Source: Escherichia phage SRT8. From it: a DNA stretch of 49,579 nucleotides. This document shows positions 1-49,579 of the stretch, piece by piece; within the stretch, counting starts at the first letter, position 1, and each line of letters starts with the position of its first letter. The notes beneath the pieces were generated by a model. The model was not told where the DNA came from and did no database searches. It saw nothing but the letters and a program-made list of their open reading frames with translations. The stretch lies in the sequence record MF996376, one strand, 5' to 3'. The position numbers and the translations under genes were made by a program.

Positions 1-377
1 CACGACGCGGGAAAGATATCAAGCCCCGCCAGCGATGCGGATTCTACATCCTGAAGGACGAAGTACGCGCCGGACTACGCGCCCGACTTGACGCGTTAAT
101 CGAATATTACGGTTCGCCGTCCGCAACAGCTAAGGCGCTGAAAGTGACCAATCAGAACGTGAACGAATGGAAAGTTCGCGGCATGATTTCGTGGCAAGGC
201 GCTGAAGCGGCGCATCGCGCATACCGCCGACAAGGTTGTAAAGGATATCGCGCAAGCTGGCTTCGCTTCGATATCAAGTTCGACAGTAACGGCAAGTGCT
301 TAGAAAAGCGTTGCAAGAATCGCAAGTTTATGCGCGTTGTTCGAAAAGATGAAACGACGCAAAGCACAAATAGCTAA
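1..377 (+). CDS. 5'-truncated ORF for a small basic protein with an XRE/Cro-like helix-turn-helix segment (AKALKVTNQNVNEW)
   Basis: Frame open from window edge to stop at 375-377; HTH-like motif; hairpin plus T-run follows at 384-420. Confidence 0.4.
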   Translation, partial: RRGKDIKPRQRCGFYILKDEVRAGLRARLDALIEYYGSPSATAKALKVTNQNVNEWKVRGMISWQGAEAAHRAYRRQGCKGYRASWLRFDIKFDSNGKCLEKRCKNRKFMRVVRKDETTQSTNS

Positions 378-380
378 AAC
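362..380 (+). promoter_or_regulatory. Copy of the repeated palindromic element (aagcacaaatagctaaaa), overlapping the stop codon of the upstream ORF
   Basis: Matches the genome-wide consensus; followed by hairpin 384-420 and the RBS of the 437 gene. Confidence 0.5.
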
Positions 381-383
381 AAT

Positions 384-420
384 GAACGCGTAGCGGGTTA
401 GAATCTCGTTACGCGTTTTT
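384..420 (+). terminator. Hairpin (ACGCGTA...TACGCGT) followed by a T-run; intrinsic terminator-like
   Basis: Inverted repeat with T6 tract read directly. Confidence 0.5.
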
Positions 421-436
421 TATTGGAGCAAAGAAG

Positions 437-1381
437 ATGCACGAAGATAATATGATGTACCAGAAAGAAGACGTTTTGCCATACATGAAAGGAATGTGGC
501 GGGAGGCGTTACAATCGATCTGCAACCTACCGAATGACGTGTTCAACAAAAAACACCAATCTTGCCCGAATTGCGGAGGTAAAGACCGCTTCAGATGGAC
601 GGACAAATTAAAGGAAGCTGGCGACGGCGGCGCGATCTGTAACTCTTGCGGCAACGATACCGGGATCGGCTGGATGATGAAGCTTACCGGGTGCGAATAC
701 AGCGAAGTGATTAACATCTTAGGCCGCTTTTTGGGTAAGGTTCCGCAAGAATACGTTATTAAGGCCAACAAAAAAGCCCGTCGAACTCCGGTTCACAATG
801 TCGGCGTAGCAATGGCGGAGCATGAACAATGTGTCGCAGTAATGGAGCGAACAGAAAAGCGCGACAGGACACCTCTTTCGATGTTTGAAGGGATTTATCT
901 TCCGGGAGATGAATCTTACGATGTGGGCGTAAAAACGCTGGAGAATGGCTGGGAATCGCTTATTCATGCGTTGCCGTGTCGCATGGTGCATGAAGACGGA
1001 TTAGACGATGAATTTTGCAATATCCTGTTTATCGACGAAGAAGGGCGCGAATCGTTTTACGCGAAGAAATATACAGCCGCCTCCGTTGTCGTGAGTGGTT
1101 CAACCGACAAGGCGATTTACCTTTGCCTAAACTGGATCGACTCGCAACATGTACACCTTGCAACAGGTCAAGAAGTCTGGACGTGCTTTACTCCTGAAAA
1201 TCTGGAAATGGTAGCCTATCGCTACAAAGGAGAACGGGAAATGCGCGTCGCATGTACGCCGAGAGATCGTGATACGCTTTACATGGCGGACGACAGGGAA
1301 TTGAAAGTTATCATTCCGAACGAAGGCGGCTTCCGATCTGGAATGCAACGAAAAATATTTAATGCAAGTGATTTACTCTAA
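437..1381 (+). CDS. Putative DNA primase-like protein with an N-terminal zinc ribbon
   Basis: CPNCGG...CNSCG four-cysteine ribbon typical of primase zinc-binding domains; GGAG RBS 10 nt upstream; terminator downstream. Confidence 0.5.
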   Translation: MHEDNMMYQKEDVLPYMKGMWREALQSICNLPNDVFNKKHQSCPNCGGKDRFRWTDKLKEAGDGGAICNSCGNDTGIGWMMKLTGCEYSEVINILGRFLGKVPQEYVIKANKKARRTPVHNVGVAMAEHEQCVAVMERTEKRDRTPLSMFEGIYLPGDESYDVGVKTLENGWESLIHALPCRMVHEDGLDDEFCNILFIDEEGRESFYAKKYTAASVVVSGSTDKAIYLCLNWIDSQHVHLATGQEVWTCFTPENLEMVAYRYKGEREMRVACTPRDRDTLYMADDRELKVIIPNEGGFRSGMQRKIFNASDLL

Positions 1382-1401
1382 CCCGCTTCGGCGGGTTTTT
1401 T
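1381..1401 (+). terminator. Rho-independent terminator (ACCCGC-TTCG-GCGGGT plus T6)
   Basis: Perfect stem with T-run directly after the 437-1381 stop. Confidence 0.7.
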
Positions 1402-1410
1402 ATTTCCCTA

Positions 1411-1439
1411 TTGCCGCACACATAACACAATGCTAAAAT
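1411..1439 (+). promoter_or_regulatory. Sigma70-like promoter candidate (TTGCCG, 17-bp spacer, TGcTAAAAT extended -10) upstream of the tail fiber gene
   Basis: Hexamer spacing counted from the sequence; the palindromic element 1451-1465 lies in the predicted leader. Confidence 0.45.
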
Positions 1440-1481
1440 CATGGTTTACCAAATAGTGCTATTTACTTGGAGGATTTACAA

Positions 1482-3299
1482 ATGGCTTTATACAGACAAG
1501 GCGAAGCGTCAATGACGGCAGAAGGACAAGTAACGGGCGTCGGTACTCAATGGCGCGAACCGTTATCCCTGATCCGCAAAGGCGCAACTATAGTTTTCCT
1601 TACTACCCCATTGAAGCTGGCGGTAATCAACACGATCGATAGCGATACGGAAATGACCGCCATTACGACGGACGGCGAAGCGGTGGCGCAATCCAAATAT
1701 GTGATCCTGTTGAATGACTCGTTAACCGTTGACGGCATGGCGCAAGACGTAGCCGAAACGCTTCGTTACTACCAGAGCAAAGAAACGGAAATAGAGGAAG
1801 CAATTGAATTCTTCAAAAACTTTGACCTTAAAACATTACAGGATCTTGTTGCTCGCGCGGAAGCCGCCGCTCAATCGACAAGTGCGGATCGTGCTGCCAC
1901 TGAGCAATTGAAGAATGAAACCAATCAGTTCAGGGCTGGGGCGTTAAATGCTCGTAATGAAGCGGAGGACGCTCGCGACGCCGCTGATATTGCAAGATCT
2001 GGCGCTGAGACTGCAAAGTCTGGCGCTGATACAGCAAAGGCTGGCGCTGAAACTGCGCGTGATGAAGCTCGCCAATGGGCGCAACAGGTACAGCCTGAAA
2101 ATCTGCTGCATAAAGATCAAAACCTTAATGATCTTGCAAACAAAGACCTTGCAAGGAATAATTTGGGCATTGGTGAAACTGACATTCCTGTTTTTAGAGG
2201 AATAAGCCTAACAGAAAAAAACTCTGCAAACTCTGGAATTCTTTATTTAATAAACAAAAGTCCAGAAGATGTACAGCTTTCATACTCAAGAATTTACAAC
2301 GAAATTCAAGGTGGATTAGCAAAATCAACAATACAAGTTACTAGGGAAGGTGGCGACACAAACTATTATCAGTTTGATGAAAGCGGTAACGCGCTGAATT
2401 ACAACTCAATAACAATCGGTAGGGGTATTGGTAATGCTCTTGGCAGTAATTCTCTTGTTATTGGCGATACTGACACAGGTTTGAAATGGGGCAGTGATGG
2501 TGTTTTGCAAGTTTATTGCAATGGTATGAATGTTGCAGCTTATGAAGCGCAAAATATGCACCTTAACGGACTTTTAAATATATGGCCTGTTGATAATAAC
2601 GCTAGCGGCATTAGAGTTTCAGGATCTAGATTTGGGGGCAGCAATGCGTTAATCGGTGGTCAAGTAGCCCCTGGAAGTTTTGAAGTATGGCGAGAACGCG
2701 CTTGTGGTATGCTTGTTGAATTACCTGTTGATGATGCGGCAGTAAACGTCTTTAAGGTTGTTCGATGGGGTGGAGATTGGGCTGCTGGTCTTGATGTTGC
2801 CAGATATAGCGCTGGAGGTTGCGAAGCTCATTTTAATGTAAGGGGCGCTGTTTATGGGTTTAACGATTCTGGTTATGCGTCTGCTGTGCAATGGGTTAAC
2901 ACTTCCGATATTCGCCTGAAAGCAAACCTAAAAGAGATTGAAAGCGCTAAAGAAAAAGTGAAATCAATAAAAGGTTACACTTATTTTAAGCGCAACAATC
3001 TTGATGAAGATGAATATTCTTTCTATTCGGAGGAGGCTGGTGTAATAGCTCAAGACGTGCAAACTGTTTTACCGGAAGCGGTTTACAAGATTTCAGATTC
3101 AGAATATTTAGGTGTTAGCTATGGCGGTGTTACTGCTCTTTTGGTTAACGCGATCAATGAAATGATTGATGATTCAGATAAGCAGAATAAAACTATTCAG
3201 GCTCAACAGGAGGAAATTAAAGAGTTGAAAAACGAGATCGCAGAAATGAAAGCCGCAATTGCGGAAATGCAAGCGCTTATTGTCCAAACTGCTAAGTAA
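1482..3299 (+). CDS. Tail fiber protein with C-terminal intramolecular chaperone (peptidase S74-like) domain
   Basis: C-terminal SDIRLKANLKEIE...EEIKELKNEI region typical of auto-cleaving chaperone domains; Ala/Asp-rich repeats DARDAADIARSGAETAKSGADTAKAGAETARDEA; ATG at 1482 has a GGAGGA RBS (track start 1467 is TTG). Confidence 0.8.
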   Translation: MALYRQGEASMTAEGQVTGVGTQWREPLSLIRKGATIVFLTTPLKLAVINTIDSDTEMTAITTDGEAVAQSKYVILLNDSLTVDGMAQDVAETLRYYQSKETEIEEAIEFFKNFDLKTLQDLVARAEAAAQSTSADRAATEQLKNETNQFRAGALNARNEAEDARDAADIARSGAETAKSGADTAKAGAETARDEARQWAQQVQPENLLHKDQNLNDLANKDLARNNLGIGETDIPVFRGISLTEKNSANSGILYLINKSPEDVQLSYSRIYNEIQGGLAKSTIQVTREGGDTNYYQFDESGNALNYNSITIGRGIGNALGSNSLVIGDTDTGLKWGSDGVLQVYCNGMNVAAYEAQNMHLNGLLNIWPVDNNASGIRVSGSRFGGSNALIGGQVAPGSFEVWRERACGMLVELPVDDAAVNVFKVVRWGGDWAAGLDVARYSAGGCEAHFNVRGAVYGFNDSGYASAVQWVNTSDIRLKANLKEIESAKEKVKSIKGYTYFKRNNLDEDEYSFYSEEAGVIAQDVQTVLPEAVYKISDSEYLGVSYGGVTALLVNAINEMIDDSDKQNKTIQAQQEEIKELKNEIAEMKAAIAEMQALIVQTAK

Positions 3300-3300
3300 T

Positions 3301-3334
3301 AAAAAAGGAGCCGAAAGGCTCCTTTATTTTTTCT
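3301..3334. terminator. Bidirectional intrinsic terminator between convergent genes (AAAAAA-GGAGCC-GAAA-GGCTCC-TTTATTTTTT)
   Basis: Perfect hairpin flanked by A-run and T-run. Confidence 0.75.
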
Positions 3335-3335
3335 G

Positions 3336-3746
3336 TTAGAACGGGATATCGTCGTCGAATCCCTGTTGAGGTTGGGGCTGTCGCTGCTGTGTCGATTGCC
3401 CGCCGCCTTGCTGTTGTGGTGCTTGACTTTCTCCGCGCTGGCTAAATATCAGTCGCGGGAAGTCTGCCGCCTGAAGCGTGTTGTAAATCGTTCCGTTGTG
3501 CTCGCGTGAAGAAATCTTCAGCGTTTCGCACGATACCGAAATGACCTTCCCGATCTGGAATGCTTCAGCGTACCATTGCGCTAAACCGGGCTTACCGCCG
3601 TCACTAAAGAAGAAAGTGTAGTTCGTATATTCGCGGTTGCCGTCGCGCGGCTTGTAACTTTCTGCCAGTTCGACGATGTAAACAGTAGAGCCATTGCGAT
3701 CTAATGTTTTCGGTTCCTTGCGGATTTCACCTGTAATTACGTGCAT
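3336..3746 (-). CDS. ssb: Single-stranded DNA-binding protein
   Basis: OB-fold-like N-terminus, Gln/Gly/Pro-rich linker and acidic C-terminal tail DDDIPF characteristic of SSB. Confidence 0.85.
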   Translation of the reverse strand: MHVITGEIRKEPKTLDRNGSTVYIVELAESYKPRDGNREYTNYTFFFSDGGKPGLAQWYAEAFQIGKVISVSCETLKISSREHNGTIYNTLQAADFPRLIFSQRGESQAPQQQGGGQSTQQRQPQPQQGFDDDIPF

Positions 3747-3792
3747 TCTTTAATCTCCTGTAAAAATGTGCGACCTTCGCCGCCCGTTGATA

Positions 3793-4446
3793 TTATTCGA
3801 AATCGTTGATTGATTGAGATTGTACCGCTTGACGCTGTTCCGGTTCAACTGGTTTTTTCTGTTCCGGCTTTTCAGCTGGGCGGAATCCGCGCGCTTTACC
3901 AACTTCAAATTTCGCTTTCAATTTGTTGTAGTGATCTTGGACGATTGCTTTGTTTGCCGCGTCACACTGTCTAAACGCTGTCGCCCAAACATCTTTTAAC
4001 TGTTCGAAATCTTCGCATTCGTCAAGATCCTTTTTCCAATCCGCCGCCGACTTGACAGCTAATTGCGCGTCGTCGTCCGCTTGGCTAATGCCCAATGCCG
4101 CTGCCAGTCCGTAACGTCGTGCGTATGTCATTGCAGATCCTACGCCTTGCGGGTCACGCTTCGCGATTGGCATTGACATAAAGAACCGGGCGAATTGACC
4201 GCTTTCCGCATGAATAAGCATCGTTTCAAGATGGAAGGTTGTGTCGGTGCTTGTGTCAAGCATGGATTGCATAATCATGATCCCGTTATCCGTCAATGCT
4301 GGGGTAACGGCCTCCATCATAGAATCAAGCGTCGCATATTTGTTTTTCAGGTGTGTGTTTTGCTTGTCTTTCTTGGCCTTTACGAACTTGCCACGCGCCT
4401 TAAACAGAGCCGGAAGGATTTGATCGGATTGTTGGGAAAGAATCAT
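3793..4446 (-). CDS. ERF-family single-strand annealing (recombination) protein
   Basis: Resemblance to Erf annealases (SAMTYARRYGL region); sits between SSB and an exonuclease as in phage recombination modules. Confidence 0.55.
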   Translation of the reverse strand: MILSQQSDQILPALFKARGKFVKAKKDKQNTHLKNKYATLDSMMEAVTPALTDNGIMIMQSMLDTSTDTTFHLETMLIHAESGQFARFFMSMPIAKRDPQGVGSAMTYARRYGLAAALGISQADDDAQLAVKSAADWKKDLDECEDFEQLKDVWATAFRQCDAANKAIVQDHYNKLKAKFEVGKARGFRPAEKPEQKKPVEPEQRQAVQSQSINDFE

Positions 4447-4507
4447 TCTGTTATCTCCTGATTTGTTTTGTTTACGGGATGAATTATATCACCCCGCATT
4501 TTATATG

Positions 4508-4528
4508 TTTAGCTATTTGTGCTGTTTA
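4508..4528 (-). promoter_or_regulatory. Copy of the repeated palindromic element (variant AACAGCACAAATAGCTAAA), with hairpin and TGaTATAAT box before the erf-like gene
   Basis: Motif, GC hairpin, -10-like box and conserved leader read in order on the minus strand. Confidence 0.5.
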
Positions 4529-5599
4529 TTATAATGCGTGTTTGTACTGATACCTCACCCACTGAGGCGTTTCTAAATCGACTTCAGCCGCGCCGTTAGC
4601 ATATGAAGGCCATACGTCTGATTCTACGCACTCTTTGTATGTGTGAACTACGCTAACGTATTGTGTACGCCCGATTCGAAGCTGTTCCGGCGTCATACGA
4701 TAGCCCATCGGCAAGAATGGTTCCTTCTTCTCTTGAGCAAGGAGGCGGACAACAATCGGGATATTCGGATCTACTCCTTCGAATGCCCCAGCCTGAATTG
4801 CTCGCTTCAGTAAGTCATGCTGTAACGCCATTTTCAAATAGTAGCCGTGGTTAAATGCCAATCGCGGAAACTCCAACGGGTTAGCGCTTGTCGTAGTTTT
4901 GAAGTCGGTAATCACTAGCGCTTCAGGATGAATAACCGTTTCGTAAACCGGATCGCCTTCGTCGGAATAACCAGTCAGCACACGCGCTTCGACGTTCTCG
5001 CGTAAATCTAAGTGATCGAGTCGAACCTTAACCTTCACGCCGGAAATCGTTCCGAAGATTGAAACTTCGTGCATTGCTGTTTCACTGTTGATGCAAGCGT
5101 CATGTTCCGGGATTGATTCAAGAACTTTTCGCATTGTAACGCAAGCGTCGTATGCTTCGGCGTCTACTAACTGCTTGCCTTCTGCCCGCGCTTCGGCTTC
5201 CGCCACCATTTCGATCAGGTATTGAACGTTAAGCATTTCGCCACAATAAACCATCATTTTCAAAAGGTCGGGATACTGCTTCCCTGAAGTACCTTTCAGG
5301 CCGAATGATTTTAACTTAGCGGATAACCCGGCTTGCGACGTGATCAGATCCTTAAACTCGGACGGAGCCGGGCAACGTTTGTAAGTCGCTTCAAACAATT
5401 TTTTGCTTTCGAAGTTCGTGTGCGATTGTGTCCCGAACTCCAGCGCCTTAGTTGTCTGATTCTTCTTAAATCTCCAGTTAGCCGGGCAGGTATTGAAGAT
5501 ATCGGCAAGGCTTGAGCCGCTTACGTACTCCGCCGCCCAACCTTTCGGATCGTGGTATTCGTCGTTGTTAAGCTGTTTGTTGGTGAATACTTTAAACAT
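4529..5599 (-). CDS. PD-(D/E)XK family recombination exonuclease (YqaJ/lambda Exo-like)
   Basis: ITDFKTT motif of the PD-(D/E)XK nuclease core; gene order exonuclease-annealase-SSB; good RBS. Confidence 0.55.
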   Translation of the reverse strand: MFKVFTNKQLNNDEYHDPKGWAAEYVSGSSLADIFNTCPANWRFKKNQTTKALEFGTQSHTNFESKKLFEATYKRCPAPSEFKDLITSQAGLSAKLKSFGLKGTSGKQYPDLLKMMVYCGEMLNVQYLIEMVAEAEARAEGKQLVDAEAYDACVTMRKVLESIPEHDACINSETAMHEVSIFGTISGVKVKVRLDHLDLRENVEARVLTGYSDEGDPVYETVIHPEALVITDFKTTTSANPLEFPRLAFNHGYYLKMALQHDLLKRAIQAGAFEGVDPNIPIVVRLLAQEKKEPFLPMGYRMTPEQLRIGRTQYVSVVHTYKECVESDVWPSYANGAAEVDLETPQWVRYQYKHAL

Positions 5600-6147
5600 T
5601 CGTTTATCTCCTTCGTTGATGATGTGGTCATTATAGCCAGTAGGAACATTTAGTCAACAGTTACGCTGTAATTGTGCGTAATCATTCCTTAGAAAAAATA
5701 CGATTACACAAAATCTCTATGTAATTCAATACTATAAAGCGTGTAAAGTTGCATGTATAAGATGTAAGCTTGTAATCACTCTATAGAGAAATATCAACAT
5801 TCCCCATCGATAACGCATCATTCCATAGAGAATCACTATCAATTTGAACGCATCACAAAAAACACGATTACATCGCTTACATTGATTACATGATAATTAC
5901 ACATATAAAAAACCAATTTAAGATTATTATTATTATCTATATATTATAAGGAGTTAGCGCATATCCGGGCGCTCTATAGCTGCTCAAATTTTGCGCGGAT
6001 TCTGTAATCATTAAAATCGTAGACAAAAATTACACAGATTACACGTAATAGGATTACGGCGTGATTTTTCCGGATCGCACTTTTTGCCAACAATCACGAT
6101 CGCAAACGTGTATAATGCCGATAAGCAAACGAATGGAGGGTTATAGG
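5600..6147. other. AT-rich non-coding hub with short repeats (gattaca-like iterons, TTA x5 tract, tgtataagatgtaagc block)
   Basis: About 550 bp without a credible ORF; shares conserved blocks with the hub at 35990-36700. Confidence 0.6.
6075..6116 (+). promoter_or_regulatory. Palindromic element variant (atcgcactttttgccaa) followed 18 nt later by TATAAT; putative promoter cassette for the lipoprotein gene
   Basis: Same arrangement as the early-gene cassettes. Confidence 0.45.
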
Positions 6148-6375
6148 ATGAAGAAGAAATTTATTGTCGCGGCGATTGCGTTAGCTCTGATTGGTTGTGC
6201 TGATATGCCGAAAAGAACGTGTACCGCTATATACGAATCTAGATCTAACAAATACGAAGTGTATGTGTTCGGAACGAGGCTCAATGGAGGGGAGTTAATG
6301 TTACGCGCCGGATACCCGTTCTCATTTCATTATGTAAACGAAAGGCAATTCACCACTCACGACTGCAAACGATGA
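6148..6375 (+). CDS. Small outer-membrane lipoprotein, Cor-like superinfection-exclusion candidate
   Basis: Signal peptide with lipobox LIGC (MKKKFIVAAIALALIGCAD); 75 aa; own promoter; adjacent to tail genes. Confidence 0.55.
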   Translation: MKKKFIVAAIALALIGCADMPKRTCTAIYESRSNKYEVYVFGTRLNGGELMLRAGYPFSFHYVNERQFTTHDCKR

Positions 6376-6382
6376 AAAATAT

Positions 6383-6408
6383 AAAGCCCGGTTAATTCCG
6401 GGCTTTTT
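6383..6408. terminator. Bidirectional intrinsic terminator (AAAGCCCGG-TTAATT-CCGGGCTTTTT)
   Basis: Perfect hairpin with T-run on plus strand and A-run on the other side. Confidence 0.75.
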
Positions 6409-6409
6409 C

Positions 6410-7081
6410 TTATAGTCCATCAACGTTTATAGCTGTTATTGTCACCCCTGTATTAAGATATCCTACAACGCTACCGCTTGCCGCCTGACTTGATACGGCA
6501 TTAATCCTTGTCCCGCCTCCGCTGTTATATGCTCCAGTAGACGCGGATATGTTAATTATCTGCGGCTGTCCCTGAACAAATATTTGTATAAGCGTCGCAC
6601 CCATAATCATTGGAGACACGGCATAATTCCCCGGAAGAGTCTGATCGATATTTATCCCCCCGCCATTACCTACAGTACCAACAGTAACAAGATCGGTTAA
6701 TACCCTGCTTTCATTAGTCAGTATGCAAGTCCCTGACGCGTCCCATATAGCCATTCCATAGCGCGGGGTTGGTTGCGGGAATCTTGCGAACACATACGCC
6801 GTAACTGTGAAGTGCGGGTTATTCCTTCCCTGAATACTACCGCCGAATAATATTTGACCGCCCGATCTTGTTGCGCTAAGGGTTGCCCTGTTATCAGATC
6901 TCAAGAAAACCATGGCGGGATATGATGGATTAATATCTATTGTTCCGCTAGCGCCCTTATAATCAGCGCCAACATCAACGGATGATACTGAAGCCTTAGT
7001 GTAAAGAACGAACGGAGTTGATACCGGAGTTATAAACGGATGCCCCGAATTACTGTCAATGTAAGCGCCATATCTAGCCAT
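6410..7081 (-). CDS. Hypothetical Gly/Ser/Thr/Asn-rich protein, last gene of the tail operon (possible distal tail or receptor-binding accessory)
   Basis: ORF with RBS, positioned after the J-like gene; composition typical of beta-rich fibre proteins. Confidence 0.45.
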   Translation of the reverse strand: MARYGAYIDSNSGHPFITPVSTPFVLYTKASVSSVDVGADYKGASGTIDINPSYPAMVFLRSDNRATLSATRSGGQILFGGSIQGRNNPHFTVTAYVFARFPQPTPRYGMAIWDASGTCILTNESRVLTDLVTVGTVGNGGGINIDQTLPGNYAVSPMIMGATLIQIFVQGQPQIINISASTGAYNSGGGTRINAVSSQAASGSVVGYLNTGVTITAINVDGL

Positions 7082-7083
7082 AA

Positions 7084-7389
7084 TTAAGCATTCTCCAAGA
7101 ATACAACCAATTCACAATTAGATGCCGGGTAGTTACCGATCCCGATATCAGACGCCGGATAGATTGAAATGTTATTACCGTTTGCAACTATTCGTCGGCC
7201 TATCTTTTGGCCTCCAGTATCAAGCGTTACCGCAAACCCTACTTTCATCCCCTGCGGAACATCGAAATTCCATGAGCCGGAATTCTGACCGCTACTAAGA
7301 TTTATGATTCCAATAACCGAAACTGGCTTAATGCCGTAGTTATTATAGTTTCCGTTACCGTCCCACGTTCCAATGCCGTAAGAAGCCAT
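7084..7389 (-). CDS. Hypothetical small tail-associated protein
   Basis: ORF with AAGGAGG RBS immediately downstream of the J-like gene. Confidence 0.45.
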   Translation of the reverse strand: MASYGIGTWDGNGNYNNYGIKPVSVIGIINLSSGQNSGSWNFDVPQGMKVGFAVTLDTGGQKIGRRIVANGNNISIYPASDIGIGNYPASNCELVVFLENA

Positions 7390-7439
7390 AATTCGAACCT
7401 CCTTAAAAGATATAGGGCGACGCTCGCCGCCCTAAGATT

Positions 7440-10400
7440 TTACCATACGCCAGTAATTCTACCAATCTGGACGCGAAGAACGCCATTCTGATCTCTAACG
7501 CTGATCGTCTGGTTATCCTGCTTCATCGAACCCTCGCCCGGAGTTGAACCGAAGTTAAGGAACGTGCCGTCCTTCCCTAAGTGCCACCCCGACTGATTCC
7601 ATACATAGTTGTTTGATTGAATGTATCCACCAATCATGGCATTAGTGATGAATCCGTCCTTAATCACCGCGCTACTTAGTATTACCTGCCCGCCCTCAAC
7701 GATAAACGGGTATCTAATTTGATTATTAGCACCGTTATAGATCGCGAATCTGTCGGCCTCAAACAGAAGTTGCGATTTAACACCACCCACACCAGAAGCT
7801 ACAAGCGACATTGCGATTCCGGCGCTGTACTGCTGCCCGTTGTACGTCAATCCAAGCTTAACTCCATACATCGCGCCGACTGAATCAACGTTAGCCCACG
7901 AATCAAGTTTCTGATTCAATGCCGCTTCGTTGTTTCCGATCCTTGCGCTTAACGCCGTGTCCGCCGTGGTTCTCGCTTCCGTTTCGTTGGCGATTGCCTG
8001 TTGAACCTGCGTTAACTGCGCCTGAATATCGTCGCCTACAGCCGCGCGTAAATCTTCAATTTCCTGCGATAGCGCTTCCGTTTCCGTGGCGATAACCTGT
8101 CGAAGTTCGGTATTCTGCGCGTTAATCCTTCCGTCGAAATCCGCTTCCATCTGCGAAACTTGCGTTACGCGGGCTTCCGTTTCATTCGCGATAAGCTGTA
8201 ACGACTCTTTAATCTGCGCCGTGAATTTTCCGTTCTTCACTCGCTGAATTCGGACGTCTTTGTCGTTCGCTAACGCGTTTTCGATTGCCGATTCCGCCGT
8301 GTTCTGGATTCTTGCGATCGCGTCGGTTGCGTTCTCCTTCAGCCACTGATAGCCCGGCGAATTCTCAATATCAACCTTAATTTCTCCGATAATGCTTTCC
8401 ACATCAGTAGACGCCATCCCCGGTATTAAGTTAGTCCACGAAGACACGTTGCCGATTTTGTCGATGGCGCGAATTCTATAGAAAATCATCTTCCCGGCCT
8501 CAAGCGGAGTATGGAAATACTCATGTTGCGGATACGGGACTAACGTTAGCAACGATGCATTTTCTACGCTGTTGTTTGGCGATTGCTGCACCTCTATGTA
8601 AGCCGTGTCGCCGGAGTCTTCAGGCATACCCCATTTTAACCGGATGCCGAAAACAACGTCGTCGGATGCCGTAAAGTTAATTGGCGCTCCCGGCTCGCCT
8701 ACCTTGCCAGTTAACCCAACAGTTACAACCTCAGACCACACGGAAGCATTTTCCGAAGAAGAGATAGCGCGAACCCGGACGGAGTATTCACCCGCGTAAA
8801 TACCTTCGACGAATGTTTCGTTAGTTTGTGTGCGAGGAACGTTAATCCAGTTTCCGTTATTCTTGCGCCATTGCACCTCGTAAAATGCCGCGTAATCGAC
8901 CTTATCCCAGCTAATGACCATCGTTTCTACGCTCAAGCCCTGCACTACTCGCGAAAACGATTCGACCGCTACGTTTTTCGGTGATGGCAACTTATCAGGA
9001 TCTACGACACTTGTCGGCCTGTCGTCCACATTCACGCCGTAGTCGATCGCGTCGTATTTGTTCGGGTCATACTCAACAGCCGTGATGCTGAATACGAACT
9101 CTTCGTCGCCGTCGCCCTTCTTGATATCGGTCACAACGTATTGTTGCAATGCAACGTCGGTTCGGTCGATAGCAAAGATAGTGTTTGGCGCGACGTCAAA
9201 GCCGAACCCTACGTTTATTTCTATCGTCTTGCCGTCTGGTGACACTGAAGAAATAGTGCGCTTAACGGGCTTTCCATCCGGCTTATTTACGACAATAAAA
9301 TCACCAGCGCGGGCGTCAACACGAAACGCCGTAAAAATCTGCAACCCTGATACTTCCATGACTCGCCCGGAAAGGTTTAACGTAAGATTGCTTGACCAGA
9401 AATTATCTGCAATCGCCACGACGTCGCCGATTTGCGGGATCATACCTTCCAGCCCGGTAGCAAAGTTAACCGTCGTGCTGCGAAGGTTAGTTCGCAGAAT
9501 CCAGCGTCCGCGCCTGTTAGCCTCGCTGCGTCGCGTACATCCGATCGCTGTAATGCTTGTCGGGTTATTGCCGAAGCGTCGCGCCGCGTCAGTATCGAAT
9601 ACAGGTTCAACGTCCTGTTGATATAAGTTTTCATGATCATCAAACTGCACGTTGCAAGTCGTGTACATGCTCTTTTCGCTCGCGAACGAGTAAGAGAAGT
9701 TACCGCCGACTACGTTTTCGTTGGTGAAAATGTAAGACGGGTCGCGCGGCTTATCGATCACGACAGATAAACTTTCGCCATTCCAAAACGACATACCACG
9801 GAAGATTGAACAGATATCGCGAACCAGTTTAAACGCTTCAATCTGCGACTGAATAACCACATCGCAAAGGTAACGCGGTTCGGTTCCGCCTTTTCCGTCT
9901 GGAACCATCTGATCGCAATATTGCCCGGCTTCGTATAACGCCCACTTATCGACATTAATCCCTAACTCACGCTGATCTAACCCGTAACGTTGGTTCGTGA
10001 TGATATCGTAAAGAACCCATGCCGGGTTATTACTCCACGCCTTTTTGAACGTGCCGTCCCAGCTTCCGTTATAGTCGCGGGTAATCGGGTTATAGTTCGA
10101 CGGGACGTTAATCACCTTCCACTTTTTACGAAGCGAAATATTCGGGATCTGCGTCGGAAACATCTTCGAATCGAATTCCACGAATAACAGACCAGTCAGC
10201 GGATAACGGAATTTAGCGTCGATTACTTCCGCATAGCTTTTCAACTGGATTTCGTCGATCAGGTTAGAATCGTCGGAATCAGGAGTAACGCGCGACACTC
10301 TCACGATTACTTGACTGTTGAACGCCGGAAGATTGATTCGGCGGCTACGGTCATAACCCGACATTGTTTTACCGTCGATCACGTCGGTGAAGTATTCGGT

Positions 10401-10865
10401 AAACGCCGCCCCATCGACAGCCAATTCTACTTTGTATTCGACGCGAACGCCGTTCTTGTCGCCGTTGTTTTCCACCTTCACGCCACGCGGCATATACATT
10501 TTGATACGGATAGCTGAAAGCGACTTGTTCGTAACGTTAATGCTGTATGGCGTATCTCGTTCGATAACGCGATTCATCGTTACTTCGCTTGCGCTGTCGG
10601 TGAATCCCTGTATGTAATCTTGCGTTTGCGTACCGGGGCGAAACTCCGCCGTGATGCCTTCATAGTTGTATGTTCCGTCGTCGTTCATTACCGGAACGTC
10701 GTTAAGCAACAGCATTTTCATATCAAAGTCTGGATCGACTTCGCCGTCTGACACTGCCAGCAAAACGCGAATCTTGTTGATTGAAATCAAATTATCTTCC
10801 ATCTCAACAGGATTGTGAGGCTTGCCGCCACCGCCTTTCGATCCGGTTATCACTTTTTTAATCAT
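7440..10865 (-). CDS. Tail tip / central tail fibre, host specificity protein (lambda gpJ-like) with coiled-coil C-terminal region
   Basis: 1141-aa ORF at the end of the lambda-like tail operon after I/K/L/M; heptad-like repeats TEARVTQV and TEALSQEI in the C-terminal region. Confidence 0.85.
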   Translation of the reverse strand: MIKKVITGSKGGGGKPHNPVEMEDNLISINKIRVLLAVSDGEVDPDFDMKMLLLNDVPVMNDDGTYNYEGITAEFRPGTQTQDYIQGFTDSASEVTMNRVIERDTPYSINVTNKSLSAIRIKMYMPRGVKVENNGDKNGVRVEYKVELAVDGAAFTEYFTDVIDGKTMSGYDRSRRINLPAFNSQVIVRVSRVTPDSDDSNLIDEIQLKSYAEVIDAKFRYPLTGLLFVEFDSKMFPTQIPNISLRKKWKVINVPSNYNPITRDYNGSWDGTFKKAWSNNPAWVLYDIITNQRYGLDQRELGINVDKWALYEAGQYCDQMVPDGKGGTEPRYLCDVVIQSQIEAFKLVRDICSIFRGMSFWNGESLSVVIDKPRDPSYIFTNENVVGGNFSYSFASEKSMYTTCNVQFDDHENLYQQDVEPVFDTDAARRFGNNPTSITAIGCTRRSEANRRGRWILRTNLRSTTVNFATGLEGMIPQIGDVVAIADNFWSSNLTLNLSGRVMEVSGLQIFTAFRVDARAGDFIVVNKPDGKPVKRTISSVSPDGKTIEINVGFGFDVAPNTIFAIDRTDVALQQYVVTDIKKGDGDEEFVFSITAVEYDPNKYDAIDYGVNVDDRPTSVVDPDKLPSPKNVAVESFSRVVQGLSVETMVISWDKVDYAAFYEVQWRKNNGNWINVPRTQTNETFVEGIYAGEYSVRVRAISSSENASVWSEVVTVGLTGKVGEPGAPINFTASDDVVFGIRLKWGMPEDSGDTAYIEVQQSPNNSVENASLLTLVPYPQHEYFHTPLEAGKMIFYRIRAIDKIGNVSSWTNLIPGMASTDVESIIGEIKVDIENSPGYQWLKENATDAIARIQNTAESAIENALANDKDVRIQRVKNGKFTAQIKESLQLIANETEARVTQVSQMEADFDGRINAQNTELRQVIATETEALSQEIEDLRAAVGDDIQAQLTQVQQAIANETEARTTADTALSARIGNNEAALNQKLDSWANVDSVGAMYGVKLGLTYNGQQYSAGIAMSLVASGVGGVKSQLLFEADRFAIYNGANNQIRYPFIVEGGQVILSSAVIKDGFITNAMIGGYIQSNNYVWNQSGWHLGKDGTFLNFGSTPGEGSMKQDNQTISVRDQNGVLRVQIGRITGVW

Positions 10866-10868
10866 GAT

Positions 10869-10890
10869 GTTTAACCTTTTGTGCTATTTA
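10869..10890 (-). promoter_or_regulatory. Palindromic element (AAATAGCACAAAAGGTTAAA) directly upstream of the J start, preceded by a TATAAT box at 10901-10906
   Basis: Late-gene arrangement: terminator, -10 box, element, ATG. Confidence 0.45.
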
Positions 10891-10912
10891 TCGGTGTTTC
10901 CATTATACAGGC

Positions 10913-10936
10913 GAAAAAAAACCCGCGCAAGGCGGG
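10913..10936 (-). terminator. Intrinsic terminator after gene I (hairpin CCCGC-GCAAG-GCGGG plus T8 on the minus strand)
   Basis: Hairpin and T-run; almost the same hairpin recurs at 13052-13075. Confidence 0.6.
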
Positions 10937-10942
10937 CTAATT

Positions 10943-11545
10943 TTATGCCATATCTTCAGCGTAGGAACCTGCGGAGAAGGTCGCCCCGCCGACAGTTCGT
11001 TCGCCATACGGAAGCGGGATCGGATACCCCGCCGCCGTTGTGTTCACCGCCCCGCCGAAAGCATAGGACGGCTTGTTCTTGCTGGATTGCACTTCGAAAT
11101 TTTGCCCCCCAGCTTGCGGGCTAATCATCTGCATTACGCCACCCAAAACCATAGCGCCGCCCATCATAAATGCGGAGGAAGCAAGCGCCCCCATCGCCGC
11201 CAGCGACGCGCCAGCCGTAAAGAATGCCGCAACCATAATCGCCGCACCTAACACGATTTGAAACAGACCGCCCGACTTTGAACCAGTAGGGATCGGGAGG
11301 ATTCGAACTTCGTTAGCGCAAGCGAACTCTTTTTCGTTGTTGTGACTAATGTTCTTCCCGTCAACGAATACGGCGTACTTCATTCTGGAACCGACTTCGC
11401 TTTGCATGTAGTCTTTAAAGCCCTCCACCTGCGACGACAGCGCCCGAATTGCTTCCGGGTATGAATCAACAGCCAGATAGTGAAAGACGCCGAAACGACG
11501 CCCCAGCGAACCAGAAAGCTTTATTTTCTTCAATGATGTATTCAT
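10943..11545 (-). CDS. Tail assembly protein (lambda gpI-like)
   Basis: Position after K; ATG at 11545 overlaps the K stop as ATGA; hydrophobic C-terminal half. Confidence 0.7.
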   Translation of the reverse strand: MNTSLKKIKLSGSLGRRFGVFHYLAVDSYPEAIRALSSQVEGFKDYMQSEVGSRMKYAVFVDGKNISHNNEKEFACANEVRILPIPTGSKSGGLFQIVLGAAIMVAAFFTAGASLAAMGALASSAFMMGGAMVLGGVMQMISPQAGGQNFEVQSSKNKPSYAFGGAVNTTAAGYPIPLPYGERTVGGATFSAGSYAEDMA

Positions 11546-12258
11546 AGTTTCAGATCCTTGTGTCTGCAAATCATAACAGTGTGCTCCTGATACCAACCGG
11601 AATATAAATCTTCACGCGACAACTTGCCGAACGCGTGATGCAAGATCTTGTTATCGCCTACGTAAATCCCGGCGTGGTTCCATACTGGCGATTGTAGTTG
11701 CATGATAATCATATCGCCCGGCCTCGGTTCCTGATTGGTCGGGACGAACCCTTCGGCCTGATAAAGATCCTGATACAGATTTTCCCCGAACTCAGGTTTC
11801 CACCATTCATAAGGTTTTCTGTAATCGCCTAATTCGATTCCGTGTTCTTTGTGGTAAGCCATAACTAAGCCCCAGCAATCAAACGAGCCTAGCGCCCACG
11901 GCCTACCAATCAGCGGAAGCGTTGACGGTTGAACGAATCGCATATCACCTTCAGGCAAGCTAACGATAGTCCACATGACGCCCATTTCGTTACAGACACA
12001 TGTATCGTGCGGCGAAGGTAGTGTAGTTGCCCCGTCGCCAGTATGACTATGAACCACACTAACCAGTTCGCCACATTCCAGCGCGTCGGCGTACTGTTGC
12101 GCGTTCATTTCGAAATGGTTTTCCGGGTCGTCGTGCATGTTGTCGATCCTGTGGTAACGCTGAACCCGGCTTTTTTGGGTGACAACCCCGCAACACTCAG
12201 CGGGGTAAGCGTCCTGCGCGTGGCGCATGATTTCGATCTTAACTTTTGCATTAATCAT
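11542..12258 (-). CDS. Tail assembly protein (lambda gpK-like) with JAB/MPN and NlpC/P60 domains
   Basis: HSHTGDGATTLPSPHD JAMM-like motif followed by a Cys/His peptidase-like region; ATG at 12258 (track start 12291 is TTG). Confidence 0.75.
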   Translation of the reverse strand: MINAKVKIEIMRHAQDAYPAECCGVVTQKSRVQRYHRIDNMHDDPENHFEMNAQQYADALECGELVSVVHSHTGDGATTLPSPHDTCVCNEMGVMWTIVSLPEGDMRFVQPSTLPLIGRPWALGSFDCWGLVMAYHKEHGIELGDYRKPYEWWKPEFGENLYQDLYQAEGFVPTNQEPRPGDMIIMQLQSPVWNHAGIYVGDNKILHHAFGKLSREDLYSGWYQEHTVMICRHKDLKL

Positions 12259-13008
12259 TGCATTTTCCTCTGTAGTGAAGCGACGGCACAACCACCGAAA
12301 TCTAATTCCTGATCCGCGCCGAAGCGAAGTTTACATGCCGTTAATGTGCCGGGGCAAAAATCTTTCGACGGGTCGTCTACCGGATTATTGTCTCTGTCGA
12401 AGTAATTCGTTCCGGCATACGCGCAACCCTTGCCGCTTTTATACCATCCACGTTGCGCCCAATAACAAACGCTTTGCGACGTGCGCGGCGGGATCATAAT
12501 CCCATCCATATCATAAGGTGATGTGAGATCGAATCGTGCTAACGTTGAATCGACGTAATCCGGGCGCTCAATGTAGTAAACCAGCTTTCGGAACGCGCCG
12601 TCTTCGATCGTGCCGTACGTTCATTAAATCTTTCGGCGCAACCCATATCGTAACCTTAGCTTGCATCATGCCATTGTAGGAACGGATTAGCGCGGCAACC
12701 TGCGAATCAATGTTAGAGATCGTAAGCTTAGGTTTTCCGGCCTTTCCGTTACTGGTGAACGAGATCCCGGAAATGCCAAAAGGTCGCGCCCCGTATTGTT
12801 CGCCCTGAAAGGTGATTTCTTTCGGCGGCAATACACCAGTTTCACGCGCTTGCATAAGTTCTTCAGGCGTGTACGCGATATTCTCAGCATGGAATCGGTA
12901 GACCTGCGCACCGAACTTCTCGCCGTCAATCTCTACCAGCGTGATAATCTCGCCGGGGTAAAGGGATTGCAGGCAGTTTTCCCATTTTTCTTTACCAGTT
13001 TCAGCCAT
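12255..13008 (-). CDS. Minor tail / tail tip protein (lambda gpL-like), reading frame interrupted by a 1-nt frameshift near 12620
   Basis: N-terminal part in ORF 12568-13008; Cys-rich C-terminal part in a second frame open from 12620 to 12255; intact frame restored by removing one A at about 12620-12621. Confidence 0.7.
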
Positions 13009-13051
13009 TTTATTTACTCCATTTGTGAATGTGCAACCATTCTACAGCCAT

Positions 13052-13075
13052 AAAAAAGCCCGCGCAAGGCGGGCT
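13052..13075 (-). terminator. Intrinsic terminator after gene M (GCCCGC-GCAAG-GCGGGC plus T6 on the minus strand)
   Basis: Hairpin and T-run; followed by a TAGAAT -10-like box before gene L. Confidence 0.6.
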
Positions 13076-13089
13076 ATTGTTAGATAGTG

Positions 13090-13443
13090 CTATTCCATAG
13101 ATGTAAACTGTTCGGAAAACGTAGCGCGGATTTCGTTCAATCCCGGCGCGATCGGGGTAAGCGCAACCGAACCAGACTTCACAATGAACAAGCCTAATTG
13201 TTCATCTGGCGGAAGCCATAAAAACGGCTTCAGTCGATGCCCGGTACAAAATGCCTTAACCGCCTTCCAATCATTGCCAGCGTATACGATCGTAAACTCC
13301 CGGCGCTCAGTGTTAAATCCAGACGATGCAACTTGCTTGTAGCCGTTACCGAAAACGACTTCCCTGTCGTTGTTCTCGGTAGTCATTGCGCCGCCGCTAT
13401 TCTGAATTTGTGTACACCATGTAAATTCGTCTAGCGTCGCCAT
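13090..13443 (-). CDS. Minor tail protein (lambda gpM-like)
   Basis: 117 aa, between tape measure and L as in lambda. Confidence 0.7.
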   Translation of the reverse strand: MATLDEFTWCTQIQNSGGAMTTENNDREVVFGNGYKQVASSGFNTERREFTIVYAGNDWKAVKAFCTGHRLKPFLWLPPDEQLGLFIVKSGSVALTPIAPGLNEIRATFSEQFTSME

Positions 13444-13446
13444 TGA

Positions 13447-16152
13447 TTAGCCTCCTGTTTTTTCCATAATGTAGGTGTAAGCTTTGCCACCTTGTGAAAA
13501 CGATTCGTTAATCATTTCGTTGCAGATCATACGAATGCCCTGCTCAAGCCCTTTTGGATCGTTGCCGTTATTCACATCGACTCGCATCCCGCTAACGTCG
13601 ATATAGTTCCCAGCGCCAGCGCCACCGCTTGAAAGCGTTAACCCTGCTCCGCGCGAAGCATTGCCAACTGAACCGCCGTTCGCATAACCGCGCATTAGTC
13701 GGTTTAGGTTGCCAACCCCGATCCGGCTTGTCGCCTCCTTCGTGAACACGAATTCACCGCCGTGAACTACGCCTTTCGGTTCGTACTTGCCGCCGTTCCC
13801 GGTATAACCGCCATTAGCAAACCCGCCCGCAAAACTCCACGTAGAGCCGCCCATCATACCAGAAATCGAATTGAAGATTACCATCTTAGTAATCATCTGG
13901 ATAATCTGGCTAATGATGCTCTTAGCGAAATCTGCGAAGTTCGCTTCACCGGTCATGAGGAATTCCGCCATCATATCAGACATTCCCGACAGCGCGTTCG
14001 AAGCAATGTTCCCTACATTATCATACATGTTAGTTGCTTCTTCGCCGTAGGTGGCAAATGCTGATTGCGCCCCAGCCAGCCAATCGCCGCGTTTTTCGTC
14101 TTCGGCTGCGTAGTATTTTTCTTGCGCTTCCTGCATACGCTTGAACGTGTCGTCCTCAAGACTTCCGCCCTTCGCTAACCAATCCGCTTGCATCTTCTGG
14201 CGTTCCGCTTCACGTTGTGCCGCAAGTGCGCCCATGCTTCGCGTATCGTTTAGCGTCTTCGTTGCCTGTTCCATTTGCAACACGAATTTAACGGAATCTT
14301 GATTCAACTGGTTTAGCCGTTCCTGCTGCGCAATCTGATCGCCTAGTTCGGCTTTCTGTTGTGCGCGGGCTAGTACCTGTTTCTGTTCCAGTAATAACGC
14401 TTGCTCCGCATTTGTTAACTTGCGTGTGGATTGCGCTTCCTCCAATACCTGAATCTGTCCTTCGACAGCCCATAGTGCTTTACGCTGTTGCGAAATGCGA
14501 TCGTTAATGCTGGCGTGTTTTTGCAGTGTCACTAACTGCGCCTGAAGCACGTAAAGCTCTTTGTCGAGTTGCTCGGTAGGTGCTCGCGTGATACCGCCAG
14601 AACCTTTCTTGCCGCCCTTCGTGCCTTTCTTCTTCTCCGCCTCCTTCGCCTGTTTCACTTCGTCTTCGCGAATCTTGATTAACTTTTGAGCGTTGGCGAT
14701 TGCTTCTTTATTGCCGGAAGCCGCGATCGCGTTGGCGTTCTTTCTCGCGTCGGCTAATGCCTTCTCAGCCCCGGCGACACGATCCGCCGCTAAATATTCT
14801 TTGTTAATCAAATCGACGGTTTTCGCTACATGCTTGTTACCTTCAATTCGCGCCGTGTTAACTTGCTGATTAAGCGTTTTAGCCTGTTCCAGCACTTTTA
14901 CAATCGGGTCAACTGCGCCGCCCAGCGCGACAGACTGTTTCCCTTCGTTCGCCCCGGTGTAATAGTTTTTCACCTCTTCCGCCGCATCGCTCCACGCGTC
15001 TTTGATTTCCAGAACCTTTAATCGGTGCTGTTCAATGTCAACGTTTAGCGCCGTGAAATCGCCCGATTTCTTGTACTGTTCGACACGCTGTCGCGCTTCG
15101 TCATAGCTGATCCCGACGTCTAACATTTTCTGTAACGACTCTTCCGCGCCGTCTTTCGTCGAAATGAAAGCTTTGATTACTTCGTCTGCTGATTGGTCGG
15201 CGGCTTTCGCGATCCCCATAATGTTCAAGGACAACCGATCAGCGTAATCGCCAGTAATCCCAAGTTGTGTATTGACTGCGGATTGAGTTTCCTTGATCTC
15301 GTTGCGGGTACTGACAACCTTATAAATCAGTGCTCCCAGCGCCCCAACCGTAACGCCCAATCCGACGTTAAGCGGATTCAGGAAAGACAACAGAACTTTG
15401 AACGTATTACCCAGCCCGCCGAAGCTGTCTTTAATCTGTCCGCCCTGCTGGATTGCTACCAACCAAACAGGCATACCGGAAGCAAGCGACGTTACAACGT
15501 CCGTAATCTGCGCCGGAAGCATTCGCATTGCTTGCGCATATTGCCCGGCAGAAACGCCAGCCAGTTTTAAACCCTTCGCCTGATTATTCAACTGCGCGAT
15601 AAATGGCGCGGCCTGTTCGCTTACGCCTAATTGCGCGGCCTTCAGTTCTAAAACTTCTTGCGCCGTCTTGCCAGCGAATAAGGCTTGCTGTTCTAAGCTC
15701 TTGATGAAGTTTTGCCCGGCCTTCGTTGCCACCTCCTTCTGGCGTGATGCTTCCGCCGCCGCTCGACCTTCAGCCGTTAACGCTTGCTGATTCTTGCGCA
15801 ATGCAACCTCTTGCGATTCCAGAACTTCGCCAAGCCGGAAGAATTCGTCGTCCGGTACGACGCCTTTTTTCCAAAGTGCGTCTAACTGCTTCGCCGTTTC
15901 GCGTAAGCGGTTCATGCTCTTGACTGTGGGATCGATAGCCGCTACAACGTTGGAGTATTCCTTCGCCTGTTTCGACAGTTCACGCGCGTGATCCTTTGCC
16001 TTCTGTTTCGCAACTTCCGTTTGATTTAGAAATTCATGGGTCGAGTCCGCCGCGCCGTCGTTCGCCTTCGCAAATTCACGAAGAGACTTTACAGCCCGAT
16101 CGACTTGCGATACGTCAACACCTAGCGACAATCCCGCGTATTGTTCCGCCAT
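13447..16152 (-). CDS. Tail tape measure protein
   Basis: 901 aa, long Ala/Gln/Glu/Lys-rich coiled-coil stretches, Gly-rich C-terminus; directly after the G/GT chaperone genes. Confidence 0.85.
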   Translation of the reverse strand: MAEQYAGLSLGVDVSQVDRAVKSLREFAKANDGAADSTHEFLNQTEVAKQKAKDHARELSKQAKEYSNVVAAIDPTVKSMNRLRETAKQLDALWKKGVVPDDEFFRLGEVLESQEVALRKNQQALTAEGRAAAEASRQKEVATKAGQNFIKSLEQQALFAGKTAQEVLELKAAQLGVSEQAAPFIAQLNNQAKGLKLAGVSAGQYAQAMRMLPAQITDVVTSLASGMPVWLVAIQQGGQIKDSFGGLGNTFKVLLSFLNPLNVGLGVTVGALGALIYKVVSTRNEIKETQSAVNTQLGITGDYADRLSLNIMGIAKAADQSADEVIKAFISTKDGAEESLQKMLDVGISYDEARQRVEQYKKSGDFTALNVDIEQHRLKVLEIKDAWSDAAEEVKNYYTGANEGKQSVALGGAVDPIVKVLEQAKTLNQQVNTARIEGNKHVAKTVDLINKEYLAADRVAGAEKALADARKNANAIAASGNKEAIANAQKLIKIREDEVKQAKEAEKKKGTKGGKKGSGGITRAPTEQLDKELYVLQAQLVTLQKHASINDRISQQRKALWAVEGQIQVLEEAQSTRKLTNAEQALLLEQKQVLARAQQKAELGDQIAQQERLNQLNQDSVKFVLQMEQATKTLNDTRSMGALAAQREAERQKMQADWLAKGGSLEDDTFKRMQEAQEKYYAAEDEKRGDWLAGAQSAFATYGEEATNMYDNVGNIASNALSGMSDMMAEFLMTGEANFADFAKSIISQIIQMITKMVIFNSISGMMGGSTWSFAGGFANGGYTGNGGKYEPKGVVHGGEFVFTKEATSRIGVGNLNRLMRGYANGGSVGNASRGAGLTLSSGGAGAGNYIDVSGMRVDVNNGNDPKGLEQGIRMICNEMINESFSQGGKAYTYIMEKTGG

Positions 16153-16171
16153 ATGTTATTACCTCCAGATA

Positions 16172-16198
16172 AAAGAAAAGCGCCCGAAGGCGCTTATT
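16172..16198 (-). terminator. Hairpin (AAGCGCC-TTCG-GGCGCTT) with T-rich tail after the T-frame ORF
   Basis: Inverted repeat read directly. Confidence 0.45.
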
Positions 16199-16520
16199 TG
16201 CTGTTATGGTGCATCATTTCTAATGCTTTCTGTTCCATAACACGAATATCGTTTAACACCTGCTCTTCATCGTCTATTTTATAGATTTTGAACAACATAG
16301 GCAAAACATTATAATCAAGACCGTAAGCCCCAGCGCCCGCGCTTCTCCACTGCGTACCCATCGCACAAAACACGTCATACGATTGGATCATATCTTCAGG
16401 GAAATAAAGTATTTCCGGTTCCTCGCCTTCGTAGTCAGAACGGGACAGGCCGACAGATCTTAACTCTTCATCTGTGGGCGGTTTCTGGTACATCAGATAA
16501 ACCGCCCGCTTTAGTTTTTT
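16194..16520 (-). CDS. T-frame extension of the tail assembly chaperone, expressed as a G-T fusion by -1 ribosomal frameshift
   Basis: Frame is continuous with G in the -1 frame from the slippery site to the stop at 16194. Confidence 0.7.
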   Translation of the reverse strand, partial: KKLKRAVYLMYQKPPTDEELRSVGLSRSDYEGEEPEILYFPEDMIQSYDVFCAMGTQWRSAGAGAYGLDYNVLPMLFKIYKIDDEEQVLNDIRVMEQKALEMMHHNSK

Positions 16521-16825
16521 ACGCGTTGCCCTGCCAGCGCTCGAAGGTAGGTTGACGTAAGAGCCAGCGCCGCGCCCGGATAGTAGCGGACAAGCATTTC
16601 GGCGTTTTCTTGATTAAACTCTTCTTCCAGATCCCAGCCGGAAGCCAATTCCATAATGAAATCGTGGTCTTTGATATCTTGTCGATCGTAAAGCTCCTGC
16701 ACTTCGTTAGACGGGCGATGCTTCACTTTGAAAGTGATTTTCGCTTCGTCGCCGTTCGGCATGATGAATTTTACGGGTAGTGCGAAGTCAGGCAGTGCTC
16801 CCAAAGTAATTTTGAATTTAGCCAT
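16511..16825 (-). CDS. Tail assembly chaperone (lambda gpG-like)
   Basis: 104 aa between major tail and tape measure genes; ends in slippery site. Confidence 0.75.
   Translation of the reverse strand: MAKFKITLGALPDFALPVKFIMPNGDEAKITFKVKHRPSNEVQELYDRQDIKDHDFIMELASGWDLEEEFNQENAEMLVRYYPGAALALTSTYLRALAGQRVKN
16514..16520 (-). other. -1 programmed frameshift slippery heptamer A-AAA-AAC at the end of the G chaperone gene, with stem-loop at 16476-16507
   Basis: Heptamer in the zero frame spans codons AAA AAC before the TAA stop; 9-bp stem GGGCGGTTT/AAACCGCCC starts a few nt downstream. Confidence 0.75.
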
Positions 16826-16847
16826 TGTTGATTCTCCTGATAGGTAA

Positions 16848-16870
16848 TAGCACGAATTGCTAAAACAGCG
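16848..16870 (-). promoter_or_regulatory. Palindromic element (aatagcacgaattgctaaaaca) just upstream of the G chaperone RBS
   Basis: Consensus match; follows the hairpin at 16906-16930. Confidence 0.45.
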
Positions 16871-16905
16871 TCGAGCCGATTTGATACGATGATTCTACAG
16901 AAAAG

Positions 16906-16930
16906 AAAAAGGGGAAGCAAGCTTCCCCGG
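16906..16930 (-). terminator. Intrinsic terminator after the major tail protein gene (GGGGAAGC-TTGC-TTCCCC plus T-run)
   Basis: Hairpin and T-run on the minus strand. Confidence 0.6.
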
Positions 16931-16937
16931 AGTGATG

Positions 16938-17594
16938 TTATTCGGATGCAAGGTAAGTAAATTTACCTTTCAGGGAAACGGACAAGGAAACAGTTTCCAT
17001 CTCGTTTACCTGCGTTTGTGGGATATCGTTAAACGACAGAACCCCAGCCCAAAGGCGCATTTCTTTAGCCTTCGGAACGAACATTCGAAGCGGCGTTACT
17101 TCGCCGGATTCGTCCAGACCGCGAAGGATCGGGTAAATCGCGTTATCAAATTCGTGCGCGAAGCTGTAAGTAAGCGACACGGCAGATTTGAAGGTCGGTA
17201 ACTGCTGTTCCTGATCGTCAGAAAGGCACTGGTAAGTGTAATACTGCTGCTCGCCGCCGTCCTGCCCGATATCCTGTACGCAAGGGATCTCAGTCCATGC
17301 GGTAACAGGTCGGAACGAAGCCGGGTTAGTACCTGTTGGGAATACGTTCGCGTTGGTAGTGTCGATACCCTCAAGCGTTACGCTTACATCTTCGGATACA
17401 GCCTTAACACGAAGGACGCGATCCAGAAGACGCCCCCACGCGGCGGAAGTAACTAACACATATTGACCGACAGTTACGCCGGAAGTTGACGCAACAGAGA
17501 AGACCGGATCGGCAGCGTTTGAAACGTTGGTTGCCTCGATCTCAGCGCCCAGCGTGGAACCGATAAAAATTTGTGAACCATTAGGAAGGTGCAT
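16938..17594 (-). CDS. Major tail protein
   Basis: 218 aa, strong AAGGAG RBS, followed by a terminator, immediately upstream of the G/GT chaperone pair. Confidence 0.7.
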   Translation of the reverse strand: MHLPNGSQIFIGSTLGAEIEATNVSNAADPVFSVASTSGVTVGQYVLVTSAAWGRLLDRVLRVKAVSEDVSVTLEGIDTTNANVFPTGTNPASFRPVTAWTEIPCVQDIGQDGGEQQYYTYQCLSDDQEQQLPTFKSAVSLTYSFAHEFDNAIYPILRGLDESGEVTPLRMFVPKAKEMRLWAGVLSFNDIPQTQVNEMETVSLSVSLKGKFTYLASE

Positions 17595-17606
17595 AATTGT
17601 AACTCC

Positions 17607-18017
17607 TTATTTTTTGTCTTTACGAACATAGAATCGGACGGGATAAGACCAGCCGCCGACAGATTTTTGTACCGGGTGAACCTTTCCACCGTCTACGATA
17701 TAACAATCGTTAATCAGCATTTTACCATCTTCGAAAAATTCCGCAATATCACGCGCTAACATTCTAACTTTATCCATTCCCAAACCCGGCGCGAAGTGGA
17801 TAGAGATCTGAACCATTCCAACCGCGTATTTGCATTTGCGGGACAACCCGACGAATACCGTGTCCGCTTCTTTGTAGTCGAACTTCAGCCACGTAGAACC
17901 ATCAGCGGGAGGATCGAACGGCACACTTTCGTAAGCAACAGGAAAAACATATTCCGGGGCGCTATTAATGAAGTTGCTTAATTCATTACGCGCCGCAACT
18001 GCTAGATCATAGTGCAT
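17607..18017 (-). CDS. Putative tail terminator / tail completion protein
   Basis: Position between neck genes and the major tail gene; start moved to the internal ATG at 18017 to avoid a 120-nt overlap. Confidence 0.4.
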   Translation of the reverse strand: MHYDLAVAARNELSNFINSAPEYVFPVAYESVPFDPPADGSTWLKFDYKEADTVFVGLSRKCKYAVGMVQISIHFAPGLGMDKVRMLARDIAEFFEDGKMLINDCYIVDGGKVHPVQKSVGGWSYPVRFYVRKDKK

Positions 18018-18450
18018 TTTTAGCCCTCGATTGTCTGATCGCGTCCGCCATGAAAGAGCGAAGGCGAATTGCCACCACGCCAACGACGCCAGCCGGGGCT
18101 TGTTTCGAATGCCCGTACTCAAGCGCATTAGCGTAAATCAGCATGTTAGAAAAATAGATTGACGTTATAGCCGCGCCACGTCGAAGAGTGAACACGCTGG
18201 CTACACGCTTCCCGTATGCGATCGTTTGTCCGCCTGATTTATCATATTGGTTTAGAGCGTACATAGGCGGAGCGTTAAAAGTTATCTGCCAGTTAGCTCT
18301 AAATCGCCCTGTATCGACCGGAGAACCCATTACTAACGCCTTGTGAACCTCTTCAATGAAGATTCGTAACGTGTCCTCCAAGCCGTTCCCAGCCGCTTTA
18401 ATCCACGCGTCGATTGACGCGTGAAATTGCCGAATCTGATAATTAGCCAT
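18007..18450 (-). CDS. HK97 gp10-like tail-component (neck) protein
   Basis: VDTGRFRANW motif resembling the gp10-family signature; position. Confidence 0.5.
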   Translation of the reverse strand: MANYQIRQFHASIDAWIKAAGNGLEDTLRIFIEEVHKALVMGSPVDTGRFRANWQITFNAPPMYALNQYDKSGGQTIAYGKRVASVFTLRRGAAITSIYFSNMLIYANALEYGHSKQAPAGVVGVVAIRLRSFMADAIRQSRAKNAL

Positions 18451-18820
18451 ACAGAGCCACCCTTCGCAAAATCGGGCGGTATGCGACGACAGTCCCGGAC
18501 GGTTTAATCGGACGCGGGTCTACAACTTCATACTTCACGCCGTCAACTACGATCCAGTTGCCTTTATGGATGTACTCTTCAAAGGTGAAGATTCCGCGCT
18601 TATCGTCTGCCCGGATGGTGTCGCCGTTAACGTCACGCGCCTGAATATCCCGGATAACTCCCTGAATGGTTAACACCTCTTCAGGCTGGACAACCTCGAC
18701 GCCGTTTACCATCGTTACGCCGCCACCACGAATTAGCGTACATTCGCCACCGCCCAGCATAGGATCAGCAAAAAAGCCGATCCCGTCTTTCGCCAGTTTT
18801 TGCAATGCTGCATAGTTCAT
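18443..18820 (-). CDS. Putative head-tail adaptor / head closure protein
   Basis: Synteny; ATG at 18820 overlaps the upstream stop as ATGA. Confidence 0.4.
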   Translation of the reverse strand: MNYAALQKLAKDGIGFFADPMLGGGECTLIRGGGVTMVNGVEVVQPEEVLTIQGVIRDIQARDVNGDTIRADDKRGIFTFEEYIHKGNWIVVDGVKYEVVDPRPIKPSGTVVAYRPILRRVALYG

Positions 18821-19230
18821 CGTCCGCACCCCCTACGAAGCCCTGTCATTAAACCCATACCGCCGCCACTCTTGCGAAGTAAAGCTCGGTACATTTTGCC
18901 CCACGGCGTTTGTTCAAGAACATCATTCGAAGTCGTCTTCGATACGTCGCCGAATGTTTGTGAAAATTCACCACTCAGGGAAAATGACGTTACACGGCGC
19001 GTCATTGATTCTACGCTTTCGGTTCCCTGTTTCATTGCCCCATCCAATACCATCAAATGAAGCGCATACAATGCAACGGCTTTATGATAGCGCGACTTGA
19101 ATTTCGATTTGCAAACGTAGTCGCTTGCAAGGTCAATCCATACTTTGATTTGTGCCGGGTTAATGTTTTGCATTGGCGGAGCCAGCGCGACAAGGATCAC
19201 ATAGACTTCTTGCAATTCTTCTTCTGACAT
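18817..19230 (-). CDS. Putative head-tail connector (head completion) protein
   Basis: Synteny; GGAGG RBS. Confidence 0.4.
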   Translation of the reverse strand: MSEEELQEVYVILVALAPPMQNINPAQIKVWIDLASDYVCKSKFKSRYHKAVALYALHLMVLDGAMKQGTESVESMTRRVTSFSLSGEFSQTFGDVSKTTSNDVLEQTPWGKMYRALLRKSGGGMGLMTGLRRGCGR

Positions 19231-19249
19231 TTCATTACCTCCAGATATG

Positions 19250-19271
19250 AAAAAGGGCGCATATAGCGCCC
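19250..19271 (-). terminator. Hairpin (GGGCGC-TATAT-GCGCCC) plus T-run on the minus strand
   Basis: Read directly. Confidence 0.55.
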
Positions 19272-19280
19272 GGACTCGGT

Positions 19281-19586
19281 TTAGAATTCGCCGCCGTCTT
19301 CAAGTTCTTTTTGTGACTTGCCAGCGGTAGGATCTGGCTTACGTCGCGCTTCCATTCGTTCGCGGATTTCGTCGGTCGCGTCGCGGTCGTCTTTTATTTC
19401 TAACGCGCCTTGTCCGAAAAGGTATTCAATGCCGGAAGTCTTCAGAAGTTCGGCGGATACTTCCATTTCATCGCCCGGCATAAGCTTTTCGCCGTCAATG
19501 AAAATCAGCGCTACACCAGCATTAATGATTGCCACTTTGCCGGATTCGGTTACTTCGGATTTTGCTTTTTTGGTTTCTTTAGCCAT
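19281..19586 (-). CDS. Hypothetical acidic protein encoded directly after the major capsid gene
   Basis: ORF with RBS between two terminator hairpins. Confidence 0.4.
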   Translation of the reverse strand: MAKETKKAKSEVTESGKVAIINAGVALIFIDGEKLMPGDEMEVSAELLKTSGIEYLFGQGALEIKDDRDATDEIRERMEARRKPDPTAGKSQKELEDGGEF

Positions 19587-19605
19587 GTTGGTTTACTCCT
19601 GATAA

Positions 19606-19636
19606 TAAAAAAGGGACTCAAATTAATGAGTCCCTA
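19606..19636 (-). terminator. Intrinsic terminator after the major capsid gene (AGGGACTCA-TTAATT-TGAGTCCCT plus T-run)
   Basis: Strong hairpin and T5 on the minus strand. Confidence 0.65.
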
Positions 19637-19647
19637 TATTAAGGCAA

Positions 19648-20625
19648 TTACTCGGTGACTGCAAGCCCGGTAATCAGGACAATCGTCAACGGACGGTAGA
19701 TTGTCAGGCCAGTACATTTAGAAGTGCAAGGCACTTTGAAATGCAGGTCTTTCGGCTGTGCTGGCAGCATGTTAAACGCTTCCGGGATCTCGATAGACAT
19801 ATTCATCGGATCGTATTCGTAAACCAATGCGCCTTTTGTGCCGGAGCCGTCGATATCTTCCAACTCTGCGATCGCTTCGATGGTGATATTACCGTTTTGC
19901 TTCTGGAAATATTCAAGATAGCTTTCAGTAGTATCAGTCATGCGAACGGTCAGAACTTTACGCATAGACGGCGGAATCAGAATGTGGGTCGCGCGGTGTG
20001 CGCCCATAGTCAGCGTTTCGATGGTTTCGATTGCTGCGGTCAATTCTTCTTCTGCGTTTTCCGGCAGTTTAGTAGTAACGCCGCCAGTGGTAGAAGTCCA
20101 GCCCTTAGACGTAATCTTCGTAATGTTCGGATGATTGAACACGCTTACGATTTTGTGCGGAGCGGAGCCTTTGAAGACCAGACGGTTTACAAGCTGATCA
20201 TGCGCAAGCTGTGCCGCGTTCGCTTTGCGATTCGACAGAGATTTGCCAGTCGCTTGACCTGCTTTGATTTCGTCAATAGAAATCAGATACGCATTACCCA
20301 GGCGGAACACTTTACCGAATTCGCTTGATGCCATTGCATCTACCAGCGGCAAATCATCGGTATAATCGGCGATAATTTGCGCGATACCGACTTTATCAAA
20401 AGTCTGATATTCGAAGGTTTTATCAACTGGGGAAAGGTCAGACGTAACCGGGAAAACGCGAAGTGCGGAGCCAGCCGGGTAATCTTTTTCGTAAGACTGC
20501 GACTTCAGCTTATTAAGTTCCTGCGCCGTCCAAATGCCTAGCGTGTCGGCGTCCGCTTTAGTGCCGCGCATTTGCAGGTGATTAGCAACGACGGAAGCTT
20601 CGAATTCATCATATTTTTTAGCCAT
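19648..20625 (-). CDS. Major capsid protein
   Basis: 325 aa, very strong RBS AAGAGGAAA, flanked by terminators, position after scaffold/decoration genes. Confidence 0.65.
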   Translation of the reverse strand: MAKKYDEFEASVVANHLQMRGTKADADTLGIWTAQELNKLKSQSYEKDYPAGSALRVFPVTSDLSPVDKTFEYQTFDKVGIAQIIADYTDDLPLVDAMASSEFGKVFRLGNAYLISIDEIKAGQATGKSLSNRKANAAQLAHDQLVNRLVFKGSAPHKIVSVFNHPNITKITSKGWTSTTGGVTTKLPENAEEELTAAIETIETLTMGAHRATHILIPPSMRKVLTVRMTDTTESYLEYFQKQNGNITIEAIAELEDIDGSGTKGALVYEYDPMNMSIEIPEAFNMLPAQPKDLHFKVPCTSKCTGLTIYRPLTIVLITGLAVTE

Positions 20626-20676
20626 GTTTTCATTTCCTCTTATTGGTGAAAAGCCGTTAATTGATAACGGCTTTAT

Positions 20677-20696
20677 GATAGCACTTTTTGTTAAAG
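20677..20696 (-). promoter_or_regulatory. Palindromic element (atagcactttttgttaaag) with hairpin 20651-20675 upstream of the capsid gene
   Basis: Consensus match in inverted orientation relative to the gene. Confidence 0.45.
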
Positions 20697-20714
20697 CGTC
20701 AAACTGTTTTTATG

Positions 20715-21497
20715 TTATGGTTCGGGCGGCGCTTCCGTGACGGTAATCGGGCGCGTGATCGTGTACTTGCCGGAGTCGTTCGCCGTCCATACGATGTTAG
20801 TAGTGCCAGCCGCTACGCCAGTGATTAAACCCGTATCCTGATCTACCGTCGCGACGCCTTCGTCTTCCGAAGAGAATTTACCAGTTCGATCCGGCGCGGC
20901 TGGAGTGATAGCGATTAACCTTGCCTGAACGGTTGCCCCCACTTCGATCGAATTCGGGTTAATGTTCATTCCGCCACTTTGCACAACCAAAAACGCGTTA
21001 ATACCCTGAACTAATTGCACCTCAAAGATTGCAACGTTAGGCTTGATAATCACTTTACCGCCAGTGAATCGCCAGTTAACCAGCGCCCCGCCAGAAGTGC
21101 CGACAGTGCCGTTTGACTGAATTCGAACGCGCTGTCCGAAAGTTGGCGTAATATCCGTGTTGTTACCGTAAACCCACACGCGACCATGCGTTACGACGTT
21201 AATCACATCGCCTACGTTATACATCGCGTAACCGTCCGCCGATTCATGCGGCGCATAGTGATGCGTCATTGCGATCCCGTATGGCACATTTTGAGTAGAA
21301 ATCAGGCTTTGACGAACGATTTTATGCCCGCCCGGATCTACTGACTCAACCCACACGGCGCAACCTGAAAAGACGTGTTCGCCGCCGATGCCTTCACCCT
21401 GCCCGCCCACAACACAAGCGCCGTCGATGTTATAGTCCGACGTGTCGGAAAGACAGCCGGGAAAAGCTTTTAGAATGACGTTTCCATAATCTGACAT
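20715..21497 (-). CDS. Capsid decoration-like protein with C-terminal bacterial Ig-like (Big_2-type) domain
   Basis: C-terminal ATVQARLIAITPAAP...VTEAPPEP region resembles Ig-like domains; N-terminal half is paralogous to ORF 21560-22036. Confidence 0.5.
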   Translation of the reverse strand: MSDYGNVILKAFPGCLSDTSDYNIDGACVVGGQGEGIGGEHVFSGCAVWVESVDPGGHKIVRQSLISTQNVPYGIAMTHHYAPHESADGYAMYNVGDVINVVTHGRVWVYGNNTDITPTFGQRVRIQSNGTVGTSGGALVNWRFTGGKVIIKPNVAIFEVQLVQGINAFLVVQSGGMNINPNSIEVGATVQARLIAITPAAPDRTGKFSSEDEGVATVDQDTGLITGVAAGTTNIVWTANDSGKYTITRPITVTEAPPEP

Positions 21498-21514
21498 ATT
21501 TTATTACCTCCAAT

Positions 21515-21546
21515 AAAAAAGGGACTATCCAAAAGGATAGCCCCCA
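21515..21546 (-). terminator. Hairpin (GGGGCTATCC-TTTT-GGATAGTCCC) plus T6 on the minus strand
   Basis: Read directly. Confidence 0.6.
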
Positions 21547-21559
21547 TATTAACGGTTAA

Positions 21560-22036
21560 TTACAGTTGCATCAACTGAATTTCTACCAGCTTCAGATCTT
21601 GATAAGTGGTGAAGCCGCCCGCGTAAGTCCACGTAGTTTCAATCGCGCCGTCTGCTTTCTGCTGTCCGTCAACGTCGAATTTAACAGGAGTGCCGAACGC
21701 CGGGGCGGTGGAGTCTTTAGAGATAACCCAAACGCGACCGGAAGTCATAACGTTTAGACCGCCGCCAGCTTCGTAATACATCTGGCCGTTTTTGCCTTTA
21801 GTCTGGAAGTGTGAACGAATCGCGATACCGTAAGGAACGCCCGCCGCCGACATTGGCTTCATAACTTTGTGACCATCAACCGCTTGAACGCTGTCAATCT
21901 GTACCGCGACGCCAACGAGGATATCAACGTCACCATTCAGGACACACGCGCCGTCAATGTTATATCGGGAGGTGTCCGCAACCATACCCGGAAGCGCGAT
22001 CGCCATATCTTTCTGATAGCTTGCTGCAATTGCCAT
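21560..22036 (-). CDS. Capsid-associated protein, paralog of the N-terminal domain of ORF 20715-21497
   Basis: Shared motifs YNIDGACV, VPYGIA, GRVWV between the two proteins. Confidence 0.5.
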   Translation of the reverse strand: MAIAASYQKDMAIALPGMVADTSRYNIDGACVLNGDVDILVGVAVQIDSVQAVDGHKVMKPMSAAGVPYGIAIRSHFQTKGKNGQMYYEAGGGLNVMTSGRVWVISKDSTAPAFGTPVKFDVDGQQKADGAIETTWTYAGGFTTYQDLKLVEIQLMQL

Positions 22037-22049
22037 AATTTAAATCTCC

Positions 22050-23156
22050 TTACTTGTTAAGTTTATTCAGGCGGGAATTCGGAGTCACTTCGGCTTCGTC
22101 TTCTTTCTTGCCCGGTTCGCTTGCTGCGTCGCCTTTGATGCTTTGACGCTGTGACGCCATATTATCACAATCTTTCGCGAAGTCGAAGGCGTTGTCGATG
22201 TATGCGTCAGATTTCGCGGAAACATCCTTCCCGGTAACAGCTTTCAGGAAGGCAACTTTGATCGCTTTAGCGTCCATACCGTCACACTTCACACCAGCTT
22301 CGGAAGCGGTAGCAATCAGCGCGGTAAGTTCGGCGGCGTCGGCTTTGTGCTTTTCGACTGCTTCAGTAATCAGCGCCGGAATGCCGTCTACTTTAGTTTT
22401 CAGTAAATCGCGTTCCGCTTCCAGACCGTCGGCCTTGCCCTGAATAGTTGCCACTTCACCGTTAAGCTTTTCGATGTGCGCCGCTACACTTTCCGGCACT
22501 TCCACTTCTACGGAGTCGATTTTAATTTTCTTCATTACGTGATCCTCTTTGTTTGAATTAACGTCGTAATCATACGGGAATTCTTGTTCGCTATCAAGGT
22601 TTAATTTAGCGATTCCCGCACGGCCTTTGAATACCATAGCAACATGATTCACGCGGATTTTTGTCTGTACGGCGTCGAACTTAACCCAGCCTTTCGGGAT
22701 TACTTCGTCTTCTTTCATATCCTCTTCGAAGATATATTCGCCCGTTTCGTTGGAACCCCAACCCGGTTTTTCGATATCTTCGGACGTGTACCCGACAGAC
22801 AGTTCCGCCGCCATTTTGCGCTTGGCCTTCTCGATCGCGCGTTGGCTGTAAATCGACATAGGCACTTCGACGCCGACGCCGTTCGGGATACCGTCGCCAG
22901 CGCATGAACCTACGACAACCTTTTCCGCGTTCTCAGGCGTTACGGTTACGTGACCGACCGTTACAGGCTTGCCCGCATACGTCGCCAGCGATTCAGGATC
23001 GAACACTTCTGACGCCGGGCGGAATTCTACGCGATCGCCGAATGGCGTTTTATAAGTCTGTGCGCCGATACGGGCGACAACCGGGCGATCGACTAAAAAG
23101 CCGTGTTCGTCAAAGTGAGCTTTGATCTTGACGCTATCGAATCTTTGCTTTGCCAT
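22050..23156 (-). CDS. Putative capsid scaffolding / prohead core protein
   Basis: 368 aa with a coiled-coil, Ala/Lys/Glu-rich C-terminal half; lies between the minor head protein and decoration genes. Confidence 0.45.
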   Translation of the reverse strand: MAKQRFDSVKIKAHFDEHGFLVDRPVVARIGAQTYKTPFGDRVEFRPASEVFDPESLATYAGKPVTVGHVTVTPENAEKVVVGSCAGDGIPNGVGVEVPMSIYSQRAIEKAKRKMAAELSVGYTSEDIEKPGWGSNETGEYIFEEDMKEDEVIPKGWVKFDAVQTKIRVNHVAMVFKGRAGIAKLNLDSEQEFPYDYDVNSNKEDHVMKKIKIDSVEVEVPESVAAHIEKLNGEVATIQGKADGLEAERDLLKTKVDGIPALITEAVEKHKADAAELTALIATASEAGVKCDGMDAKAIKVAFLKAVTGKDVSAKSDAYIDNAFDFAKDCDNMASQRQSIKGDAASEPGKKEDEAEVTPNSRLNKLNK

Positions 23157-23159
23157 TAA

Positions 23160-23924
23160 TTAATCTCCTATCTGATTGAAATCTGGAACAACCCAGCAAC
23201 GGCAACCGTATTCTTCGCCGGGGAATATGTGATTACTGTTTACCGGGATGCGCTTACCCTCCCATTTTACGTGTTTTTCACGTTCGCGTAAATCCATCAT
23301 TCCGCGCCAGAAGTAGTGGGTAACTTGTGCGTCCTTCAGGCGTTGACGCATCATTCGGCTGTTCCATGTAGTCACGATCCCGGATGCCCGATTACGCGCC
23401 CACGAAGAGTAAACCTTATAACGCTGATTGGTTTCTTCATAAACCCTTTCGGCTTCGTAGCCGTTCGCCGCCGCGTCGCGTAGCTTCCCGGTAAAGTCGG
23501 TAATAATGTTCGCCGCGAATTTGCGTAATGATGTTTTCGTCTGCGCTTCCCATAGATCGTACTGCGGCGCGTACCAGCTTTCTCCCATATTAGCACCAAT
23601 CAGGACAAGCAACATGACGGCCTGATTTTTTGAACCTCCAGCACTCTTTGCGATCTTAATCCACTGTTTCGCGTTGAACTTATAGATCGTGAACGCCAGC
23701 GCCGGAAGTGCCGCGAACATTGATTGCAACAGGTCTTCGGCGTAGTCAAGCAAGCTTCGCTCTACCTGCTCGATCTGGCCTTCGTCCGCATCCCATTTCA
23801 TAGGATTTAAACTCTCCTGCATACGGGCGACAATCGCGCCCGTAAATTGCTCCATAGAGCGACTTAATTGTCGCTCGCTGGATTCAGGAAAGCGCCATGT
23901 TTTAGCGATTCCGTTAATCTTCAT
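23160..23924 (-). CDS. Minor head protein (head morphogenesis, SPP1 gp7-like)
   Basis: Immediately downstream of the portal gene, overlapping its end. Confidence 0.5.
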   Translation of the reverse strand: MKINGIAKTWRFPESSERQLSRSMEQFTGAIVARMQESLNPMKWDADEGQIEQVERSLLDYAEDLLQSMFAALPALAFTIYKFNAKQWIKIAKSAGGSKNQAVMLLVLIGANMGESWYAPQYDLWEAQTKTSLRKFAANIITDFTGKLRDAAANGYEAERVYEETNQRYKVYSSWARNRASGIVTTWNSRMMRQRLKDAQVTHYFWRGMMDLREREKHVKWEGKRIPVNSNHIFPGEEYGCRCWVVPDFNQIGD

Positions 23925-25230
23925 TGTCTCCGCCTTCTTCGTTTTCGTGAATTACTTCACCGACTCCCGGTTCCTTTTCGGCCTTCTGTTGCTCTTCGGT
24001 GCGCTTCTTCAGTTCCGTGTGATTCAGGTCTTTAAGCTTAAACATCGGCGCGATAGATTGCAACGTGTCGCGGGCTTCTTCTAAATCAATCATCTGATCT
24101 TCCAGTGCGCCCCGGATAGACTCAACGTGATTTTTCGTAGTCTCGGACGCTTCCTTCTCTGAAGGCATGGAAAGCGGTTCGAACTCGACAGACCATTCCT
24201 GTTCGTGAATTACGAACGGCAAAAGGAATTCTAAGATCGGGCGGTAATGCTCTTCGCGCTGTCGGTCAATCAGCTTGTAAAACGTTTCTAGCGCCGTGTT
24301 CTGGCTTGCGCTAACGCCGCCGACGTTCTTGTTTTTCAAGATGATTTCATGAATGCCGGACAGTGACACAACACGATCGAACTTATTTTGCAGGAATTCA
24401 GAAACGCCGTTAACGTCAGAATTCAATACTTCGTATTCTTCGTCGTTCGCGTCAATACCGATCGCCTTACCTACGCCGGAATTATCATCCACCTGCGCCA
24501 GCCGCAAACGCGCCGCGTAAGCTGCTTCGTCGTCGTCGCACATTTCCGCAAGCCCTTTCACCTTCCATACTGCTTGTTGTTTACGGCGTAGAAGTTGCGT
24601 TGCCAGTTCTTCGCAATATTCGTAATCGTAAATCGCTTCAATCAGTGACTTGTTAAGGAATGGTGCGCCCCATCCGTTGTTACGCTTGCGCTGTTGTGGC
24701 GGAAGTCGTTCACCGTCTAGGATCTTGATTCGCGTATAGTGAACCTGATACTGCGTAAGACCATCGCCCGGACTAATTTCATAAAGGACAGGTTCGCCGT
24801 AACGGACGTTCCGCGCGTTGGTTTCTTTCTTCGCGATAGCAATTTGATCGCGATCGTAAACCCTGATTCCTTCCAGTACGCCGCCTTCTTTCGCTGGCGA
24901 AGTAAGCTTGCGCCCGTCGTTGATAATAGCCACGATCCCGGAACCGCCATAAAGACGACGCCACGCTAACGCATCAACGATTAGACCTTCGATTTCCAGA
25001 TCGTCCCACACTGACCGGAACGCCGCTTCATCCTTAACGCCGGAAACTTTAAAGCCGGGCGATACCATTTCTTCTGGAACAACGTCGATAATACGTCGCG
25101 CTAATCCGTTGTTTTCGTACATCCACCCCAGCCCGTAAGACTGCGCCCCGGTAACGTAAAACGGCTTCGGCGCGTTGTCGCCTCCGTTGTTGAAAATCTC
25201 GTTATACCCATCGTGCTTTACAATTTTCAT
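23914..25230 (-). CDS. Portal protein
   Basis: 438 aa directly after the large terminase gene; acidic C-terminus. Confidence 0.75.
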   Translation of the reverse strand: MKIVKHDGYNEIFNNGGDNAPKPFYVTGAQSYGLGWMYENNGLARRIIDVVPEEMVSPGFKVSGVKDEAAFRSVWDDLEIEGLIVDALAWRRLYGGSGIVAIINDGRKLTSPAKEGGVLEGIRVYDRDQIAIAKKETNARNVRYGEPVLYEISPGDGLTQYQVHYTRIKILDGERLPPQQRKRNNGWGAPFLNKSLIEAIYDYEYCEELATQLLRRKQQAVWKVKGLAEMCDDDEAAYAARLRLAQVDDNSGVGKAIGIDANDEEYEVLNSDVNGVSEFLQNKFDRVVSLSGIHEIILKNKNVGGVSASQNTALETFYKLIDRQREEHYRPILEFLLPFVIHEQEWSVEFEPLSMPSEKEASETTKNHVESIRGALEDQMIDLEEARDTLQSIAPMFKLKDLNHTELKKRTEEQQKAEKEPGVGEVIHENEEGGDNED

Positions 25231-25247
25231 TCTGTCTTTCCTCCAAT

Positions 25248-25274
25248 AAAAAAAGGCTGGAAAATTCCAGCCTT
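25248..25274 (-). terminator. Hairpin (AAGGCTGGAA-TTTT-CCAGCCTT) plus T7 between terminase and portal genes
   Basis: Read directly. Confidence 0.55.
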
Positions 25275-25287
25275 AATTATACCCGCT

Positions 25288-26859
25288 TTATTTACGCTTT
25301 ACCATTCCGGCTAAACGCTTCATTCGCTCGACAGGATCGTCGATTGTCAGAAGTTCGATGTTCGCCGCATCCATGAAGTTATCGACAATATCGTCGTGCG
25401 GGTGCGTATCGTCGTATGTGAACGCGCTATGCTCGGCGATGATTTCGGACAGCATAGGGTGTTCTTCCGGTAGCACCACACGCCCGGCTTTGATTACTGG
25501 CTGCGCATCCATCGCGCGAGTAACTTTATCTTTGTTACGCTGCAACGGCGTGATAGCAACAGGAGTTTTCTTCTCTAAGTTCTGGATCAAGCCCGTACCG
25601 CTGGCCTTATCTTCGACGTAAATCTTTCTCAGTACCCCCATTGATTTATTATGCCTCCACGCCGCGTTAACGAACGCTTTAAACTGCGTTTCCATTTCCG
25701 GCGCTTTCCATTTGCCGCGAACGCCGTCGATAAAGTACACCTTATCGTTTTTCTTACCCCATAAACAGAAGACAGTGTAGTCGTTTAGCTCGCCTGTTTT
25801 CTGCGCGGTATCGGCGGTAATGAAGCGGTAATCGAACTTGCCCGGTTCTGGTTCGTCGGCTTCTAAGCTGTTGCCGTAGTACGTCCACCACTCGGAATTA
25901 AACACCGCGCCGCCCAGCGCGATCGGACGCTGTTGATACTGCGAATCAAAGGTGTATTGGTCGGCCTCACGTAGCGCCATTAAGTCGTGAACGGTTTCCT
26001 TTTCAGGCCAAAAGCTATAATGCTTAACGCCGTCGATTAGCACGTATTCAGACGAAAGCACATCCTTTTCGAAGTGCGGTTGTAACCATTCAGGAAGTGA
26101 TTTCCCGTATTCCTCAGTTACTAGCGCCGGAATTGAAATCTGATCGAATTCTATCCCCATCCCGCCGTTCATCATGAACCATGTAGAATCCTGTGCGTGT
26201 AAGCGCTGCTGTATGGCGATAATCGGCGTTTCGTTGTGCATTCGTCGGCTTCGGATTGTGTTCTTTAAAAGCGTATGTGTGCGCTCTCGTTTTACCTTAG
26301 AAAACATATCGTCCGGCTTGTCGATATCGTCAAGCATTACCATACCGGAAAAGCCAGGAACCATATAACCGCCACGCGAACCAGTAATGCGACCGCCCGC
26401 CGCCGCTGAAATAAGCTCAAACCAGACCTTTCCCGCATTGTTTAGCACCTGCATTTCTTCATCTTTCGACGTGCCGAACGCGCAAGGCCATAGCTCTTGG
26501 AATTCCGGCGAAGAAATGATTTCGCGGACTCGCTTACTGTTACGCTTTACAAGGCTGTCGGCGAATGACACATTCAAGTTTCTGACCTTCTTCAGCTTCA
26601 GCATTGCATAAACTGGCAAGTGGATCGAAAAGACTTCCGTTTTCCCCGAACCCGGAGTCACGTTAAAGATCGTGTTACCGCGTCGCCCGGCGATAATCTC
26701 TTCGACTTCGTGGCACAAGTAAAGGTGATGCCAGTTAGGTAAAAATTGCTGTGCCTGTATCAACTGGAACCAGATCCGAATCATCTTTTCGAAGCTGGCT
26801 TCCGACATTTTCTTGATCGCAAGCTTTTGTGTTGCGTCCAGTTCTTCCCAAATTAACAT
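25288..26859 (-). CDS. Terminase large subunit
   Basis: 523 aa; N-terminal ATPase with GSGKTE P-loop-like motif and C-terminal nuclease-like half; position before portal. Confidence 0.8.
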   Translation of the reverse strand: MLIWEELDATQKLAIKKMSEASFEKMIRIWFQLIQAQQFLPNWHHLYLCHEVEEIIAGRRGNTIFNVTPGSGKTEVFSIHLPVYAMLKLKKVRNLNVSFADSLVKRNSKRVREIISSPEFQELWPCAFGTSKDEEMQVLNNAGKVWFELISAAAGGRITGSRGGYMVPGFSGMVMLDDIDKPDDMFSKVKRERTHTLLKNTIRSRRMHNETPIIAIQQRLHAQDSTWFMMNGGMGIEFDQISIPALVTEEYGKSLPEWLQPHFEKDVLSSEYVLIDGVKHYSFWPEKETVHDLMALREADQYTFDSQYQQRPIALGGAVFNSEWWTYYGNSLEADEPEPGKFDYRFITADTAQKTGELNDYTVFCLWGKKNDKVYFIDGVRGKWKAPEMETQFKAFVNAAWRHNKSMGVLRKIYVEDKASGTGLIQNLEKKTPVAITPLQRNKDKVTRAMDAQPVIKAGRVVLPEEHPMLSEIIAEHSAFTYDDTHPHDDIVDNFMDAANIELLTIDDPVERMKRLAGMVKRK

Positions 26860-26900
26860 TATCGTGATCCTATAGGGCGGACTAGCCGCCCGGTTAACTG

Positions 26901-27416
26901 TTAGAGCATATCAAGAACGCTGTTTACCGCGTCCTTCATCGCGTCTTCTGTGGTGGCAACAGCCGCCGCGCTCGACGTGTTGTCGATGTTAATCGACGCT
27001 GGCTTGTCGATGCCTAAGTCCTTGCCGATAAACGAAGCGTTAATGATGCCGTTTGCCGCAAGCTGGAATTTCTGTTCGTTGATAACGGAATCGACGAATT
27101 CCATAACTTCGGCATAGTCCGGTTCGGATCTGTACCGCGCGATCGTTCCGTCGCTCAGGTTGCAGAAAAGCTTAAACCCGGTAACGGTAAATACTCGCGG
27201 CTTATGCACTAACGACTCTTCTACATCGCCCTGAAAACTGGCAGTCTCAGCCGCTTTGATTGCGTTGTCTTCCGCCCATTCGAAATACTTAACCGCCAGA
27301 TCGAACAACTGTTTCGGCGTAGTCTGTCGTGTCTTGCCTAACACTGTTCCGAACTCTTTCCGGTATAGCTCTTTGAAGTTACCACCCTGAACGACGGGCG
27401 CTTTTTCCTGTTTCAT
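26901..27416 (-). CDS. Putative terminase small subunit
   Basis: Position directly upstream of TerL; start reassigned to ATG at 27416 with GAGGA RBS. Confidence 0.5.
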   Translation of the reverse strand: MKQEKAPVVQGGNFKELYRKEFGTVLGKTRQTTPKQLFDLAVKYFEWAEDNAIKAAETASFQGDVEESLVHKPRVFTVTGFKLFCNLSDGTIARYRSEPDYAEVMEFVDSVINEQKFQLAANGIINASFIGKDLGIDKPASINIDNTSSAAAVATTEDAMKDAVNSVLDML

Positions 27417-27432
27417 AGATTCGTCCTCACTG

Positions 27433-27450
27433 TTTAACATTTCGTGCTAT
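27433..27450 (-). promoter_or_regulatory. Palindromic element (ATAGCACGAAATGTTAAA) upstream of the TerS RBS, preceded by a TAATAT box and terminator
   Basis: Late-gene arrangement as for J and L. Confidence 0.45.
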
Positions 27451-27469
27451 TTTAGCATATTACAGGCAC

Positions 27470-27493
27470 AAAAAAACCCGCCGAAGCGGGTTA
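27470..27493 (-). terminator. Intrinsic terminator closing the leftward early operon (AACCCGC-TTCG-GCGGGTT plus T7)
   Basis: Hairpin nearly identical to the terminator at 1381-1401. Confidence 0.65.
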
Positions 27494-27510
27494 GTTTTCA
27501 ACCTGATTTT

Positions 27511-27741
27511 CTATTTGATGACTTTAAAGTTAATCGGCTTGTGGTGGCTGTAAGCTTTTGCGTATACCGCCGACAGGTCGCCGAAACAGTCCCATTCGTC
27601 ACGCTTGCGATCGTATGTCAACCATACGCCCGTTTTATGTTCCGCGTCGTGGTGAAGCGCGAAGGCTACAACAACGAACGCACAAAATGCACCAAAACCG
27701 AAAATCGCGATTGCCGCCAGAATGTAAAGAACGATAGCCAT
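27511..27741 (-). CDS. Small membrane protein
   Basis: Hydrophobic N-terminal segment ILAAIAIFGFGAFCAFVVVAFAL; AAGGAG RBS. Confidence 0.45.
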   Translation of the reverse strand: MAIVLYILAAIAIFGFGAFCAFVVVAFALHHDAEHKTGVWLTYDRKRDEWDCFGDLSAVYAKAYSHHKPINFKVIK

Positions 27742-27743
27742 TG

Positions 27744-27929
27744 TTAAATCTCCTTAACTAATAAAATGTTGAATTTGTGAGTTGCTGGATTCGCGCCTGA
27801 TTGGCCTTTCGCAATTGCGACAGCCTCTTCAGTGGAACCCGCTTCGATTTCTGCTTCGTAATGTTGACGACAGGTTTTGCACTGTCGCCCCATCTGCTTA
27901 ATTAGTAGCTTTACTGTGAATCGCTTCAT
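27744..27929 (-). CDS. Hypothetical small protein with a CxxC pair
   Basis: ORF only; start uncertain. Confidence 0.3.
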   Translation of the reverse strand: MKRFTVKLLIKQMGRQCKTCRQHYEAEIEAGSTEEAVAIAKGQSGANPATHKFNILLVKEI

Positions 27930-28059
27930 CTTCTTGCGCCTTCAGCATAACGCCACCGATTCGACCGATAACCGCTTCGCCCGGTTTTAATGATTTTTTG
28001 TAGCGGGTTACTTCGCCGTTACGGGTGACTTTGATTTCGATTTTGATATCTTGTTTCAT
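27898..28059 (-). CDS. Hypothetical small protein (53 aa), below the ORF-track length cutoff
   Basis: ATG with AAAGGAACC RBS-like sequence; read manually. Confidence 0.3.
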   Translation of the reverse strand: MKQDIKIEIKVTRNGEVTRYKKSLKPGEAVIGRIGGVMLKAQEDEAIHSKATN

Positions 28060-28222
28060 TTAGGTAGGTTCCTTTTAGAATTGATGCCGTGTACGGGTCT
28101 ACGGCGTTGGTTCCACAATCCAACCGAACTTACTACGAAAGTGCATCTATCGCGATGCGCGTTGCGCTCTATGCGCCTCTTTTGTCTACGGAAATAATGT
28201 TATCACCACTCAGGGACGAAGG

Positions 28223-28426
28223 TCAATCGTTAATTTCAAAATGTCCTTTCGTCATATCCTGCGGGAAGTCGATTTCGTGCAAGTTTCCATCGTCGCCGTA
28301 CACATAGACCAGGCGTTTAGCTTTGCTTACCTTCTCCACGTCGTACAAACAGCCATGCGAAAAGGCGTCGCCATTGCGTGACGTGATACAACGTACTTGA
28401 TCGTTTTTCTTCGGGAAGTGTGACAT
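28223..28426 (-). CDS. Hypothetical protein
   Basis: ORF in the early operon. Confidence 0.4.
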   Translation of the reverse strand: MSHFPKKNDQVRCITSRNGDAFSHGCLYDVEKVSKAKRLVYVYGDDGNLHEIDFPQDMTKGHFEIND

Positions 28427-28437
28427 TGTTAGATCTC

Positions 28438-28671
28438 CTATTCGTAGTCAAATTTGTTTCCAAAACGCCCGTTAAAATACCCGGCTAACCATATGAATTG
28501 TTGTCGCGTTACAAGGGTGTGAACTCCGTCCTTCTTGTGGTGCTCGTCGATTATGCGCTTTGCGACGTGATCGTATTTCGCGCCGCCTTCGATAGCCGCT
28601 TTCAACTCGGAAGACATTTCCCGGCAACGACGCTTAACAATATTCAAGTGCGCTTCAGTTAGTCCGAACAT
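28438..28671 (-). CDS. Hypothetical protein
   Basis: Start set to the ATG preceded by the conserved leader ACGGAGTAAGTAGA. Confidence 0.4.
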   Translation of the reverse strand: MFGLTEAHLNIVKRRCREMSSELKAAIEGGAKYDHVAKRIIDEHHKKDGVHTLVTRQQFIWLAGYFNGRFGNKFDYE

Positions 28672-28726
28672 TCTACTTACTCCGTTTGTTTTGATGGGGT
28701 TACTATATCGCAACCACGCGTTAATG

Positions 28727-28747
28727 GTTTAGCAATTCGTGCTAAAA
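28727..28747 (-). promoter_or_regulatory. Palindromic element cassette (TTTAGCA-ATTCG-TGCTAAA, a perfect 7-bp palindrome)
   Basis: Contains the stop codon of the upstream gene; followed by TATAGTAACCCCATCAAAACAAACGGAG leader. Confidence 0.55.
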
Positions 28748-29116
28748 GCGACCGGAACGACCGTTAACCGATACAACCTTTCCGCGCTTGCCGACGATCT
28801 CGTTATAAAGTGCGCCGCCAGCATTAACCGAATACTTCAGCGCCTCGGCTGGCGTGATATCGCGGAACATTTCAGCTTGACCGAATGACTTTTCCGCCGT
28901 TTCATTCTTGCGTCGCCACGCTTCGATCAGGTTCGGTAAAACACGTTCCGAACGCCACACGGCTAAAGCGGCCTGTTCGCTTGAATGCGGTAGCAATTGA
29001 CGCTCTACGATCTTGAACACTTCGCGGGCGATAGGAGTATCAAGTACGCCAGTTACCGAAAAACAGAAGTCGCAGAATTCGCGGGCTTGCTTCTCTGAAA
29101 GGTTAATCTGAATCAT
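28742..29116 (-). CDS. Hypothetical protein
   Basis: ORF in the early operon. Confidence 0.45.
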   Translation of the reverse strand: MIQINLSEKQAREFCDFCFSVTGVLDTPIAREVFKIVERQLLPHSSEQAALAVWRSERVLPNLIEAWRRKNETAEKSFGQAEMFRDITPAEALKYSVNAGGALYNEIVGKRGKVVSVNGRSGRF

Positions 29117-29304
29117 TCCGGTTTCTCCTTGGTAAAGAATCGACGCACATCTTTGCGATCATAATATGCGCCTTCGCTGTAATCTGATTCGCGTACTTCG
29201 ATAAACTGATCGCAACCGTCATACATGAAATCGCCGTCGTCGGTGAAAATCAATTCGTATTCGTTGCCGTGTTTGTCAAAGTAAACTTTTCCGGTGCAAA
29301 TCAT
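29113..29304 (-). CDS. Hypothetical small protein
   Basis: Start set to the ATG behind the conserved cassette leader. Confidence 0.4.
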   Translation of the reverse strand: MICTGKVYFDKHGNEYELIFTDDGDFMYDGCDQFIEVRESDYSEGAYYDRKDVRRFFTKEKPE

Positions 29305-29361
29305 TTTCGTTTCCTCGCTTTGTTTCAATAAGGACATTCTAACAAATGCCCTTGCGGAAAG

Positions 29362-29384
29362 TTTAGCAATTAGTGCTATTCGAC
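29362..29384 (-). promoter_or_regulatory. Palindromic element cassette, variant B (-10-like box inside a short inverted repeat)
   Basis: Motif followed by ctttccgcaagggcatttgttagaatgtccttattgaaa. Confidence 0.5.
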
Positions 29385-29582
29385 AATCTCCCAATCTTGC
29401 CCGGCAAGATGCACGCTATGTTTTAGCCGCGTGTAACATGGTGCGCCCAATTCGCCTTTGAAGCTGTAACAACCTTTAAACGAACCTTCTTCGCATAACT
29501 CCGCGTCGTAAATCTTAGTTGCCTTAATCCACGGCGAACCGTTATAAGTGGTGCGTATTCGGATCTTTTTCTTCTCTGTCAT
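29376..29582 (-). CDS. Hypothetical Cys-containing small protein
   Basis: ORF; GGGGAG RBS. Confidence 0.4.
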   Translation of the reverse strand: MTEKKKIRIRTTYNGSPWIKATKIYDAELCEEGSFKGCYSFKGELGAPCYTRLKHSVHLAGQDWEIVE

Positions 29583-29776
29583 AGTAATTTACTCCCCTTG
29601 CGGAATTCGTTTCGAAGCATATCGGCGGCGTCTAATCGACCATTTCGCCAGCCCAGCAAGTGACCGCCTAAGAACGCAAGAAACATCTCGGCGGCAACAA
29701 CGAAGCCGGAAGGCTGAAGCGCGATCGATAATGCGATGCAAGCCCAGCCGAAGATAAATAAAACCTTCATTTTCAT
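29579..29776 (-). CDS. Small membrane protein
   Basis: Two hydrophobic segments; cassette leader upstream. Confidence 0.45.
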   Translation of the reverse strand: MKMKVLFIFGWACIALSIALQPSGFVVAAEMFLAFLGGHLLGWRNGRLDAADMLRNEFRKGSKLL

Positions 29777-29834
29777 AGCGTAATTCCCTGATTGGTTGTT
29801 GATGGGGTAACTATAACAGCTTACCCCGATCCGG

Positions 29835-29853
29835 TTTTAGCAATTCGCGCTAT
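29835..29853 (-). promoter_or_regulatory. Palindromic element cassette (AAATAGCGCGAATTGCTAAAA, then hairpin, TGtTATAGT and leader)
   Basis: Read directly. Confidence 0.5.
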
Positions 29854-30428
29854 TTCAAATAGCGGCCTGTGATGACGCTTGCGGTGTAATCCGGGTCGCC
29901 GTCGCGCAACGTGAAGTCTTCTTCGGTGTACCCGTTAACGCCATGCCAGCCGACAGGTAAATGAAGATAGCTTCTGGAATCACCTTCGAACGTGAATCCG
30001 TCCCGGTGAAGTCGGCAAACATGAACCTGAATACCAGCTTCGATTAGTGCGATTGTCTCTTCAGTGAATCCGCCGTCAGTAATAACGGCTGGCGTGTCGC
30101 TTGCCTTAATCGCCTCCACCATGCGCCGCCCGAAATAATCATTTCCGAACTCAGGTTTAATGATTGTTTCGCTAATCCAGATCATGAACTCGCGCGGGCT
30201 TTTACCATTCAGGATAGAATCTGGCTTCTCTTTATGAAGTCGATCGTTATACAAGAATAAGAAATAATCGTAATTCGCGTCGCCCAAAATGGCGCGGGAA
30301 ATTTCAAACATCGGCGCTTTGAAGCTCAGCATGCGGACGCCTTTCCACTGGTTCATATCAGCGATAACACAACCGATCGTATCTTTGCCAATTCCCGGAC
30401 AGCCGTTAAGAATAATAACCTTGTTCAT
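29850..30428 (-). CDS. P-loop nucleotide kinase (deoxynucleoside-monophosphate kinase-like)
   Basis: N-terminal Walker A GCPGIGKDT and a late RDGD motif reminiscent of phage dNMP kinases; assignment from recalled family patterns. Confidence 0.5.
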   Translation of the reverse strand: MNKVIILNGCPGIGKDTIGCVIADMNQWKGVRMLSFKAPMFEISRAILGDANYDYFLFLYNDRLHKEKPDSILNGKSPREFMIWISETIIKPEFGNDYFGRRMVEAIKASDTPAVITDGGFTEETIALIEAGIQVHVCRLHRDGFTFEGDSRSYLHLPVGWHGVNGYTEEDFTLRDGDPDYTASVITGRYLK

Positions 30429-30535
30429 TATTTAACCCCTTTAATTACTTTCGCCACATCTACGATAACGCTATACATAATGTAAGCAAGAAAAAACGTT
30501 AATACCGGGTGCGCTTGCGAATGCGTAAAATTCTG

Positions 30536-31069
30536 TCATAACTTATCTACTCCGTGTGATTTCAGGTGTGAATGTACGTTGTCGCCGTAGTCGGTTACGG
30601 CATAGGTTGTTATTCCAATATTCCTAAAGTGTGGAATAACTGAAGGGCTATCATCCCACGCCGCTAAAATGCGATGCAACCCGATTTCGCGCAAAATCTC
30701 TTCTTTGATTACCGTATCCTTCCGGTTGTCGTCGTGGCGGCGCATGATCAGGAAATCATATTTCGCGTTGTGGTTCGCCAGCCATTCGCGCGACTCCTTT
30801 TCGACTTCATCGCTTCGCCCGGTTAGGATGATTACACAATGCCCGGCTGCATACATCGCATTCATTACCGCGATCGTGTTGGTAATCGGCGTGTCGAAGA
30901 TTGCCGCCCGGTTAAACTCGCTCCAACTTTCAGTTAAGTGAAGATCGGTTTTCGGTAGCAGGTGCAAGCGGTGCGTTCCGTCTGACAAAGTACCGTCGTA
31001 ATCAAAAATACAAATCATCCCGGACGGCGCGTTAGTGCGAAATTCTCTTCCGTATGCGTTAATCTTCAT
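30536..31069 (-). CDS. HAD-superfamily phosphatase
   Basis: DYDGT motif (FDYDGTLSD) near the N-terminus and a downstream acidic motif; start chosen at the ATG overlapping the upstream stop. Confidence 0.55.
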   Translation of the reverse strand: MKINAYGREFRTNAPSGMICIFDYDGTLSDGTHRLHLLPKTDLHLTESWSEFNRAAIFDTPITNTIAVMNAMYAAGHCVIILTGRSDEVEKESREWLANHNAKYDFLIMRRHDDNRKDTVIKEEILREIGLHRILAAWDDSPSVIPHFRNIGITTYAVTDYGDNVHSHLKSHGVDKL

Positions 31070-31191
31070 TATCGTAACCCTTCCCATTTTTCAGCCTGAT
31101 TTTTGCCGCGTTTCTGCGTCTTCTTAACTCGCTTGTAACCTTCGTCGAACTTCTTCGGCTTGCCGACAATCTTTTCGAAGTTTTGGCGCAT
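31069..31191 (-). CDS. Hypothetical small basic protein (about 40 aa)
   Basis: ATG behind the cassette leader CAAACAACAAAGGAG. Confidence 0.3.
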   Translation of the reverse strand: MRQNFEKIVGKPKKFDEGYKRVKKTQKRGKNQAEKWEGLR

Positions 31192-31243
31192 CGGTATTAC
31201 TCCTTTGTTGTTTGCTTTCAATGAGGACACTATAGCAATGCCC

Positions 31244-31266
31244 TCGCGGAAAGTCTTTAGCAAGTC
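31244..31266 (-). promoter_or_regulatory. Palindromic element cassette, variant B (TGcTATAGT in a hairpin loop)
   Basis: Read directly. Confidence 0.5.
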
Positions 31267-31273
31267 GTGCTAT

Positions 31274-31720
31274 TTACCAGTAGCTAATTTCTTCAATAAC
31301 GTAGCTGTCGAAGCTGGCTTGCGAAAAGTCGCTTTCGTAGTCGATGCGGAACGTTTCGATTAATTCGCTGATCGGGTAGCCAGATCTGAAGAAGTAGCCG
31401 TCTGCCATAGCCCGCGACCATTTCTTCGCGTCACGCTTGCACATACCGTAAGTGTTCACGGCCTCTTTGAAGAATGCGCGGTTCATCTTGCGGCGAATTG
31501 CGGTAACGTCCAGATAAGTAGCTGTACCGCCGTACACTTGATAATGATACCTGGACAGGCGCTTCATAATCAGATCCAGATCGCCCGGCTTGCAAATAAT
31601 CGCATCGGTGTGAAGGTAGGTTCGATACGGCTTGATTTCGGTTTCGTGACCGTAAAGACCGGTTTCCGCCATTTTGAGGCCGTCCGCTTCACCCTGAATG
31701 CACACGATCAGTTTGTTCAT
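31274..31720 (-). CDS. Hypothetical protein
   Basis: 148-aa ORF in the early operon. Confidence 0.45.
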   Translation of the reverse strand: MNKLIVCIQGEADGLKMAETGLYGHETEIKPYRTYLHTDAIICKPGDLDLIMKRLSRYHYQVYGGTATYLDVTAIRRKMNRAFFKEAVNTYGMCKRDAKKWSRAMADGYFFRSGYPISELIETFRIDYESDFSQASFDSYVIEEISYW

Positions 31721-31777
31721 TGTTGAATCTCCGTTTGTTGGTGTAGGGGGGAATCATAGCGCATTCCCCGTGATAGG

Positions 31778-31800
31778 TTTTAGCTTTTAGTGCTATTCAC
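31778..31800 (-). promoter_or_regulatory. Palindromic element cassette (motif overlaps the 3' end of the upstream ORF)
   Basis: AATAGCACTAAAAGCTAAAA followed by hairpin GGGGAAT...ATTCCCC and leader. Confidence 0.5.
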
Positions 31801-31998
31801 TTCGATAGTCACGCAAAAATTATCAAAACGATGCCCGCTTAAACGCGCTGTAATCACTTCTGGACGACGCAAAATCGCGTCAAGCAATCGCAAGGGTGAA
31901 TACTTAAAACCGTGATAGTGGGCGCTACGCTTCGAATTTGGGTTCATACCTGCTACCGCGTCCGCCGCTAAATCGTCGTAGTTCACATCACCAGCCAT
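31780..31998 (-). CDS. Hypothetical protein
   Basis: ORF in the early operon. Confidence 0.4.
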   Translation of the reverse strand: MAGDVNYDDLAADAVAGMNPNSKRSAHYHGFKYSPLRLLDAILRRPEVITARLSGHRFDNFCVTIEVNSTKS

Positions 31999-32105
31999 AA
32001 AGCCCCCTTCAAAACGTTAAGTACAATCAGCAATCCCAAAATCCCGGAAAGGAACCATAAAGGCGTATAGTCGGGCGGTTCATTCCAGTGTCCGGCGTCA
32101 ATCAT
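31986..32105 (-). CDS. Possible small membrane peptide (39 aa), below the ORF-track cutoff
   Basis: ATG with GAGG RBS; hydrophobic stretch LWFLSGILGLLIVLNVL. Confidence 0.3.
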
Positions 32106-32157
32106 CGTAAAACCTCAAGTTATGGGGAATCAATCAGCGACAGATTCCCCGTTAAAA

Positions 32158-32472
32158 TTACGCCACGCAAGCTACAGTGGCGACCAACAGGATCACGGCG
32201 GTGAAGATTGCCGGGACAATGTTTTCTTTGCGACGATACCACGGCTTTTTCGCTTCGTCGATTTCGCTTTGCGGTTTCAGCACTTGGAAGACAGCGCCCC
32301 GATCGGCGGCGAATGTTACGCGGTAGAACGTGCCGCCGTGAATCGGCATGCATGGACGCGCCCGGCCTTTGTCGTCGGCTGCGATGAAGTCTTTTTCGCC
32401 GACGCGCACAACGTCGTAAAATCCGCCGATGGTAAATTTATTGGTGTTGTTCGAAACGCATTTAGTTTTCAT
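32158..32472 (-). CDS. Hypothetical protein with C-terminal transmembrane anchor
   Basis: Start at the ATG behind the cassette leader; C-terminal IVPAIFTAVILLVATVACVA. Confidence 0.4.
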   Translation of the reverse strand: MKTKCVSNNTNKFTIGGFYDVVRVGEKDFIAADDKGRARPCMPIHGGTFYRVTFAADRGAVFQVLKPQSEIDEAKKPWYRRKENIVPAIFTAVILLVATVACVA

Positions 32473-32528
32473 TGATGTATCTCCTTTCGTTTGGTGTAGG
32501 GCTATTATGACATAGCCCCGATTCAGTG

Positions 32529-32550
32529 TTTTAGCAAAAAGTGCTATACG
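32529..32550 (-). promoter_or_regulatory. Palindromic element cassette
   Basis: ATAGCACTTTTTGCTAAAA then hairpin and AAAGGAG leader. Confidence 0.5.
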
Positions 32551-32846
32551 TAAACTTTGTTGCACAACGTGCCGGGCAGGATGTTAAACGACAGCATAAC
32601 GAAGTTGTTTCCGTTGTGCGTATCAGCGTTCGCCCGGTTAATGTACTTCGTTACGTCCGTCACATCGGTAATCAGTACACTAACTTCGCGCCCGGTGTAG
32701 TCGCCGTAATGCCACTCGCGCAAGCGCAACACGTCGCCCTCCTGAAAGTCGCGATCGTTCAATCTGAATTCGGCCTTCTTGCCGCCCATCTGGACGCCGA
32801 AAAAGTGAACAGGTTCGATCTTTAAATCGTGTTGCTTGCGTTTCAT
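32544..32846 (-). CDS. Hypothetical protein, possibly ASCH/PUA-like
   Basis: Weak pattern resemblance only (EFRLNDRDFQEGDVLRLREW). Confidence 0.4.
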   Translation of the reverse strand: MKRKQHDLKIEPVHFFGVQMGGKKAEFRLNDRDFQEGDVLRLREWHYGDYTGREVSVLITDVTDVTKYINRANADTHNGNNFVMLSFNILPGTLCNKVYV

Positions 32847-33055
32847 CGCCTACCAACCTCCCGGTAATCCATAGTCAAATCCAATTCCTTACAGCCGCAA
32901 GTGTGCATTTCTGTAGTGTTGACGTCGTGGTATTTGTTCATGCTGTACATTTCCTTCGCGATAATCTCGATCCTGTCGCTTGGGTGAATGTGCGATAACA
33001 GCCCTTCTAGCGTTACCGCCTTGCTGTCGATCTCAAATTGGCGTAGTCGTTTCAT
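32843..33055 (-). CDS. Hypothetical protein
   Basis: ORF, translationally coupled to neighbours. Confidence 0.4.
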   Translation of the reverse strand: MKRLRQFEIDSKAVTLEGLLSHIHPSDRIEIIAKEMYSMNKYHDVNTTEMHTCGCKELDLTMDYREVGRR

Positions 33056-33303
33056 TTAGCCACCCATTTACAACCGCTGTATTTTGCTTGACCGCCATCA
33101 TAGCCGCTATCCATTACGTGAAACTCGATCATGTCATTGGATAACATTTCCGTGATCGCGGAGTGATGCCAGCCAGTTTGATCAACATCCGGGAAATACC
33201 AGAACCTTTCCCCGGATGAATTCACATCCATTACTATGCTTTTGCACTTGCTCTTTTTCAGGCACGATTTAAATCGCTCCTGATCGCGTGTTAATTTTTT
33301 CAT
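33052..33303 (-). CDS. Hypothetical protein
   Basis: ORF, translationally coupled. Confidence 0.4.
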   Translation of the reverse strand: MKKLTRDQERFKSCLKKSKCKSIVMDVNSSGERFWYFPDVDQTGWHHSAITEMLSNDMIEFHVMDSGYDGGQAKYSGCKWVAK

Positions 33304-33593
33304 TTGAACAGTTTCCCCGATTTAAGCTTATTCCAGAACGAGAACGGATTAGCCTTCCGATACTCACCCTCTAAGAACGGATAGTCCGACATTTCGCGAC
33401 CTTCGAAAAGCAGATCGGCAAGGTGGCGATGTTTAGGCTTCGCGAATCGGGCTAACTCTTTCGCGCTTACCAGAACGAGCGAACCGATCGTTTTGTTGAC
33501 TTTTAGTTCAGTTTCGGTCGTCATGCCTTCGGTGATAATGTACTGATTGAGATTGCTCTTGCTGAAATATTGTTCGGTTAAGGTGATTTTCAT
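33300..33593 (-). CDS. Hypothetical protein
   Basis: Start at the ATG behind the cassette leader. Confidence 0.4.
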   Translation of the reverse strand: MKITLTEQYFSKSNLNQYIITEGMTTETELKVNKTIGSLVLVSAKELARFAKPKHRHLADLLFEGREMSDYPFLEGEYRKANPFSFWNKLKSGKLFK

Positions 33594-33659
33594 CGGGTTA
33601 TCTCCTGATTGGTTGCCCTGCTTCAATAAGCCCACTATAACAAATGGGCTTGCGGAAGG

Positions 33660-33677
33660 TTTAGCTATTCGTGCTAT
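33660..33677 (-). promoter_or_regulatory. Palindromic element cassette, variant B
   Basis: Element contains the TAG stop of the upstream gene; followed by GCCCA-tttgttatag-TGGGC. Confidence 0.5.
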
Positions 33678-34189
33678 TCAGCCCACTTGATCGTAGTGCC
33701 GCGCTTCATGCTAACTTCCCCGGCGAACACTTTGTTTTTGAAGCTGTGGTGCAACAGGAAAGTAATCGTTTCGCCGTCAACTTCGATTCGGACGGGATTA
33801 ACGAGAATATCAACCCATCCGCCCGACTCCATGCGGACGCCTGTCAGCTTCGCGCCTAGCGGCATTTGTTCGATTTTGCAGATCCCGCCAGATGTAGCGG
33901 CGGCGCTGGCATTATCGGCTGCGTTATGGATAATCATTCCGGCTGCGTACATTTGACCATTCAGCGAACGCGCATCCGAACGCATCGAATCTTTGTTGTA
34001 GTAGAAATAATCCTTCGCCGGGTTATTGTGCGGATTGCGTAGGTTATGCTGTTCGACGAAGTGCATAACGCTACCGTTATATTTTCCCTCACCTTCCTTC
34101 ACGCCACAATAGCGGCTAGTGAATGTGAAGCGGCCTACGCCGTTGCTGATAAATGTAATTGGATAGATGATATCTTGTTCTTTTAACAT
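33674..34189 (-). CDS. Hypothetical protein
   Basis: 171-aa ORF. Confidence 0.45.
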   Translation of the reverse strand: MLKEQDIIYPITFISNGVGRFTFTSRYCGVKEGEGKYNGSVMHFVEQHNLRNPHNNPAKDYFYYNKDSMRSDARSLNGQMYAAGMIIHNAADNASAAATSGGICKIEQMPLGAKLTGVRMESGGWVDILVNPVRIEVDGETITFLLHHSFKNKVFAGEVSMKRGTTIKWAE

Positions 34190-34241
34190 TGTTGTAACTC
34201 CTTTGTGTGGGCTTCACCACCATAGCGAAGCCCGAATCAAT

Positions 34242-34409
34242 TTACATGAACCAGCCCAACAGGGAACCCAGCGGCGCGATAAACACGCCGATTGCGCGAA
34301 TGATAAGGTTGTTGGTTGTGATATCGCCGAACATTGCGACGATGTTCATAATCCAGCCAGCAACAGCCGCGATCCATAAAGCAATAACCATAAGTGAGAA
34401 TAATTTCAT
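34242..34409 (-). CDS. Small membrane protein
   Basis: Start at the ATG behind the cassette leader; two hydrophobic segments. Confidence 0.4.
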   Translation of the reverse strand: MKLFSLMVIALWIAAVAGWIMNIVAMFGDITTNNLIIRAIGVFIAPLGSLLGWFM

Positions 34410-34465
34410 TTGTGTAACTCCTGTTTCGTTGTTGATGGGCTTACTATATCGCAAGCCCGGATGTG

Positions 34466-34488
34466 CGTTTTAACAAAAAGTGCTATCG
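34466..34488 (-). promoter_or_regulatory. Palindromic element cassette
   Basis: ATAGCACTTTTTGTTAAAA, hairpin, TATAGT, leader. Confidence 0.5.
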
Positions 34489-34965
34489 GATGATTTCTGC
34501 TTCAGCGCCGAAATACTCGTGTCCCTCAATGCAGAAAGTAGGATCGAACCCGCGAACATACATCCCGATTGCCAGTGCGTCGGCCTCGCAGATTGAAACA
34601 GTGTTCAACTGGTCTTCGTCGCGATATCCGTTAACGATAACCGGGAATGTGCGATTGTTGTTAGGCTTGAACGGGTAGTCGCCACTTTCAAGAATGCGCA
34701 CCTTCACTTTGCCGAACTTCGCGATCTCTACTTCGTGGTGCATGAAGAATAAGACGCCTTTTTTCGGGTTGTAGTCAATGCCGCCGCCGTTTTCTTCGGT
34801 AGGCTGTTGCCCGATTGCGCTGTCGTACACGCCTAGCGCTTCCAGATCAGAAACTTTGACGTGATAGCCGCCGTTACGCTCCGTTTCCACCGCATCGACC
34901 ACAATCGGGAAATGGTTAGTCGTGAAGCCCTTGTATCCGCCATTGCAAAAGATTTCGATTTTCAT
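34483..34965 (-). CDS. Hypothetical protein
   Basis: 160-aa ORF. Confidence 0.45.
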   Translation of the reverse strand: MKIEIFCNGGYKGFTTNHFPIVVDAVETERNGGYHVKVSDLEALGVYDSAIGQQPTEENGGGIDYNPKKGVLFFMHHEVEIAKFGKVKVRILESGDYPFKPNNNRTFPVIVNGYRDEDQLNTVSICEADALAIGMYVRGFDPTFCIEGHEYFGAEAEIIR

Positions 34966-35018
34966 GTGTGTATCTCCGTTCGTTGTTGATGTGGTTATAG
35001 TACCCGATCCGCTTGACC

Positions 35019-35039
35019 GGGTTTTAGCAATTCGTGCTA
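35019..35039 (-). promoter_or_regulatory. Palindromic element cassette
   Basis: AAATAGCACGAATTGCTAAAA with the TAG stop of the upstream gene inside it. Confidence 0.55.
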
Positions 35040-35318
35040 TTTAATCCATTCGCCTTTAATAATAAAGTCAGTGAACGCGTCAACCTTAGCGCCGCCACCA
35101 CAATTAAGCGGGTAGCTCCCTGTCGCGTCGTAAAAGTCCGCCAGGCGTTCGGCTATCCAGTTCATGAAACGCGCGTTACGTGACGCTACAGTGCCTTCGT
35201 ATGCTTGCTTAAATCCAAGTGCGGTTACGAATGCGATAAAGCGTTTTTGATAACCGGGCATCGCTTGCACGTTGGCGGCGAAGGCGTGTTGAAATTCAGT
35301 GCGGGTAAAGTTGTTCAT
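35037..35318 (-). CDS. Hypothetical protein
   Basis: Start at the ATG behind the cassette leader. Confidence 0.4.
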   Translation of the reverse strand: MNNFTRTEFQHAFAANVQAMPGYQKRFIAFVTALGFKQAYEGTVASRNARFMNWIAERLADFYDATGSYPLNCGGGAKVDAFTDFIIKGEWIK

Positions 35319-35376
35319 CCTGATAGGTTCCGTTGTCGTTGTCGATGTGTGCATTATGCCCGACTCCGTGCCGGGC

Positions 35377-35396
35377 TTTTTAGCAATTCGTGCTAT
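35377..35396 (-). promoter_or_regulatory. Palindromic element cassette
   Basis: ATAGCACGAATTGCTAAAA plus hairpin GCCCGGCAC/GGAGTCGGGC. Confidence 0.55.
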
Positions 35397-35986
35397 TCTG
35401 CGACTTCTTCGTTTTTACCTCTCAGGGCTTCGACGTGATTTCGAAATTCTTCTAGCAATTGCCTTGCCGTCGATAACTCTTCGTCGTCGTACTTCGTGAA
35501 GTCGGGAACCCACAACGCCAGCGCATTAAATCGAACCGTGTCGATATGCTCACCAGATTGAACAGAATCAGCCTGGACAACCGGAACCGCTTTCGCCTTA
35601 CGTGTGCGGGCGGGCTTCTCGATCGGTTCGTCAGACAGCGTGACCGACACTAAGATTTCGTCGTCTTCATCCCGGCTAAGTGAGATCGCACAATCAAAGC
35701 CAGCTTTCGCAACGTGGCGCTTGATAGTCGGCGCGATGTACGGCGATTTCATCTTCAGGCGCAACAGGCCGTTGTACTGATCCCGGAAGACTCGCGCGTC
35801 GTCGTCCAATTCGTCTTCAGTGCGGGTGACGCCGTGTTCCTCATACTGCAACCGGGCGGCTTCAATCAGCATTTGCAATTCGGTGAAGCTGAATTCCCGT
35901 TCGCCAGCCTGAATCTTCAGCGTGACGATGTGGCGAAGCATTGCGGCGATGTTCGGTTCATTTGCGGAAGGTAGTTTAGTTGACAT
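35393..35986 (-). CDS. First gene of the leftward early operon; acidic hypothetical protein
   Basis: 197 aa, Asp/Glu-rich; strong RBS directly next to the AT-rich hub. Confidence 0.5.
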   Translation of the reverse strand: MSTKLPSANEPNIAAMLRHIVTLKIQAGEREFSFTELQMLIEAARLQYEEHGVTRTEDELDDDARVFRDQYNGLLRLKMKSPYIAPTIKRHVAKAGFDCAISLSRDEDDEILVSVTLSDEPIEKPARTRKAKAVPVVQADSVQSGEHIDTVRFNALALWVPDFTKYDDEELSTARQLLEEFRNHVEALRGKNEEVAE

Positions 35987-36429
35987 GGTTGTTTCTCCTG
36001 ATTGGTTTATGCAGACTTAGACAAAGATTGCACGTTGTATAAGCGCGTAATAATATCTTATTTTTTTGCTTTAGACAACACAATCCAGTAGCGACGCGCG
36101 TCACAAGGCTGTAAACATGCTTGTATAAGATGTATAAGATGTAAGCCCCCATAGAGATATTTAAGCATATGCGCATAAAACACTGTATATATACACAGAA
36201 AATCGCAATATATCAAATTTCACCCTTACATATAATACAAGTTTGACACGCTCTATATACAACAGCGTTTCTACTATATAAAAGCTAATTTAAAACTTAT
36301 TATTATTATATATATCATATAGTTAGCGCTAAACAGGCAGCTCCATGGGGTTGCTCACTTTTGCACCAATTTGTCTAAGTGACAAATCTAGCAAATTTTA
36401 GACAAGGATTACAAGCGTAATTTAGACAC

Positions 36430-36449
36430 GTAGCACGAATTGCTAAAAG
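36430..36449 (+). promoter_or_regulatory. Orphan palindromic element cassette (motif plus hairpin with TATAAC) not followed by a gene
   Basis: gTAGCACGAATTGCTAAAAg then GGGGA...TCCCC hairpin; no ATG with RBS downstream. Confidence 0.45.
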
Positions 36450-36623
36450 TTGGAGGGGAAGACCGTTTCACTCTATAACCTCTCCCCATTTTAATGCTTC
36501 ACAAGCAACAATCATCGCGATTGCGAACAATCACGCAATAATCATAACTTGTCATTTGCAATCATGAGTAATCACTCATTATTCCAGTTATTCCAATCTG
36601 AAGGAATAATCGTATCGGATCAG

Positions 36624-36642
36624 GAATAGCACTTTTTGCAAC
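36624..36642 (+). promoter_or_regulatory. Palindromic element cassette for the first rightward early gene
   Basis: AATAGCACTTTTTGCAACA, then TGgTATAGT, then leader ATCGAAACGAAGGAGA. Confidence 0.55.
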
Positions 36643-36698
36643 ACATCTGGCGGGTAGAGTTGGTATAGTTACTTCATCGAAACGAAGGAGATACAGAA

Positions 36699-36989
36699 AT
36701 GACCACTATCAGCAAAACGACAATCAACTTTGCACGCAAGCGCGGTTTAGACGTTACGATCGAGAACGTTGGCGAAGGTGACTTTATGGCGGTGTGGGAT
36801 CTGAATAATGATTGCGAATGGATGTTCACATATCAGGTCAATGATAACGGTTCATTCACTTATAACGGTAATGTGTGGTTGCCGGAAGATTTGAAAGAAG
36901 AGTTGCCCGGCACACTGAAAGATGAAAAGCACGTTCGCGAAATGCTGGCTTACATCGGCGCTAACCGTCACTTGTGGAAAGACTTATGA
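36699..36989 (+). CDS. Hypothetical protein (first rightward early gene)
   Basis: ORF with AAGGAG RBS. Confidence 0.5.
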   Translation: MTTISKTTINFARKRGLDVTIENVGEGDFMAVWDLNNDCEWMFTYQVNDNGSFTYNGNVWLPEDLKEELPGTLKDEKHVREMLAYIGANRHLWKDL

Positions 36990-37129
36990 TTCGCAGACTA
37001 AGGAATGCAATCGGCATTCACCTTAACGCGATCGAAGCGATGGGGTACGAAGTAGACGTCCGGGAGTTTAATCACCACTACAACCGGATCGAGGCGATAG
37101 AAAAACTTTTAGAACAGATGGAGAAATGA
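36986..37129 (+). CDS. Hypothetical small protein (47 aa), below the ORF-track cutoff
   Basis: ATGA overlap with both flanking genes. Confidence 0.35.
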   Translation: MIRRLRNAIGIHLNAIEAMGYEVDVREFNHHYNRIEAIEKLLEQMEK

Positions 37130-37314
37130 CAGTGAAGATCTTAAAGCGATTCACCAATAAAGGGCAGTGCAAGACACTTGCCGATACCGTAGAACGCAAG
37201 GTCGATTTCTATACTGACAACCTGTTTCGCTTTTGGGGCGATCCGTTTAGCAATCGCGATTTCCTTATTTGGGAAAAGCTGAAGCAATGGCGTAAAACGT
37301 TTTGCGGGTACTAA
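37126..37314 (+). CDS. Hypothetical protein
   Basis: ORF; translational coupling. Confidence 0.45.
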   Translation: MTVKILKRFTNKGQCKTLADTVERKVDFYTDNLFRFWGDPFSNRDFLIWEKLKQWRKTFCGY

Positions 37315-37335
37315 ATAGCACTTTTTGTTAAAACA
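37313..37335 (+). promoter_or_regulatory. Palindromic element cassette
   Basis: AAATAGCACTTTTTGTTAAAA then hairpin GGGGT...ACCCC. Confidence 0.5.
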
Positions 37336-37393
37336 CAATAGGGGTGGTGTGGCATCATTACCCCATCGCAAACGAGACAAGAGGATCACAAGC

Positions 37394-37666
37394 ATGGGAC
37401 AGAATAAGACCGTTACCGAATCAGTGGAATACATCGCCGTTATGACTCTTCGCCCGGACACTATCGCGGTGCAATGCCTTAGCAACAAACAACCCGTTTA
37501 CGTGCCGCGCGACGAAGACGTCGTAGAGTTCTTGACCGATCCGAACTTCCTGTCGTTAATGGAGAAAGTGACCGATCATTACCGCTACGACGACAGAAGT
37601 TTAACGATGGTTCGTCTTGTGGTGAAAGAACGCAAAATCCGCACAACCACGGAGATAATCGAATGA
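37394..37666 (+). CDS. Hypothetical protein
   Basis: ATG behind the cassette leader. Confidence 0.45.
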   Translation: MGQNKTVTESVEYIAVMTLRPDTIAVQCLSNKQPVYVPRDEDVVEFLTDPNFLSLMEKVTDHYRYDDRSLTMVRLVVKERKIRTTTEIIE

Positions 37667-37851
37667 AGAAACAATACCGCGTCGTTGCAAAGAGTCGCGC
37701 AACCGGGAAGGAGTCAGTTTGCTATGCAGGTGATAGCGCCAGCCTTGCGACCGACACTTACGACGACCTGTTGAAGCGCAAAATGTTTATGGAAGATTTC
37801 AAGATCCGGCTTGAAATTATGGAACCCGTAATCGTCATGGAATCCGACTAA
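37663..37851 (+). CDS. Hypothetical protein
   Basis: ORF; coupled. Confidence 0.45.
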   Translation: MKKQYRVVAKSRATGKESVCYAGDSASLATDTYDDLLKRKMFMEDFKIRLEIMEPVIVMESD

Positions 37852-38076
37852 ATGAGAAAGCAAGTAACTTGCCGTTGTCGCGCGTATGACTTCCCGCATA
37901 GATTCGGCGGCGGACGTTGTAACGGGATCGCTATTGTCGAACAGCATTTTCCCGGTTCACTTTGCGGCAGTTGCTTGCTGTTTAACGATGGGTGCGAAGT
38001 CCTCAAAGGACAGGAAAGCCCGTGCGAATGTATGTACGTTCAAGACTTCATCGAATATCAGGAGATTAAATTATGA
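37852..38076 (+). CDS. Hypothetical Cys-rich (possible zinc-binding) protein
   Basis: Ten Cys in 74 aa. Confidence 0.45.
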   Translation: MRKQVTCRCRAYDFPHRFGGGRCNGIAIVEQHFPGSLCGSCLLFNDGCEVLKGQESPCECMYVQDFIEYQEIKL

Positions 38077-38399
38077 TCGGCAAATTGTACGAAATCAACG
38101 TCAAGCGCCTGATTGGTTGGGGCGGAAGCATTTCCGACGCTGTATTGAAAGCTGGCGAAGATTTACAGCCGCACGTATTGGAGCGAGCGAGGGCGGCGGC
38201 ATTACGAAAAGTTGGTGCTGATTTCGAAGATCGTGTGAAATACGTCTACACCGACAGCGCACGAATCCTTATCGACGAACCGACAGGCGAAGAGATTATC
38301 CGCTTCAGTCCTTTGCAGCATAACAGCTACGAAGATATGAAGAAGACCGGGAGAGTGATTTTATCAGTTCAATACGCGACGTGGGACAATAAGCAATGA
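38073..38399 (+). CDS. Hypothetical protein
   Basis: ORF; coupled. Confidence 0.45.
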   Translation: MIGKLYEINVKRLIGWGGSISDAVLKAGEDLQPHVLERARAAALRKVGADFEDRVKYVYTDSARILIDEPTGEEIIRFSPLQHNSYEDMKKTGRVILSVQYATWDNKQ

Positions 38400-38551
38400 T
38401 TCGATATTACAACCACGAAACGAAATCATGGTATGTAATCGTAGGTCAACATGTACGCCGCTTAATGAAAGATGGTAGTTGGATTATCTCAGATCGCTAT
38501 AGTGTCGCCGACGTTGCGCATTATCCATTTACCTGGCATCGCGTCAAATAG
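38396..38551 (+). CDS. Hypothetical small protein (51 aa)
   Basis: ATGA overlap; its TAG stop lies in the next palindromic element. Confidence 0.35.
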   Translation: MIRYYNHETKSWYVIVGQHVRRLMKDGSWIISDRYSVADVAHYPFTWHRVK

Positions 38552-38566
38552 CACAAATTGCTAAAA
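38546..38566 (+). promoter_or_regulatory. Palindromic element cassette
   Basis: AAATAGCACAAATTGCTAAAA, hairpin GGGGTA...TACCCC, TGtTATAGT, leader. Confidence 0.55.
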
Positions 38567-38620
38567 CAACGACGGGGTATCTTGTTATAGTTACCCCATC
38601 GAAACGAAGGAGAAATAACA

Positions 38621-38845
38621 ATGAGTATCAAGATTGAAAATATTCTTAAGCACTACGCAGCAAAAGGGAAAGTAATTGTAAAACTGGATCGCGCGGCTGG
38701 ATATCATCAAATCACCATTAACAAAAGCCGTAGCGGTAATAACGTAGTCGGCACTATTCCGGGCGCTCGTTTAGTAAACGCAACAATGGCGGACGTTCGC
38801 GCCATGCTTGAAACTAACTCAATCTACATTAATTCGTGGGGTTAA
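38621..38845 (+). CDS. Hypothetical protein
   Basis: ORF with AAGGAGA RBS. Confidence 0.45.
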   Translation: MSIKIENILKHYAAKGKVIVKLDRAAGYHQITINKSRSGNNVVGTIPGARLVNATMADVRAMLETNSIYINSWG

Positions 38846-38848
38846 TCG

Positions 38849-39058
38849 ATGGAACAAGATAACTTTTGGACTCGTTATTTTACCGCGCTTTACGCTGGAT
38901 TGAATCGCGAATTTTGCTTGAAGGTGGCATATAAAGAAATGTCGCTAGATGAAGCGTTAGGCGATATGAACATGGACGACGAAAGCGAATTCGATCCGAA
39001 TTTCGTCATGACGGCGGAAGACAATTCCATCCCCGGCAAAGATTATATTCCGTGGTAA
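38849..39058 (+). CDS. Hypothetical acidic protein
   Basis: ORF. Confidence 0.4.
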   Translation: MEQDNFWTRYFTALYAGLNREFCLKVAYKEMSLDEALGDMNMDDESEFDPNFVMTAEDNSIPGKDYIPW

Positions 39059-39080
39059 ATAGCACGATTTGTTAATATTG
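39059..39080 (+). promoter_or_regulatory. Palindromic element cassette, variant B
   Basis: AATAGCACGATTTGTTAATA, then TGaTAAAGT within an inverted repeat. Confidence 0.45.
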
Positions 39081-39140
39081 CCGCAAGGTCATTTGATAAA
39101 GTGGCCTTATTCAAGATAACCAATCAGAAGGAATTACCCG

Positions 39141-39554
39141 ATGAAAACTATTAAACTGAAATGTACCCATTCCATTACAAAAACCTTCCAGACCAACAAC
39201 CTGATCACGGCAAAGGTTGACGACGAAGGAAATATTTATACCGGAAAAGGCAAGGCTAAAATATGGTTATCAGTCGGCGTTTCTGGTGAAATATTTTGCG
39301 ACGTAGCCGGGATTATCGCCGCGACTTTCATTGAACTGAAAACTAAAACGCTGAAGTGTACCGGGCTTGACCACAAAAACCCGGTTAAGAAATCGTTCAC
39401 TGTCGGCAAGCGATATCAAGTGGAAAGCGGACGCGCGTTAGGTGGCGTCGCGGGATACATATTCGATAAGGACGGCTGTCGATGGACACTCTTTCGTGAA
39501 GACGTCGGCTTCAGCATTGCGGACGGAACCACTTTCGAAGCGAAGTACCTGTAA
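39141..39554 (+). CDS. Hypothetical protein
   Basis: 137-aa ORF. Confidence 0.45.
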   Translation: MKTIKLKCTHSITKTFQTNNLITAKVDDEGNIYTGKGKAKIWLSVGVSGEIFCDVAGIIAATFIELKTKTLKCTGLDHKNPVKKSFTVGKRYQVESGRALGGVAGYIFDKDGCRWTLFREDVGFSIADGTTFEAKYL

Positions 39555-39556
39555 CA

Positions 39557-39578
39557 AATAGCACTTATTGCTAAAAGC
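39557..39578 (+). promoter_or_regulatory. Palindromic element cassette
   Basis: AAATAGCACTTATTGCTAAAAG, hairpin GGGGTA-taatc-TACCCC, leader AAGGAGA. Confidence 0.55.
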
Positions 39579-39629
39579 GTGTAGTATGGGCGGGGTATAA
39601 TCTACCCCGTTCAATAAGGAGATCTAGAA

Positions 39630-41195
39630 ATGCTTTTCGGTAAACCTAAACTTTCAGTTAGTCAAATCATTGAAATCGCAAATACGAACGGGATTAACCC
39701 GGTCGCGTTAGCCATTCGTGAGAACGGCTATCCTGATTCTCGATCGTTCTGGAGTCAGCCGGAACAGATTAACAGCGGAAACGATCAATTCCCGCTTATC
39801 TCTATTGCTGGCGACAACATCGTTTACGAATACGCGAAAGCAAAGGCTGAATCCGTCCAATTCCCTGTTTCGTCTGCCTACGCGCATTTTATCGGCTGTA
39901 TGTCCGCCGCCATGCTGGGGCGCTTTTGGGTGGAGTATCACGGCGAAGAACAACCTACCGCGCTTTACATGGTAATTAGCCAGCCGCCGTCTACTGGTAA
40001 ATCTGCGATTAACTCCGCCGCGATTAACCCAATGCGATCCGAAATTGACCGCATTAACGAAGCACGAAAGGCCGAACGTTCGCGCCTGATGGGGCAACTT
40101 CGCAACGTCGAACGCGAGATCAAGAACGACGTAAAAGGCAATTCAGCCGTAGCGCTTTACGAAGAAAAAGAGAAGTTAGAAGAGAAGATCAAGAAAATGG
40201 CTAACGTCGTGTTTGCTGTATCCGATCCAACTCCTGAAGGCTTGGCGAAGGTTGCAGCCGCGCAAGGTAACTTCTCCGTAATCTCGGACGAAGCAACGGC
40301 GATAAATACGCTTCTTGGCTTGACGTATGGCGGAACCGACAAGAAGGCGAACAGTGAACTAATCCTTAAAGCGTGGGATATGAACCACATGGAAGTAGCG
40401 CGTTCCAATCAGGATAACAACCTGTCGATTCGTCCCGTTGGCGCGATCTGCGTTATTGCTCAGGATGAAACTATACGCGGGATTATGGACGCCGGGCAAC
40501 GTGGGATCGGGGTATCGGAACGTTTCTTGCTAGTTCGTGAAGAGCCGTTGTTAGGTACGCGCACACTTTGCGACGAAAACGGCGACGCGGTATATAAGCC
40601 AGTAGAGCAATCGTTAGTTAGCAAATATTATCGCTTGATTCACAATATCATGAAGGAAGAGAAAGTCGTATTCACGCTAAACCGGAACGCGAACCGGGCG
40701 CTTAACTTGGCGCGTCAGGAAATGGAATCCAGCTTCGCGGCGGGCGGGCGTTATTCGCACTCTATGTTACGCGGTCATTTAGGCAAGTTCGATAAACACG
40801 TTATCCGTATCGCTTCAGTGCTTCACGCGATCCGTAACTGGACAGGTGAAAACCCGAACCGGGCAAACCGTGAGATCGATTTAGACACAATGCAGGAAGC
40901 GATCATGATATTCAACGAACTGTCGAAAACGTATCTGTCGTCGGCGAACGCGGCGGGCTTTGCAGGTGACGAAGCCGAATCCCGCAAGCTGTCGGAAGTG
41001 ATTACGGAAATGGCGCGTCGTTCAAAAGGTCGTGTACAGATCCACAGCCTGATTTCGAAGTGTCGCAACATTACCCCGTTCAACGGACAACAGAAGGTCG
41101 GCGAACGTATCGAAACGCTGTTGATTGAGTTAGAGCGAATGAACCATGTTTGCGTAGTTGACGACGTTGTTTATGTGAATCCATGTTTCCTATAA
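39630..41195 (+). CDS. P-loop ATPase, putative primase/helicase-type replication protein
   Basis: Walker A-like SQPPSTGKS; 521 aa; largest early gene. Confidence 0.5.
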   Translation: MLFGKPKLSVSQIIEIANTNGINPVALAIRENGYPDSRSFWSQPEQINSGNDQFPLISIAGDNIVYEYAKAKAESVQFPVSSAYAHFIGCMSAAMLGRFWVEYHGEEQPTALYMVISQPPSTGKSAINSAAINPMRSEIDRINEARKAERSRLMGQLRNVEREIKNDVKGNSAVALYEEKEKLEEKIKKMANVVFAVSDPTPEGLAKVAAAQGNFSVISDEATAINTLLGLTYGGTDKKANSELILKAWDMNHMEVARSNQDNNLSIRPVGAICVIAQDETIRGIMDAGQRGIGVSERFLLVREEPLLGTRTLCDENGDAVYKPVEQSLVSKYYRLIHNIMKEEKVVFTLNRNANRALNLARQEMESSFAAGGRYSHSMLRGHLGKFDKHVIRIASVLHAIRNWTGENPNRANREIDLDTMQEAIMIFNELSKTYLSSANAAGFAGDEAESRKLSEVITEMARRSKGRVQIHSLISKCRNITPFNGQQKVGERIETLLIELERMNHVCVVDDVVYVNPCFL

Positions 41196-41201
41196 GGTGA
41201 A

Positions 41202-41606
41202 ATGATGATGCTGTTACTTGAACTGTTTAAATTCTGCGAAGGTTACGATCGGTACACGCGACAGCACATCGCGAAATTCATATTCCAGCATAAGGAATCC
41301 GAAAGAATGGCGGCGGCGGCTGGGTTGCCGCATCGCGAATTCGTTAGCCTAATGTCGAAAGAGTTTTGCGCCCGGTGCATGACTGAAGGTTATTTAGATT
41401 GCATCAAAGGAGAGTATTTTTGCAAAGGGCGTTTAAAGCGCCCGCTAATGATGAAGCTCGTTTGCGTGGAAGGTTACGCGAACAGATACAATTATGAAAT
41501 GATGCACATTGAGGAATTGAGTGATGAAGATTTGTTCGGGAAAGGTCGAAATGTTGATAGATCGGAGCGTCGAATTTTGCGCAACGCACCAGCTTTCAGA
41601 AGATGA
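41202..41606 (+). CDS. Hypothetical Cys-rich protein
   Basis: ORF with AAGGTG RBS. Confidence 0.4.
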   Translation: MMMLLLELFKFCEGYDRYTRQHIAKFIFQHKESERMAAAAGLPHREFVSLMSKEFCARCMTEGYLDCIKGEYFCKGRLKRPLMMKLVCVEGYANRYNYEMMHIEELSDEDLFGKGRNVDRSERRILRNAPAFRR

Positions 41607-41724
41607 ATTCAACACGGCGCTAATGTCTCTTCTGTTGTCTTCGATGCGGGCGTCCGGTGAAACGTGTCACAATCTGGCGGACGGCGACGGCGTTTGCATA
41701 TTGAGCGTGACGCGATACCAATAG
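41551..41724 (+). CDS. Hypothetical small protein overlapping the previous gene
   Basis: ATG with AAAGG RBS; overlap of about 55 nt. Confidence 0.3.
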   Translation: MLIDRSVEFCATHQLSEDEFNTALMSLLLSSMRASGETCHNLADGDGVCILSVTRYQ

Positions 41725-41740
41725 CACTTTTTGTTAAAAC
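41720..41740 (+). promoter_or_regulatory. Palindromic element cassette
   Basis: ATAGCACTTTTTGTTAAAA then hairpin TACCC...GGGTA. Confidence 0.5.
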
Positions 41741-41794
41741 TACCCGGTTAATTCAGGGTATTATCATTTCATAGAAACAAAAGTAGAAAGAAAA

Positions 41795-42043
41795 ATGGCT
41801 ACTTACCGCGTTAACTTCAAATCAAATGCCCGCACCGACGAACGCAAAGTCGAAACTGTTACAATCCCGGATTGCGTACCGTTTGCAGCACGTAACCGCG
41901 CGATTTGCGCAACGTTAAACGTAATGGGATACGACTTCGCAGCCGATCCGATTATCGTTACTAAGGCGGTAACAATCCACGCCGTAGAATGCGGAATCCC
42001 TGATGAAGTGAAGGTCGCGGAAAGTATCGACATTCTCGCATAA
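41795..42043 (+). CDS. Hypothetical protein (last rightward early gene)
   Basis: ORF; followed by a bidirectional terminator. Confidence 0.45.
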   Translation: MATYRVNFKSNARTDERKVETVTIPDCVPFAARNRAICATLNVMGYDFAADPIIVTKAVTIHAVECGIPDEVKVAESIDILA

Positions 42044-42071
42044 AAAAGGAGGCTTTAAGCCTCCTTATTTT
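42042..42071. terminator. Bidirectional intrinsic terminator (AAAAAA-GGAGGCTT-TAAG-CCTCC-TTATTTT)
   Basis: Hairpin flanked by A- and T-runs between convergent genes. Confidence 0.7.
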
Positions 42072-42459
42072 GTTTCCTGTAACTGATTGACCACAACAGC
42101 CCCGCACAAATCAACCACGCCGCAATCATGCCGCCACCGAACCAGAATACAGCGCCTTCGCTACCGTTGTTTACTTCGATGCGTTCCGCCTGAATGGTTC
42201 CGGCCTTAATGCTTTCCGTCTTCTTAGTGGAGGAATCCACCTTGCCGACGTTGGAATCTTTGACCGACGTTTCGTTCTTCTGATCCTGTTTAGCTGTCAG
42301 GCCGACAGTCTGTTTTACGTTCTCCGCGCCGACTTGCGCCGTCACATCTGGCTTATTACCAATCAGGGAATCCAGCGGATTCATTGAACAGCCCGACAGC
42401 ACGATCGCGGGTAATGTAATGCACAATGCGCAAAATGTTGCTAATGCAAAATCTTTCAT
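42055..42459 (-). CDS. Unimolecular spanin (outer-membrane lipoprotein with C-terminal transmembrane domain)
   Basis: Lipobox LSGC after signal peptide, C-terminal [18 protein letters not shown] helix; last gene of lysis cassette. Confidence 0.65.
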
Positions 42460-42953
42460 TTCGTTAACTCCTTCATGCAGAATTTATATTCAATGTCGCG
42501 ACGGTTTTTAAGGCCGCGTGACTTTTCCATTTTTCCGGTTTTCGGATTGTAGAAGTAAACCCAATCATAAAGACGCGAACAAGCCTTCGTGAATCGCCCG
42601 GCGTTGACGTCTTTTAGTAAGGTTGATTTACGGAATGCCCCGCCTCCAACGTTGAACGTGAAGCTATACAGAGCCGCCCGCATGGTATCAGGAATCGGCA
42701 CTTTTACAGCGCTATCAACGTGCCGCTTCGCTACTTCGATGTGTTTGTAAAGTAGCGCGTCGCACTCTTTCTTCGTGTACGTCTTGCCTAAAATAACATC
42801 CTTCCCGGTAATGCCAGAACAGACCGTCCAGATCCCGGCGATATCCTTGTACGGCTTGTACCGGATGCCTTCGATTTCCTCAAGCAAGCCCGGCACAAGA
42901 ACAAGGGCGGCGGAAATTACTGTCGCCGCTACAGTGTTCTTGATTGCGCTCAT
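42456..42953 (-). CDS. Endolysin (T4-lysozyme-like muramidase), probably signal-anchor-release type
   Basis: Catalytic region [22 protein letters not shown] (Glu, 8 aa, Asp, 5 aa, Thr pattern) after a weakly hydrophobic N-terminal segment. Confidence 0.75.
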
Positions 42954-42955
42954 AG

Positions 42956-43171
42956 TTATTTATTCCGAATGTTGATTGCCGTTTTCAGATCTCCGGCGTC
43001 GATAGCCGCGCGGATAGCCTTGCTGTCGCGGTACTTCCAGTAAGCGCCCCAAACGCCGAAGCCTAAGAAACAAACGAAGGTTAGCCCGGCGATAACAAGC
43101 TGTCCTGTTGCCGCGCTAGTGATTGCAGCGCCGCCAGTGCCGGACGTTGCAGCGTGAATAAAGTCTTTCAT
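42956..43171 (-). CDS. Holin (small membrane protein, possible pinholin)
   Basis: 71 aa with hydrophobic helices, directly upstream of the endolysin; start taken at ATG 43171 (track start is GTG). Confidence 0.55.
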
Positions 43172-43293
43172 GAAATACCCCACAATAAAGTTTTAAGTTA
43201 GTGGGGATATAATAACGGAAGGTGGGCAGGAAAGGAACAGCACAAAAAGGAGGCATAAAGCCCCCTTTAGGATAGTGATTTGATTTGTATCAG

Positions 43294-43470
43294 TTATTTG
43301 ACAACAACGAATTCAAGATAATGTCCGCTTAACGGCGCTTGAATTGCCGATCCTTTGCCGTCGTAGATCTCATAAATCCCGCCGCCGTGGTGATAGCCGA
43401 TCGAATAGATTTCGTTAACGTGGAACGGTAAAGATTTAGAGTCGTTGCGAATACACTTAACGCGAGTCAT
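43294..43470 (-). CDS. Hypothetical small protein (58 aa), below the ORF-track cutoff
   Basis: ATG-initiated ORF between the peptide gene and holin. Confidence 0.3.
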   Translation of the reverse strand: MTRVKCIRNDSKSLPFHVNEIYSIGYHHGGGIYEIYDGKGSAIQAPLSGHYLEFVVVK

Positions 43471-43480
43471 GTTGTTTTCC

Positions 43481-43588
43481 TTAAAATCCGTTGAAGTTGC
43501 CAGCTAAAGACAGAACCCACAAGAAGAACCCGGTAACAGCTACGCCAGCAACGAAAGGTACTACGGTTTTGATGATGAAGTCTTTCAT
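43481..43588 (-). CDS. Small hydrophobic peptide (35 aa), possible membrane-active or lysis-timing peptide
   Basis: MKDFIIKTVVPFVAGVAVTGFFLWVLSLAGNFNGF behind a full cassette. Confidence 0.35.
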   Translation of the reverse strand: MKDFIIKTVVPFVAGVAVTGFFLWVLSLAGNFNGF

Positions 43589-43644
43589 TTGTCTATCTCC
43601 TTTGTTTTGATGGGGTAACTATAACTCGTTACCCCGCGTTTGTC

Positions 43645-43666
43645 TTTAGCTATTCGTGCTATTTAT
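43645..43666 (-). promoter_or_regulatory. Palindromic element cassette
   Basis: AAATAGCACGAATAGCTAAAG, hairpin GGGGTAAC/GTTACCCC, TATAGT, leader. Confidence 0.55.
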
Positions 43667-44796
43667 TCGGTCATTTCCGGGCGGTAGATGAAGCGCCCAA
43701 CTTCGCCGAATTTTTTGTCGTACACGATAACCGCCGCTTGTCGGTATGCTCTCCAGCCGCCCCGCGCCGCGTAAGCGTCTTTAGCGCCTAGCTGTCCGTG
43801 TACTTCGTCAATCCCTAGCGTGTGCTCGGTGATTGTTTGATGATGCCAATGTCCGCTATGCGTGTATACGTATTTGCTGTCGCCGAACTCTTCGCGGAAG
43901 TCCGCCGCCATAGCCGCTAAACGCGTGTCGGCTTTCTTCATCGTGTGACCGTGAGTGTAACCCAAAAGCGTTTTACCCCACTTCGTTTTATGTAGAATCA
44001 TCGGGCTAACATCGACATAGACGCGCGGTTCGTCGTCGTAATATGCCGCCATTGCAGCGCGTAGCCAAATCATTCCGGCTTGATCGTGATTGCCTTCAAT
44101 GATTTGCACTTCGACTTCTTCGTGTTTCTCAAGCATTCTTGAGATCGCGCGGCGCGTTGCCCGGATTGCCACGTAAACCAGTTTTGCATAGCGTGAATCT
44201 TGATCCAGAACGTGACCGCTTGCCGGGGTAACTGCGTCCAGACCGTCACTATGCAGGAAGTCACCACCGATTAACAGTACGGCTTTTTTGGCTTCAGGCG
44301 CTACGGTTACGGCGTAGTCGAAATACTTGTTCAACACTTCTTCGGCGATATCAGTAGAATAGTTTTCGCCGGATTCGTGTTTATGGGCTAACGCGCCGAT
44401 ATGAAGATCGAATACCGGGTAAAGCGCAAGCAAGCTTTCTTCAGTGTTCGGCGTTGCGTCGCTTGGCGTCGCTCGCGGAAGGTCTTCACAAAATGCGATT
44501 TGTGCCGCCTTCATTAGTTCGTAAATCTTTTCCTTGTCCTGATCGGTCTTAACCCAACGAACGACTTCGGAACCGTCCGCGCGAATCATTGTCGAAGTAC
44601 CTTTGACCGCGAAGCCTGTCGGGACGTTAGCCGATACGTGCGCGTTTCCGTGGAAGTGACCTTCTTTCGCTAACTTAGCGTGACGCGCTTCGACGGTTCG
44701 AATGTGCATACCGTATTTTTCTGCGATCTCGCGAAGGGTTAGGCCGTTGCTACGCTCTTCGATAAGCTGTTCGGTTGTGATTTTTGCAGTTGACAT
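43663..44796 (-). CDS. Calcineurin-like metallophosphoesterase with N-terminal helix-turn-helix domain
   Basis: Phosphoesterase motifs GDFLH, GNHD, GHTH, GHWH; N-terminal LTLREIAEKYGMHIRTV resembles an HTH. Confidence 0.6.
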   Translation of the reverse strand: MSTAKITTEQLIEERSNGLTLREIAEKYGMHIRTVEARHAKLAKEGHFHGNAHVSANVPTGFAVKGTSTMIRADGSEVVRWVKTDQDKEKIYELMKAAQIAFCEDLPRATPSDATPNTEESLLALYPVFDLHIGALAHKHESGENYSTDIAEEVLNKYFDYAVTVAPEAKKAVLLIGGDFLHSDGLDAVTPASGHVLDQDSRYAKLVYVAIRATRRAISRMLEKHEEVEVQIIEGNHDQAGMIWLRAAMAAYYDDEPRVYVDVSPMILHKTKWGKTLLGYTHGHTMKKADTRLAAMAADFREEFGDSKYVYTHSGHWHHQTITEHTLGIDEVHGQLGAKDAYAARGGWRAYRQAAVIVYDKKFGEVGRFIYRPEMTE

Positions 44797-44881
44797 ATTT
44801 TTACATCCTTACATTACAATTAGATAAATGATAGTGAAAGCTATTACGGGGGTGAATACTACACCAAAAAAGCCGAACATG

Positions 44882-45127
44882 CTACTTCTTCCTAAGCCAG
44901 TTTACAAGGTCTGAAGGCTTCATACCTTCGCCGCCATTGTCGAAAATCATCATGTTTTTAGCCGGGCTATACCACATCTTTATATAACCGCCGCCGCGAC
45001 TGCATAGAACCGTTTCGAAGTCGGAAGGCAACCAATCAGCGAAAGGGATTATTTTAAACACTTCGCCTTCGAACTCTGTTTCCGGGTAACTGTCAAAGTT
45101 ACCGTTTAAGCCGGGTAGCCTTTCCAT
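44882..45127 (-). CDS. Hypothetical protein
   Basis: ORF. Confidence 0.4.
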   Translation of the reverse strand: MERLPGLNGNFDSYPETEFEGEVFKIIPFADWLPSDFETVLCSRGGGYIKMWYSPAKNMMIFDNGGEGMKPSDLVNWLRKK

Positions 45128-45371
45128 TCTTCTGACTCTCCTTAAATTCCTTCATTATGCGCTTACCTTCTTCCCGGTAATATTCTAGACCGGGAACAGC
45201 CGGGACGCGGTGACATTTGCGTGGAAGCTCTTCAATGTAGGTTATCTTCCCGTTACCAATTATGCTAACGTCTTTTATATCTAAATACTTAGCAATTAGT
45301 GCGATCCCGTCCGCAAGCCCTGTTTCTTTTGCGTGTTCCCACACTGCCCGCTTGCCTGATTCTTTAATCAT
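45099..45371 (-). CDS. Hypothetical protein
   Basis: ORF, overlaps neighbours. Confidence 0.4.
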   Translation of the reverse strand: MIKESGKRAVWEHAKETGLADGIALIAKYLDIKDVSIIGNGKITYIEELPRKCHRVPAVPGLEYYREEGKRIMKEFKESQKNGKATRLKR

Positions 45372-45559
45372 GAATCACCTTCTTAACGTCTTCGATAAAG
45401 CTTTCGATCTCTTCGACGCTTGCGCGGTAATATGCCATTTTAAGAAACTTCATAGCGATATCCCAATCGAAGTTACCCGCGTGATATGTGGTTAACTCTA
45501 CGCCTTCACGCGCTGAAGATTGAGCCATTTCGAAAAAGTGTTTATTGATGCGAGTCATT
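45364..45559 (-). CDS. Hypothetical small protein
   Basis: Start at the ATG behind the cassette leader. Confidence 0.35.
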
Positions 45560-45614
45560 TGCTTATCTCCGTTTCGTTTTGATGAAATAATAATACCCGA
45601 CTTTCGCCGGGTAC

Positions 45615-45634
45615 GTTTAGCAATTAGTGCGATC
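45615..45634 (-). promoter_or_regulatory. Palindromic element cassette (variant GATCGCACTAATTGCTAAAC)
   Basis: Contains the stop of the upstream gene; hairpin and TATTAT box follow. Confidence 0.5.
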
Positions 45635-45851
45635 TGACGCCTAAGAATTCGCGCAAGTCGTTTTGTATGATTGAATCCCACAATTCGAACGGCTGATTCT
45701 TTATCTCTTCGAATGACATATCAAGGCAATCCGTAAAACTCCACAAGTCGCCGTCTACCATTTCTTCGACCATCGCGCTTTCAATCGCCGCGCACACCAT
45801 TGCACGATACAGGAGGAATAATTTATTCTCGCCGATAAGTAAAAGTTTCAT
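45624..45851 (-). CDS. Hypothetical protein
   Basis: ORF. Confidence 0.4.
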   Translation of the reverse strand: MKLLLIGENKLFLLYRAMVCAAIESAMVEEMVDGDLWSFTDCLDMSFEEIKNQPFELWDSIIQNDLREFLGVRSH

Positions 45852-46564
45852 TAAATATTCCTCGCTTTTGCACGTTTATTTTTCACTGAAGGGCAAATGT
45901 CCGCAATGCTCACATAATGCGTTTGTTGTGTCTCGCCTTCTTTAAGTTGGCGAATGACGAACAGAACAGAGCCTTTGTTATTTCCGTCTACTGGCTTCCC
46001 GGTAGCGCCCGAAATGAAGGCCAACCGTCCAGATCTGGCGAATTCCGTTCCGTCGATATCTTCCCACAAATCACCCTCGATCCAGATGATTTCCGCCGCG
46101 TTACGTCGCGCTTCTGTAAACCATGCCGTAGAGTTATCGGCAGGTAACAGCATATCAATCTGGTTTCCGTGTTCCATTTGCTCGATCGCTTTCTTAACGA
46201 ACACGTCCGGGCGACTATATGGCGGATTTAGCCAAACGTGTTTATTTTTACCCCACCAGCGTTTTAAGCAGTTTGTTTCCTGCGAATAAAACTTGTCGCA
46301 CACTTTATTTTCTTCGCTGGCGGCGGCGTCAAGATCATATTTACCGAAGCGGCCTTCCATATATGCCACGACTTCGCGCGGAGTAGACCATAAGTCGCGA
46401 ACCGCGTCCGGCGTATTGGTTCCCTTATATCGGCGACCGGATACGATATCTTCAGGGCGCGGCCTTACATATTGATAATGACCGCCAGTTACTAACCCGG
46501 CGCGGGCAAACTCGCAACCTGTGCCGAATGTGTCGATTGTCACTTTATCGTTTTCGTCTTTCAT
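45851..46564 (-). CDS. DNA N6-adenine methyltransferase (Dam-like)
   Basis: NPPY catalytic motif (WLNPPYSRP) in a 237-aa protein. Confidence 0.75.
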   Translation of the reverse strand: MKDENDKVTIDTFGTGCEFARAGLVTGGHYQYVRPRPEDIVSGRRYKGTNTPDAVRDLWSTPREVVAYMEGRFGKYDLDAAASEENKVCDKFYSQETNCLKRWWGKNKHVWLNPPYSRPDVFVKKAIEQMEHGNQIDMLLPADNSTAWFTEARRNAAEIIWIEGDLWEDIDGTEFARSGRLAFISGATGKPVDGNNKGSVLFVIRQLKEGETQQTHYVSIADICPSVKNKRAKARNI

Positions 46565-46567
46565 CGC

Positions 46568-46879
46568 TTATGCTCCGTAAATTTCGCACTGAAGGTTAGT
46601 AATTTCGTGGCTATTGGAAAGCATCTTCCCGGTGAATCTGTCGCGAATCAATGCCGTGTTTTTGAAGAACTGATAGCGCGACTTGTAATTCAGGACAGAA
46701 CGAAAATCTTGTCCGTGAACTTTACCGCCAATCGTTAACGCTTCGGTTACGGCGTTATATTCGATCTGCTCGGTGTATTCGTGACCGTCGAACGTGTAGT
46801 CGCAATCATAATTAATATTGAAATCCTTCGCGCTAACTGAAGCGGCGAATAACATTGCGAGAAGTGCTAATTTTTTCAT
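46568..46879 (-). CDS. Secreted / periplasmic small protein
   Basis: N-terminal signal peptide MKKLALLAMLFAASVSA; cassette leader upstream. Confidence 0.45.
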   Translation of the reverse strand: MKKLALLAMLFAASVSAKDFNINYDCDYTFDGHEYTEQIEYNAVTEALTIGGKVHGQDFRSVLNYKSRYQFFKNTALIRDRFTGKMLSNSHEITNLQCEIYGA

Positions 46880-46933
46880 TTCTTTGTCTCCGTTGTTTCG
46901 ATGAAGCTATTATGCCGAATTCCCTTTCGGCTG

Positions 46934-46955
46934 TTTTAGCTATTCGTGCTCTTTT
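46934..46955 (-). promoter_or_regulatory. Palindromic element cassette (motif forms the 3' end of the VRR-NUC coding sequence)
   Basis: AAAGAGCACGAATAGCTAAAA followed by hairpin and leader. Confidence 0.5.
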
Positions 46956-47365
46956 AGCATTTCTTCGACAGCTAATTTAAATTGCTCTACGCCATAGGCG
47001 ACGGCGGCGAATCCTCCACGTTCGCGAACCTTACGCAAGAAAGATTTCTGTTCGTCGCTGACTAGTGACGCCTTTCCTTTGCCCGACTTATTGACGCGCT
47101 TCAATTCGATAGCGCCGAACGGGTAGCGGTGATTAAAACCAATCAGGAACACGAAGTCGCTAACGCCTTTCAATAATCCCGATTGCTGATCTATCATCGC
47201 CGTAACCTTGCTTTTCTCGTTCTCGTTCACGCTATGCCAGAACAGTAATTCAGGATGCCGAACCTTAACGAACGATGTACTTTCAATCTGGTGATTAACC
47301 TCCTTCCGTGTGTCGCTTGGATCGCGTTCGTAGAATTCTAAGTAGTCGCCTTTGTCGGTTATCAT
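46940..47365 (-). CDS. VRR-NUC domain nuclease (PD-(D/E)XK fold)
   Basis: GVSDFVFL...GAIELKR pattern typical of VRR-NUC; ATGA coupling with the helicase gene. Confidence 0.55.
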   Translation of the reverse strand: MITDKGDYLEFYERDPSDTRKEVNHQIESTSFVKVRHPELLFWHSVNENEKSKVTAMIDQQSGLLKGVSDFVFLIGFNHRYPFGAIELKRVNKSGKGKASLVSDEQKSFLRKVRERGGFAAVAYGVEQFKLAVEEMLKEHE

Positions 47366-49413
47366 TGCGGTATTTCCTCCATGCCGAAATCTTTACGGCT
47401 GATTAAGTCTTCTTTCTTCGCGTTCTTGCGGTGCGTCACGCGAACCGGGGCGGCGATGTGGTGCGCGTACTGCATGATCTTGATTGCGTTCTTCATGCCG
47501 ATGAAGTATTTGCGCATCTTCGGATCTGATACGTGCGGCAACACACCTTTAGTTTTCCACAACGTACCGCACACTTTCGCTTCGGATTCCGGGAAGAATC
47601 GTTCGTATGCGTTGAACTCACCTTCGCCGTTATCTAACACGTAATGGAATATTATTCCCTTTCTGTTTTTGGTCAACTGTACTTCGAACTTTTTAACGTC
47701 GTACCAATCGTTTTTCGTGTACGCCTTCCCGGATAGCTTCAGGTTAGGATCGACTAACGACACATCGCAACAACGACAGACACGCGCCACGACGTCATTT
47801 TTCGCCCCGCAACCTTTTACAAGGATCTTACCCGTTTTTTCGTCCTTCTGGTCTTCGCACGTTTGATACGTCCAGAAGTGTTCACATCGCTTTCCGTCGA
47901 TTACGTTAACACAACGGCGGGCGTAAAAGCTGTTTTCGTGTCCGCATAGTTCGCATTTCTTCGGATCTTTACCTGTTTCAAATCGACGTTGGTATTGCGC
48001 TTGCTCAAGTATCGGATCGAAATAAAGTTGCCCTAATTCGTCCATTGTCCCGGCGAAGTCCCAAACAAGATGATCTGTCTTCACCATTCCCGCTTCAATC
48101 TGCCATTTCTTCAGAAGTCGCATTCCGCGCCCTAAAAGCTGAATCAGCAAGGTAAGCGAACCAATCTTGCGGAGGATTACAGAGAAATCCCAATTCGGCA
48201 CGTTCACGCCAGTAGTTAACGCCATAACCTGAAACGTGTACTTAATCTTCCCGGCGCGAACGTCGTCTAAGATTGCCTGTCGTTGCTTCGCGTTGGTCTT
48301 GTCGGTAATGATCGCGTAAGTGCTTCCGGGCGGTAGTGCGGCGGCGGCTTCTTTGCAATGCCTTTGCCCGGCGCAAGTGATTAGAACCGCGTTCCGCTTC
48401 TCCGCCTCCTTTGCGACCATGTGCATAATCTGTTCGGTTAAAGACTTGTTCGCCAGCGCTTCGGCTTCCATCTTTTTCAAGTCTTTGTCGCTGAAGTCCG
48501 CTACGCCGTCTTCGCTGGATGCCGTGAAGCTGTCGTAGTTGTAGTGAACGCCTGAAGTAGATCCGAATACTGTCGGCACAACGGAACCGAATTCGATCAG
48601 GTAGTTGGTATCAATGTTCGTTACCTGCTCACGCCAGAATCCGACCATCTTCGGATTTTCGACAAGAATCGGCACAACTCCGCGATATTCCGATCCGGTC
48701 ATTCCGAACACTCGCAATTCGTGACCGTGAACCTCACGACAACGACGCATCATTTCAACAATGATTACGGTGTACTGTGAACGCTTTGTCCCGGTGACAG
48801 GTAAACCGTCTTTACCGATCAGCGGAATATCGCCATTCATTACGATTTGACCTTTATCCGCCGTCATTTGTTCGTAAGATTCGTCGCCCTCAATCGCTTT
48901 CGCTACGTCTTCCCAATCGACTTGGTGACATTCATCGATCCCGATTACGTGCGGCACGAAGTCGGATAGTTCGTTAAACAGGCCGTTACCGACAGTACCT
49001 TCGGAACCGACTACGATCGGGAAGTAGCAAGACTTGATACCCAGCGACGCGGAAAAGATAGAGTTAGGAACTCCGAAATTGTCGATCTCTTCACTATCCT
49101 GATCGACAATCTCACCCTGTCGGGCAAGAACCATCATTTTCAAGCCCATAGCTTGACACTGTTTCGCAACCATCGCGAAGATGATTGTTTTACCTGCCGA
49201 TACCGACGCCTTCACATAGAACGGGTGTTCGTAGTCCTTACCTAAGCGCTTCGCGATCTCGAAGTACGCCGCGACCTGATATTCGTAAGGCTTAATGTCG
49301 CCGACAGTGAAGCGCTCTTGTGTGCGCATGATATACTCTTCGCCCAGCATTTCGATCTGCTTTTTGATGTTTTGCGTTTTGAAATACTGTCGCGTTTCGT
49401 TGCTAATTTTCAC
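47362..49413 (-). CDS. Superfamily 2 DNA helicase (DEAH/DECH box) with C-terminal zinc ribbon
   Basis: GKT Walker A region, DECH motif (GIDECHQVD), Cys-rich C-terminal segment; GTG start with AAGGA RBS. Confidence 0.75.
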   Translation of the reverse strand: MKISNETRQYFKTQNIKKQIEMLGEEYIMRTQERFTVGDIKPYEYQVAAYFEIAKRLGKDYEHPFYVKASVSAGKTIIFAMVAKQCQAMGLKMMVLARQGEIVDQDSEEIDNFGVPNSIFSASLGIKSCYFPIVVGSEGTVGNGLFNELSDFVPHVIGIDECHQVDWEDVAKAIEGDESYEQMTADKGQIVMNGDIPLIGKDGLPVTGTKRSQYTVIIVEMMRRCREVHGHELRVFGMTGSEYRGVVPILVENPKMVGFWREQVTNIDTNYLIEFGSVVPTVFGSTSGVHYNYDSFTASSEDGVADFSDKDLKKMEAEALANKSLTEQIMHMVAKEAEKRNAVLITCAGQRHCKEAAAALPPGSTYAIITDKTNAKQRQAILDDVRAGKIKYTFQVMALTTGVNVPNWDFSVILRKIGSLTLLIQLLGRGMRLLKKWQIEAGMVKTDHLVWDFAGTMDELGQLYFDPILEQAQYQRRFETGKDPKKCELCGHENSFYARRCVNVIDGKRCEHFWTYQTCEDQKDEKTGKILVKGCGAKNDVVARVCRCCDVSLVDPNLKLSGKAYTKNDWYDVKKFEVQLTKNRKGIIFHYVLDNGEGEFNAYERFFPESEAKVCGTLWKTKGVLPHVSDPKMRKYFIGMKNAIKIMQYAHHIAAPVRVTHRKNAKKEDLISRKDFGMEEIPQ

Positions 49414-49426
49414 GAATTTTAATCCT

Positions 49427-49455
49427 TTGCGTAGATGCTTCGTTGATTGTATAAT
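49427..49455 (+). promoter_or_regulatory. Sigma70-like promoter (TTGCGT, 17-bp spacer, TATAAT) for the rightward gene at 49508
   Basis: Hexamers and spacing counted directly; palindromic element 49475-49493 sits in the leader. Confidence 0.55.
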
Positions 49456-49507
49456 ACACGCATTGACGAAACAGTTTTAACAAAAAATGCTATTGAGGAA
49501 TTTACTA

Positions 49508-49579
49508 TGACGATGAAACGTATTGCAGAATCAACTGGTGAAATCGACCGTCGCCACATCAACGGGAATAATGGTACAC
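49508..49579 (+). CDS. 3'-truncated ORF starting MTMKRIAESTGEI, runs off the window edge
   Basis: ATG with GAGGAA RBS after promoter; only 24 codons visible. Confidence 0.3.

What the first reader, a model, noticed from the sequence alone, without database searches (positions are those of the whole stretch)
362..49493. About 30 copies of a palindromic 20-bp element organised into conserved gene cassettes
A partly palindromic element (consensus AATAGCAC-N3-TTGCTAAAA; core TAGCA-N5-TGCTA, half-sites one helical turn apart) recurs in intergenic positions across the genome. Copies read at approximately 362, 1451, 4508, 6075, 10869, 13077, 16848, 20677, 27433, 28727, 29362, 29835, 31244, 31778, 32529, 33660, 34466, 35019, 35377, 36430, 36624, 37313, 38546, 39059, 39557, 41720, 43645, 45615, 46934 and 49475. 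In the early operons it is almost always gene-oriented and followed by a variable GC-rich hairpin, a -10-like hexamer (TATAGT, TATAAT, often with TGn), and a near-identical leader (TACCCCATC-AAAC-AAGGAGA, about 7 nt, ATG). If the hexamer is a real -10, the palindrome centre falls near -42, the class II activator position. In late genes and at 49475 the element instead lies between a -10 box and the RBS. Candidate roles: operator for a phage dimeric regulator (HTH proteins are encoded at 1-377 and 43663-44796), an activator-dependent early promoter family, or an RNA leader element. On the opposite strand the hairpins are followed by T-runs, so they could also terminate antisense transcription.
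Basis: partly seen in the sequence, partly recalled or inferred. Interest (0 to 1): 0.85.

Follow-up and report, generated by a model that had tools for sequence, protein, structure and literature searches.

The report
Marbox-type early promoter cassettes of T1-like phage
The repeated 20-bp element is the known but unexplained "21-nt intergenic repeat" of T1-like phages, and it matches in sequence, orientation and spacing the binding site (marbox) that the host stress activators MarA, SoxS and Rob use in place of a -35 box, which suggests the phage drives its early genes through these host antibiotic-resistance regulators.

Summary
AATAGCACNNNTTGCTAAAA with up to 3 mismatches occurs 27 times against 0.12 expected. 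The window is a T1-like phage (Drexlerviridae, near Sertoctavirus).

The element is not new as a repeat. The 2024 TLS genome paper reports the same consensus in TLS, T1, Rtp and Rogue1 and lists its function as an open question.

What I add:
- The element fits the published marbox consensus (10/10 and 11/12 specified positions).
- It is always in the forward orientation.
- It lies 18 bp upstream of a (TGn) -10 hexamer, the same spacing as in the E. coli class II promoter micF, with its centre near -41.
- No -35 box is present.
- This geometry holds in 324 of 372 cassettes from over 30 related genomes.
- The phage encodes no detectable AraC-type protein.

The best explanation is a family of -35-less early promoters activated by host MarA/SoxS/Rob. 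Each sits in a PeSL-like cassette: stop codon, box, G+C stem-loop, -10, leader, SD. The cassettes also mark recombination joints.

Binding has not been tested. A phage Cro-like regulator that reads the 5+5 dyad remains a rival or a co-user of the site. The late-gene copies are only partly explained.

The parts
360..439 (+). Early-type cassette upstream of the primase gene. Box 360-379, hairpin with T-run (terminator of the regulator gene) that encloses the -10 TAGAAT at 399-404, ATG at 437.
   Evidence: MFE -20.5, z -5.8
4444..4526 (-). Cassette upstream of the Erf-like gene. Box 4507-4526 (0 mismatches to the 20-bp marbox consensus), TGa-TATAAT at 4483-4488, ATG at 4446.
6073..6150 (+). Weak box (GATCGCACTTTTTGCCAACA), 18 nt, then TATAAT at 6111-6116. 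Small gene starts at 6148.
28669..28746 (-). Early cassette. Box 28727-28746, TATAGT at 28702-28707, start codon at 28671.
29302..29380 (-). Early cassette. Box 29361-29380, TGt-TAGAAT at 29336-29341, start codon at 29304.
29774..29854 (-). Early cassette. Box 29835-29854, TGt-TATAGT at 29810-29815, start codon at 29776.
31189..31274 (-). Early cassette. Box 31255-31274, TGc-TATAGT at 31229-31234 (20-nt spacing), start codon at 31191.
31718..31797 (-). Early cassette. Box 31778-31797, TATGAT at 31753-31758, start codon at 31720.
32470..32548 (-). Early cassette. Box 32529-32548, TGt-CATAAT at 32504-32509, start codon at 32472.
33591..33678 (-). Early cassette. Box 33659-33678, TGt-TATAGT at 33634-33639, start codon at 33593.
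34407..34487 (-). Early cassette. Box 34468-34487, TATAGT at 34443-34448, start codon at 34409.
34963..35041 (-). Early cassette. Box 35022-35041 (perfect 20-mer), TACTAT at 34997-35002, start codon at 34965.
35316..35397 (-). Early cassette. Box 35378-35397 (perfect 20-mer), CATAAT at 35353-35358, start codon at 35318.
36625..36701 (+). First cassette of the rightward early arm. Box 36625-36644 (degenerate 3' end), TGg-TATAGT at 36664-36669, ATG at 36699.
37314..37396 (+). Early cassette. Box 37314-37333, TGg-CATCAT at 37353-37358 (weak -10), ATG at 37394.
38547..38623 (+). Early cassette. Box 38547-38566 (perfect 20-mer), TGt-TATAGT at 38586-38591, ATG at 38621.
39058..39143 (+). Early cassette. 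Box 39058-39077, TGa-TAAAGT at 39097-39102, ATG at 39141.
39557..39632 (+). Early cassette upstream of the 521-aa helicase-like gene. Box 39557-39576 (perfect 20-mer), TATAAT at 39596-39601, ATG at 39630.
41720..41797 (+). Early cassette. Box 41720-41739, TATTAT at 41759-41764, ATG at 41795.
43586..43663 (-). Early cassette. Box 43644-43663, TATAGT at 43618-43623, start codon at 43588.
45556..45634 (-). Early cassette. Box 45615-45634 (0 mismatches to the marbox consensus), TATTAT at 45590-45595, start codon at 45558.
46877..46953 (-). Early cassette. Box 46934-46953, CATAAT at 46909-46914, start codon at 46879.
49411..49494 (-). Helicase promoter cassette. Box 49475-49494, TATTAT at 49451-49456, GTG at 49413. 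On the other strand, TTGCGT-17-TATAAT overlaps this -10 and would drive the regulator gene.
49507..49579 (+). 5' part of the 149-aa Cro/YdaS-type HTH regulator gene, which continues at window 1-377. Its RBS abuts the reversed box.
1..377 (+). 3' part of the same regulator gene. Its TAA stop lies inside box 360-379.
20675..20702 (-). Major-capsid late promoter TTGACG-16-TGc-TATCAT. The reversed box (20677-20696) fills its spacer and supplies the TG and the start of the -10. Conserved in T1.
   Evidence: Marbox in a promoter spacer gives repression at pbpG (PMC12052159).
16846..16865 (+). Reversed copy (relative to the late genes) between a -10-like TAGAAT box and the RBS of the tape-measure-chaperone gene. 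In the antisense direction it also keeps TGa-TACGAT 19 nt downstream.
1444..1463 (-). Reversed copy immediately upstream of the RBS of the tail-fibre gene, preceded by TGc-TAAAAT. Conserved in T1.
10869..10888 (-). Forward copy between a TATAAT box and the ATG of the tail-tip (J-like) gene. No -10 lies downstream of the box.
27432..27451 (-). Forward copy just upstream of the terS RBS. It is overlapped at its 5' end by a TGc-TAAAAT / TAATAT -10-like box that follows a terminator.
36429..36448 (+). Orphan copy with no -10 at the standard distance, next to the AT-rich region between the two divergent early arms. The T1 counterpart lies at the T1 genome end.
45287..45306 (-). Weak copy (GATCGCACTAATTGCTAAGT) with TAGCAT 19 nt downstream. 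A T1 counterpart exists.
13075..13094 (-). Half copy (AATAGCAC only), followed by a terminator and a TAGAAT -10-like box.

Best explanation
The element is the upstream recognition box of the phage's early promoter family, and these promoters have no -35 hexamer. Each cassette of about 75-85 bp reads as follows: a stop codon for the preceding ORF (inside or abutting the box), the 20-bp box, an 18-bp spacer, a -10 hexamer (often preceded by TGn), a CATC start region, an A-rich leader with SD, then ATG.

The box is a consensus marbox in the forward orientation. It is placed exactly as in the E. coli class II promoter micF, 18 bp from the -10 and centred near -41. The most likely mechanism is therefore this. 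A monomer of a host MarA/SoxS/Rob-family activator binds the box through GCAC (first HTH) and YTAAA (second HTH). It then recruits sigma-70 RNA polymerase in place of -35 recognition. Rob is the only one of the three that is constitutively abundant (from my own knowledge). This would let about 23 early promoters fire before any phage protein exists.

The variable G+C stem-loop lies between the box and the -10, or across the -10. It forms in RNA that reads through from upstream and probably attenuates that read-through or stabilises the upstream message, as was shown for the stem-loops of T4-type PeSL cassettes. The cassettes also stop translation and serve as homology islands for swapping ORFs.

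What is shown: the sequence match, orientation, spacing, absence of a -35, conservation across the family, the hairpin statistics, and the absence of a phage AraC-type protein. What is inferred: the transcription start, the identity of the bound protein, activation itself, and the hairpin function.

My separate estimates:
- The box is a promoter-coupled upstream element: about 0.9.
- It is read by host MarA/SoxS/Rob: about 0.5.
For: (1) Published marbox patterns are strongly enriched. gcannwwntgnnaaa occurs exactly 17 times against 0.73 expected. AYnGCACnnWnnRYYAAAYn with <=1 mismatch occurs 22 times against 1.07 expected (consensus from PMC12052159; the AYn... form is from my memory of Martin et al. 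1999).

(2) The phage PWM follows marbox degeneracy even where it varies. Positions 10-11 are W, position 14 is R (G), and position 15 is Y (C .63 / T .30). The dyad partner of position 15, G5, is invariant.

(3) Geometry. The -10 lies at one fixed offset. E. coli micF read from MG1655 is marbox ACAGCACTGAATGTCAAAAC, 18 bp, TAGAAT, 7 nt, then +1. That is the same spacing and orientation. fumC has its -10 at 17-19 bp. The literature reports that forward sites peak at -41 and that class II promoters lack a -35 (PMC10268841; PMC8811837).

(4) Canonical -35/-10 promoters are not enriched in the early region: 21 found against 27 expected.

(5) Of 372 unique cassettes from more than 30 T1-like genomes, including T1, TLS, Rtp and the podovirus-like C130_2, 324 have exactly 18 bp.

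(6) No MarA/SoxS/Rob homologue appears in six-frame searches (all E > 1). No AraC-type Pfam domain appears in the 20 early proteins of 81-197 aa that were scanned, nor in the two HTH candidates.

(7) The E. coli mar marbox ATGCCACGTTTTGCTAAATC is 16/20 identical to the phage T-type box.

(8) Hairpins. MFE is -10.4, against -6.8 when 3' arms are swapped between cassettes and -4.7 when shuffled. The sense strand is more stable than the antisense strand. In PeSLs the stem-loops sit between the -35 and -10 or over the -10, and they attenuate transcription experimentally (PMC2839356).

(9) Cassettes bound non-homologous ORF replacements relative to T1 and BrunoManser. The upstream stop codon lies within or abutting the box (box positions -4 to +18) in 20 of 20 cases.
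Against: - No binding, transcription-start or host-mutant data exist. The match to the marbox was found post hoc.
- The phage box is more conserved than the marbox consensus requires (A at position 4, TT at positions 12-13). These extra positions are the ones that create the 5+5 dyad TAGCA/TGCTA, which would suit a dimeric HTH protein. Built-in stop codons (TAG at 3-5, TAA at 16-18) may explain part of this conservation.
- About half of the -10s carry TGn and could work without any activator.
- MarA and SoxS are scarce in unstressed cells, and Rob is reported to be largely inactive until induced (my own knowledge).
- Five late-gene copies lie downstream of -10-like boxes, in either orientation. 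Class II activation does not explain them.
- A phage 94.5% identical to C130_2 over the compared 8-kb segment is recorded on Stutzerimonas. I have not checked whether that host has MarA/SoxS/Rob orthologues.
Confidence: 0.5

Rival explanations
1. The element is an operator for the phage's own 149-aa Cro/YdaS-type HTH protein. A dimer would bind the dyad TAGCA-N5-TGCTA. It would either shut off early promoters by occupying the -41 site or regulate late promoters and its own gene. This could coexist with host-activator use of the same box.
For: - A 5+5 dyad with half-sites 10 bp apart is present.
- The regulator is conserved across Drexlerviridae.
- One copy abuts its RBS and lies in its predicted 5'UTR.
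- Late-gene copies sit at operator-like positions, from about +1 to +45 or in the promoter spacer.
- Conservation of A4, T12 and T13 goes beyond what the marbox consensus needs.
Against: - Strongly conserved flanks (C8, T12, A2, A18-19) are asymmetric, and C15 is degenerate while its dyad partner G5 is invariant.
- A strict single orientation and a fixed 18-bp distance to the -10 are not needed for repression.
- The recognition helix varies (TNQNVNEW, NLKTVWGW, TPQAVEEW) while the DNA motif stays constant.
- C130_2 keeps the cassettes but has no clear homologue (best E = 0.18), and it shares only enzymes with this phage.
- A phage-made protein cannot activate -35-less promoters at time zero.
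Confidence: 0.25
2. The element is a factor-independent promoter element. The box would be read directly by RNA polymerase, as an UP-element or enhancer contacted by the alpha-CTD or by sigma, as the TLS authors suggested. It would boost extended -10 promoters.
For: - The position upstream of the -10 and the A-tract at the 3' end fit this idea.
- About half of the promoters have TGn.
- The TLS paper suggests it (PMC11447400).
Against: - Invariant G and C positions (G5, C6, C8, G14) and about 25 bits of information are unlike A/T-rich UP elements.
- The A-tract lies at about -35 to -32, not at -40 to -60.
- Promoters without TGn and without a -35 (for example cgaTATAGT and gggTATTAT) would be very weak unaided.
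Confidence: 0.15
3. The element is an L5-type 'stoperator' or an RNA-level element: a site that blocks elongating polymerase, or a leader or processing signal in the mRNA.
For: - The copies are intergenic, in one orientation and numerous, as the TLS authors noted.
- The box is transcribed in read-through RNA.
Against: - The box is locked to the -10 (19 nt) and not to the start codon (53-65 nt).
- It lies upstream of the predicted transcription start.
- There is no Rfam match.
- The annotated relatives show no integrase or repressor, and the TLS paper describes TLS as virulent.
- A 5-bp stem from the dyad would be marginal.
Confidence: 0.05

Closest known systems
The 21-nt intergenic direct repeat of T1-like phages (TLS, T1, Rtp, Rogue1); German, Kropinski, Misra et al. 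2024, PMC11447400
   Same: The consensus is the same (aaATAGCACnnnTTGnTAAAA). [quoted passage not shown] The middle triplet falls into the same A, T and G subtypes.
   Different: The element itself does not differ; this is the same element in another genus. That paper leaves the function open, suggesting a stoperator, an enhancer or an UP element. It does not mention MarA, SoxS, Rob or the marbox.
Class II MarA/SoxS/Rob (RamA) promoters of Enterobacteriaceae, e.g. micF, fumC, lpxL, rfaY
   Same: Both have an asymmetric 20-bp marbox in the forward orientation, 18 bp upstream of the -10 and centred near -41. Both lack a recognisable -35 and keep a canonical -10.
   Different: The phage boxes are much closer to consensus and nearly identical to one another. 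There are about 23 of them in 22 kb. A G+C stem-loop occupies the spacer. Binding by the host proteins is untested.
PeSL (promoter-early stem-loop) mobile regulatory cassettes of T4-type phages; Arbiol 2010, Comeau 2014
   Same: [quoted passage not shown] Both contain an early promoter plus a G/C stem-loop (with G-T pairs) between the upstream box and the -10 or over the -10. Both flank small ORFans and mark insertion and replacement joints.
   Different: PeSLs carry a canonical TTGACA -35. Here a marbox replaces it. The phage family is different. Terminator function and mini-circle formation are untested here.
T4 middle promoters (MotA box plus AsiA, 'sigma appropriation')
   Same: An activator box (..TGCTT..) replaces the -35 and is combined with a good or extended -10 (my own knowledge; PmSL mention).
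   Different: The MotA box is centred at -30 and is read by phage-encoded MotA after AsiA remodels sigma. Here no phage activator is detectable, and the box is centred at -41.
Repression by a marbox inside the core promoter (pbpG; from memory also rob, hdeA, purA)
   Same: The major-capsid late promoter carries the reversed box in its -35/-10 spacer. At pbpG, a marbox overlapping the spacer gives repression by MarA/SoxS.
   Different: This applies to only one late promoter here. The other late copies lie downstream of the -10-like boxes.

Membership tests
T1-like 21-nt intergenic repeat (TLS 'DR') | Consensus aaATAGCACnnnTTGnTAAAA | tested here: met
   The PWM consensus is AATAGCAC[G/T][A/T][A/T]TTG[C/T]TAAAA.
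T1-like 21-nt intergenic repeat (TLS 'DR') | Intergenic, in the direction of transcription, about 76 nt upstream of start codons | tested here: met
   The repeat start lies 73-85 nt upstream of the ATG and is co-oriented with the gene in 23 cassettes.
Class II marbox (MarA/SoxS/Rob) promoter | Asymmetric marbox sequence (gcannwwntgnnaaa / AYnGCACnnWnnRYYAAAYn) | tested here: met
   The consensus matches 10/10 and 11/12 specified positions. There are 17 exact matches against 0.73 expected.
Class II marbox (MarA/SoxS/Rob) promoter | Forward orientation (GCAC distal, AAA proximal to the -10) | tested here: met
   All early cassettes are in this orientation, the same as micF.
Class II marbox (MarA/SoxS/Rob) promoter | Overlaps the -35 position, centred about -41 (18-19 bp from the -10) | tested here: met
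   The distance is 18 bp in 324 of 372 cassettes, and micF also has 18 bp. The -10 and +1 are predicted, not mapped.
Class II marbox (MarA/SoxS/Rob) promoter | No recognisable -35 hexamer, canonical -10 | tested here: met
   The canonical promoter scan flags only 1 cassette. Overall it finds 21 sites against 27 expected.
Class II marbox (MarA/SoxS/Rob) promoter | Bound and activated by MarA, SoxS or Rob | not testable with these tools
   This needs EMSA or footprinting, in vitro transcription and host mutants.
PeSL-type mobile regulatory cassette | Early promoter plus stem-loop between the upstream box and the -10, or over the -10, running from the upstream stop to the downstream ATG | tested here: met
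   Across related genomes, 226 of 372 stems span the -10 and 105 lie in the spacer. In the window, 18 of 23 cassettes have z < -2.
PeSL-type mobile regulatory cassette | Canonical sigma-70 -35 (TTGACA) with a 17-bp spacer | tested here: not met
   The -35 is replaced by the box.
PeSL-type mobile regulatory cassette | Flanks ORFans and coincides with indel or replacement joints | tested here: met
   In the early region, more than half of the unaligned-segment edges against T1 fall at cassette borders.
PeSL-type mobile regulatory cassette | The stem-loop terminates or attenuates transcription | not testable with these tools
   Most stems lack a T-run, and terminator-like sites are not enriched. 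The function is inferred from PMC2839356 only.
Sigma-54 promoter | TGGCAC-N5-TTGC (GG and GC 10 bp apart) | tested here: not met
   The phage has TAGCAC-N3-TTGC. The spacing is 2 bp shorter and AG replaces GG.
Two-fold symmetric HTH-dimer operator | Equal conservation of both half-sites and their flanks | tested here: not met
   Only 5+5 bp are symmetric. C8/T12 and A2/A18 are asymmetric, and G5 is 1.00 against C15 at 0.63.
UP element | A/T-rich tract at -40 to -60 without invariant G/C | tested here: not met
   G5, C6, C8 and G14 are invariant.
L5-type stoperator | An asymmetric site bound by a phage repressor that blocks elongation, independent of promoter geometry | tested here: inconclusive
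   Orientation bias is met. The fixed distance to the -10 argues against. No repressor is identified.

The most novel reading that the evidence does not exclude
T1-family virulent phages may run their whole early programme on the host's MarA/SoxS/Rob stress and antibiotic-resistance activators. About 23 consensus class II marbox promoters would drive the early genes. The same factor would hold down at least the major-capsid late promoter, which carries a reversed marbox in its spacer, and possibly other late promoters through face-to-face antisense promoters. Phage development would then be tuned by salicylate, bile, oxidative or antibiotic stress. The early-to-late switch would follow loss or displacement of the host factor, for example through host shut-off, turnover of MarA/SoxS, or competition from the phage Cro-like protein.
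Probability: 0.25. Interest if true: 0.9.

Novelty: new member of a known kind. Interest (0 to 1): 0.7.

Why it matters
[quoted passage not shown] The marbox reading turns that question into a set of simple experiments. If it is right, a whole family of classic virulent coliphages uses the host's multiple-antibiotic-resistance regulators as its early transcription factor. That would link phage infection efficiency to antibiotic, bile and oxidative stress, which bears on phage-antibiotic combinations and on gut ecology. It would also explain why conventional promoter searches find almost no promoters in these genomes. Finally, it would extend the PeSL idea of mobile promoter/stem-loop cassettes to a second, unrelated phage family.

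Tried and rejected
- Sigma-54 promoter. The spacing is 2 bp too short and there is no GG.
- TTGCTA as a -35. It lies 23 bp from the -10, which is too far.
- The right half TGcTAAAAc as an extended -10. It lacks the final T in early cassettes. A TGcTAAAAT variant does occur at two late genes.
- Sigma-32 reading of CCCCAT. No -35 lies at a workable distance, and only a subset of cassettes have CCCC. The conserved part is CATC, the start region.
- OxyR, CRP, DnaA, IHF and LexA consensus sequences, compared from memory. None fits.
- A phage-encoded MarA-like protein. Pfam on 22 proteins found no AraC-type HTH.
- Known RNA families. There are no Rfam matches.
- Antisense terminators. They are not enriched.
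- Literature linking T1-like repeats or phage promoters to the marbox, MarA, SoxS or Rob. None was found.
- The Rtp genome paper could not be opened.
- A single consensus structure for the hairpins. Stem positions shift by 1-10 nt between cassettes, so I used an arm-swap control instead of a column-wise covariation count.

Full report
**What the window is.** The 49,579-bp window is a complete or nearly complete T1-like siphophage genome. Its closest relatives are Citrobacter phage IME-JL8 (95% identity) and Escherichia phage BrunoManser, also called Bas12 (93% identity; Drexlerviridae, Tunavirinae, Sertoctavirus). The late structural genes lie on the minus strand at roughly 6.4-27.4 kb. Small early genes fill 27.5-36.2 kb (minus strand), 36.7-42 kb (plus strand) and 43-49.4 kb (minus strand).

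**Check of the observation.**
- The 20-mer AATAGCACNNNTTGCTAAAA with up to three mismatches occurs 27 times, against 0.12 expected.
- The strict dyad TAGCA-N5-TGCTA occurs 10 times, against 0 expected.
- A PWM built from these copies finds 30 sites.
- Nearly all listed coordinates are right. The copy listed at 31244 is really at 31255. The copy at 13077 is only a left half. The copies at 6073 and 45287 are weak.
- In the early regions every copy points the same way as the genes.

**Anatomy of the cassette.** I aligned all copies on the box.
- A -10 hexamer (TATAGT, TATAAT, TAGAAT, CATAAT or TATTAT) sits exactly 19 nt after the 20-mer in 20 of 30 copies. No other offset is enriched. About half of these hexamers are preceded by TGn.
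- The distance from the box to the start codon varies from 53 to 65 nt, so the box is tied to the -10 and not to the RBS.
- The sequence after the hexamer ends in a conserved CATC. This places the likely start at the A, followed by an A-rich leader and GGAG.
- No -35 is present. A canonical -35/-10 scan of the early region finds 21 sites against 27 expected and flags only one cassette.
- In 20 of 20 cassettes with a co-oriented upstream ORF, that ORF's stop codon lies inside or abutting the box (box positions -4 to +18). Ten use the TAG at box positions 3-5.

**The hairpin.** The segment made of spacer, -10 and the next 14 nt folds at a mean of -12.3 kcal/mol, and 18 of 23 cassettes have z < -2. 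I repeated the test on 372 unique cassettes from related genomes.
- The mean MFE is -10.4. It drops to -6.8 when the 3' arms are exchanged between cassettes and to -4.7 after shuffling.
- The two arms therefore co-vary within each cassette while differing between cassettes.
- 226 stems span the -10 and 105 lie within the spacer.
- The sense strand folds better than the antisense strand and uses more G-T pairs. This points to an RNA hairpin in transcripts that read through from upstream. The significance is inflated by related sequences.
- The hairpins are not canonical terminators on either strand.

**Already described as a repeat.** The TLS genome paper (PMC11447400) reports a 21-nt direct repeat, aaATAGCACnnnTTGnTAAAA. 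It has 18 intergenic copies in the direction of transcription, about 76 nt upstream of start codons, and it also occurs in T1, Rtp and Rogue1. The authors suggest stoperators, enhancer sites or UP elements, and they list its function among the unanswered questions for the field. The paper does not mention MarA, SoxS, Rob, AraC or the marbox. Seven further literature searches found no such link.

**What the box matches.** The phage consensus is A-A-T-A-G-C-A-C-[G/T]-[A/T]-[A/T]-T-T-G-[C/T]-T-A-A-A-[A/C].
- It fits the marbox as defined by the Grainger laboratory, gcannwwntgnnaaa, at all ten specified positions.
- It fits the classical 20-bp form AYnGCACnnWnnRYYAAAYn at 11 of 12 specified positions. 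I recalled this form from Martin et al. 1999, which is cited.
- Both patterns are strongly enriched in the window: 17 exact matches against 0.73 expected, and 22 matches with at most one mismatch against 1.07 expected.
- The positions that vary in the phage vary as the marbox allows: W-W in the middle and Y at position 15.
- I selected sites only by GCAC plus a -10 at the fixed distance, leaving the right half free. The 300 resulting sites show C .63 / T .30 at position 15, while its dyad partner G5 is invariant. They also show asymmetric conserved flanks. This pattern suits a monomer with two different HTH motifs. It does not suit a symmetric dimer.

**Geometry compared with real host promoters.** I read the micF promoter from E. 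coli MG1655. It is ACAGCACTGAATGTCAAAAC, 18 bp, TAGAAT, 7 nt, then the annotated +1.
- The phage cassettes have the same 18 bp in the same frame and the same forward orientation. This gives a centre near -41.
- fumC has a perfect marbox with its -10 at 17-19 bp.
- The host's own mar marbox, ATGCCACGTTTTGCTAAATC, is 16/20 identical to the phage T-type box.
- Published maps show forward sites peaking at -41. They also report that class II promoters lack a -35 but keep a normal -10. Cryo-EM work places RamA at about -41 on micF.

**Distribution.** An exact-pattern scan of viral contigs hit dozens of 46-52 kb genomes.
- In these genomes most marbox matches are followed by a -10 at 17-19 bp. Examples are TLS (14 of 16) and Rtp (13 of 15).
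- Of the 372 unique cassettes, 324 have exactly 18 bp.
- T1 itself shows the same cassettes.
- So does Escherichia phage C130_2 (Hungariovirus). It has P22-like structural genes but a T1-like replication module.

**Who reads the box?**
- No AraC-type domain is found in the two HTH candidates or in the 20 early proteins of 81-197 aa that I scanned.
- The phage regulator wraps the window ends (49507-49579 plus 1-377; 149 aa). It is a Cro/YdaS-type single HTH. It is conserved across Drexlerviridae, but its recognition helix varies while the box does not.
- C130_2 has no clear homologue of that regulator, and it shares only enzymes with this phage.
- Promoters without a -35, half of them also without TGn, must fire before any phage protein exists.
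- Together these points favour a host factor of the MarA/SoxS/Rob family, with moderate confidence. A later role for the phage Cro-like protein on the 5+5 dyad is not excluded.

**The cassettes as modules.** Compared with T1 and BrunoManser, the non-homologous segments in the early region typically begin at the end of one box and end at the leader of the next cassette. Together with the built-in stop codons, this reproduces the PeSL concept of T4-type phages. In PeSLs the stem-loop lies between the -35 and -10 or over the -10, carries G-T pairs, and was shown to attenuate transcription. Here a marbox stands where PeSLs have TTGACA.

**Late-gene copies: only partly explained.** Five copies are conserved between T1 and this phage.
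- At the major-capsid gene the reversed box fills the spacer of a canonical promoter, TTGACG-16-TGc-TATCAT. A marbox in the spacer represses pbpG, so repression is plausible here.
- At terS, the tail-tip gene, the tape-measure-chaperone gene and the tail-fibre gene, the box lies between a -10-like box that follows a terminator and the RBS. It occurs there in either orientation.
- Two reversed copies (16846, 20677) also keep a -10-like hexamer 19 nt downstream in the antisense direction.
- At the helicase/regulator intergenic region, two divergent promoters share overlapping -10 elements.
- These arrangements suggest switch-like promoter competition, but that is speculation.

**Verdict.** The most likely function is the activator box of a -35-less early promoter family. 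The box is indistinguishable in sequence, orientation and spacing from a class II marbox. This gives a concrete and testable answer to a stated open question. Binding and activation by MarA/SoxS/Rob remain unproven.

Noticed in passing
window 36180-36330: A very AT-rich stretch with repeated TATATA/ATATAT motifs lies between the two divergent early arms. In T1 the equivalent place holds the physical genome ends. It may be a packaging or replication-related region, or strong divergent promoters.
   Followed up: no
window 49440-49506 (both strands): The helicase promoter (-10 TATTAT, minus strand) and a canonical TTGCGT-17-TATAAT promoter for the Cro-like regulator gene (plus strand) share overlapping -10 hexamers (GTATAATAC). 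The regulator's 5'UTR runs through the reversed box.
   Followed up: partly
window 20625-20702 (minus strand); T1 locus L124 15060-15140: The major-capsid promoter is followed, before the RBS, by a hairpin with a T-run (AAAGCCGTTATCAATTAACGGCTTTT). This puts a terminator-like structure inside the 5'UTR of the most abundant late gene. It may be an attenuator.
   Followed up: partly
window 1424-1443, 10890-10925, 16891-16900, 27452-27470: The late genes share a -10-like box, CTGTAnAAT or TGcTAAAAT, placed directly after rho-independent terminators. No -35 is present. This matches the 'transcripton' idea proposed for T1.
   Followed up: partly
box positions 3-5 and 16-18 in all early cassettes: The box carries TAG and TAA in two different frames, and a TAA often precedes it in the third frame. 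Any ORF that runs into a cassette is therefore terminated there. Ten of 20 upstream ORFs use the internal TAG.
   Followed up: yes
locus L123 (Escherichia phage C130_2, NC_048067): This phage has P22-like structural genes (tail needle, ejection proteins). It also has a T1-like primase/helicase/recombination module and the same box-plus-18-bp-plus-(-10) cassettes. The regulatory cassettes therefore travel with the replication module across phage families.
   Followed up: partly
OR754315.1: A phage recorded on Stutzerimonas stutzeri (vB_SstS_STP9) is 94.5% identical to the E. coli phage C130_2 over the compared 8-kb segment. Either the host range is unusual or the host label is doubtful. This matters for the host-factor hypothesis.
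   Followed up: no
Its positional counterpart in T1 is annotated as a DNA repair exonuclease.
   Followed up: partly
window 35316-35358: The mechanical ORF call starts gene 35037-35354 at an ATG that lies inside the -10 hexamer (CATAATG). The real start is more likely the ATG at 35318, after the SD. Several other small early ORFs (starts at 28671, 29304, 31191, 32472, 33593, 34409, 43588, 45558) are defined better by the cassettes than by the longest-ORF rule.
   Followed up: partly

Follow-up and report, generated by a model that had tools for sequence, protein, structure and literature searches.

Heptad repeats as part of a predicted coiled-coil spacer in the lateral tail fibre of Escherichia phage SRT8

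The lateral tail fibre gene and its parts

The repeat described here lies in a gene for a 605-residue protein of Escherichia phage SRT8 (record MF996376; the whole stretch analysed, 49,579 nt, is called the window below), whose features are collected in Table 1. The protein matches PHROG tail-fibre families with E values down to 6e-189, and over its first 110-230 residues it shares homology with proteins annotated as lateral tail fibres in T1, Tls and the BASEL Drexlerviridae. A tblastn search with the N-terminal anchor returns 865 phage records, with Tls stf and the lateral tail fibre proteins of BASEL phages among them; the Tunavirus T1 "tail fibers protein" is among the matches of a separate word-indexed protein search with residues 1-230 (24 matches, mostly fragments, left out of the counts). 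The gene stands between primase and ssb/recombinase, as it does in IME-JL8, UTK0006 and BrunoManser, and the part encoding the N-terminus agrees with the BrunoManser fibre gene at 27-30 of 30 nt per bin across the first 300 nt. The true start is ATG 1482, with GGAGG 10 nt upstream and with MA[LI]YR opening all homologues; TTG 1467, as listed by the ORF tool, is wrong. Judged by its sequence, the protein is the lateral tail fibre of a Sertoctavirus-like, T1-like phage of the Drexlerviridae, and the original prediction of a tail fibre gene agrees with the PHROG families, the N-terminal homology and the gene position alike.

Table 1. Features of the SRT8 lateral tail fibre gene, with positions in the window.
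Feature	Residues	Position	Strand	Basis or remark
Lateral (side) tail fibre gene	605 aa + stop	1482..3299	+	PHROG tail-fibre families, SD, homologue starts
N-terminal virion-attachment domain	1-115 (β-rich 1-76, helix 83-113)	1482..1826	+	Conservation, PDB matches, AF2
α-Helical rod (modelled)	116-202	1827..2087	+	AF2 continuous helix, 87 residues, ~13 nm at 0.148 nm/residue
Seven-heptad block: AGALNAR, NEAEDAR, DAADIAR, SGAETAK, SGADTAK, AGAETAR, DEARQWA	152-200	1935..2081	+	Codon-register layout, homologue conservation
Repeat unit 1, tctggcgctgagactgcaaag (SGAETAK)	173-179	1998-2018	+	
Repeat unit 2, tctggcgctgatacagcaaag (SGADTAK)	180-186	2019-2039	+	19/21 nt as unit 1
Repeat unit 3, gctggcgctgaaactgcgcgt (AGAETAR)	187-193	2040-2060	+	Last heptad, conserved family-wide; putative mosaic junction site
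Conserved joint, rod to distal module, DEARQWAQQVQPENLLHKDQNLNDLANKDLARNNLGIG	194-231	2061..2174	+	Near-identical in many otherwise different fibres
Distal (putative receptor-binding) module	~227-474	2160..2903	+	Homology to UTK0006 and S124 fibres
Peptidase_S74 intramolecular chaperone/autocleavage domain (cleavage predicted)	475-605	2904..3296	+	Pfam PF13884, PDB 6F45, Ser/Lys motif

The N-terminal domain recurs in 97 IMG/VR loci and 476 cluster representatives, where its identity is 60-100%, and residues 1-173 of the fibre match by sequence the PDB entries of Klebsiella phage depolymerases (7VYV, 7VZ3 and 7LZJ; E ~1e-48). Pfam leaves the N-terminal anchor and the rod of the fibre without a family, and the NCBIfam search returns none either. 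Foldseek comparison with the PDB finds no significant match for the AF2 model of the fibre or for a three-copy, linker-joined model (mean pLDDT 55); the N-terminal β-domain weakly resembles ATP-synthase crown barrels (E ~0.03).

At the other end of the protein, the PF13884 profile reaches 49.7 bits where the cut-off is 22 (E = 4.4e-13, residues 475-535), and PDB entry 6F45 (S16 gp37) matches with E = 2e-12, SSDRRIKK being aligned with TSDIRLKA. The motif S-D-x-R-x-K is present as T474-S475-D-I-R-L-K480, with the Ser-Lys spacing of T5 Ser1264/Lys1269; T5 pb1 is cut at Thr1263-Ser1264, with Lys1269 (PMC4690869). In SRT8 the bond predicted to be cut joins T474 to S475, at the boundary of bases 2903 and 2904, and K480 would be the partner residue. 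The C-terminal auto-cleaving chaperone domain that had been proposed is supported by the Pfam match and the Ser/Lys motif, with cleavage as a prediction; N-terminal sequencing of the mature fibre, suggested together with it, would not detect a C-terminal cut. The S74 domain ends in a heptad-rich helix at residues ~557-600.

The repeat units within the helical rod

The original prediction quoted three consecutive 21-nt units coding for SGAETAK, SGADTAK and AGAETAR, and all three are found exactly as written, at 1998-2060, in codon register with the frame of ATG 1482; the span given for them, 1965-2070, does hold every unit but is wider than their 63 nt. In Tandem Repeats Finder (TRF) the region 1982-2056 is an array of period 21, 3.6 copies long and 83% matched, whose score of 101 is the highest in the 49.6-kb window (the runner-up scores 44) and well above the best score, 58, in 40 dinucleotide-preserving shuffles. 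Units 1 and 2 agree at 19/21 nt, whereas unit 3 agrees with unit 1 at 15/21 and with unit 2 at 14/21, and a degenerate fourth unit upstream, DAADIAR at 1977-1997, shares 13/21 nt with each of the three.

In the protein, units 1-3 are heptads 4-6 of the seven-heptad block, which follows the pattern xxAxxA[K/R], with Ala at positions a and d (throughout residues 154-196) and K/R at e. All three units also carry Gly at g (G174, G181, G188), a mild oddity, as Gly is unusual in a stable helix. AF2 models the rod as a single unbroken helix, with pLDDT 88-96 over residues 130-200, and no proline comes before P205. Across 56 distinct homologues, Ala makes up 59-100% at positions 161, 164, 168, 171, 175, 178, 182, 185, 189, 192 and 196, where entropy is lowest; the periodicity of entropy and that of Ala fraction each have their peak at 3.5 residues, so that the conservation of a/d Ala bears the signature of a coiled coil. 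Heptad periodicity and a continuous predicted helix coincide, and on this model the rod is an α-helical coiled coil. Most likely three such helices pack in parallel as a three-stranded coiled coil in a homotrimeric fibre, a packing indirectly supported by the triple helical bundle of DpK2 (below) and by the S74 domain, which is trimer-dependent. Against it, the three-copy, linker-joined AF2 model meant to probe this packing reaches a mean pLDDT of only 55, and its fold matches are not significant. Units 1-3 are three turns of an ordinary Ala-cored coiled-coil rod and not a free-standing VNTR.

The repeat could in principle serve something other than the fibre, as an overlapping gene or as a structured RNA or DNA element. 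An 85-aa ORF at 1948-2205, in the +1 frame, does span it and reads as heptad-like peptides of its own (LALRLQS LALIQQR LALKLRV). However, each of the eight relatives examined, IME-JL8 included, has that frame interrupted by stops, and the ORF is rejected as not conserved. A search of the whole window against Rfam gives no match, and folding of 1965-2070 as RNA yields a stability no greater than that of shuffles (z = -0.86). We regard a non-fibre role as barely credible.

Unit number, rod length and the junction at the joint

The only phage carrying the same allele as SRT8 is IME-JL8, which is 91% identical in nucleotides here and likewise has three units. Heptad number is also the same at the homologous positions of more distant relatives, and the rod of phage Tls is shorter by exactly 28 aa, or four heptads. 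Scans with exact and degenerate repeat patterns give no matches in metagenome contigs or genome contigs, and among viral contigs they recover only the window itself and an unrelated contig (116 kb, 58.5% GC); in these collections the allele appears in no other length. Comparison of copy number among relatives, the check proposed with the original prediction, shows no difference for this allele, and on the same comparison the SRT8 triple is not an expansion, heptad number being unchanged relative to its relatives.

These results bear directly on the idea of a fast-mutating tandem repeat of the contingency or VNTR kind, in which polymerase slippage would vary the number of 21-nt units within populations on a short timescale. 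Units that keep the reading frame, the near identity of units 1 and 2 and the unit-sized indels of the family (below) are all what such a locus would show. A VNTR should, however, present a long, near-perfect run, where SRT8 has its few imperfect copies, and its copy number should differ between near-identical genomes, where the one other carrier (a very small sample) has the same three units; the equal heptad count of the distant relatives and the pattern scans point the same way. We find this explanation very improbable.

The opposite possibility is that no recent DNA event took place, the units resembling one another through a shared heptad pattern and codon bias in an ancient coiled coil. 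Heptads occupy these positions in all relatives, where a and d are encoded by GCN and the series GGC GCT GAR ACT GCR is often seen. Five of the six same-residue codons in units 1 and 2 are identical (P ~0.011 from codon usage alone, uncorrected for ~6 adjacent pairs), which is not compelling after multiple testing, and codon identity is, on these figures, a weak argument for a recent event there. Against this, unit 1 is nearer to unit 2 (19/21) than to its positional homologues in nine relatives of other lineages (8-16/21), and the TRF score is the genome maximum, well over that of the shuffles. We lean against an account with no recent event, while giving it some weight.

The wider family behaves differently from this one allele. 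Among ~230 family members rod length ranges from ~60 to 321 aa (roughly 9-47 nm), and rods are most self-similar at a lag of 7, 14, 21 or 28 in 171 of 230, and at a lag of 11 in 19 of 230. TRF finds arrays in 41 of 77 family genes, 31 with periods of 21, 42, 63 or 126 nt and eight with a period of 33 nt. Between close relatives (485 rod pairs at least 85% identical, the pairs being non-independent), internal rod indels number 209, of which 148 (71%) have a length divisible by 7 aa and 31 (15%) one divisible by 11 aa; counted by distinct inserted peptides, the figures are 38 and 19 of 79. Only internal gaps enter these counts, gaps of 3, 10, 31 and 45 aa being artefacts of placing the rod end at the first proline. 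Because rod indels come mostly in whole steps of 7 or 11 aa, the general idea that such repeats vary in copy number and alter fibre length holds for the family. A literature search found no paper describing unit-sized rod indels for this family, and a search for the heptad peptides matched authors' names and nothing else.

A second kind of change is visible where the rod ends. Bin by bin, SRT8 agrees with IME-JL8 at 19-21/21 up to the bin of unit 3 and at 11-18/21 beyond it, while its identity to L004, L014 and L019 is 4-16/21 before that bin and 18-21/21 from unit 3 through 2144. The profile switches at 2040-2061, being IME-JL8-like upstream and like L004, L014 and W011D downstream. PGN590, JakobBernoulli and W011D share a segment with SRT8 at 90-93% nucleotide identity only up to 2156 and only from 1999 (the start of the blastn match for PGN590 and JakobBernoulli) or 2025 (for W011D). 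The distal module beyond is 85% identical in amino acids to the fibre of Salmonella phage UTK0006 and is unlike the fibres of IME-JL8 and BrunoManser; residues 194-589 are 71% identical (281/396) to orf22, the "L-shaped tail fiber" of Epseptimavirus S124. Read from these alignments, unit 3 is the site of a recombination junction.

The main significance of the locus might then lie in this joint and not in the repeat, the last heptad and DEARQWAQQV-PENLLHKDQNL supplying shared homology for the exchange of tips. The switch in the identity profile and the starts of the blastn matches speak for it, as does a joint that is nearly identical in fibres with unrelated tips, and BrunoManser, of the same genus, has its breakpoint elsewhere, at residue ~110. 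The case is one inferred junction in one genome, however, alignment boundaries within repeats are imprecise, and the joint may be conserved for structural need instead. We judge this reading about evenly balanced; it is compatible with the explanation given next.

Proposed explanation and known systems compared

It would appear, and we hold this with considerable confidence, that the repeats are heptads of a trimeric coiled-coil spacer that changes length stepwise, with a crossover at unit 3 and the joint and with a tip assisted by the S74 domain. The rod would connect two modules, one at the N-terminus for attachment to the tail and one placed distally for receptor binding, each heptad adding ~1 nm to a spacer of ~13 nm, and the receptor-binding module would fold with the help of the C-terminal S74 chaperone and then, presumably, be cut free. 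Because the rod is built of near-identical units, unequal or illegitimate recombination (the probable mechanism) could gain or lose whole 7-aa units, or 11-aa units in relatives, with helical register kept, and rod length would consequently drift or adapt stepwise across the family. In SRT8 the heptad number would be ancestral, units 1 and 2 would have stayed, or have been made, unusually alike in DNA, and the conserved unit 3 with the joint that follows would have been the crossover point when the distal module was swapped. A stronger version, in which the rod is an evolvable length ruler whose heptads and hendecads come and go with register kept, making fibre reach follow the thickness of the host's O-antigen or capsule, its last heptad and joint being the site of tip swaps and its length a selected, host-linked trait instead of a product of neutral drift, we can offer only tentatively and think rather unlikely.

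The SRT8 repeats are what the coiled-coil spacer of this known tail fibre class is ordinarily built from, and for the SRT8 genome itself they have little significance. What matters more is that the rod of this anchor family changes length almost only by whole steps of 7 or 11 residues, and that the last heptad and joint would make a natural seam, with the conserved anchor and rod on one side of it and a receptor-binding tip open to exchange on the other. Engineering of T1-like fibres or of Klebsiella depolymerase tailspikes might gain from this both a rational splice point and a length dial, and it suggests a testable link between the reach of a fibre and the depth of the host surface layer.

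Several known systems share parts of this design. In DpK2 of phage RAD2 (7LZJ) the homologous part is an "extended triple helical bundle", seen by low-resolution cryo-EM (PMC8552709). DpK2 and Depo32 (7VYV/7VZ3) have the same anchor domain as SRT8, followed by an Ala/Ser-rich heptad rod, but their heptads are of the AKTSETN/AKASETA type, the helical region has never been modelled at atomic resolution, and distally they are β-helix depolymerases that lack S74. The lateral fibres of T5-like phages (DT57C LtfA, T5 pb1) have a short anchor and a long α-helix that trimerises to a three-helix coiled coil off the tail tip (PMC10713586). SRT8 resembles T5 pb1 in its C-terminal S74 chaperone (PMC4690869) and the "L-shaped tail fiber" protein of the T5-like Epseptimavirus in its distal module (71% amino acid identity); T5-like fibres differ in N-terminal anchors without detected sequence similarity to that of SRT8 and have an attachment partner, the LtfC ring, whose counterpart is not known for Drexlerviridae. 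The S74 domain of SRT8, with its predicted cleavage, is akin to those of K1F endosialidase, T5 pb1, S16 gp37 and MyRF.

Another such system is lateral tail fibre gp28 of the Cronobacter phages CRES7 and CRES9 (Drexlerviridae), for which a reported AF2 trimer combines a coiled coil with C-terminal β-structure and an autocleavage chaperone, the receptor being O-antigen (PMC12090712). It belongs to the same family and gene class as the SRT8 fibre and carries another distal module; variation in repeat number was not analysed in the gp28 study. The trimeric fibritin (gpwac) of T4-type phages is reportedly a further case, coiled-coil segments being said, in the 2005 work of Letarov et al., to vary in number and length between related phages. 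Fibritin is, however, an unrelated protein that functions as whiskers, and it has a C-terminal foldon where the SRT8 fibre has S74.

A coiled-coil rod in the lateral tail fibre

The three 21-nt tandem units described in the original prediction fall inside ORF 1467-3299, in which the ATG at 1482 is the true start codon, because GGAGG lies 10 nt upstream and MA[LI]YR opens every homologue. The 605-aa product matches PHROG tail-fibre families (E down to 6e-189), and its gene, flanked by primase and ssb/recombinase genes, occupies the slot annotated as lateral tail fibre in relatives. The genome has a complete viral genome entry in IMG/VR (IMGVR_UViG_2974594196_000001); its first 25 kb share 98.7% identity with Citrobacter phage IME-JL8 and 95.6% with Escherichia phage BrunoManser, which are T1-like siphoviruses (Drexlerviridae, Tunavirinae, Sertoctavirus).

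All three units were found exactly, and Tandem Repeats Finder (TRF) reports a period-21 array at 1982-2056 (3.6 copies, 83% matches). Its score of 101 is the highest in the 49,579-base window, against 44 for the runner-up and 58 for the best of 40 dinucleotide-preserving shuffles, so the repeat is confirmed as lying above chance. Of their 21 bases, units 1 and 2 have 19 in common, units 1 and 3 have 15, and units 2 and 3 have 14.

Repeat units and domains of the fibre gene
Feature	Position	Strand	Basis or remark
Repeat unit 1	1998-2018	+	quoted sequence found exactly
Repeat unit 2	2019-2039	+	quoted sequence found exactly
Repeat unit 3	2040-2060	+	quoted sequence found exactly
Degenerate fourth unit	1977-1997	+	directly upstream of unit 1
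Conserved anchor	residues 1-115	+	homology searches
Conserved joint			after rod helix; DEARQWAQQVQPENLLHKDQNLNDLANKDLARNNLG
Distal module	residues about 227-474		
Peptidase_S74 domain	residues 475-535		Pfam PF13884, 49.7 bits vs cut-off 22

Read in frame, the units are the heptads SGAETAK, SGADTAK and AGAETAR (aa 173-193), the fourth to sixth of seven consecutive xxAxxA[K/R] heptads at aa 152-200, and the earlier account of in-frame peptide repeats in a tail fibre gene is correct. In a gap-free alignment of the 60 residues preceding the PENLL motif in 56 distinct homologues, alanine occupies positions 161, 164, 168, 171, 175, 178, 182, 185, 189, 192 and 196 in 59-100% of sequences; entropy is lowest there, and the periodicity of Ala fraction and of entropy is in both cases strongest at 3.5 residues. 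Judged by its residues, the rod has the pattern that marks a canonical alanine-core coiled coil (a and d Ala, e Lys or Arg). The AlphaFold2 (AF2) monomer model of residues 1-230 (mean pLDDT 79) places a beta-rich domain at 1-76, a helix at 83-113 and a single unbroken helix at 116-202 (pLDDT 88-96 over residues 130-200). Standard helix geometry, at about 0.148 nm per residue, would give about 1 nm per heptad and about 13 nm for the whole helix. In an AF2 model of three linker-joined copies, pLDDT was only 55 and no fold match reached significance. The putative trimeric packing of the rod is supported by three indirect lines of evidence: low-resolution cryo-EM (PMC8552709) shows the homologous part of DpK2 as an extended triple helical bundle, another Drexlerviridae fibre was modeled by AF2 as a trimer with a coiled coil (PMC12090712), and the T5-like LtfA fibre starts with a three-helix coiled coil (PMC10713586).

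An unrelated viral contig of 116 kb and 58.5% GC (L102, IMGVR_UViG_2802428818_000001, about 300-1300, minus strand) also encodes a heptad rod, very long and with an alanine core. The rod includes AKTGAETAKSGADTAKAGADDAK, a peptide nearly identical to that of the window's triple, and the common fibre motif ...SPALAGTPTAPTA...GTNTDQVATTAYV comes after it.

An Rfam search of the window gave no match, and the RNA fold at the repeat is not unusual (z = -0.86). The +1 frame carries an 85-aa ORF across the repeat (1948-2205) with leucine heptads LALRLQS LALIQQR LALKLRV; stops interrupt it in every relative examined, so that it was rejected as a gene, and it is probably a by-product of the repeat.

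Rod length across the anchor family

The anchor was seen in 97 IMG/VR loci, 476 cluster representatives and 865 phage records, and it matches residues 1-173 of the Klebsiella phage depolymerases 7VYV, 7VZ3 and 7LZJ (E about 1e-48). Within this family, rod length changes by 7- and 11-residue steps. Measured from the anchor end to the first proline in 230 distinct anchor-bearing proteins, rods range from about 60 to 321 residues (plus a few truncated outliers below), and the best self-similarity lag is 7, 14, 21 or 28 in 171 and 11 in 19. Of 77 distinct genes, 41 have TRF-detected DNA arrays in the rod region: 31 with periods of 21, 42, 63 or 126 nt, and 8 with a period of 33 nt. Among 485 rod pairs at least 85% identical, 148 of 209 gaps (internal gaps only, corrected for artefacts of rod-end definition) are multiples of 7 residues, 31 of 11 and 30 other, or 38, 19 and 22 by distinct inserted peptides; these figures are not event counts, owing to phylogenetic dependence among the pairs. 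Compared with its close relatives, Tls is short of exactly 28 residues (four heptads). Differences of 7, 14, 56 and 98 residues, in AKTSETN/AKASETA units, separate Klebsiella-type rods, and in Tempevirinae rods the differences amount to one or two ETQQIKDSAVx hendecads. Literature searches found no paper reporting such steps.

Four Klebsiella-type tailspikes with the same anchor (L033, L034, L041, L044), otherwise similar proteins, carry from one or two to about seventeen AKTSETN/AKASETA heptads, with higher-order DNA periods of 42, 84 and 126 nt. Two T1-clade loci, L088 and L096, have rod deletions of 93 and 86 aa, neither a multiple of 7 or 11, with repeated 'ARD' motifs at the edges; in L096, 30 nt are in addition duplicated in tandem (MNKLEQIVAD x2).

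History of the triple and the mosaic junction

The triple itself is not an expansion, because the last six heptads before W199 keep their position and count in 11 of 12 relatives examined (the exception is Tls), rods of equal length exist without it, IME-JL8 (the sole phage with the same allele, 91% identical in nucleotides here) also has three units, and the allele turned up nowhere else in pattern scans of metagenome, genome and viral collections. The variable copy number originally proposed thus holds for the anchor family; for this triple, no difference in copy number was seen. A fast slippage locus is unlikely, given the small number of imperfect copies and the equal count in the only close relative. 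Units 1 and 2 are closer to each other than to their positional homologues in other lineages (8-16/21 for unit 1, 10-16/21 for unit 2), which suggests in-register conversion, or a duplication combined with a deletion. With about six adjacent pairs to allow for, a codon-identity probability of about 0.011 is not strong.

In right-anchored 21-nt bins, the window matches IME-JL8 at 19-21/21 through 2040-2060 and at 15, 14, 18, 11 and 12 in later bins, while it matches fibre genes of other lineages (L004, L014, L019) at 4-16/21 upstream and at 18-21/21 from 2040 through 2144. Because the identities reverse in this way, the gene is a fusion of an IME-JL8-like anchor and rod with the joint and distal module of another lineage, crossing over in unit 3 or right beside it. 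The stretch 2040-2174 is IME-JL8-like to about 2060 and then L004/L014/W011D-like, with a UTK0006-type distal module. The conserved heptad and the joint after it resemble a seam for crossovers; literature searches found no paper reporting it.

The distal module shares 85% identity with the Salmonella phage UTK0006 fibre and 71% with a second L-shaped tail fibre protein of the T5-like Epseptimavirus S124; two phage families thus have a receptor-binding tip in common. Window 2160-3160 (aa about 225-560) aligns with 2793-4586 of L101 (T5-like Epseptimavirus, Demerecviridae) at 71% aa and about 79% nt identity, over a stretch that takes in the distal module and the greater part of the S74 domain. 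Compared with UTK0006 (L001, aa about 226-380), the fibre lacks about 150 residues at window about 2150-2160, between the motifs NKDLAR and ARNNLGIGE, apparently through a deletion between copies of the 'AR-x-NL' joint motif. In BrunoManser (1482-3266; same genus, 95.6% genome identity) the anchor is identical to about nt 330 of the gene; the break at about residue 110, followed by an unrelated rod of about 135 residues and a completely different tip, agrees with the BASEL description of such fibres as conserved at the far N-terminus only (PMC8594841). The three Sertoctavirus genomes have three different fibre bodies.

The chaperone domain and known fibres

The auto-cleaving chaperone domain proposed for the gene end is backed by the PF13884 match, by a match to the S16 gp37 chaperone domain (6F45, E = 2e-12; TSDIRLKA opposite SSDRRIKK) and by residues equivalent to those of T5 pb1, cleavage being a prediction. 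In T5 pb1 the bond Thr1263-Ser1264 is cleaved with Lys1269 as partner (PMC4690869), and the counterparts here are T474, S475 and K480. The S74 domain ends in a second heptad-rich helix, KQNKTIQAQQEEIKELKNEIAEMKAAIAEMQALIV (window 3150-3296, aa about 557-605), with weak coiled-coil Pfam matches; it corresponds to the trimeric coiled coil that has been described at the centre of the T5 pb1 chaperone. The stepwise rod length and the recombination seam at the last heptad and joint are a modest addition. The feature itself is ordinary: the coiled-coil spacer of a lateral tail fibre, probably trimeric, that carries a C-terminal autochaperone, and proteins of this kind are known.

Follow-up and report, generated by a model that had tools for sequence, protein, structure and literature searches.

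The window analyzed here is the whole 49,579-bp stretch, i.e., the complete genome of the T1-like Sertoctavirus SRT8 (Drexlerviridae), and two non-coding modules within it are the subject of this analysis: hub 1 (5600-6147, 548 bp) and hub 2 (35987-36698). Hub 1 is bordered by recE (4529-5599, minus strand) and by cor (6148-6375, plus strand), as expected from an earlier note that had placed an ORF-free region between the recombination module and a Cor-like gene; no conserved ORF was found inside it, and only unconserved ORFs of at most 47 aa are present. Both hubs have a GC content of 33-36% and contain simple TTA/TA runs. Their features are as follows.

5630-5657, minus strand: proximal recE promoter TTGACT-16 nt-TATAAT from the promoter scan, matching 11 of 12 consensus positions and standing apart from the iteron/AT module
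5667-5726: left iteron group of hub 1 (TGTAATT 5667, CGTAATC 5677, GATTACA 5702, TGTAATT 5720)
5754-5779, plus strand: tandem iteron block of hub 1, TGTATAAGA-TGTAAGCT-TGTAATCAC, including the 16-mer common to hub 2
5866-5901, plus strand: direct iterons of hub 1 (GATTACA, GCTTACA, GATTACA, AATTACA), to the left of the AT core and abutting it
5890-5955: AT-rich core of hub 1, TATAAAAAACCAATTTAAGATTATTATTATTATCTATATATTATAAGGAG, from a nearest-neighbour stability scan; candidate DNA-unwinding element
5956-6002: variable, more GC-rich spacer of hub 1, with the hairpin AGCGC-N8-GCGCT and ending in the conserved AAATTTTGCG
6003-6058: right iteron group of hub 1 (TGTAATC 6003, TAGACA 6020, AATTACA 6028, near-palindrome GATTACACGTAATA 6037-6050, GATTACG 6052)
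6074-6116, plus strand: cor promoter region, with the 21-nt family repeat in degenerate form, GCACTTTTTGCC, followed by TATAAT (6111-6116); paralogue of 36625-36669
36017-36078: left edge of hub 2 (TTAGACA 36017 and 36071, TGTATAAG 36036, CGTAATA 36046)
36078-36050, leftward: predicted promoter TTGTCT-17 nt-TATTAT from the promoter scan
36122-36147, plus strand: tandem iteron block of hub 2, TGTATAAGA-TGTATAAGA-TGTAAGC; paralogue of 5754-5779
36266-36325: AT-rich core of hub 2, from the nearest-neighbour stability scan
36372-36428: right iteron group of hub 2 (TGTCTAA 36372, TTAGACA 36398, near-palindrome GATTACAAGCGTAATT 36407-36422, TTAGACA 36422)
36438-36620: hub-2-specific insertion outside the shared module, with five AATCA[CT] repeats (36510-36575), TTATTCC twice/GGAATAA and a 21-nt repeat copy (36426-36449)
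36625-36669, plus strand: rightward operon promoter, the 21-nt repeat AATAGCACTTTTTGCAACAC and an extended -10, TGgTATAGT (36661-36669)

The alignments indicate that hub 1 and hub 2 are colinear paralogues in direct orientation, i.e., diverged copies of one module. Smith-Waterman comparison gave a forward score of 96 and a reverse score of 31, against a mean of 24.3 (sd 2.8, maximum 36) for 500 dinucleotide-preserving shuffles, which bears out the earlier claim that hub 1 is related to an AT-rich hub at 36 kb; z-scores of the hub alignments are somewhat inflated because the local AT-rich patch is not kept by shuffles. The local alignment is colinear across ~310 bp, and global alignment of 5600-6058 with 35987-36437 yielded identities at 299 of 406 aligned positions. 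Four exact strings are limited to the hubs; each has one copy per hub, and their order is the same in both. Perfect, non-repetitive matches of 16, 11, and 9 nt were seen nowhere else in the genome: the 16-mer TGTATAAGATGTAAGC at 5754-5769 and 36131-36146, TTATTATTATTAT at 5924 and 36297, and AGTTAGCGC at 5952 and 36321, each with two genome copies. They are separated by 170 and 28 bp in hub 1 versus 166 and 24 bp in hub 2. These blocks, their order and their spacing do not depend on composition. The features quoted in the earlier note were present within 1-2 nt with one exception: it placed the 16-mer at 5756 and 36123, which is within 2 nt for hub 1 and wrong for hub 2 (actual position 36131), where the unit TGTATAAGA is duplicated from 36122. 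Its block at 5925 and 36297 corresponds to TTATTATTATTAT, and its shared atagaga block was also recovered, ATAGAGA occurring three times in hub 1 (5783 and 5825 on the plus strand, 5714 on the minus strand) and once in hub 2 (36151) among six copies genome-wide. The relationship goes beyond shared blocks: hub 1 in its entirety is paralogous, with divergence, to hub 2 minus the latter's 183-bp insertion, which is the main difference between the two.

Could the shared blocks be a chance product of AT-rich, low-complexity sequence, the outcome that the earlier note had itself named as fatal to its claim? The low GC content and the TTA/TA runs do raise alignment scores relative to whole-region shuffles, but the observed score far exceeds the shuffle maximum, the non-repetitive blocks are hub-only, colinear, and matched in spacing, the same paralogy was seen in four other genera, and hub-1 iterons are clustered at hub 2 in about twenty paired contigs. 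Coincidence thus has a negligible probability and was ruled out by the alignment statistics, the unique exact blocks, and the paired contigs of relatives.

The GATTACA-like iterons pointed out earlier in hub 1 were seen and are strongly enriched. Six of the 15 genome copies of GATTACA/TGTAATC lie inside the 548 bp of hub 1 (binomial 8e-9), and so do 10 of the 34 copies of ATTACA (3e-12). Altogether, 15 sites of the GATTACA family were identified in hub 1, eight of them in direct form (5702, 5866, 5875 [GCTTACA], 5884, 5895, 6028, 6037, 6052) and seven inverted (5667, 5677, 5720, 5763, 5771, 6003, 6044), an iteron cluster as expected of an iteron-type origin. TGTAATC at 6003 has the opposite orientation to the left group, lies 108 bp from AATTACA at 5895, and occupies the position homologous to TGTCTAA (36372) in hub 2. 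The hubs of SRT8 favour different repeats (GATTACA, six copies in hub 1 versus one in hub 2; TTAGACA, none in hub 1 versus five in hub 2, out of seven in the genome, with one shorter TAGACA core in hub 1), so a single factor for both hubs is least clear in this phage. Two factors or a composite site are possible from these patterns. A composite TAGACAnnn(G)ATTACA occurs in the right group of hub 1 and at 36399-36413.

In 40-, 60-, and 100-bp windows, the two AT cores have the lowest duplex stability of the genome (z 4.5-5.0), while the best low-stability site outside them reaches z 3.2-3.6. As in iteron-type origins, a low-stability AT-rich region adjoins the iterons. Host-factor sites of such origins were not found at the consensus level, contrary to the leads given in the earlier note: the DnaA box TTATCCACA is absent from the whole genome, and the 11 genome matches to the perfect IHF consensus WATCARNNNNTTR all fall outside the hubs. 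Such sites are typical of plasmid iteron origins, and phage origins do not require them.

Checking relatives, as had been proposed, showed that the hub pair is kept across Drexlerviridae, being present in T1, IME347, KLPN1, Ec_L1, and uncultured relatives. Intragenomic hub-to-hub similarity reached z 13.6 in T1, 19.8 in IME347, and 26 in KLPN1; SRT8 hub 1 compared with KLPN1 hub 1 gave a background-level z of 2.0. Homologous tandem blocks occupy the same relative position in IME347, T1 hub 2, and KLPN1, and the core sequence is kept in both hubs of T1, IME347, and KLPN1. Among recE-upstream regions from IMG/VR, the AT-richest 60-bp window of the ~6-kb locus fell inside hub 1 in all 75 distinct regions, its centre lying a median of 329 bp from the recE start (IQR 319-340). 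In SRT8 the hub 2 core is ~314 bp from the leftward gene start, matching ~326 bp in hub 1. The spacer at 5956-6002 is the most variable stretch in the alignment of orthologues, and the ATTTTG at its end is kept in the eight hubs compared.

The iterons themselves differ by lineage: GATTACA in SRT8, GTTACA in T1, GTAAGAT in Webervirus, GGAGGAT in Ec_L1, and GGGACAAA in one uncultured clade. In the lineages that carry them, GGGACAAA was counted 11 times, GGAGGAT eight times, GTTATAT six times, and GTAAGAT ten times, and AACAAAA was also observed; lineages other than SRT8 carry 6-11 iteron copies per hub. They flank the AT core as inverted sets, e.g., GGGACAAATGGGACAA-[55 bp AT]-TTTGTCCCATATTTGTCCCA, with the innermost inverted pair 105-118 bp apart in four genera. 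Direct and palindromic forms of one half-site coexist in KLPN1 (GTAAGATnnATCTTAC), in the uncultured relative L063 (TTTGTCCAAGGACAAA), and in SRT8 (6037-6050), a combination that by analogy is the pattern of iteron-type initiators. The hub of L063 had no Megablast match among GenBank phages.

In most lineages one iteron fills both hubs, implying that the phages of each lineage have a DNA-binding protein of their own. For the uncultured relatives, hub-2 loci were taken from helicase-anchored loci, and hub-1 iterons found at hub 2 of the same genome gather around the local AT maximum. Specifically, the Ec_L1 iteron has eight copies at each hub and none elsewhere in the 7-kb hub-2 or 5-kb hub-1 locus; nine of the ten copies of the L063/L252 iteron in 15.5 kb lie within one 700-bp window; all five copies of the L068/L245 iteron are clustered at hub 2; and in eleven Webervirus contigs 3-4 of 3-5 copies are clustered there. 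This co-variation between hubs is a clean natural experiment through which the binding protein could be traced.

Transcription control is the main rival reading of these modules. Promoter-like matches in the hubs were not above shuffle expectation (4 vs 3.3; 3 vs 3.5), and the proximal recE promoter was the sole convincing promoter from the hub scans. It has a counterpart in the hub-1 sequences of T1 and IME347, and the iterons at 5667 and 5677 lie directly upstream of its -35. In all lineages examined, recE is preceded by a proximal promoter of its own, so the module is more than just the recE promoter. The hubs may nevertheless be paralogous transcription-control regions like lambda OL/OR, which we consider possible but doubtful. 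The iterons would then be operator or activator sites through which a phage early regulator switches recE-erf-ssb and cor (hub 1) and the divergent early genes (hub 2), with the AT core acting as a UP-element-rich early promoter. Several observations are in line with this: the near-consensus promoter at 5630-5657 and the predicted one at 36050-36078 serve the flanking operons, all lineages examined have one or two iterons directly ahead of the leftward proximal promoter, the distance from core to leftward gene is tightly conserved, sites that are 14-16-bp palindromes suit dimeric helix-turn-helix regulators, and promoter-like hexamers are predicted within the cores. The cores are also conserved as sequence and not just in composition, which points to a conserved recognition factor, for instance RNA polymerase, and the hub-specific repeats of SRT8 would permit separate control of each hub. 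In phage Chapo, a predicted promoter has been annotated in the core by another group.

Against operators, most iterons lie clear of any -35 or -10 and are spread over 450 bp symmetrically about the melt-prone core; 8-11 copies per hub are many for a simple operator, and promoter-like matches remain at the shuffle expectation given above. The Webervirus hub 1 is not divergent and sits between the primase 3' end and recE, which leaves a rightward core promoter without a gene to transcribe. As with lambda OL/OR, two paralogous regions share sites and one of them drives a recombination operon (exo-bet-gam in lambda, recE-erf-ssb in SRT8). Lambda operators, however, are three 17-bp palindromes overlapping promoters, whereas SRT8 has 10-15 short sites over ~450 bp, mostly outside -35/-10: the iterons nearest recE (5667-5683) are upstream of the -35 (5652-5657) and most sites are 100-450 bp away. 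Unlike lambda, SRT8 is virulent, with no repressor known. Control of the module by LexA through an SOS box in hub 2 was dropped as a family feature, the box being found in one of 45 hub-2 and none of 75 hub-1 sequences.

A further argument against operators is that the conserved regulator motif of the family is a different element, the 21-nt ATAGCAC repeat. This T1-like intergenic repeat, aaATAGCACnnnTTGnTAAAA (PMC11447400), has copies in both hubs (36426-36449, 36625-36645, and a degenerate one at 6074-6094) and is the only repeat element earlier described for the family (PMC11447400). With over 20 copies scattered at one per operon and conserved family-wide, it differs from the iterons, which are hub-confined and lineage-specific.

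A role in DNA packaging, with the shared module as part of the packaging signal, iterons as small-terminase sites, hub 2 as pac, and hub 1 as a second or vestigial pac-like site, seems improbable. In P1 pac, iterons flank a central cleavage region, which would be a precedent, and physical mapping of T1 is reported to show a single pac site, which speaks against two. The T1-type pac has been mapped to the hub-2 intergenic region (PMC7718038), and the terminal repeat of the T1 record begins at position 1. The termini of the T1 and KLPN1 records, as deposited, are nevertheless at AAC|AATCA, inside the AATCA array of hub 2 that hub 1 lacks, so by these deposited records the genome terminus does not coincide with the shared module; furthermore, the small terminase is conserved (74% identity to T1, 59% to KLPN1) while the iterons turn over completely. 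It is the hub 2 insertion that is probably pac-proximal, because it is a conserved family-wide stretch where the T1 and KLPN1 records begin. For RNA or DNA structure, the insertion gave z-scores of -2.9 to -3.3.

Even less probable is that each hub is the source of a small non-coding RNA made from the promoter-like, AT-rich core. Both regions are ORF-free and conserved sequence continues past the promoter-like hexamers (AGTTAGCGC, TTGCTCA), but the best E that Rfam gave for the two hubs under a permissive threshold was 0.15, which is at chance level, and a tRNA scan found none. Sliding folding z-scores across the shared module ranged only from +1.2 to -2.2 on either strand, which sets no fold there clearly apart from shuffles. 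The search for terminators found none within the shared module, and the stretch downstream of the core is the most variable among orthologues, with no compensatory change seen.

The hubs thus display paralogy, iteron enrichment, a family-wide architecture, iteron co-variation, and minimal core stability, and on sequence criteria the modules are the best available candidates for replication origins of the family. Recent genome papers on T1-like phages report no origin and no iterons (PMC11447400, PMC7718038), and our search of the literature on the family for a TSS map, an origin map, or an iteron description found none. The reading that we tentatively favour, at somewhat less than even chances, is that the hubs are paired origin-like sites for initiator loading, as in SPP1 oriL/oriR. 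Each would be a copy of a cis-acting module of ~450 bp that was duplicated long ago, ordered as tandem iterons, ~100 bp, direct iterons, AT-rich core, ~50-bp spacer, and inverted/palindromic iterons. We infer a phage-encoded, lineage-specific and sequence-specific protein that would bind the iterons of both modules, direct and tandem ones probably as monomers or arrays and palindromic ones as dimers, and that, bound on both flanks, would distort or melt the AT core. The phage-encoded, MCM-like DUF3987 helicase (39630-41195) and the zinc-ribbon primase (437-1381) would load next, after which host polymerase would take over. Each genome would have two origins, or an origin and an auxiliary site, one beside the pac region and early genes and the other upstream of the recE-erf-ssb recombination operon. 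The origin reading is tempered by the differing repeats of the two SRT8 hubs, by the sequence conservation of the cores, and by the lack of consensus DnaA and IHF sites in the hubs. In addition, hub-to-hub similarity could be kept in part by gene conversion via phage RecE/Erf rather than selection, and the conserved distance to the leftward gene, together with iterons upstream of proximal promoters, would fit transcriptional control equally well.

The Bacillus phage SPP1 has two distant origins, oriL and oriR, both recognised and bound by the same phage protein, the replisome organiser G38P. Like SPP1, SRT8 is a pac-type siphovirus of ~45-50 kb with two distant, non-identical module copies in which repeated boxes stand beside an AT-rich region; two distant loci with the same boxes and an AT-rich region were found in SRT8 and its relatives alike. 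The SRT8 boxes are unrelated in sequence to those of SPP1, its two modules sit in intergenic DNA ~320 bp ahead of a leftward operon, their origin activity is putative, and no G38P-like protein was recognised among the SRT8 proteins scanned. With the iteron origins of plasmids and lambdoid phages (pSC101, F, R6K; lambda ori) and SaPI, the hubs share clusters of 7-9-bp iterons beside or flanking an AT-rich unwinding element, lineage-variable iterons, direct repeats alongside inverted half-sites, and a poorly conserved gene (DUF7174) adjoining hub 2 at the position of a rep gene.

In the satellite phage P4, the octamer TGTTCACC occurs in two cis elements 4.5 kb apart, ori and crr, that are bound by the alpha primase-helicase. 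The hubs likewise form two cis regions with one short iteron in direct and inverted copies; the T1 iteron TGTTACAC resembles the P4 octamer, the SRT8 primase has PF08273, and the T1 record calls its primase similar to alpha-type primases. Unlike P4, the SRT8 hubs are 18.5 or 30 kb apart and both copies have AT-rich cores. By analogy with P4, the hubs might be one bipartite control system instead of two independent origins, which we regard as unlikely. A fast-evolving initiator would then handcuff or loop together iteron sets 18.5 kb apart on the circular or concatemeric genome, as at P4 ori-crr, coupling replication firing to the pac/early hub and the recombination operon; the partial divergence of GATTACA-type and TAGACA-type iterons in Tunavirinae would represent two cooperating specificities. 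If true, the classic phage T1 family would have its first defined replication-control circuit.

T1 belongs to the seven original T phages, and its Drexlerviridae relatives rank with the most common coliphages and Klebsiella phages that turn up in therapy collections and as contaminants of fermentations. The paired modules provide two precise coordinates per genome and a lineage-specific motif. If they are origins, they would explain where replication starts in a phage bringing only primase and helicases and would supply genetic engineers with a portable cis element; as regulatory hubs, they would define the missing circuit of early-gene control.

Candidates for the iteron-binding protein were sought among the phage proteins; those considered are the C-terminal domain of the helicase, the DUF7174 protein (35393-35986), and an HTH regulator whose gene runs across the ends of the window. 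None of 17 proteins scanned with PHROGs and/or Pfam carried a G38P-like annotation. A model of the DUF7174 protein had no significant fold match, and PDB sequence searches with this protein and with the 137-aa protein upstream of the helicase returned no match. The primase has 314 aa and in Pfam only zinc-ribbon domains (zinc-binding domain of primase-helicases, PF08273), with no helicase or DNA-binding domain, so it is not a multidomain protein of the P4 alpha type, which combines primase, helicase, and a C-terminal origin-binding domain; the helicases of SRT8 are genes separate from the primase. In the alignment of the DUF3987 helicase, the C-terminus was somewhat variable, not strikingly more so than the core.

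The gene of a Cro/YdaS-like HTH regulator (75-85% identity to T1 ST23), which sits between the primase gene and an SNF2-type helicase gene, is split across the ends of the window, which is therefore a complete, circularly permuted T1-like siphovirus genome of 49,579 bp. IMG/VR UViG_2974594196_000001 is identical to it. Over the hub region under study, Citrobacter phage IME-JL8 and Escherichia phage BrunoManser (Bas12), both classed as Drexlerviridae, Tunavirinae, Sertoctavirus, show 96% and 93% identity, respectively. The two hubs, which are AT-rich non-coding regions carrying short repeats (iterons), lie among the following features:

49508-49579 joined to 1-378: HTH regulator gene, Cro/YdaS-like, 149 aa, cut by the window ends
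4529-5599, minus strand: recE, left flank of hub 1
5600-6147: hub 1, between recE and cor
6148-6375, plus strand: cor, right flank of hub 1
35393-35986, minus strand: DUF7174 family protein gene, first gene leftward of hub 2
35987-36698: hub 2, main divergent region of the window

After recE the order is erf, ssb. To the left of hub 2 run a long minus-strand series of small early genes, the terminase and the structural genes, and to its right a plus-strand operon whose last gene encodes a DUF3987 helicase; the phage also encodes a zinc-ribbon primase. In-frame tandem repeats were observed in tail genes (1982-2056 and 7974-8225), with three 21-nt units in the lateral tail fibre gene and three 99-nt units in the J-like tail tip gene.

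An earlier note on this genome had proposed that the hubs share a few sequence blocks. All the strings that it quoted were recovered, displaced by at most 1-2 nt, except for a 16-mer that is indeed present in both hubs but starts in hub 2 at 36131 instead of 36123. The relationship proved far stronger than a few blocks: Smith-Waterman alignment of hub 1 with hub 2 scored 96 in direct and 31 in reverse orientation, against 24.3 ± 2.8 (maximum 36) for 500 dinucleotide-preserving shuffles, although hub-alignment z-scores are somewhat generous because shuffles lose the local AT patch. The colinear blocks, unique and non-repetitive, are independent of that patch. Four exact strings have two copies each in the whole window, one per hub and in conserved order:

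5754 and 36131: TGTATAAGATGTAAGC
5924 and 36297: TTATTATTATTAT
5952 and 36321: AGTTAGCGC
6077 and 36629: GCACTTTTTGC

The two hubs space these strings almost equally, apart from a single 183-bp insertion carried by hub 2. When both hubs of three phages were aligned (six sequences), homology ran from the leftward gene's ribosome-binding site to ~6058 / 36437 and returned at the promoter of the rightward gene. Colinearity, spacing and alignment together show that hub 1 is a diverged paralogue of the entire hub 2 minus the insertion. Coincidence was rejected as a source of the similarity with near certainty.

The insertion comprises:

36438-36620: hub-2-only insertion, not in hub 1
36510-36620: five AATCA[CT] repeats and a TTATTCC (two copies) / GGAATAA inverted repeat, within the insertion

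No other part of either hub shows DNA-level conservation detectable across many genera, and phages ranging from those of Escherichia to those of Klebsiella retain the array and inverted repeat. In the homologous array, AAC|AATCA is the point at which the GenBank records of T1 and KLPN1 begin, the T1 record has a 2.8-kb terminal repeat annotated from position 1, and the pac of T1-like phages has been placed in the hub-2 intergenic region (PMC7718038). On these grounds the insertion is read as a pac-proximal element, likely pac itself or a terminase recognition region, and the ~450-bp module shared by both hubs, which lies outside it, as something else; that the shared module is a packaging signal is quite improbable. 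The sole notable folding signal in either hub also falls at 36510-36620 (z about -3), and a role of the hubs as small RNA sources seems more improbable still.

Examination of relatives revealed a significant intragenomic hub pair in three further genera. Comparison of the recE-upstream with the early/pac region gave scores of 66 in T1 (z 13.6), 69 in IME347 (Badaguanvirus; z 19.8) and 84 in KLPN1 (Webervirus; z 26), and the cross-genus comparison of hub 1 of the window with that of KLPN1 was at background level (z 2.0). The pair is a trait of the family Drexlerviridae. In Webervirus, hub 1 lies between primase and recE with no cor gene, and the module therefore goes with the upstream side of recE and not with a divergent gene pair. 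In Webervirus (KLPN1, locus L009, 33653-34147) and likewise in Eclunavirus (Ec_L1, loci L065/L210), the recE-upstream hub lies directly 3' of the primase gene and cor is absent, and in Ec_L1 the tandem iteron cluster is found on opposite sides of the core in hub 1 and hub 2. Local rearrangement of the module is therefore tolerated, with the core and the inner iteron pair staying fixed.

Scanning IMG/VR with a RecE alignment yielded 75 distinct recE-upstream regions. The AT-richest 60-bp window of the ~6-kb locus was upstream of recE in 75/75, its centre at a median of 329 bp from the recE start (IQR 319-340, n=75); in SRT8, the hub-2 core is ~314 bp from its own leftward gene. Iterons form inverted sets around the AT core, such as GGGACAAATGGGACAA-[55 bp AT]-TTTGTCCCATATTTGTCCCA and GAAACAAAAGAAACAA-[AT]-TTTGTTTATTTTGTTT. 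In four genera, 105-118 bp separate the two iterons of the innermost inverted pair (108 bp in the window, at 5895 and 6003). A tandem cluster is found 130-200 bp away, and one or two copies stand just upstream of the leftward proximal promoter. Perfect palindromic iterons occur beside direct ones (two GTAAGATnnATCTTAC in KLPN1, TTTGTCCAAGGACAAA in locus L063). Unlike the iterons, the core sequence is kept across genera: TATATAAAAGnTAAAAT ... (TTA or TAA)3-4 ... TATATATnATAAGGAGTT.

The over-represented 7-mer of hub 1 differs from lineage to lineage:

Hub-1 iterons by lineage
Sertoctavirus: GATTACA
Tunavirus and Badaguanvirus: GTTACA (plus TGTCTAT)
TLS-like phages: AACAAAA / AAACAAA
One uncultured clade: GGGACAAA, 11 copies
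Ec_L1 (Eclunavirus): GGAGGAT, 8 copies
L068, a 51.2-kb phage: GTTATAT, 6 copies
Webervirus: GTAAGAT, 10 copies

When hub-1 loci were paired with helicase-anchored loci of the same contigs, the iteron of hub 1 also clustered at hub 2, around the local peak of AT content. This was the case for 9 of the 10 GGACAAA copies present in 15.5 kb of L063/L252, these nine within one 700-bp window, for 5/5 copies in L068/L245, for 3-4 of 3-5 in eleven Webervirus contigs and for 3/3 in one Tunavirus contig. In Ec_L1, hub 2 carries 8 GGAGGAT copies arranged as in hub 1; outside the hubs, the 7-kb hub-2 locus and the 5-kb hub-1 locus have no copies. For the L063 contig, the maps of the two hubs can almost be superimposed. 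This hub-to-hub co-variation is the strongest result of our analysis and implies a phage-encoded iteron reader of lineage-shifting specificity, active at both hubs. Gene conversion between hubs may contribute, but it leaves unexplained the many dispersed copies of one short motif per hub.

The lineage of the window is the least tidy case of such sharing, as partial divergence has given its hubs GATTACA and TTAGACA, respectively. GATTACA/TGTAATC has 15 genome copies (6 in hub 1, 1 in hub 2), 10/34 ATTACA copies are in hub 1 and 5/7 TTAGACA copies in hub 2; counting one-mismatch relatives, hub 1 holds 15 GATTACA-type sites in both orientations. In homologous columns, TGTAATC or GATTACA in hub 1 corresponds to TGTCTAA or TTAGACA in hub 2, and both hubs retain the composite TAGACAnnn(G)ATTACA with CGTAAT after it (6020-6050, 36399-36422).

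By nearest-neighbour energies (40, 60 and 100-bp windows), no duplex segments of the genome are less stable than the AT cores at 5890-5955 and 36266-36325 (z 4.5-5.0, versus 3.2-3.6 for the next-best site outside both). Inverted and direct iterons on both flanks of the most meltable DNA of the genome, fast-evolving iterons in a fixed layout and palindromic variants near a promoter all fit the design of initiator-loading sites. Our leading, tentative reading is that the hubs are such sites for replication. Iteron plasmids, lambda ori and SaPI ori are comparable in design, and SPP1 oriL/oriR and P4 ori/crr offer parallels for the two-copy arrangement. The main rival, that the hubs are paired lambda OL/OR-like control regions for early operons, is favored by three features: the constant spacing to the leftward gene, iterons immediately upstream of the proximal promoters, and a core whose sequence is conserved and promoter-like. 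We consider it the less likely of the two. Since transcription-activated origins exist, the origin and control readings are not mutually exclusive. The hub module is a familiar kind of element, and we infer its function here from design. For TLS, iterons were stated as not found, the sole mention of iterons for the T1-like family in the searchable literature, and two T1-like genome papers report no identifiable origin (PMC11447400, PMC7718038).

Among candidate trans factors, the DUF3987 helicase is conserved throughout, with its last ~75 residues moderately variable. The DUF7174 gene is syntenic at hub 2 in most Drexlerviridae lineages at 10-28% identity between them, which is what a co-evolving binder might show. 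AlphaFold predicts the structure of its product with confidence (pLDDT 80), including a helix-helix-beta-hairpin unit at residues 72-118, but the model gave no significant structural match. The conserved HTH regulator would fit a conserved 21-nt ATAGCAC repeat better than lineage-specific iterons. This repeat, AATAGCAC-N3-5-TTGCTAAAAC, occurs at >20 intergenic sites upstream of nearly every operon, oriented with transcription, for example:

16846-16866, 31253-31276, 35020-35043, 36625-36645: 21-nt repeat
37314-37334, 38547-38567, 41720-41740, 43642-43665: 21-nt repeat, further sites

Its core is the palindrome TAGCA-N5-TGCTA. The repeat sits ~20 nt before a TATAGT-type -10 element (often with TG ahead), hence near -43, a position resembling that of a class II activator site. 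It was already described in TLS, T1 and Rtp with no function assigned (PMC11447400), and the Cro-like regulator would be its natural candidate binder.

A near-consensus LexA (SOS) box, CTGTATATATACACAG, was observed at 36183-36198, 113 bp left of the hub-2 AT-core centre. It is the sole CTGT-N8-ACAG in the window (~0.8 expected by pattern alone), is kept in IME-JL8 and has one mismatch in BrunoManser and T1. The strict box was absent from 44 other hub-2 and 75/75 hub-1 sequences, and is therefore lineage-limited and possibly fortuitous. Finally, near-identical terminator-like hairpins (AAAAAACCCGC..GCGGGCT) form a family 3' of the structural operons (10900-10945, 13037-13082, 27455-27500), which includes two 24-nt stretches that are perfect inverted copies of each other and lie 26 kb apart (1378-1401 versus 27471-27494); the hairpins look like reused rho-independent or bidirectional terminators.

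Follow-up and report, generated by a model that had tools for sequence, protein, structure and literature searches.

In Escherichia phage SRT8, a small plus-strand gene encoding a 75-aa prolipoprotein, hereafter cor, lies between exoVIII on one side and a gp23-like gene, a gp22-like gene and the gene for a J-like tail tip protein on the other (Table 1). The window analyzed is the whole stretch of DNA of 49,579 nucleotides from this phage (sequence record MF996376). SRT8 is a virulent, T1-like member of Sertoctavirus (Drexlerviridae, Tunavirinae); over one 24-kb stretch, identity reaches 97% with Citrobacter phage IME-JL8 and 95% with Escherichia phage BrunoManser. An initial annotation, made from the sequence alone, had placed the gene opposite in strand to its neighbors and next to the tail genes, and both statements hold, with exoVIII and the 223-aa gp23-like gene on the minus strand and the 101-aa gp22-like gene and the J-like gene following the latter. 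The order J, 101-aa gene, ~223-aa gene, inverted cor, ~550-bp spacer and exoVIII-Erf-SSB operon is identical in phages T1, JulesPiccard, and BrunoManser, and the same four genes, with cor co-directional, are found in phi80 and N15.

The reading frame of cor runs from the ATG at 6148 to a stop codon ending at 6375 on the plus strand, and its full translation is MKKKFIVAAIALALIGCADMPKRTCTAIYESRSNKYEVYVFGTRLNGGELMLRAGYPFSFHYVNERQFTTHDCKR. The N-terminus, MKKKFIVAAIALALIGC, is followed from residue 18 by ADMPKR..., and the mature protein comprises 59 aa (Cys17-Arg75). Two other starts were considered and rejected: a GTG at 6061, which gives the 104-aa frame in the mechanical ORF list, lacks a Shine-Dalgarno sequence and lies upstream of the -10 hexamer, and an in-frame ATG at 6115 also lacks a Shine-Dalgarno sequence and lies inside that hexamer. 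The start is placed at 6148 for these reasons and because all relatives can be aligned at the ATGAAGAAG start; a purine-rich Shine-Dalgarno sequence is found at the equivalent place in relatives. Read at these positions, the ORF and its LIGC lipobox agree with the 75-aa lipoprotein initially described.

Table 1. Features of the cor locus of phage SRT8 (positions in the window).
Feature	Position	Strand	Basis or remark
exoVIII	4529-5599	-	upstream neighbor of cor, divergent
Degenerate 21-nt direct repeat copy, GGATCGCACTTTTTGCCAACA	6072-6092	+	consensus aaATAGCACnnnTTGnTAAAA
-10 hexamer TATAAT (6/6)	6111-6116	+	sequence; conserved upstream of cor
Shine-Dalgarno sequence GGAGG	6135-6139	+	sequence; 8 nt before the cor ATG
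cor, 75-aa prolipoprotein plus stop codon	6148-6375	+	ORF, translation, NCBIfam NF047972, PHROG 1119
Lipoprotein signal peptide ending in lipobox LIGC	6148-6198	+	sequence; G16 and C17 invariant (17 homologues)
Cys25...Cys73 pair enclosing the A54-G55-Y56-(P57)-F58 motif	6220-6366	+	invariant columns, 17 homologues
Bidirectional intrinsic terminator, AAAGCCCGG-TTAATT-CCGGGCTTT	6383-6406	.	T-runs on both strands; common to cor (+) and the gp23-like gene (-)
gp23-like gene, 223 aa, PHROG 425	6410-7081	-	convergent with cor
gp22-like gene, 101 aa, PHROG 557	7084-7389	-	second gene of the cassette linked to cor
J-like tail tip protein, 1141 aa	7440-10865	-	host-specificity protein of the cassette

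Family Membership and Conserved Residues

By sequence, the SRT8 gene is clearly an ordinary member of the known Cor family. Against the NCBIfam equivalog NF047972 (lamb_exclu_cor, "phage exclusion lipoprotein Cor"), the protein scores 40.3 bits, above the curated cutoff of 31, with residues 1-74 aligned to positions 1-77 of the 78 in the profile. Its match to PHROG 1119 ("Cor superinfection exclusion protein") has an E value of 1.8e-25 and pairs residues 1-74 with positions 1-75 of 78. A Pfam search, which contains no Cor model, returned only a weak match below the cutoff (PF24052). Among protein searches, a word-index search, which has low sensitivity for a protein of 75 aa, gave a single match (99%), and an exhaustive search of representatives gave seven; homologues were therefore gathered from phage records via tblastn. 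In 50,697 such records, Cor matches were found in 222, nearly all of them full length, and many of these records are annotated as Cor or superinfection exclusion. Identity to the SRT8 protein is 94.7% in BrunoManser (annotated there as hypothetical), 60.8% in JulesPiccard (annotated as Cor), 58.9% in T1 Cor (E 1e-24, at least 97% of the query covered), and 42-48% in the homologues of JLBYU41, JLBYU37, JLBYU60, and Teewinot (tblastn), while the temperate phages phi80 (cor, 32.5%) and N15 (gene 24, 30.3%) each match over at least 97% of the query with an E value of 2e-5 against the database. IME-JL8 carries an intact, unannotated copy with 88% amino-acid identity. The gene had initially been called Cor-like, and the comparison with known Cor sequences that was then proposed as a check returned clear similarity (T1, phi80, and N15), not an absence of it, alongside the profile match above the NF047972 cutoff and the match to PHROG 1119.

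The signal peptide has a basic n-region (KKK) followed by a hydrophobic core, ends in the lipobox L14-I15-G16-C17 (codons 14-17 at 6187-6198), and was judged by rule rather than by a dedicated predictor. In the Lol pathway, an Asp at position +2 after the lipid-bearing Cys leads to retention in the inner membrane. The +2 residue of SRT8 Cor is Ala18 rather than Asp, and sorting to the outer membrane is therefore predicted. In an alignment of 17 homologues, G16, C17, C25, V38, A54, G55, Y56, F58, F68, and C73 are invariant, and P57, within the AGYPF core, is conserved in at least 90%. Position 32 is an Arg in SRT8 Cor and a Gly in 13 of the 16 other aligned homologues. Both Cys25 and Cys73 align with the two Cys residues of Llp from phage T5, and a disulfide has been stated to be common to Llp and Cor (PMC9586334); a Cys25-Cys73 disulfide is thus probable in the SRT8 protein. 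Gene, lipobox, family, conserved residues, gene order, and homology to Llp can all be read here from comparisons of sequence, profile, or fold.

Expression Signals

The DNA preceding cor carries a copy of a repeated element followed by a perfect -10 hexamer. The repeat copy begins 76 nt before the ATG on the same strand as cor, and a transcription start near 6123 is predicted from the hexamer. The sequence CGTGTATAAT/CGTGTATAGT precedes cor in phages of both Sertoctavirus and Hanrivervirus, and the Hanrivervirus phages retain this arrangement, with CGTGTATART and the 21-nt spacer, although their Cor proteins are only 44-47% identical to that of SRT8 (protein alignment). The consensus promoter scan called no sigma-70 promoter at cor because the only TTGnnA hexamer (TTGCCA, 6084-6089) sits 21 nt from the -10 hexamer and not 16-18 nt, as sigma-70 spacing would have it. 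The suggestion that cor has a promoter of its own, composed of an element at 6075 and TATAAT at 6111, stands as to the two plus-strand elements, which are a good -10 hexamer and a copy of a phage-wide repeat rather than a canonical -35/-10 pair. A sigma-54 reading of GGATCGCAC...TTGC as -24/-12 elements was rejected on inspection by hand (the spacing from GG to GC is 14 rather than 12, and relatives lack the GG).

The upstream element belongs to a family that recurs throughout the window. In the window, GCACNNNTTGYYAA has 18 exact matches, compared with 0.23 expected by chance, and GCACTTTTTGCCAA at 6077-6090 is among them; GCACNNNTTGYYAA occurs 17 times in T1. The element is the 21-nt direct repeat aaATAGCACnnnTTGnTAAAA described for phage TLS, where it precedes start codons by ~76 nt; T1, Rtp, and Rogue1 are also mentioned, and its function is listed as an open question (PMC11447400). 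All copies in the window that precede an identifiable gene are oriented toward that gene, along the direction of transcription; no qualifying ORF start was found within 200 nt of the copies at 20681 and 36433. In 15 of the 18 copies, a -10-like hexamer follows TTGYTA at a distance of exactly 22 nt (with a TGn extended -10 in about half of these 15), and in most copies a Shine-Dalgarno sequence and an ATG follow ~56-66 nt past the TTGYTA hexamer. The copy at cor shares the AAACGA...GGAG leader. It has an exact GCACnnnTTGyyAA core and degenerate flanks, with ATCGCAC...TTGCCAAC instead of the ATAGCAC...TTGCTAAA of the consensus, a distance of 21 nt rather than 22 to the -10 hexamer, and a perfect TATAAT as that hexamer. 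By sequence, cor is provided with a dedicated and conserved putative expression cassette of the phage's own type, for which we infer promoter function from the repeat family and from conservation.

The 21-nt repeat in the window is a palindrome, TAGCA-N5-TGCTA. Because it is fixed 22 nt upstream of a -10-like hexamer in 15 of the 18 copies, its center would be placed near -42, a geometry typical of class-II activator sites and not of a -35 box. That cor is one of ~18 units driven by a putative dimeric DNA-binding factor, of either phage or host origin, is a tentative proposal that we regard as rather doubtful. The combination of degenerate half-sites with a perfect TATAAT could make cor a factor-independent, immediately expressed unit, and such early expression, if it occurs, would suit a protein that needs to shut the receptor early.

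Downstream of cor, the hairpin has a 9-bp stem with six G-C pairs followed by a T-run. It was called as a terminator on both strands, and its folding energy is -17.2 kcal/mol on the plus strand (z -4.1 relative to shuffled sequences) and -16.4 kcal/mol on the minus strand (z -3.4), bearing out the bidirectional terminator that the initial annotation had described. An Rfam scan of 5400-6600 yielded no match above the gathering score, and the weak matches fall on the terminator hairpin.

Receptor and Proposed Mechanism

The genes beside SRT8 cor are homologous to the J, gp22, and gp23 genes of T1, phi80, and N15. The J-like protein, with the Pfam domains Phage_Tail_Tip, FNIII-A_GpJ, and Phage-tail_3, shares 71% identity with the J protein of T1, 97.7% with that of BrunoManser, and 42% with that of phi80; the gp22-like protein shares 64% with phi80 gp22 and 98% with its BrunoManser counterpart; and the gp23-like protein is 46% identical both to phi80 gp23 and to the T1 homologue, and 97.8% to that of BrunoManser. 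In the literature, the gp23-like protein has been proposed as a receptor-binding protein or as an accessory to exclusion (PMC13164509, PMC8594841). Receptor specificity in small siphoviruses has been tied to loci downstream of gpJ together with cognate exclusion genes, and the terminal receptor of BrunoManser (Bas12), determined experimentally, is listed as FhuA (BASEL supplementary table, PMC8594841). Among BASEL phages, cor and the two genes upstream of it are found in FhuA-using Drexlerviridae and Dhillonvirus (PMC13164509). Phages JLBYU37, JLBYU41, JLBYU60, and Teewinot, in which Cor homologues were found by tblastn, are experimentally FhuA-dependent (PMC10373560). The 97.7-98% identity of the SRT8 cassette to that of BrunoManser strongly suggests that FhuA is the receptor of SRT8, and hence also the probable target of its Cor protein.

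Several comparisons connect Cor with T5 Llp. Alignment of a profile of 17 Cor sequences with Llp by hhalign gives a probability of 94% (E 1.5e-7, 71 columns) with both Cys residues in register, Llp itself falls in PHROG 1119, and Llp is the best match to Cor in a profile search of the PDB (8a60_B, E 0.0037). The Foldseek match between Cor and Llp is weak when taken alone (E 0.04), with the FhuA-bound conformation of Llp as the best structural match, and structural matches in BFVD are headed by Cor proteins followed by T5-like receptor-blocking lipoproteins; in these comparisons, Cor has the same fold as Llp. A periplasmic allosteric mechanism has been described for Llp and its extension to Cor suggested (PMC9586334; bioRxiv 10.64898/2026.03.26.714494). 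The AGYPF motif, invariant in Cor, is absent from Llp, given which the contact surface of Cor may differ from that of Llp. Cor is also not adjacent to a pb5-type gene; its neighbors are the gp23-like (PHROG 425), gp22-like (PHROG 557), and J-like (Phage_Tail_Tip) genes. The gene is filed as Cor rather than Llp because its genomic partner differs and because it carries the AGYPF motif, and its product most probably works like Llp.

It is very probable that the gene is cor, carried by a virulent T1-like phage and encoding a lipoprotein that acts by the proposed block of FhuA. For its expression, localization, disulfide, binding to FhuA, and phenotype, we infer the following course. After infection, host RNA polymerase would transcribe cor as a monocistronic unit that starts from the repeat copy and TATAAT and stops at the hairpin. 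A Cys25-Cys73 disulfide would staple the small beta-rich domain of Cor, which would bind the ferrichrome transporter FhuA, the presumed receptor of SRT8 itself, from the periplasmic side. As shown for T5 Llp, binding would force extracellular loops of FhuA into a conformation that is of no use to phage receptor-binding proteins. With FhuA switched off, the infected cell and cell debris would most likely stop capturing FhuA-dependent phages (the phage's own progeny, T1, phi80, and T5), and uptake of ferrichrome, albomycin, and colicin M would also be expected to drop.

The benefit to a phage of such a protein may be sought elsewhere than in exclusion of competitors. Cor may pay off through "lytic conversion", in which FhuA is masked on the infected cell and on the fragments left by lysis and progeny are spared from adsorbing to debris, a proposal that we treat as a real possibility standing somewhat below an even chance. 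SRT8 is virulent and T1-like, the neighborhood of cor contains no lysogeny module, the homologue Llp is named "lytic conversion lipoprotein", and blocking the adsorption of progeny to debris has been given as a role of such proteins (PMC13164509, PMC12685063). This payoff is nonetheless compatible with superinfection exclusion, as one inactivation of FhuA yields both effects, and Cor in a virulent phage would seem to serve two purposes, namely the exclusion of superinfecting phages and the protection of progeny from debris. A different question is whether Cor inactivates FhuA in the manner of Llp at all, or by hindering the coupling of TonB to FhuA on which T1 and phi80 depend, or through a complex with other outer-membrane proteins. 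A 2026 preprint that makes the same family assignment states that the mechanism of Cor itself is "not elucidated" (bioRxiv 10.64898/2026.03.26.714494), the invariant AGYPF motif is not found in Llp, and gp22-like and gp23-like genes always accompany cor and not llp. Cor may need partners that Llp does not. Against such a route, which is considered unlikely, stand the full-length profile homology to Llp, the FhuA-bound Llp conformation as best structural match, and a published AlphaFold3 model in which Cor of KanT1 docks on FhuA from the periplasmic side, at a position that overlaps the site of Llp (ipTM 0.84; PMC13164509).

The remaining alternatives depart further from the proposed block of FhuA by Cor. 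An exclusion lipoprotein aimed at another outer-membrane receptor (BtuB, LptD, YncD, or FepA) is conceivable in that lipoproteins of this kind are encoded at this site in other T1-like phages, small siphophages exchange receptor modules along with the cognate exclusion lipoproteins (PMC8594841), Rtp45 blocks LptD (PMC12685063), and Cor/Llp-like proteins occur in phages that use BtuB (PMC13164509); it is nevertheless very improbable for SRT8, where the whole cassette is of the FhuA-linked type and ~98% identical to that of FhuA-dependent BrunoManser, and where the match to Rtp45 (9rps_D) has an E value of 1.8 and covers only the signal peptide (residues 3-25). Outer-membrane spanin subunits are small phage-encoded outer-membrane lipoproteins, as Cor is predicted to be, but a lysis function, or a chance ORF without function, is barely credible here. 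The gene lies outside the lysis cassette, neither embedded in nor beside an i-spanin gene, and the spanin of T1-like phages is a unimolecular one, encoded at another site; homology is strong and specific to Cor, with invariant residues kept across genera and 11 invariant columns common to the 17 homologues, which disfavors a chance ORF. Both readings, spanin and chance ORF, were rejected on these grounds of position and homology.

Published work already covers the Cor family, its association with FhuA, and how it is arranged in T1-like phages; what is new is the SRT8 protein itself, which is mis-annotated or unannotated in the closest relatives. The outcome is mostly a correction of annotation, since a clear Cor protein is labeled "hypothetical" in BrunoManser and is left unannotated in IME-JL8. 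(The latter phage was isolated on Citrobacter, and the FhuA orthologue may differ.) [quoted passage not shown] The sequence also adds to the Cor and Llp proteins available for mapping the residues that contact FhuA, leaving current understanding unchanged.

Comparison with Known Systems

The closest known systems are the Cor proteins of T1 and other Drexlerviridae, which share with SRT8 Cor 58.9-60.8% identity over the full length, the size of 75 aa, the lipobox, the Cys pair, and AGYPF; one of them is bas03_0031 of JulesPiccard, annotated as "superinfection exclusion lipoprotein Cor". In T1, cor likewise lies inverted and at the same place, flanked by the J, 101-aa, and ~225-aa genes on one side and the exoVIII recombination operon on the other. 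The differences lie in the ~40% sequence divergence between the two proteins and in the flanking signals: T1 has TTGCAA-17-TACAAT at the equivalent site, whereas the SRT8 lineage has the 21-nt repeat copy, the 21-nt spacer, and TATAAT, and the gap downstream of cor is 34 nt with a clean bidirectional terminator in SRT8 compared with 21 nt in T1. The experimentally studied Cor proteins of the temperate phages phi80, N15, HK022, and mEp167 belong to the same family and have the same length and invariant residues, with 30-33% identity. There, cor points the same way as J and the prophage expresses it (lysogenic conversion), whereas SRT8 cor is inverted and resides in a virulent phage, where it must act during the lytic cycle.

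More distant is T5 Llp (PDB 8A60 with FhuA; 7QJF free), which is ~22-24% identical to Cor, lacks AGYPF, and is not by name a member of the NCBIfam Cor equivalog; its gene adjoins that of the receptor-binding protein pb5 (Demerecviridae), whereas SRT8 cor adjoins the J/gp22/gp23 cassette. Rtp45 (PDB 9RPS) resembles Cor in being a small lipoprotein that acts from the periplasmic side, that is encoded in the equivalent slot after the tail-tip genes, and that blocks the phage's own receptor, but it targets LptD, by steric displacement and not by allostery. No relationship between Cor and Rtp45 (9RPS chain D) was detected beyond the signal peptide.

Dispersed 21-nt repeats and putative promoters

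The sequence GCACNNNTTGYYAA occurs as 18 exact copies in the whole window versus 0.23 expected (T1 has 17 copies), and these copies are the already published 21-nt repeat of T1-like phages. What is new here is the palindromic reading of the repeat, which in the window takes the form TAGCA-N5-TGCTA, together with its fixed spacing to a -10-like hexamer. The distance from TTGYTA to this hexamer is exactly 22 nt in 15 of the 18 copies, which places the centre of the palindrome near -42, and about half of these 15 copies also have a TGn extended -10. Downstream of repeat and hexamer lies a conserved leader, CATCnAAACGA...GGAG.

As a separate observation, a short GC-rich inverted repeat encloses or directly precedes the -10 hexamer in many of the repeat-linked putative promoters (e.g., GGGGT...TATAGT.ACCCC; GGGCTT...TATAGTAAGCCC; CCCGGC-GAAA-GTCGGG-TATTAT).

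Features of the window by position
Feature	Position	Strand	Remark
GCACNNNTTGYYAA copies	6077, 16850, 20681, 36433, 37318, 38551, 39062, 39561, 41724	+	
GCACNNNTTGYYAA copies	28742, 29376, 31270, 32544, 34483, 35037, 35393, 45302, 45630	-	
GC-rich inverted repeats at -10	32500-32540, 34440-34480, 37330-37365, 38565-38600, 39575-39610 and similar sites		
Predicted near-consensus sigma-70 promoter	5630-5657	-	TTGACT-16-TATAAT, 11/12 match
GATTAC/GTAATC cluster	5678-6057 (380 bp)		n = 8
AT-rich stretch	5890-5950		beside the cluster
cor codon 32	6241-6243	+	Arg32
gp23-like gene	within 6410-7389	-	PHROG 425, 'membrane associated protein'
gp22-like gene	within 6410-7389	-	PHROG 557, 'outer membrane protein'

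Variation, neighbours and annotation of cor

Arg32 of Cor is situated in the turn between predicted strands 1 and 2; glycine occupies this position in 13 of the 16 other aligned homologues, including P0001, a database protein 99% identical to the Cor of the window. Between cor and its BrunoManser counterpart, four of the five differing codons are non-synonymous, counts too small for interpretation. The gp22-like and gp23-like genes are constant companions of cor in FhuA-dependent phages, and neither protein has a match in Pfam or NCBIfam; the literature is divided on whether they are receptor-binding proteins or exclusion accessories (PMC13164509, PMC8594841).

Records of relatives show gaps in annotation. 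Citrobacter phage IME-JL8 contains an intact cor (2048-2275, 88% amino-acid identity) without an annotated CDS, and its J-like tail tip gene (3339-3899) is labelled 'putative ATP-dependent helicase'. The cor gene of BrunoManser (9549-9776) is labelled 'hypothetical protein'. The T5 llp gene and its homologues are labelled 'lysozyme' in some GenBank records, and 'Cor superinfection exclusion protein' is the RefSeq re-annotated label of T5 Llp (NC_005859.1) and of homologues in T5-like records.

The exoVIII-cor spacer

The spacer between exoVIII and cor (66% A+T) holds the cluster of GATTAC/GTAATC hexamers, which total 55 in the whole window versus 27 expected. The predicted sigma-70 promoter reads away from cor, into the exoVIII/recombination/SSB operon. 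The cluster looks like a set of putative lineage-specific protein-binding iterons, and together with the AT-rich stretch it is possibly an origin or operator array. The cluster is kept in BrunoManser (n = 7) and IME-JL8 (n = 8), whereas T1 and JulesPiccard have 8-9 KTTACR motifs in its place, and Hanrivervirus phages have none.
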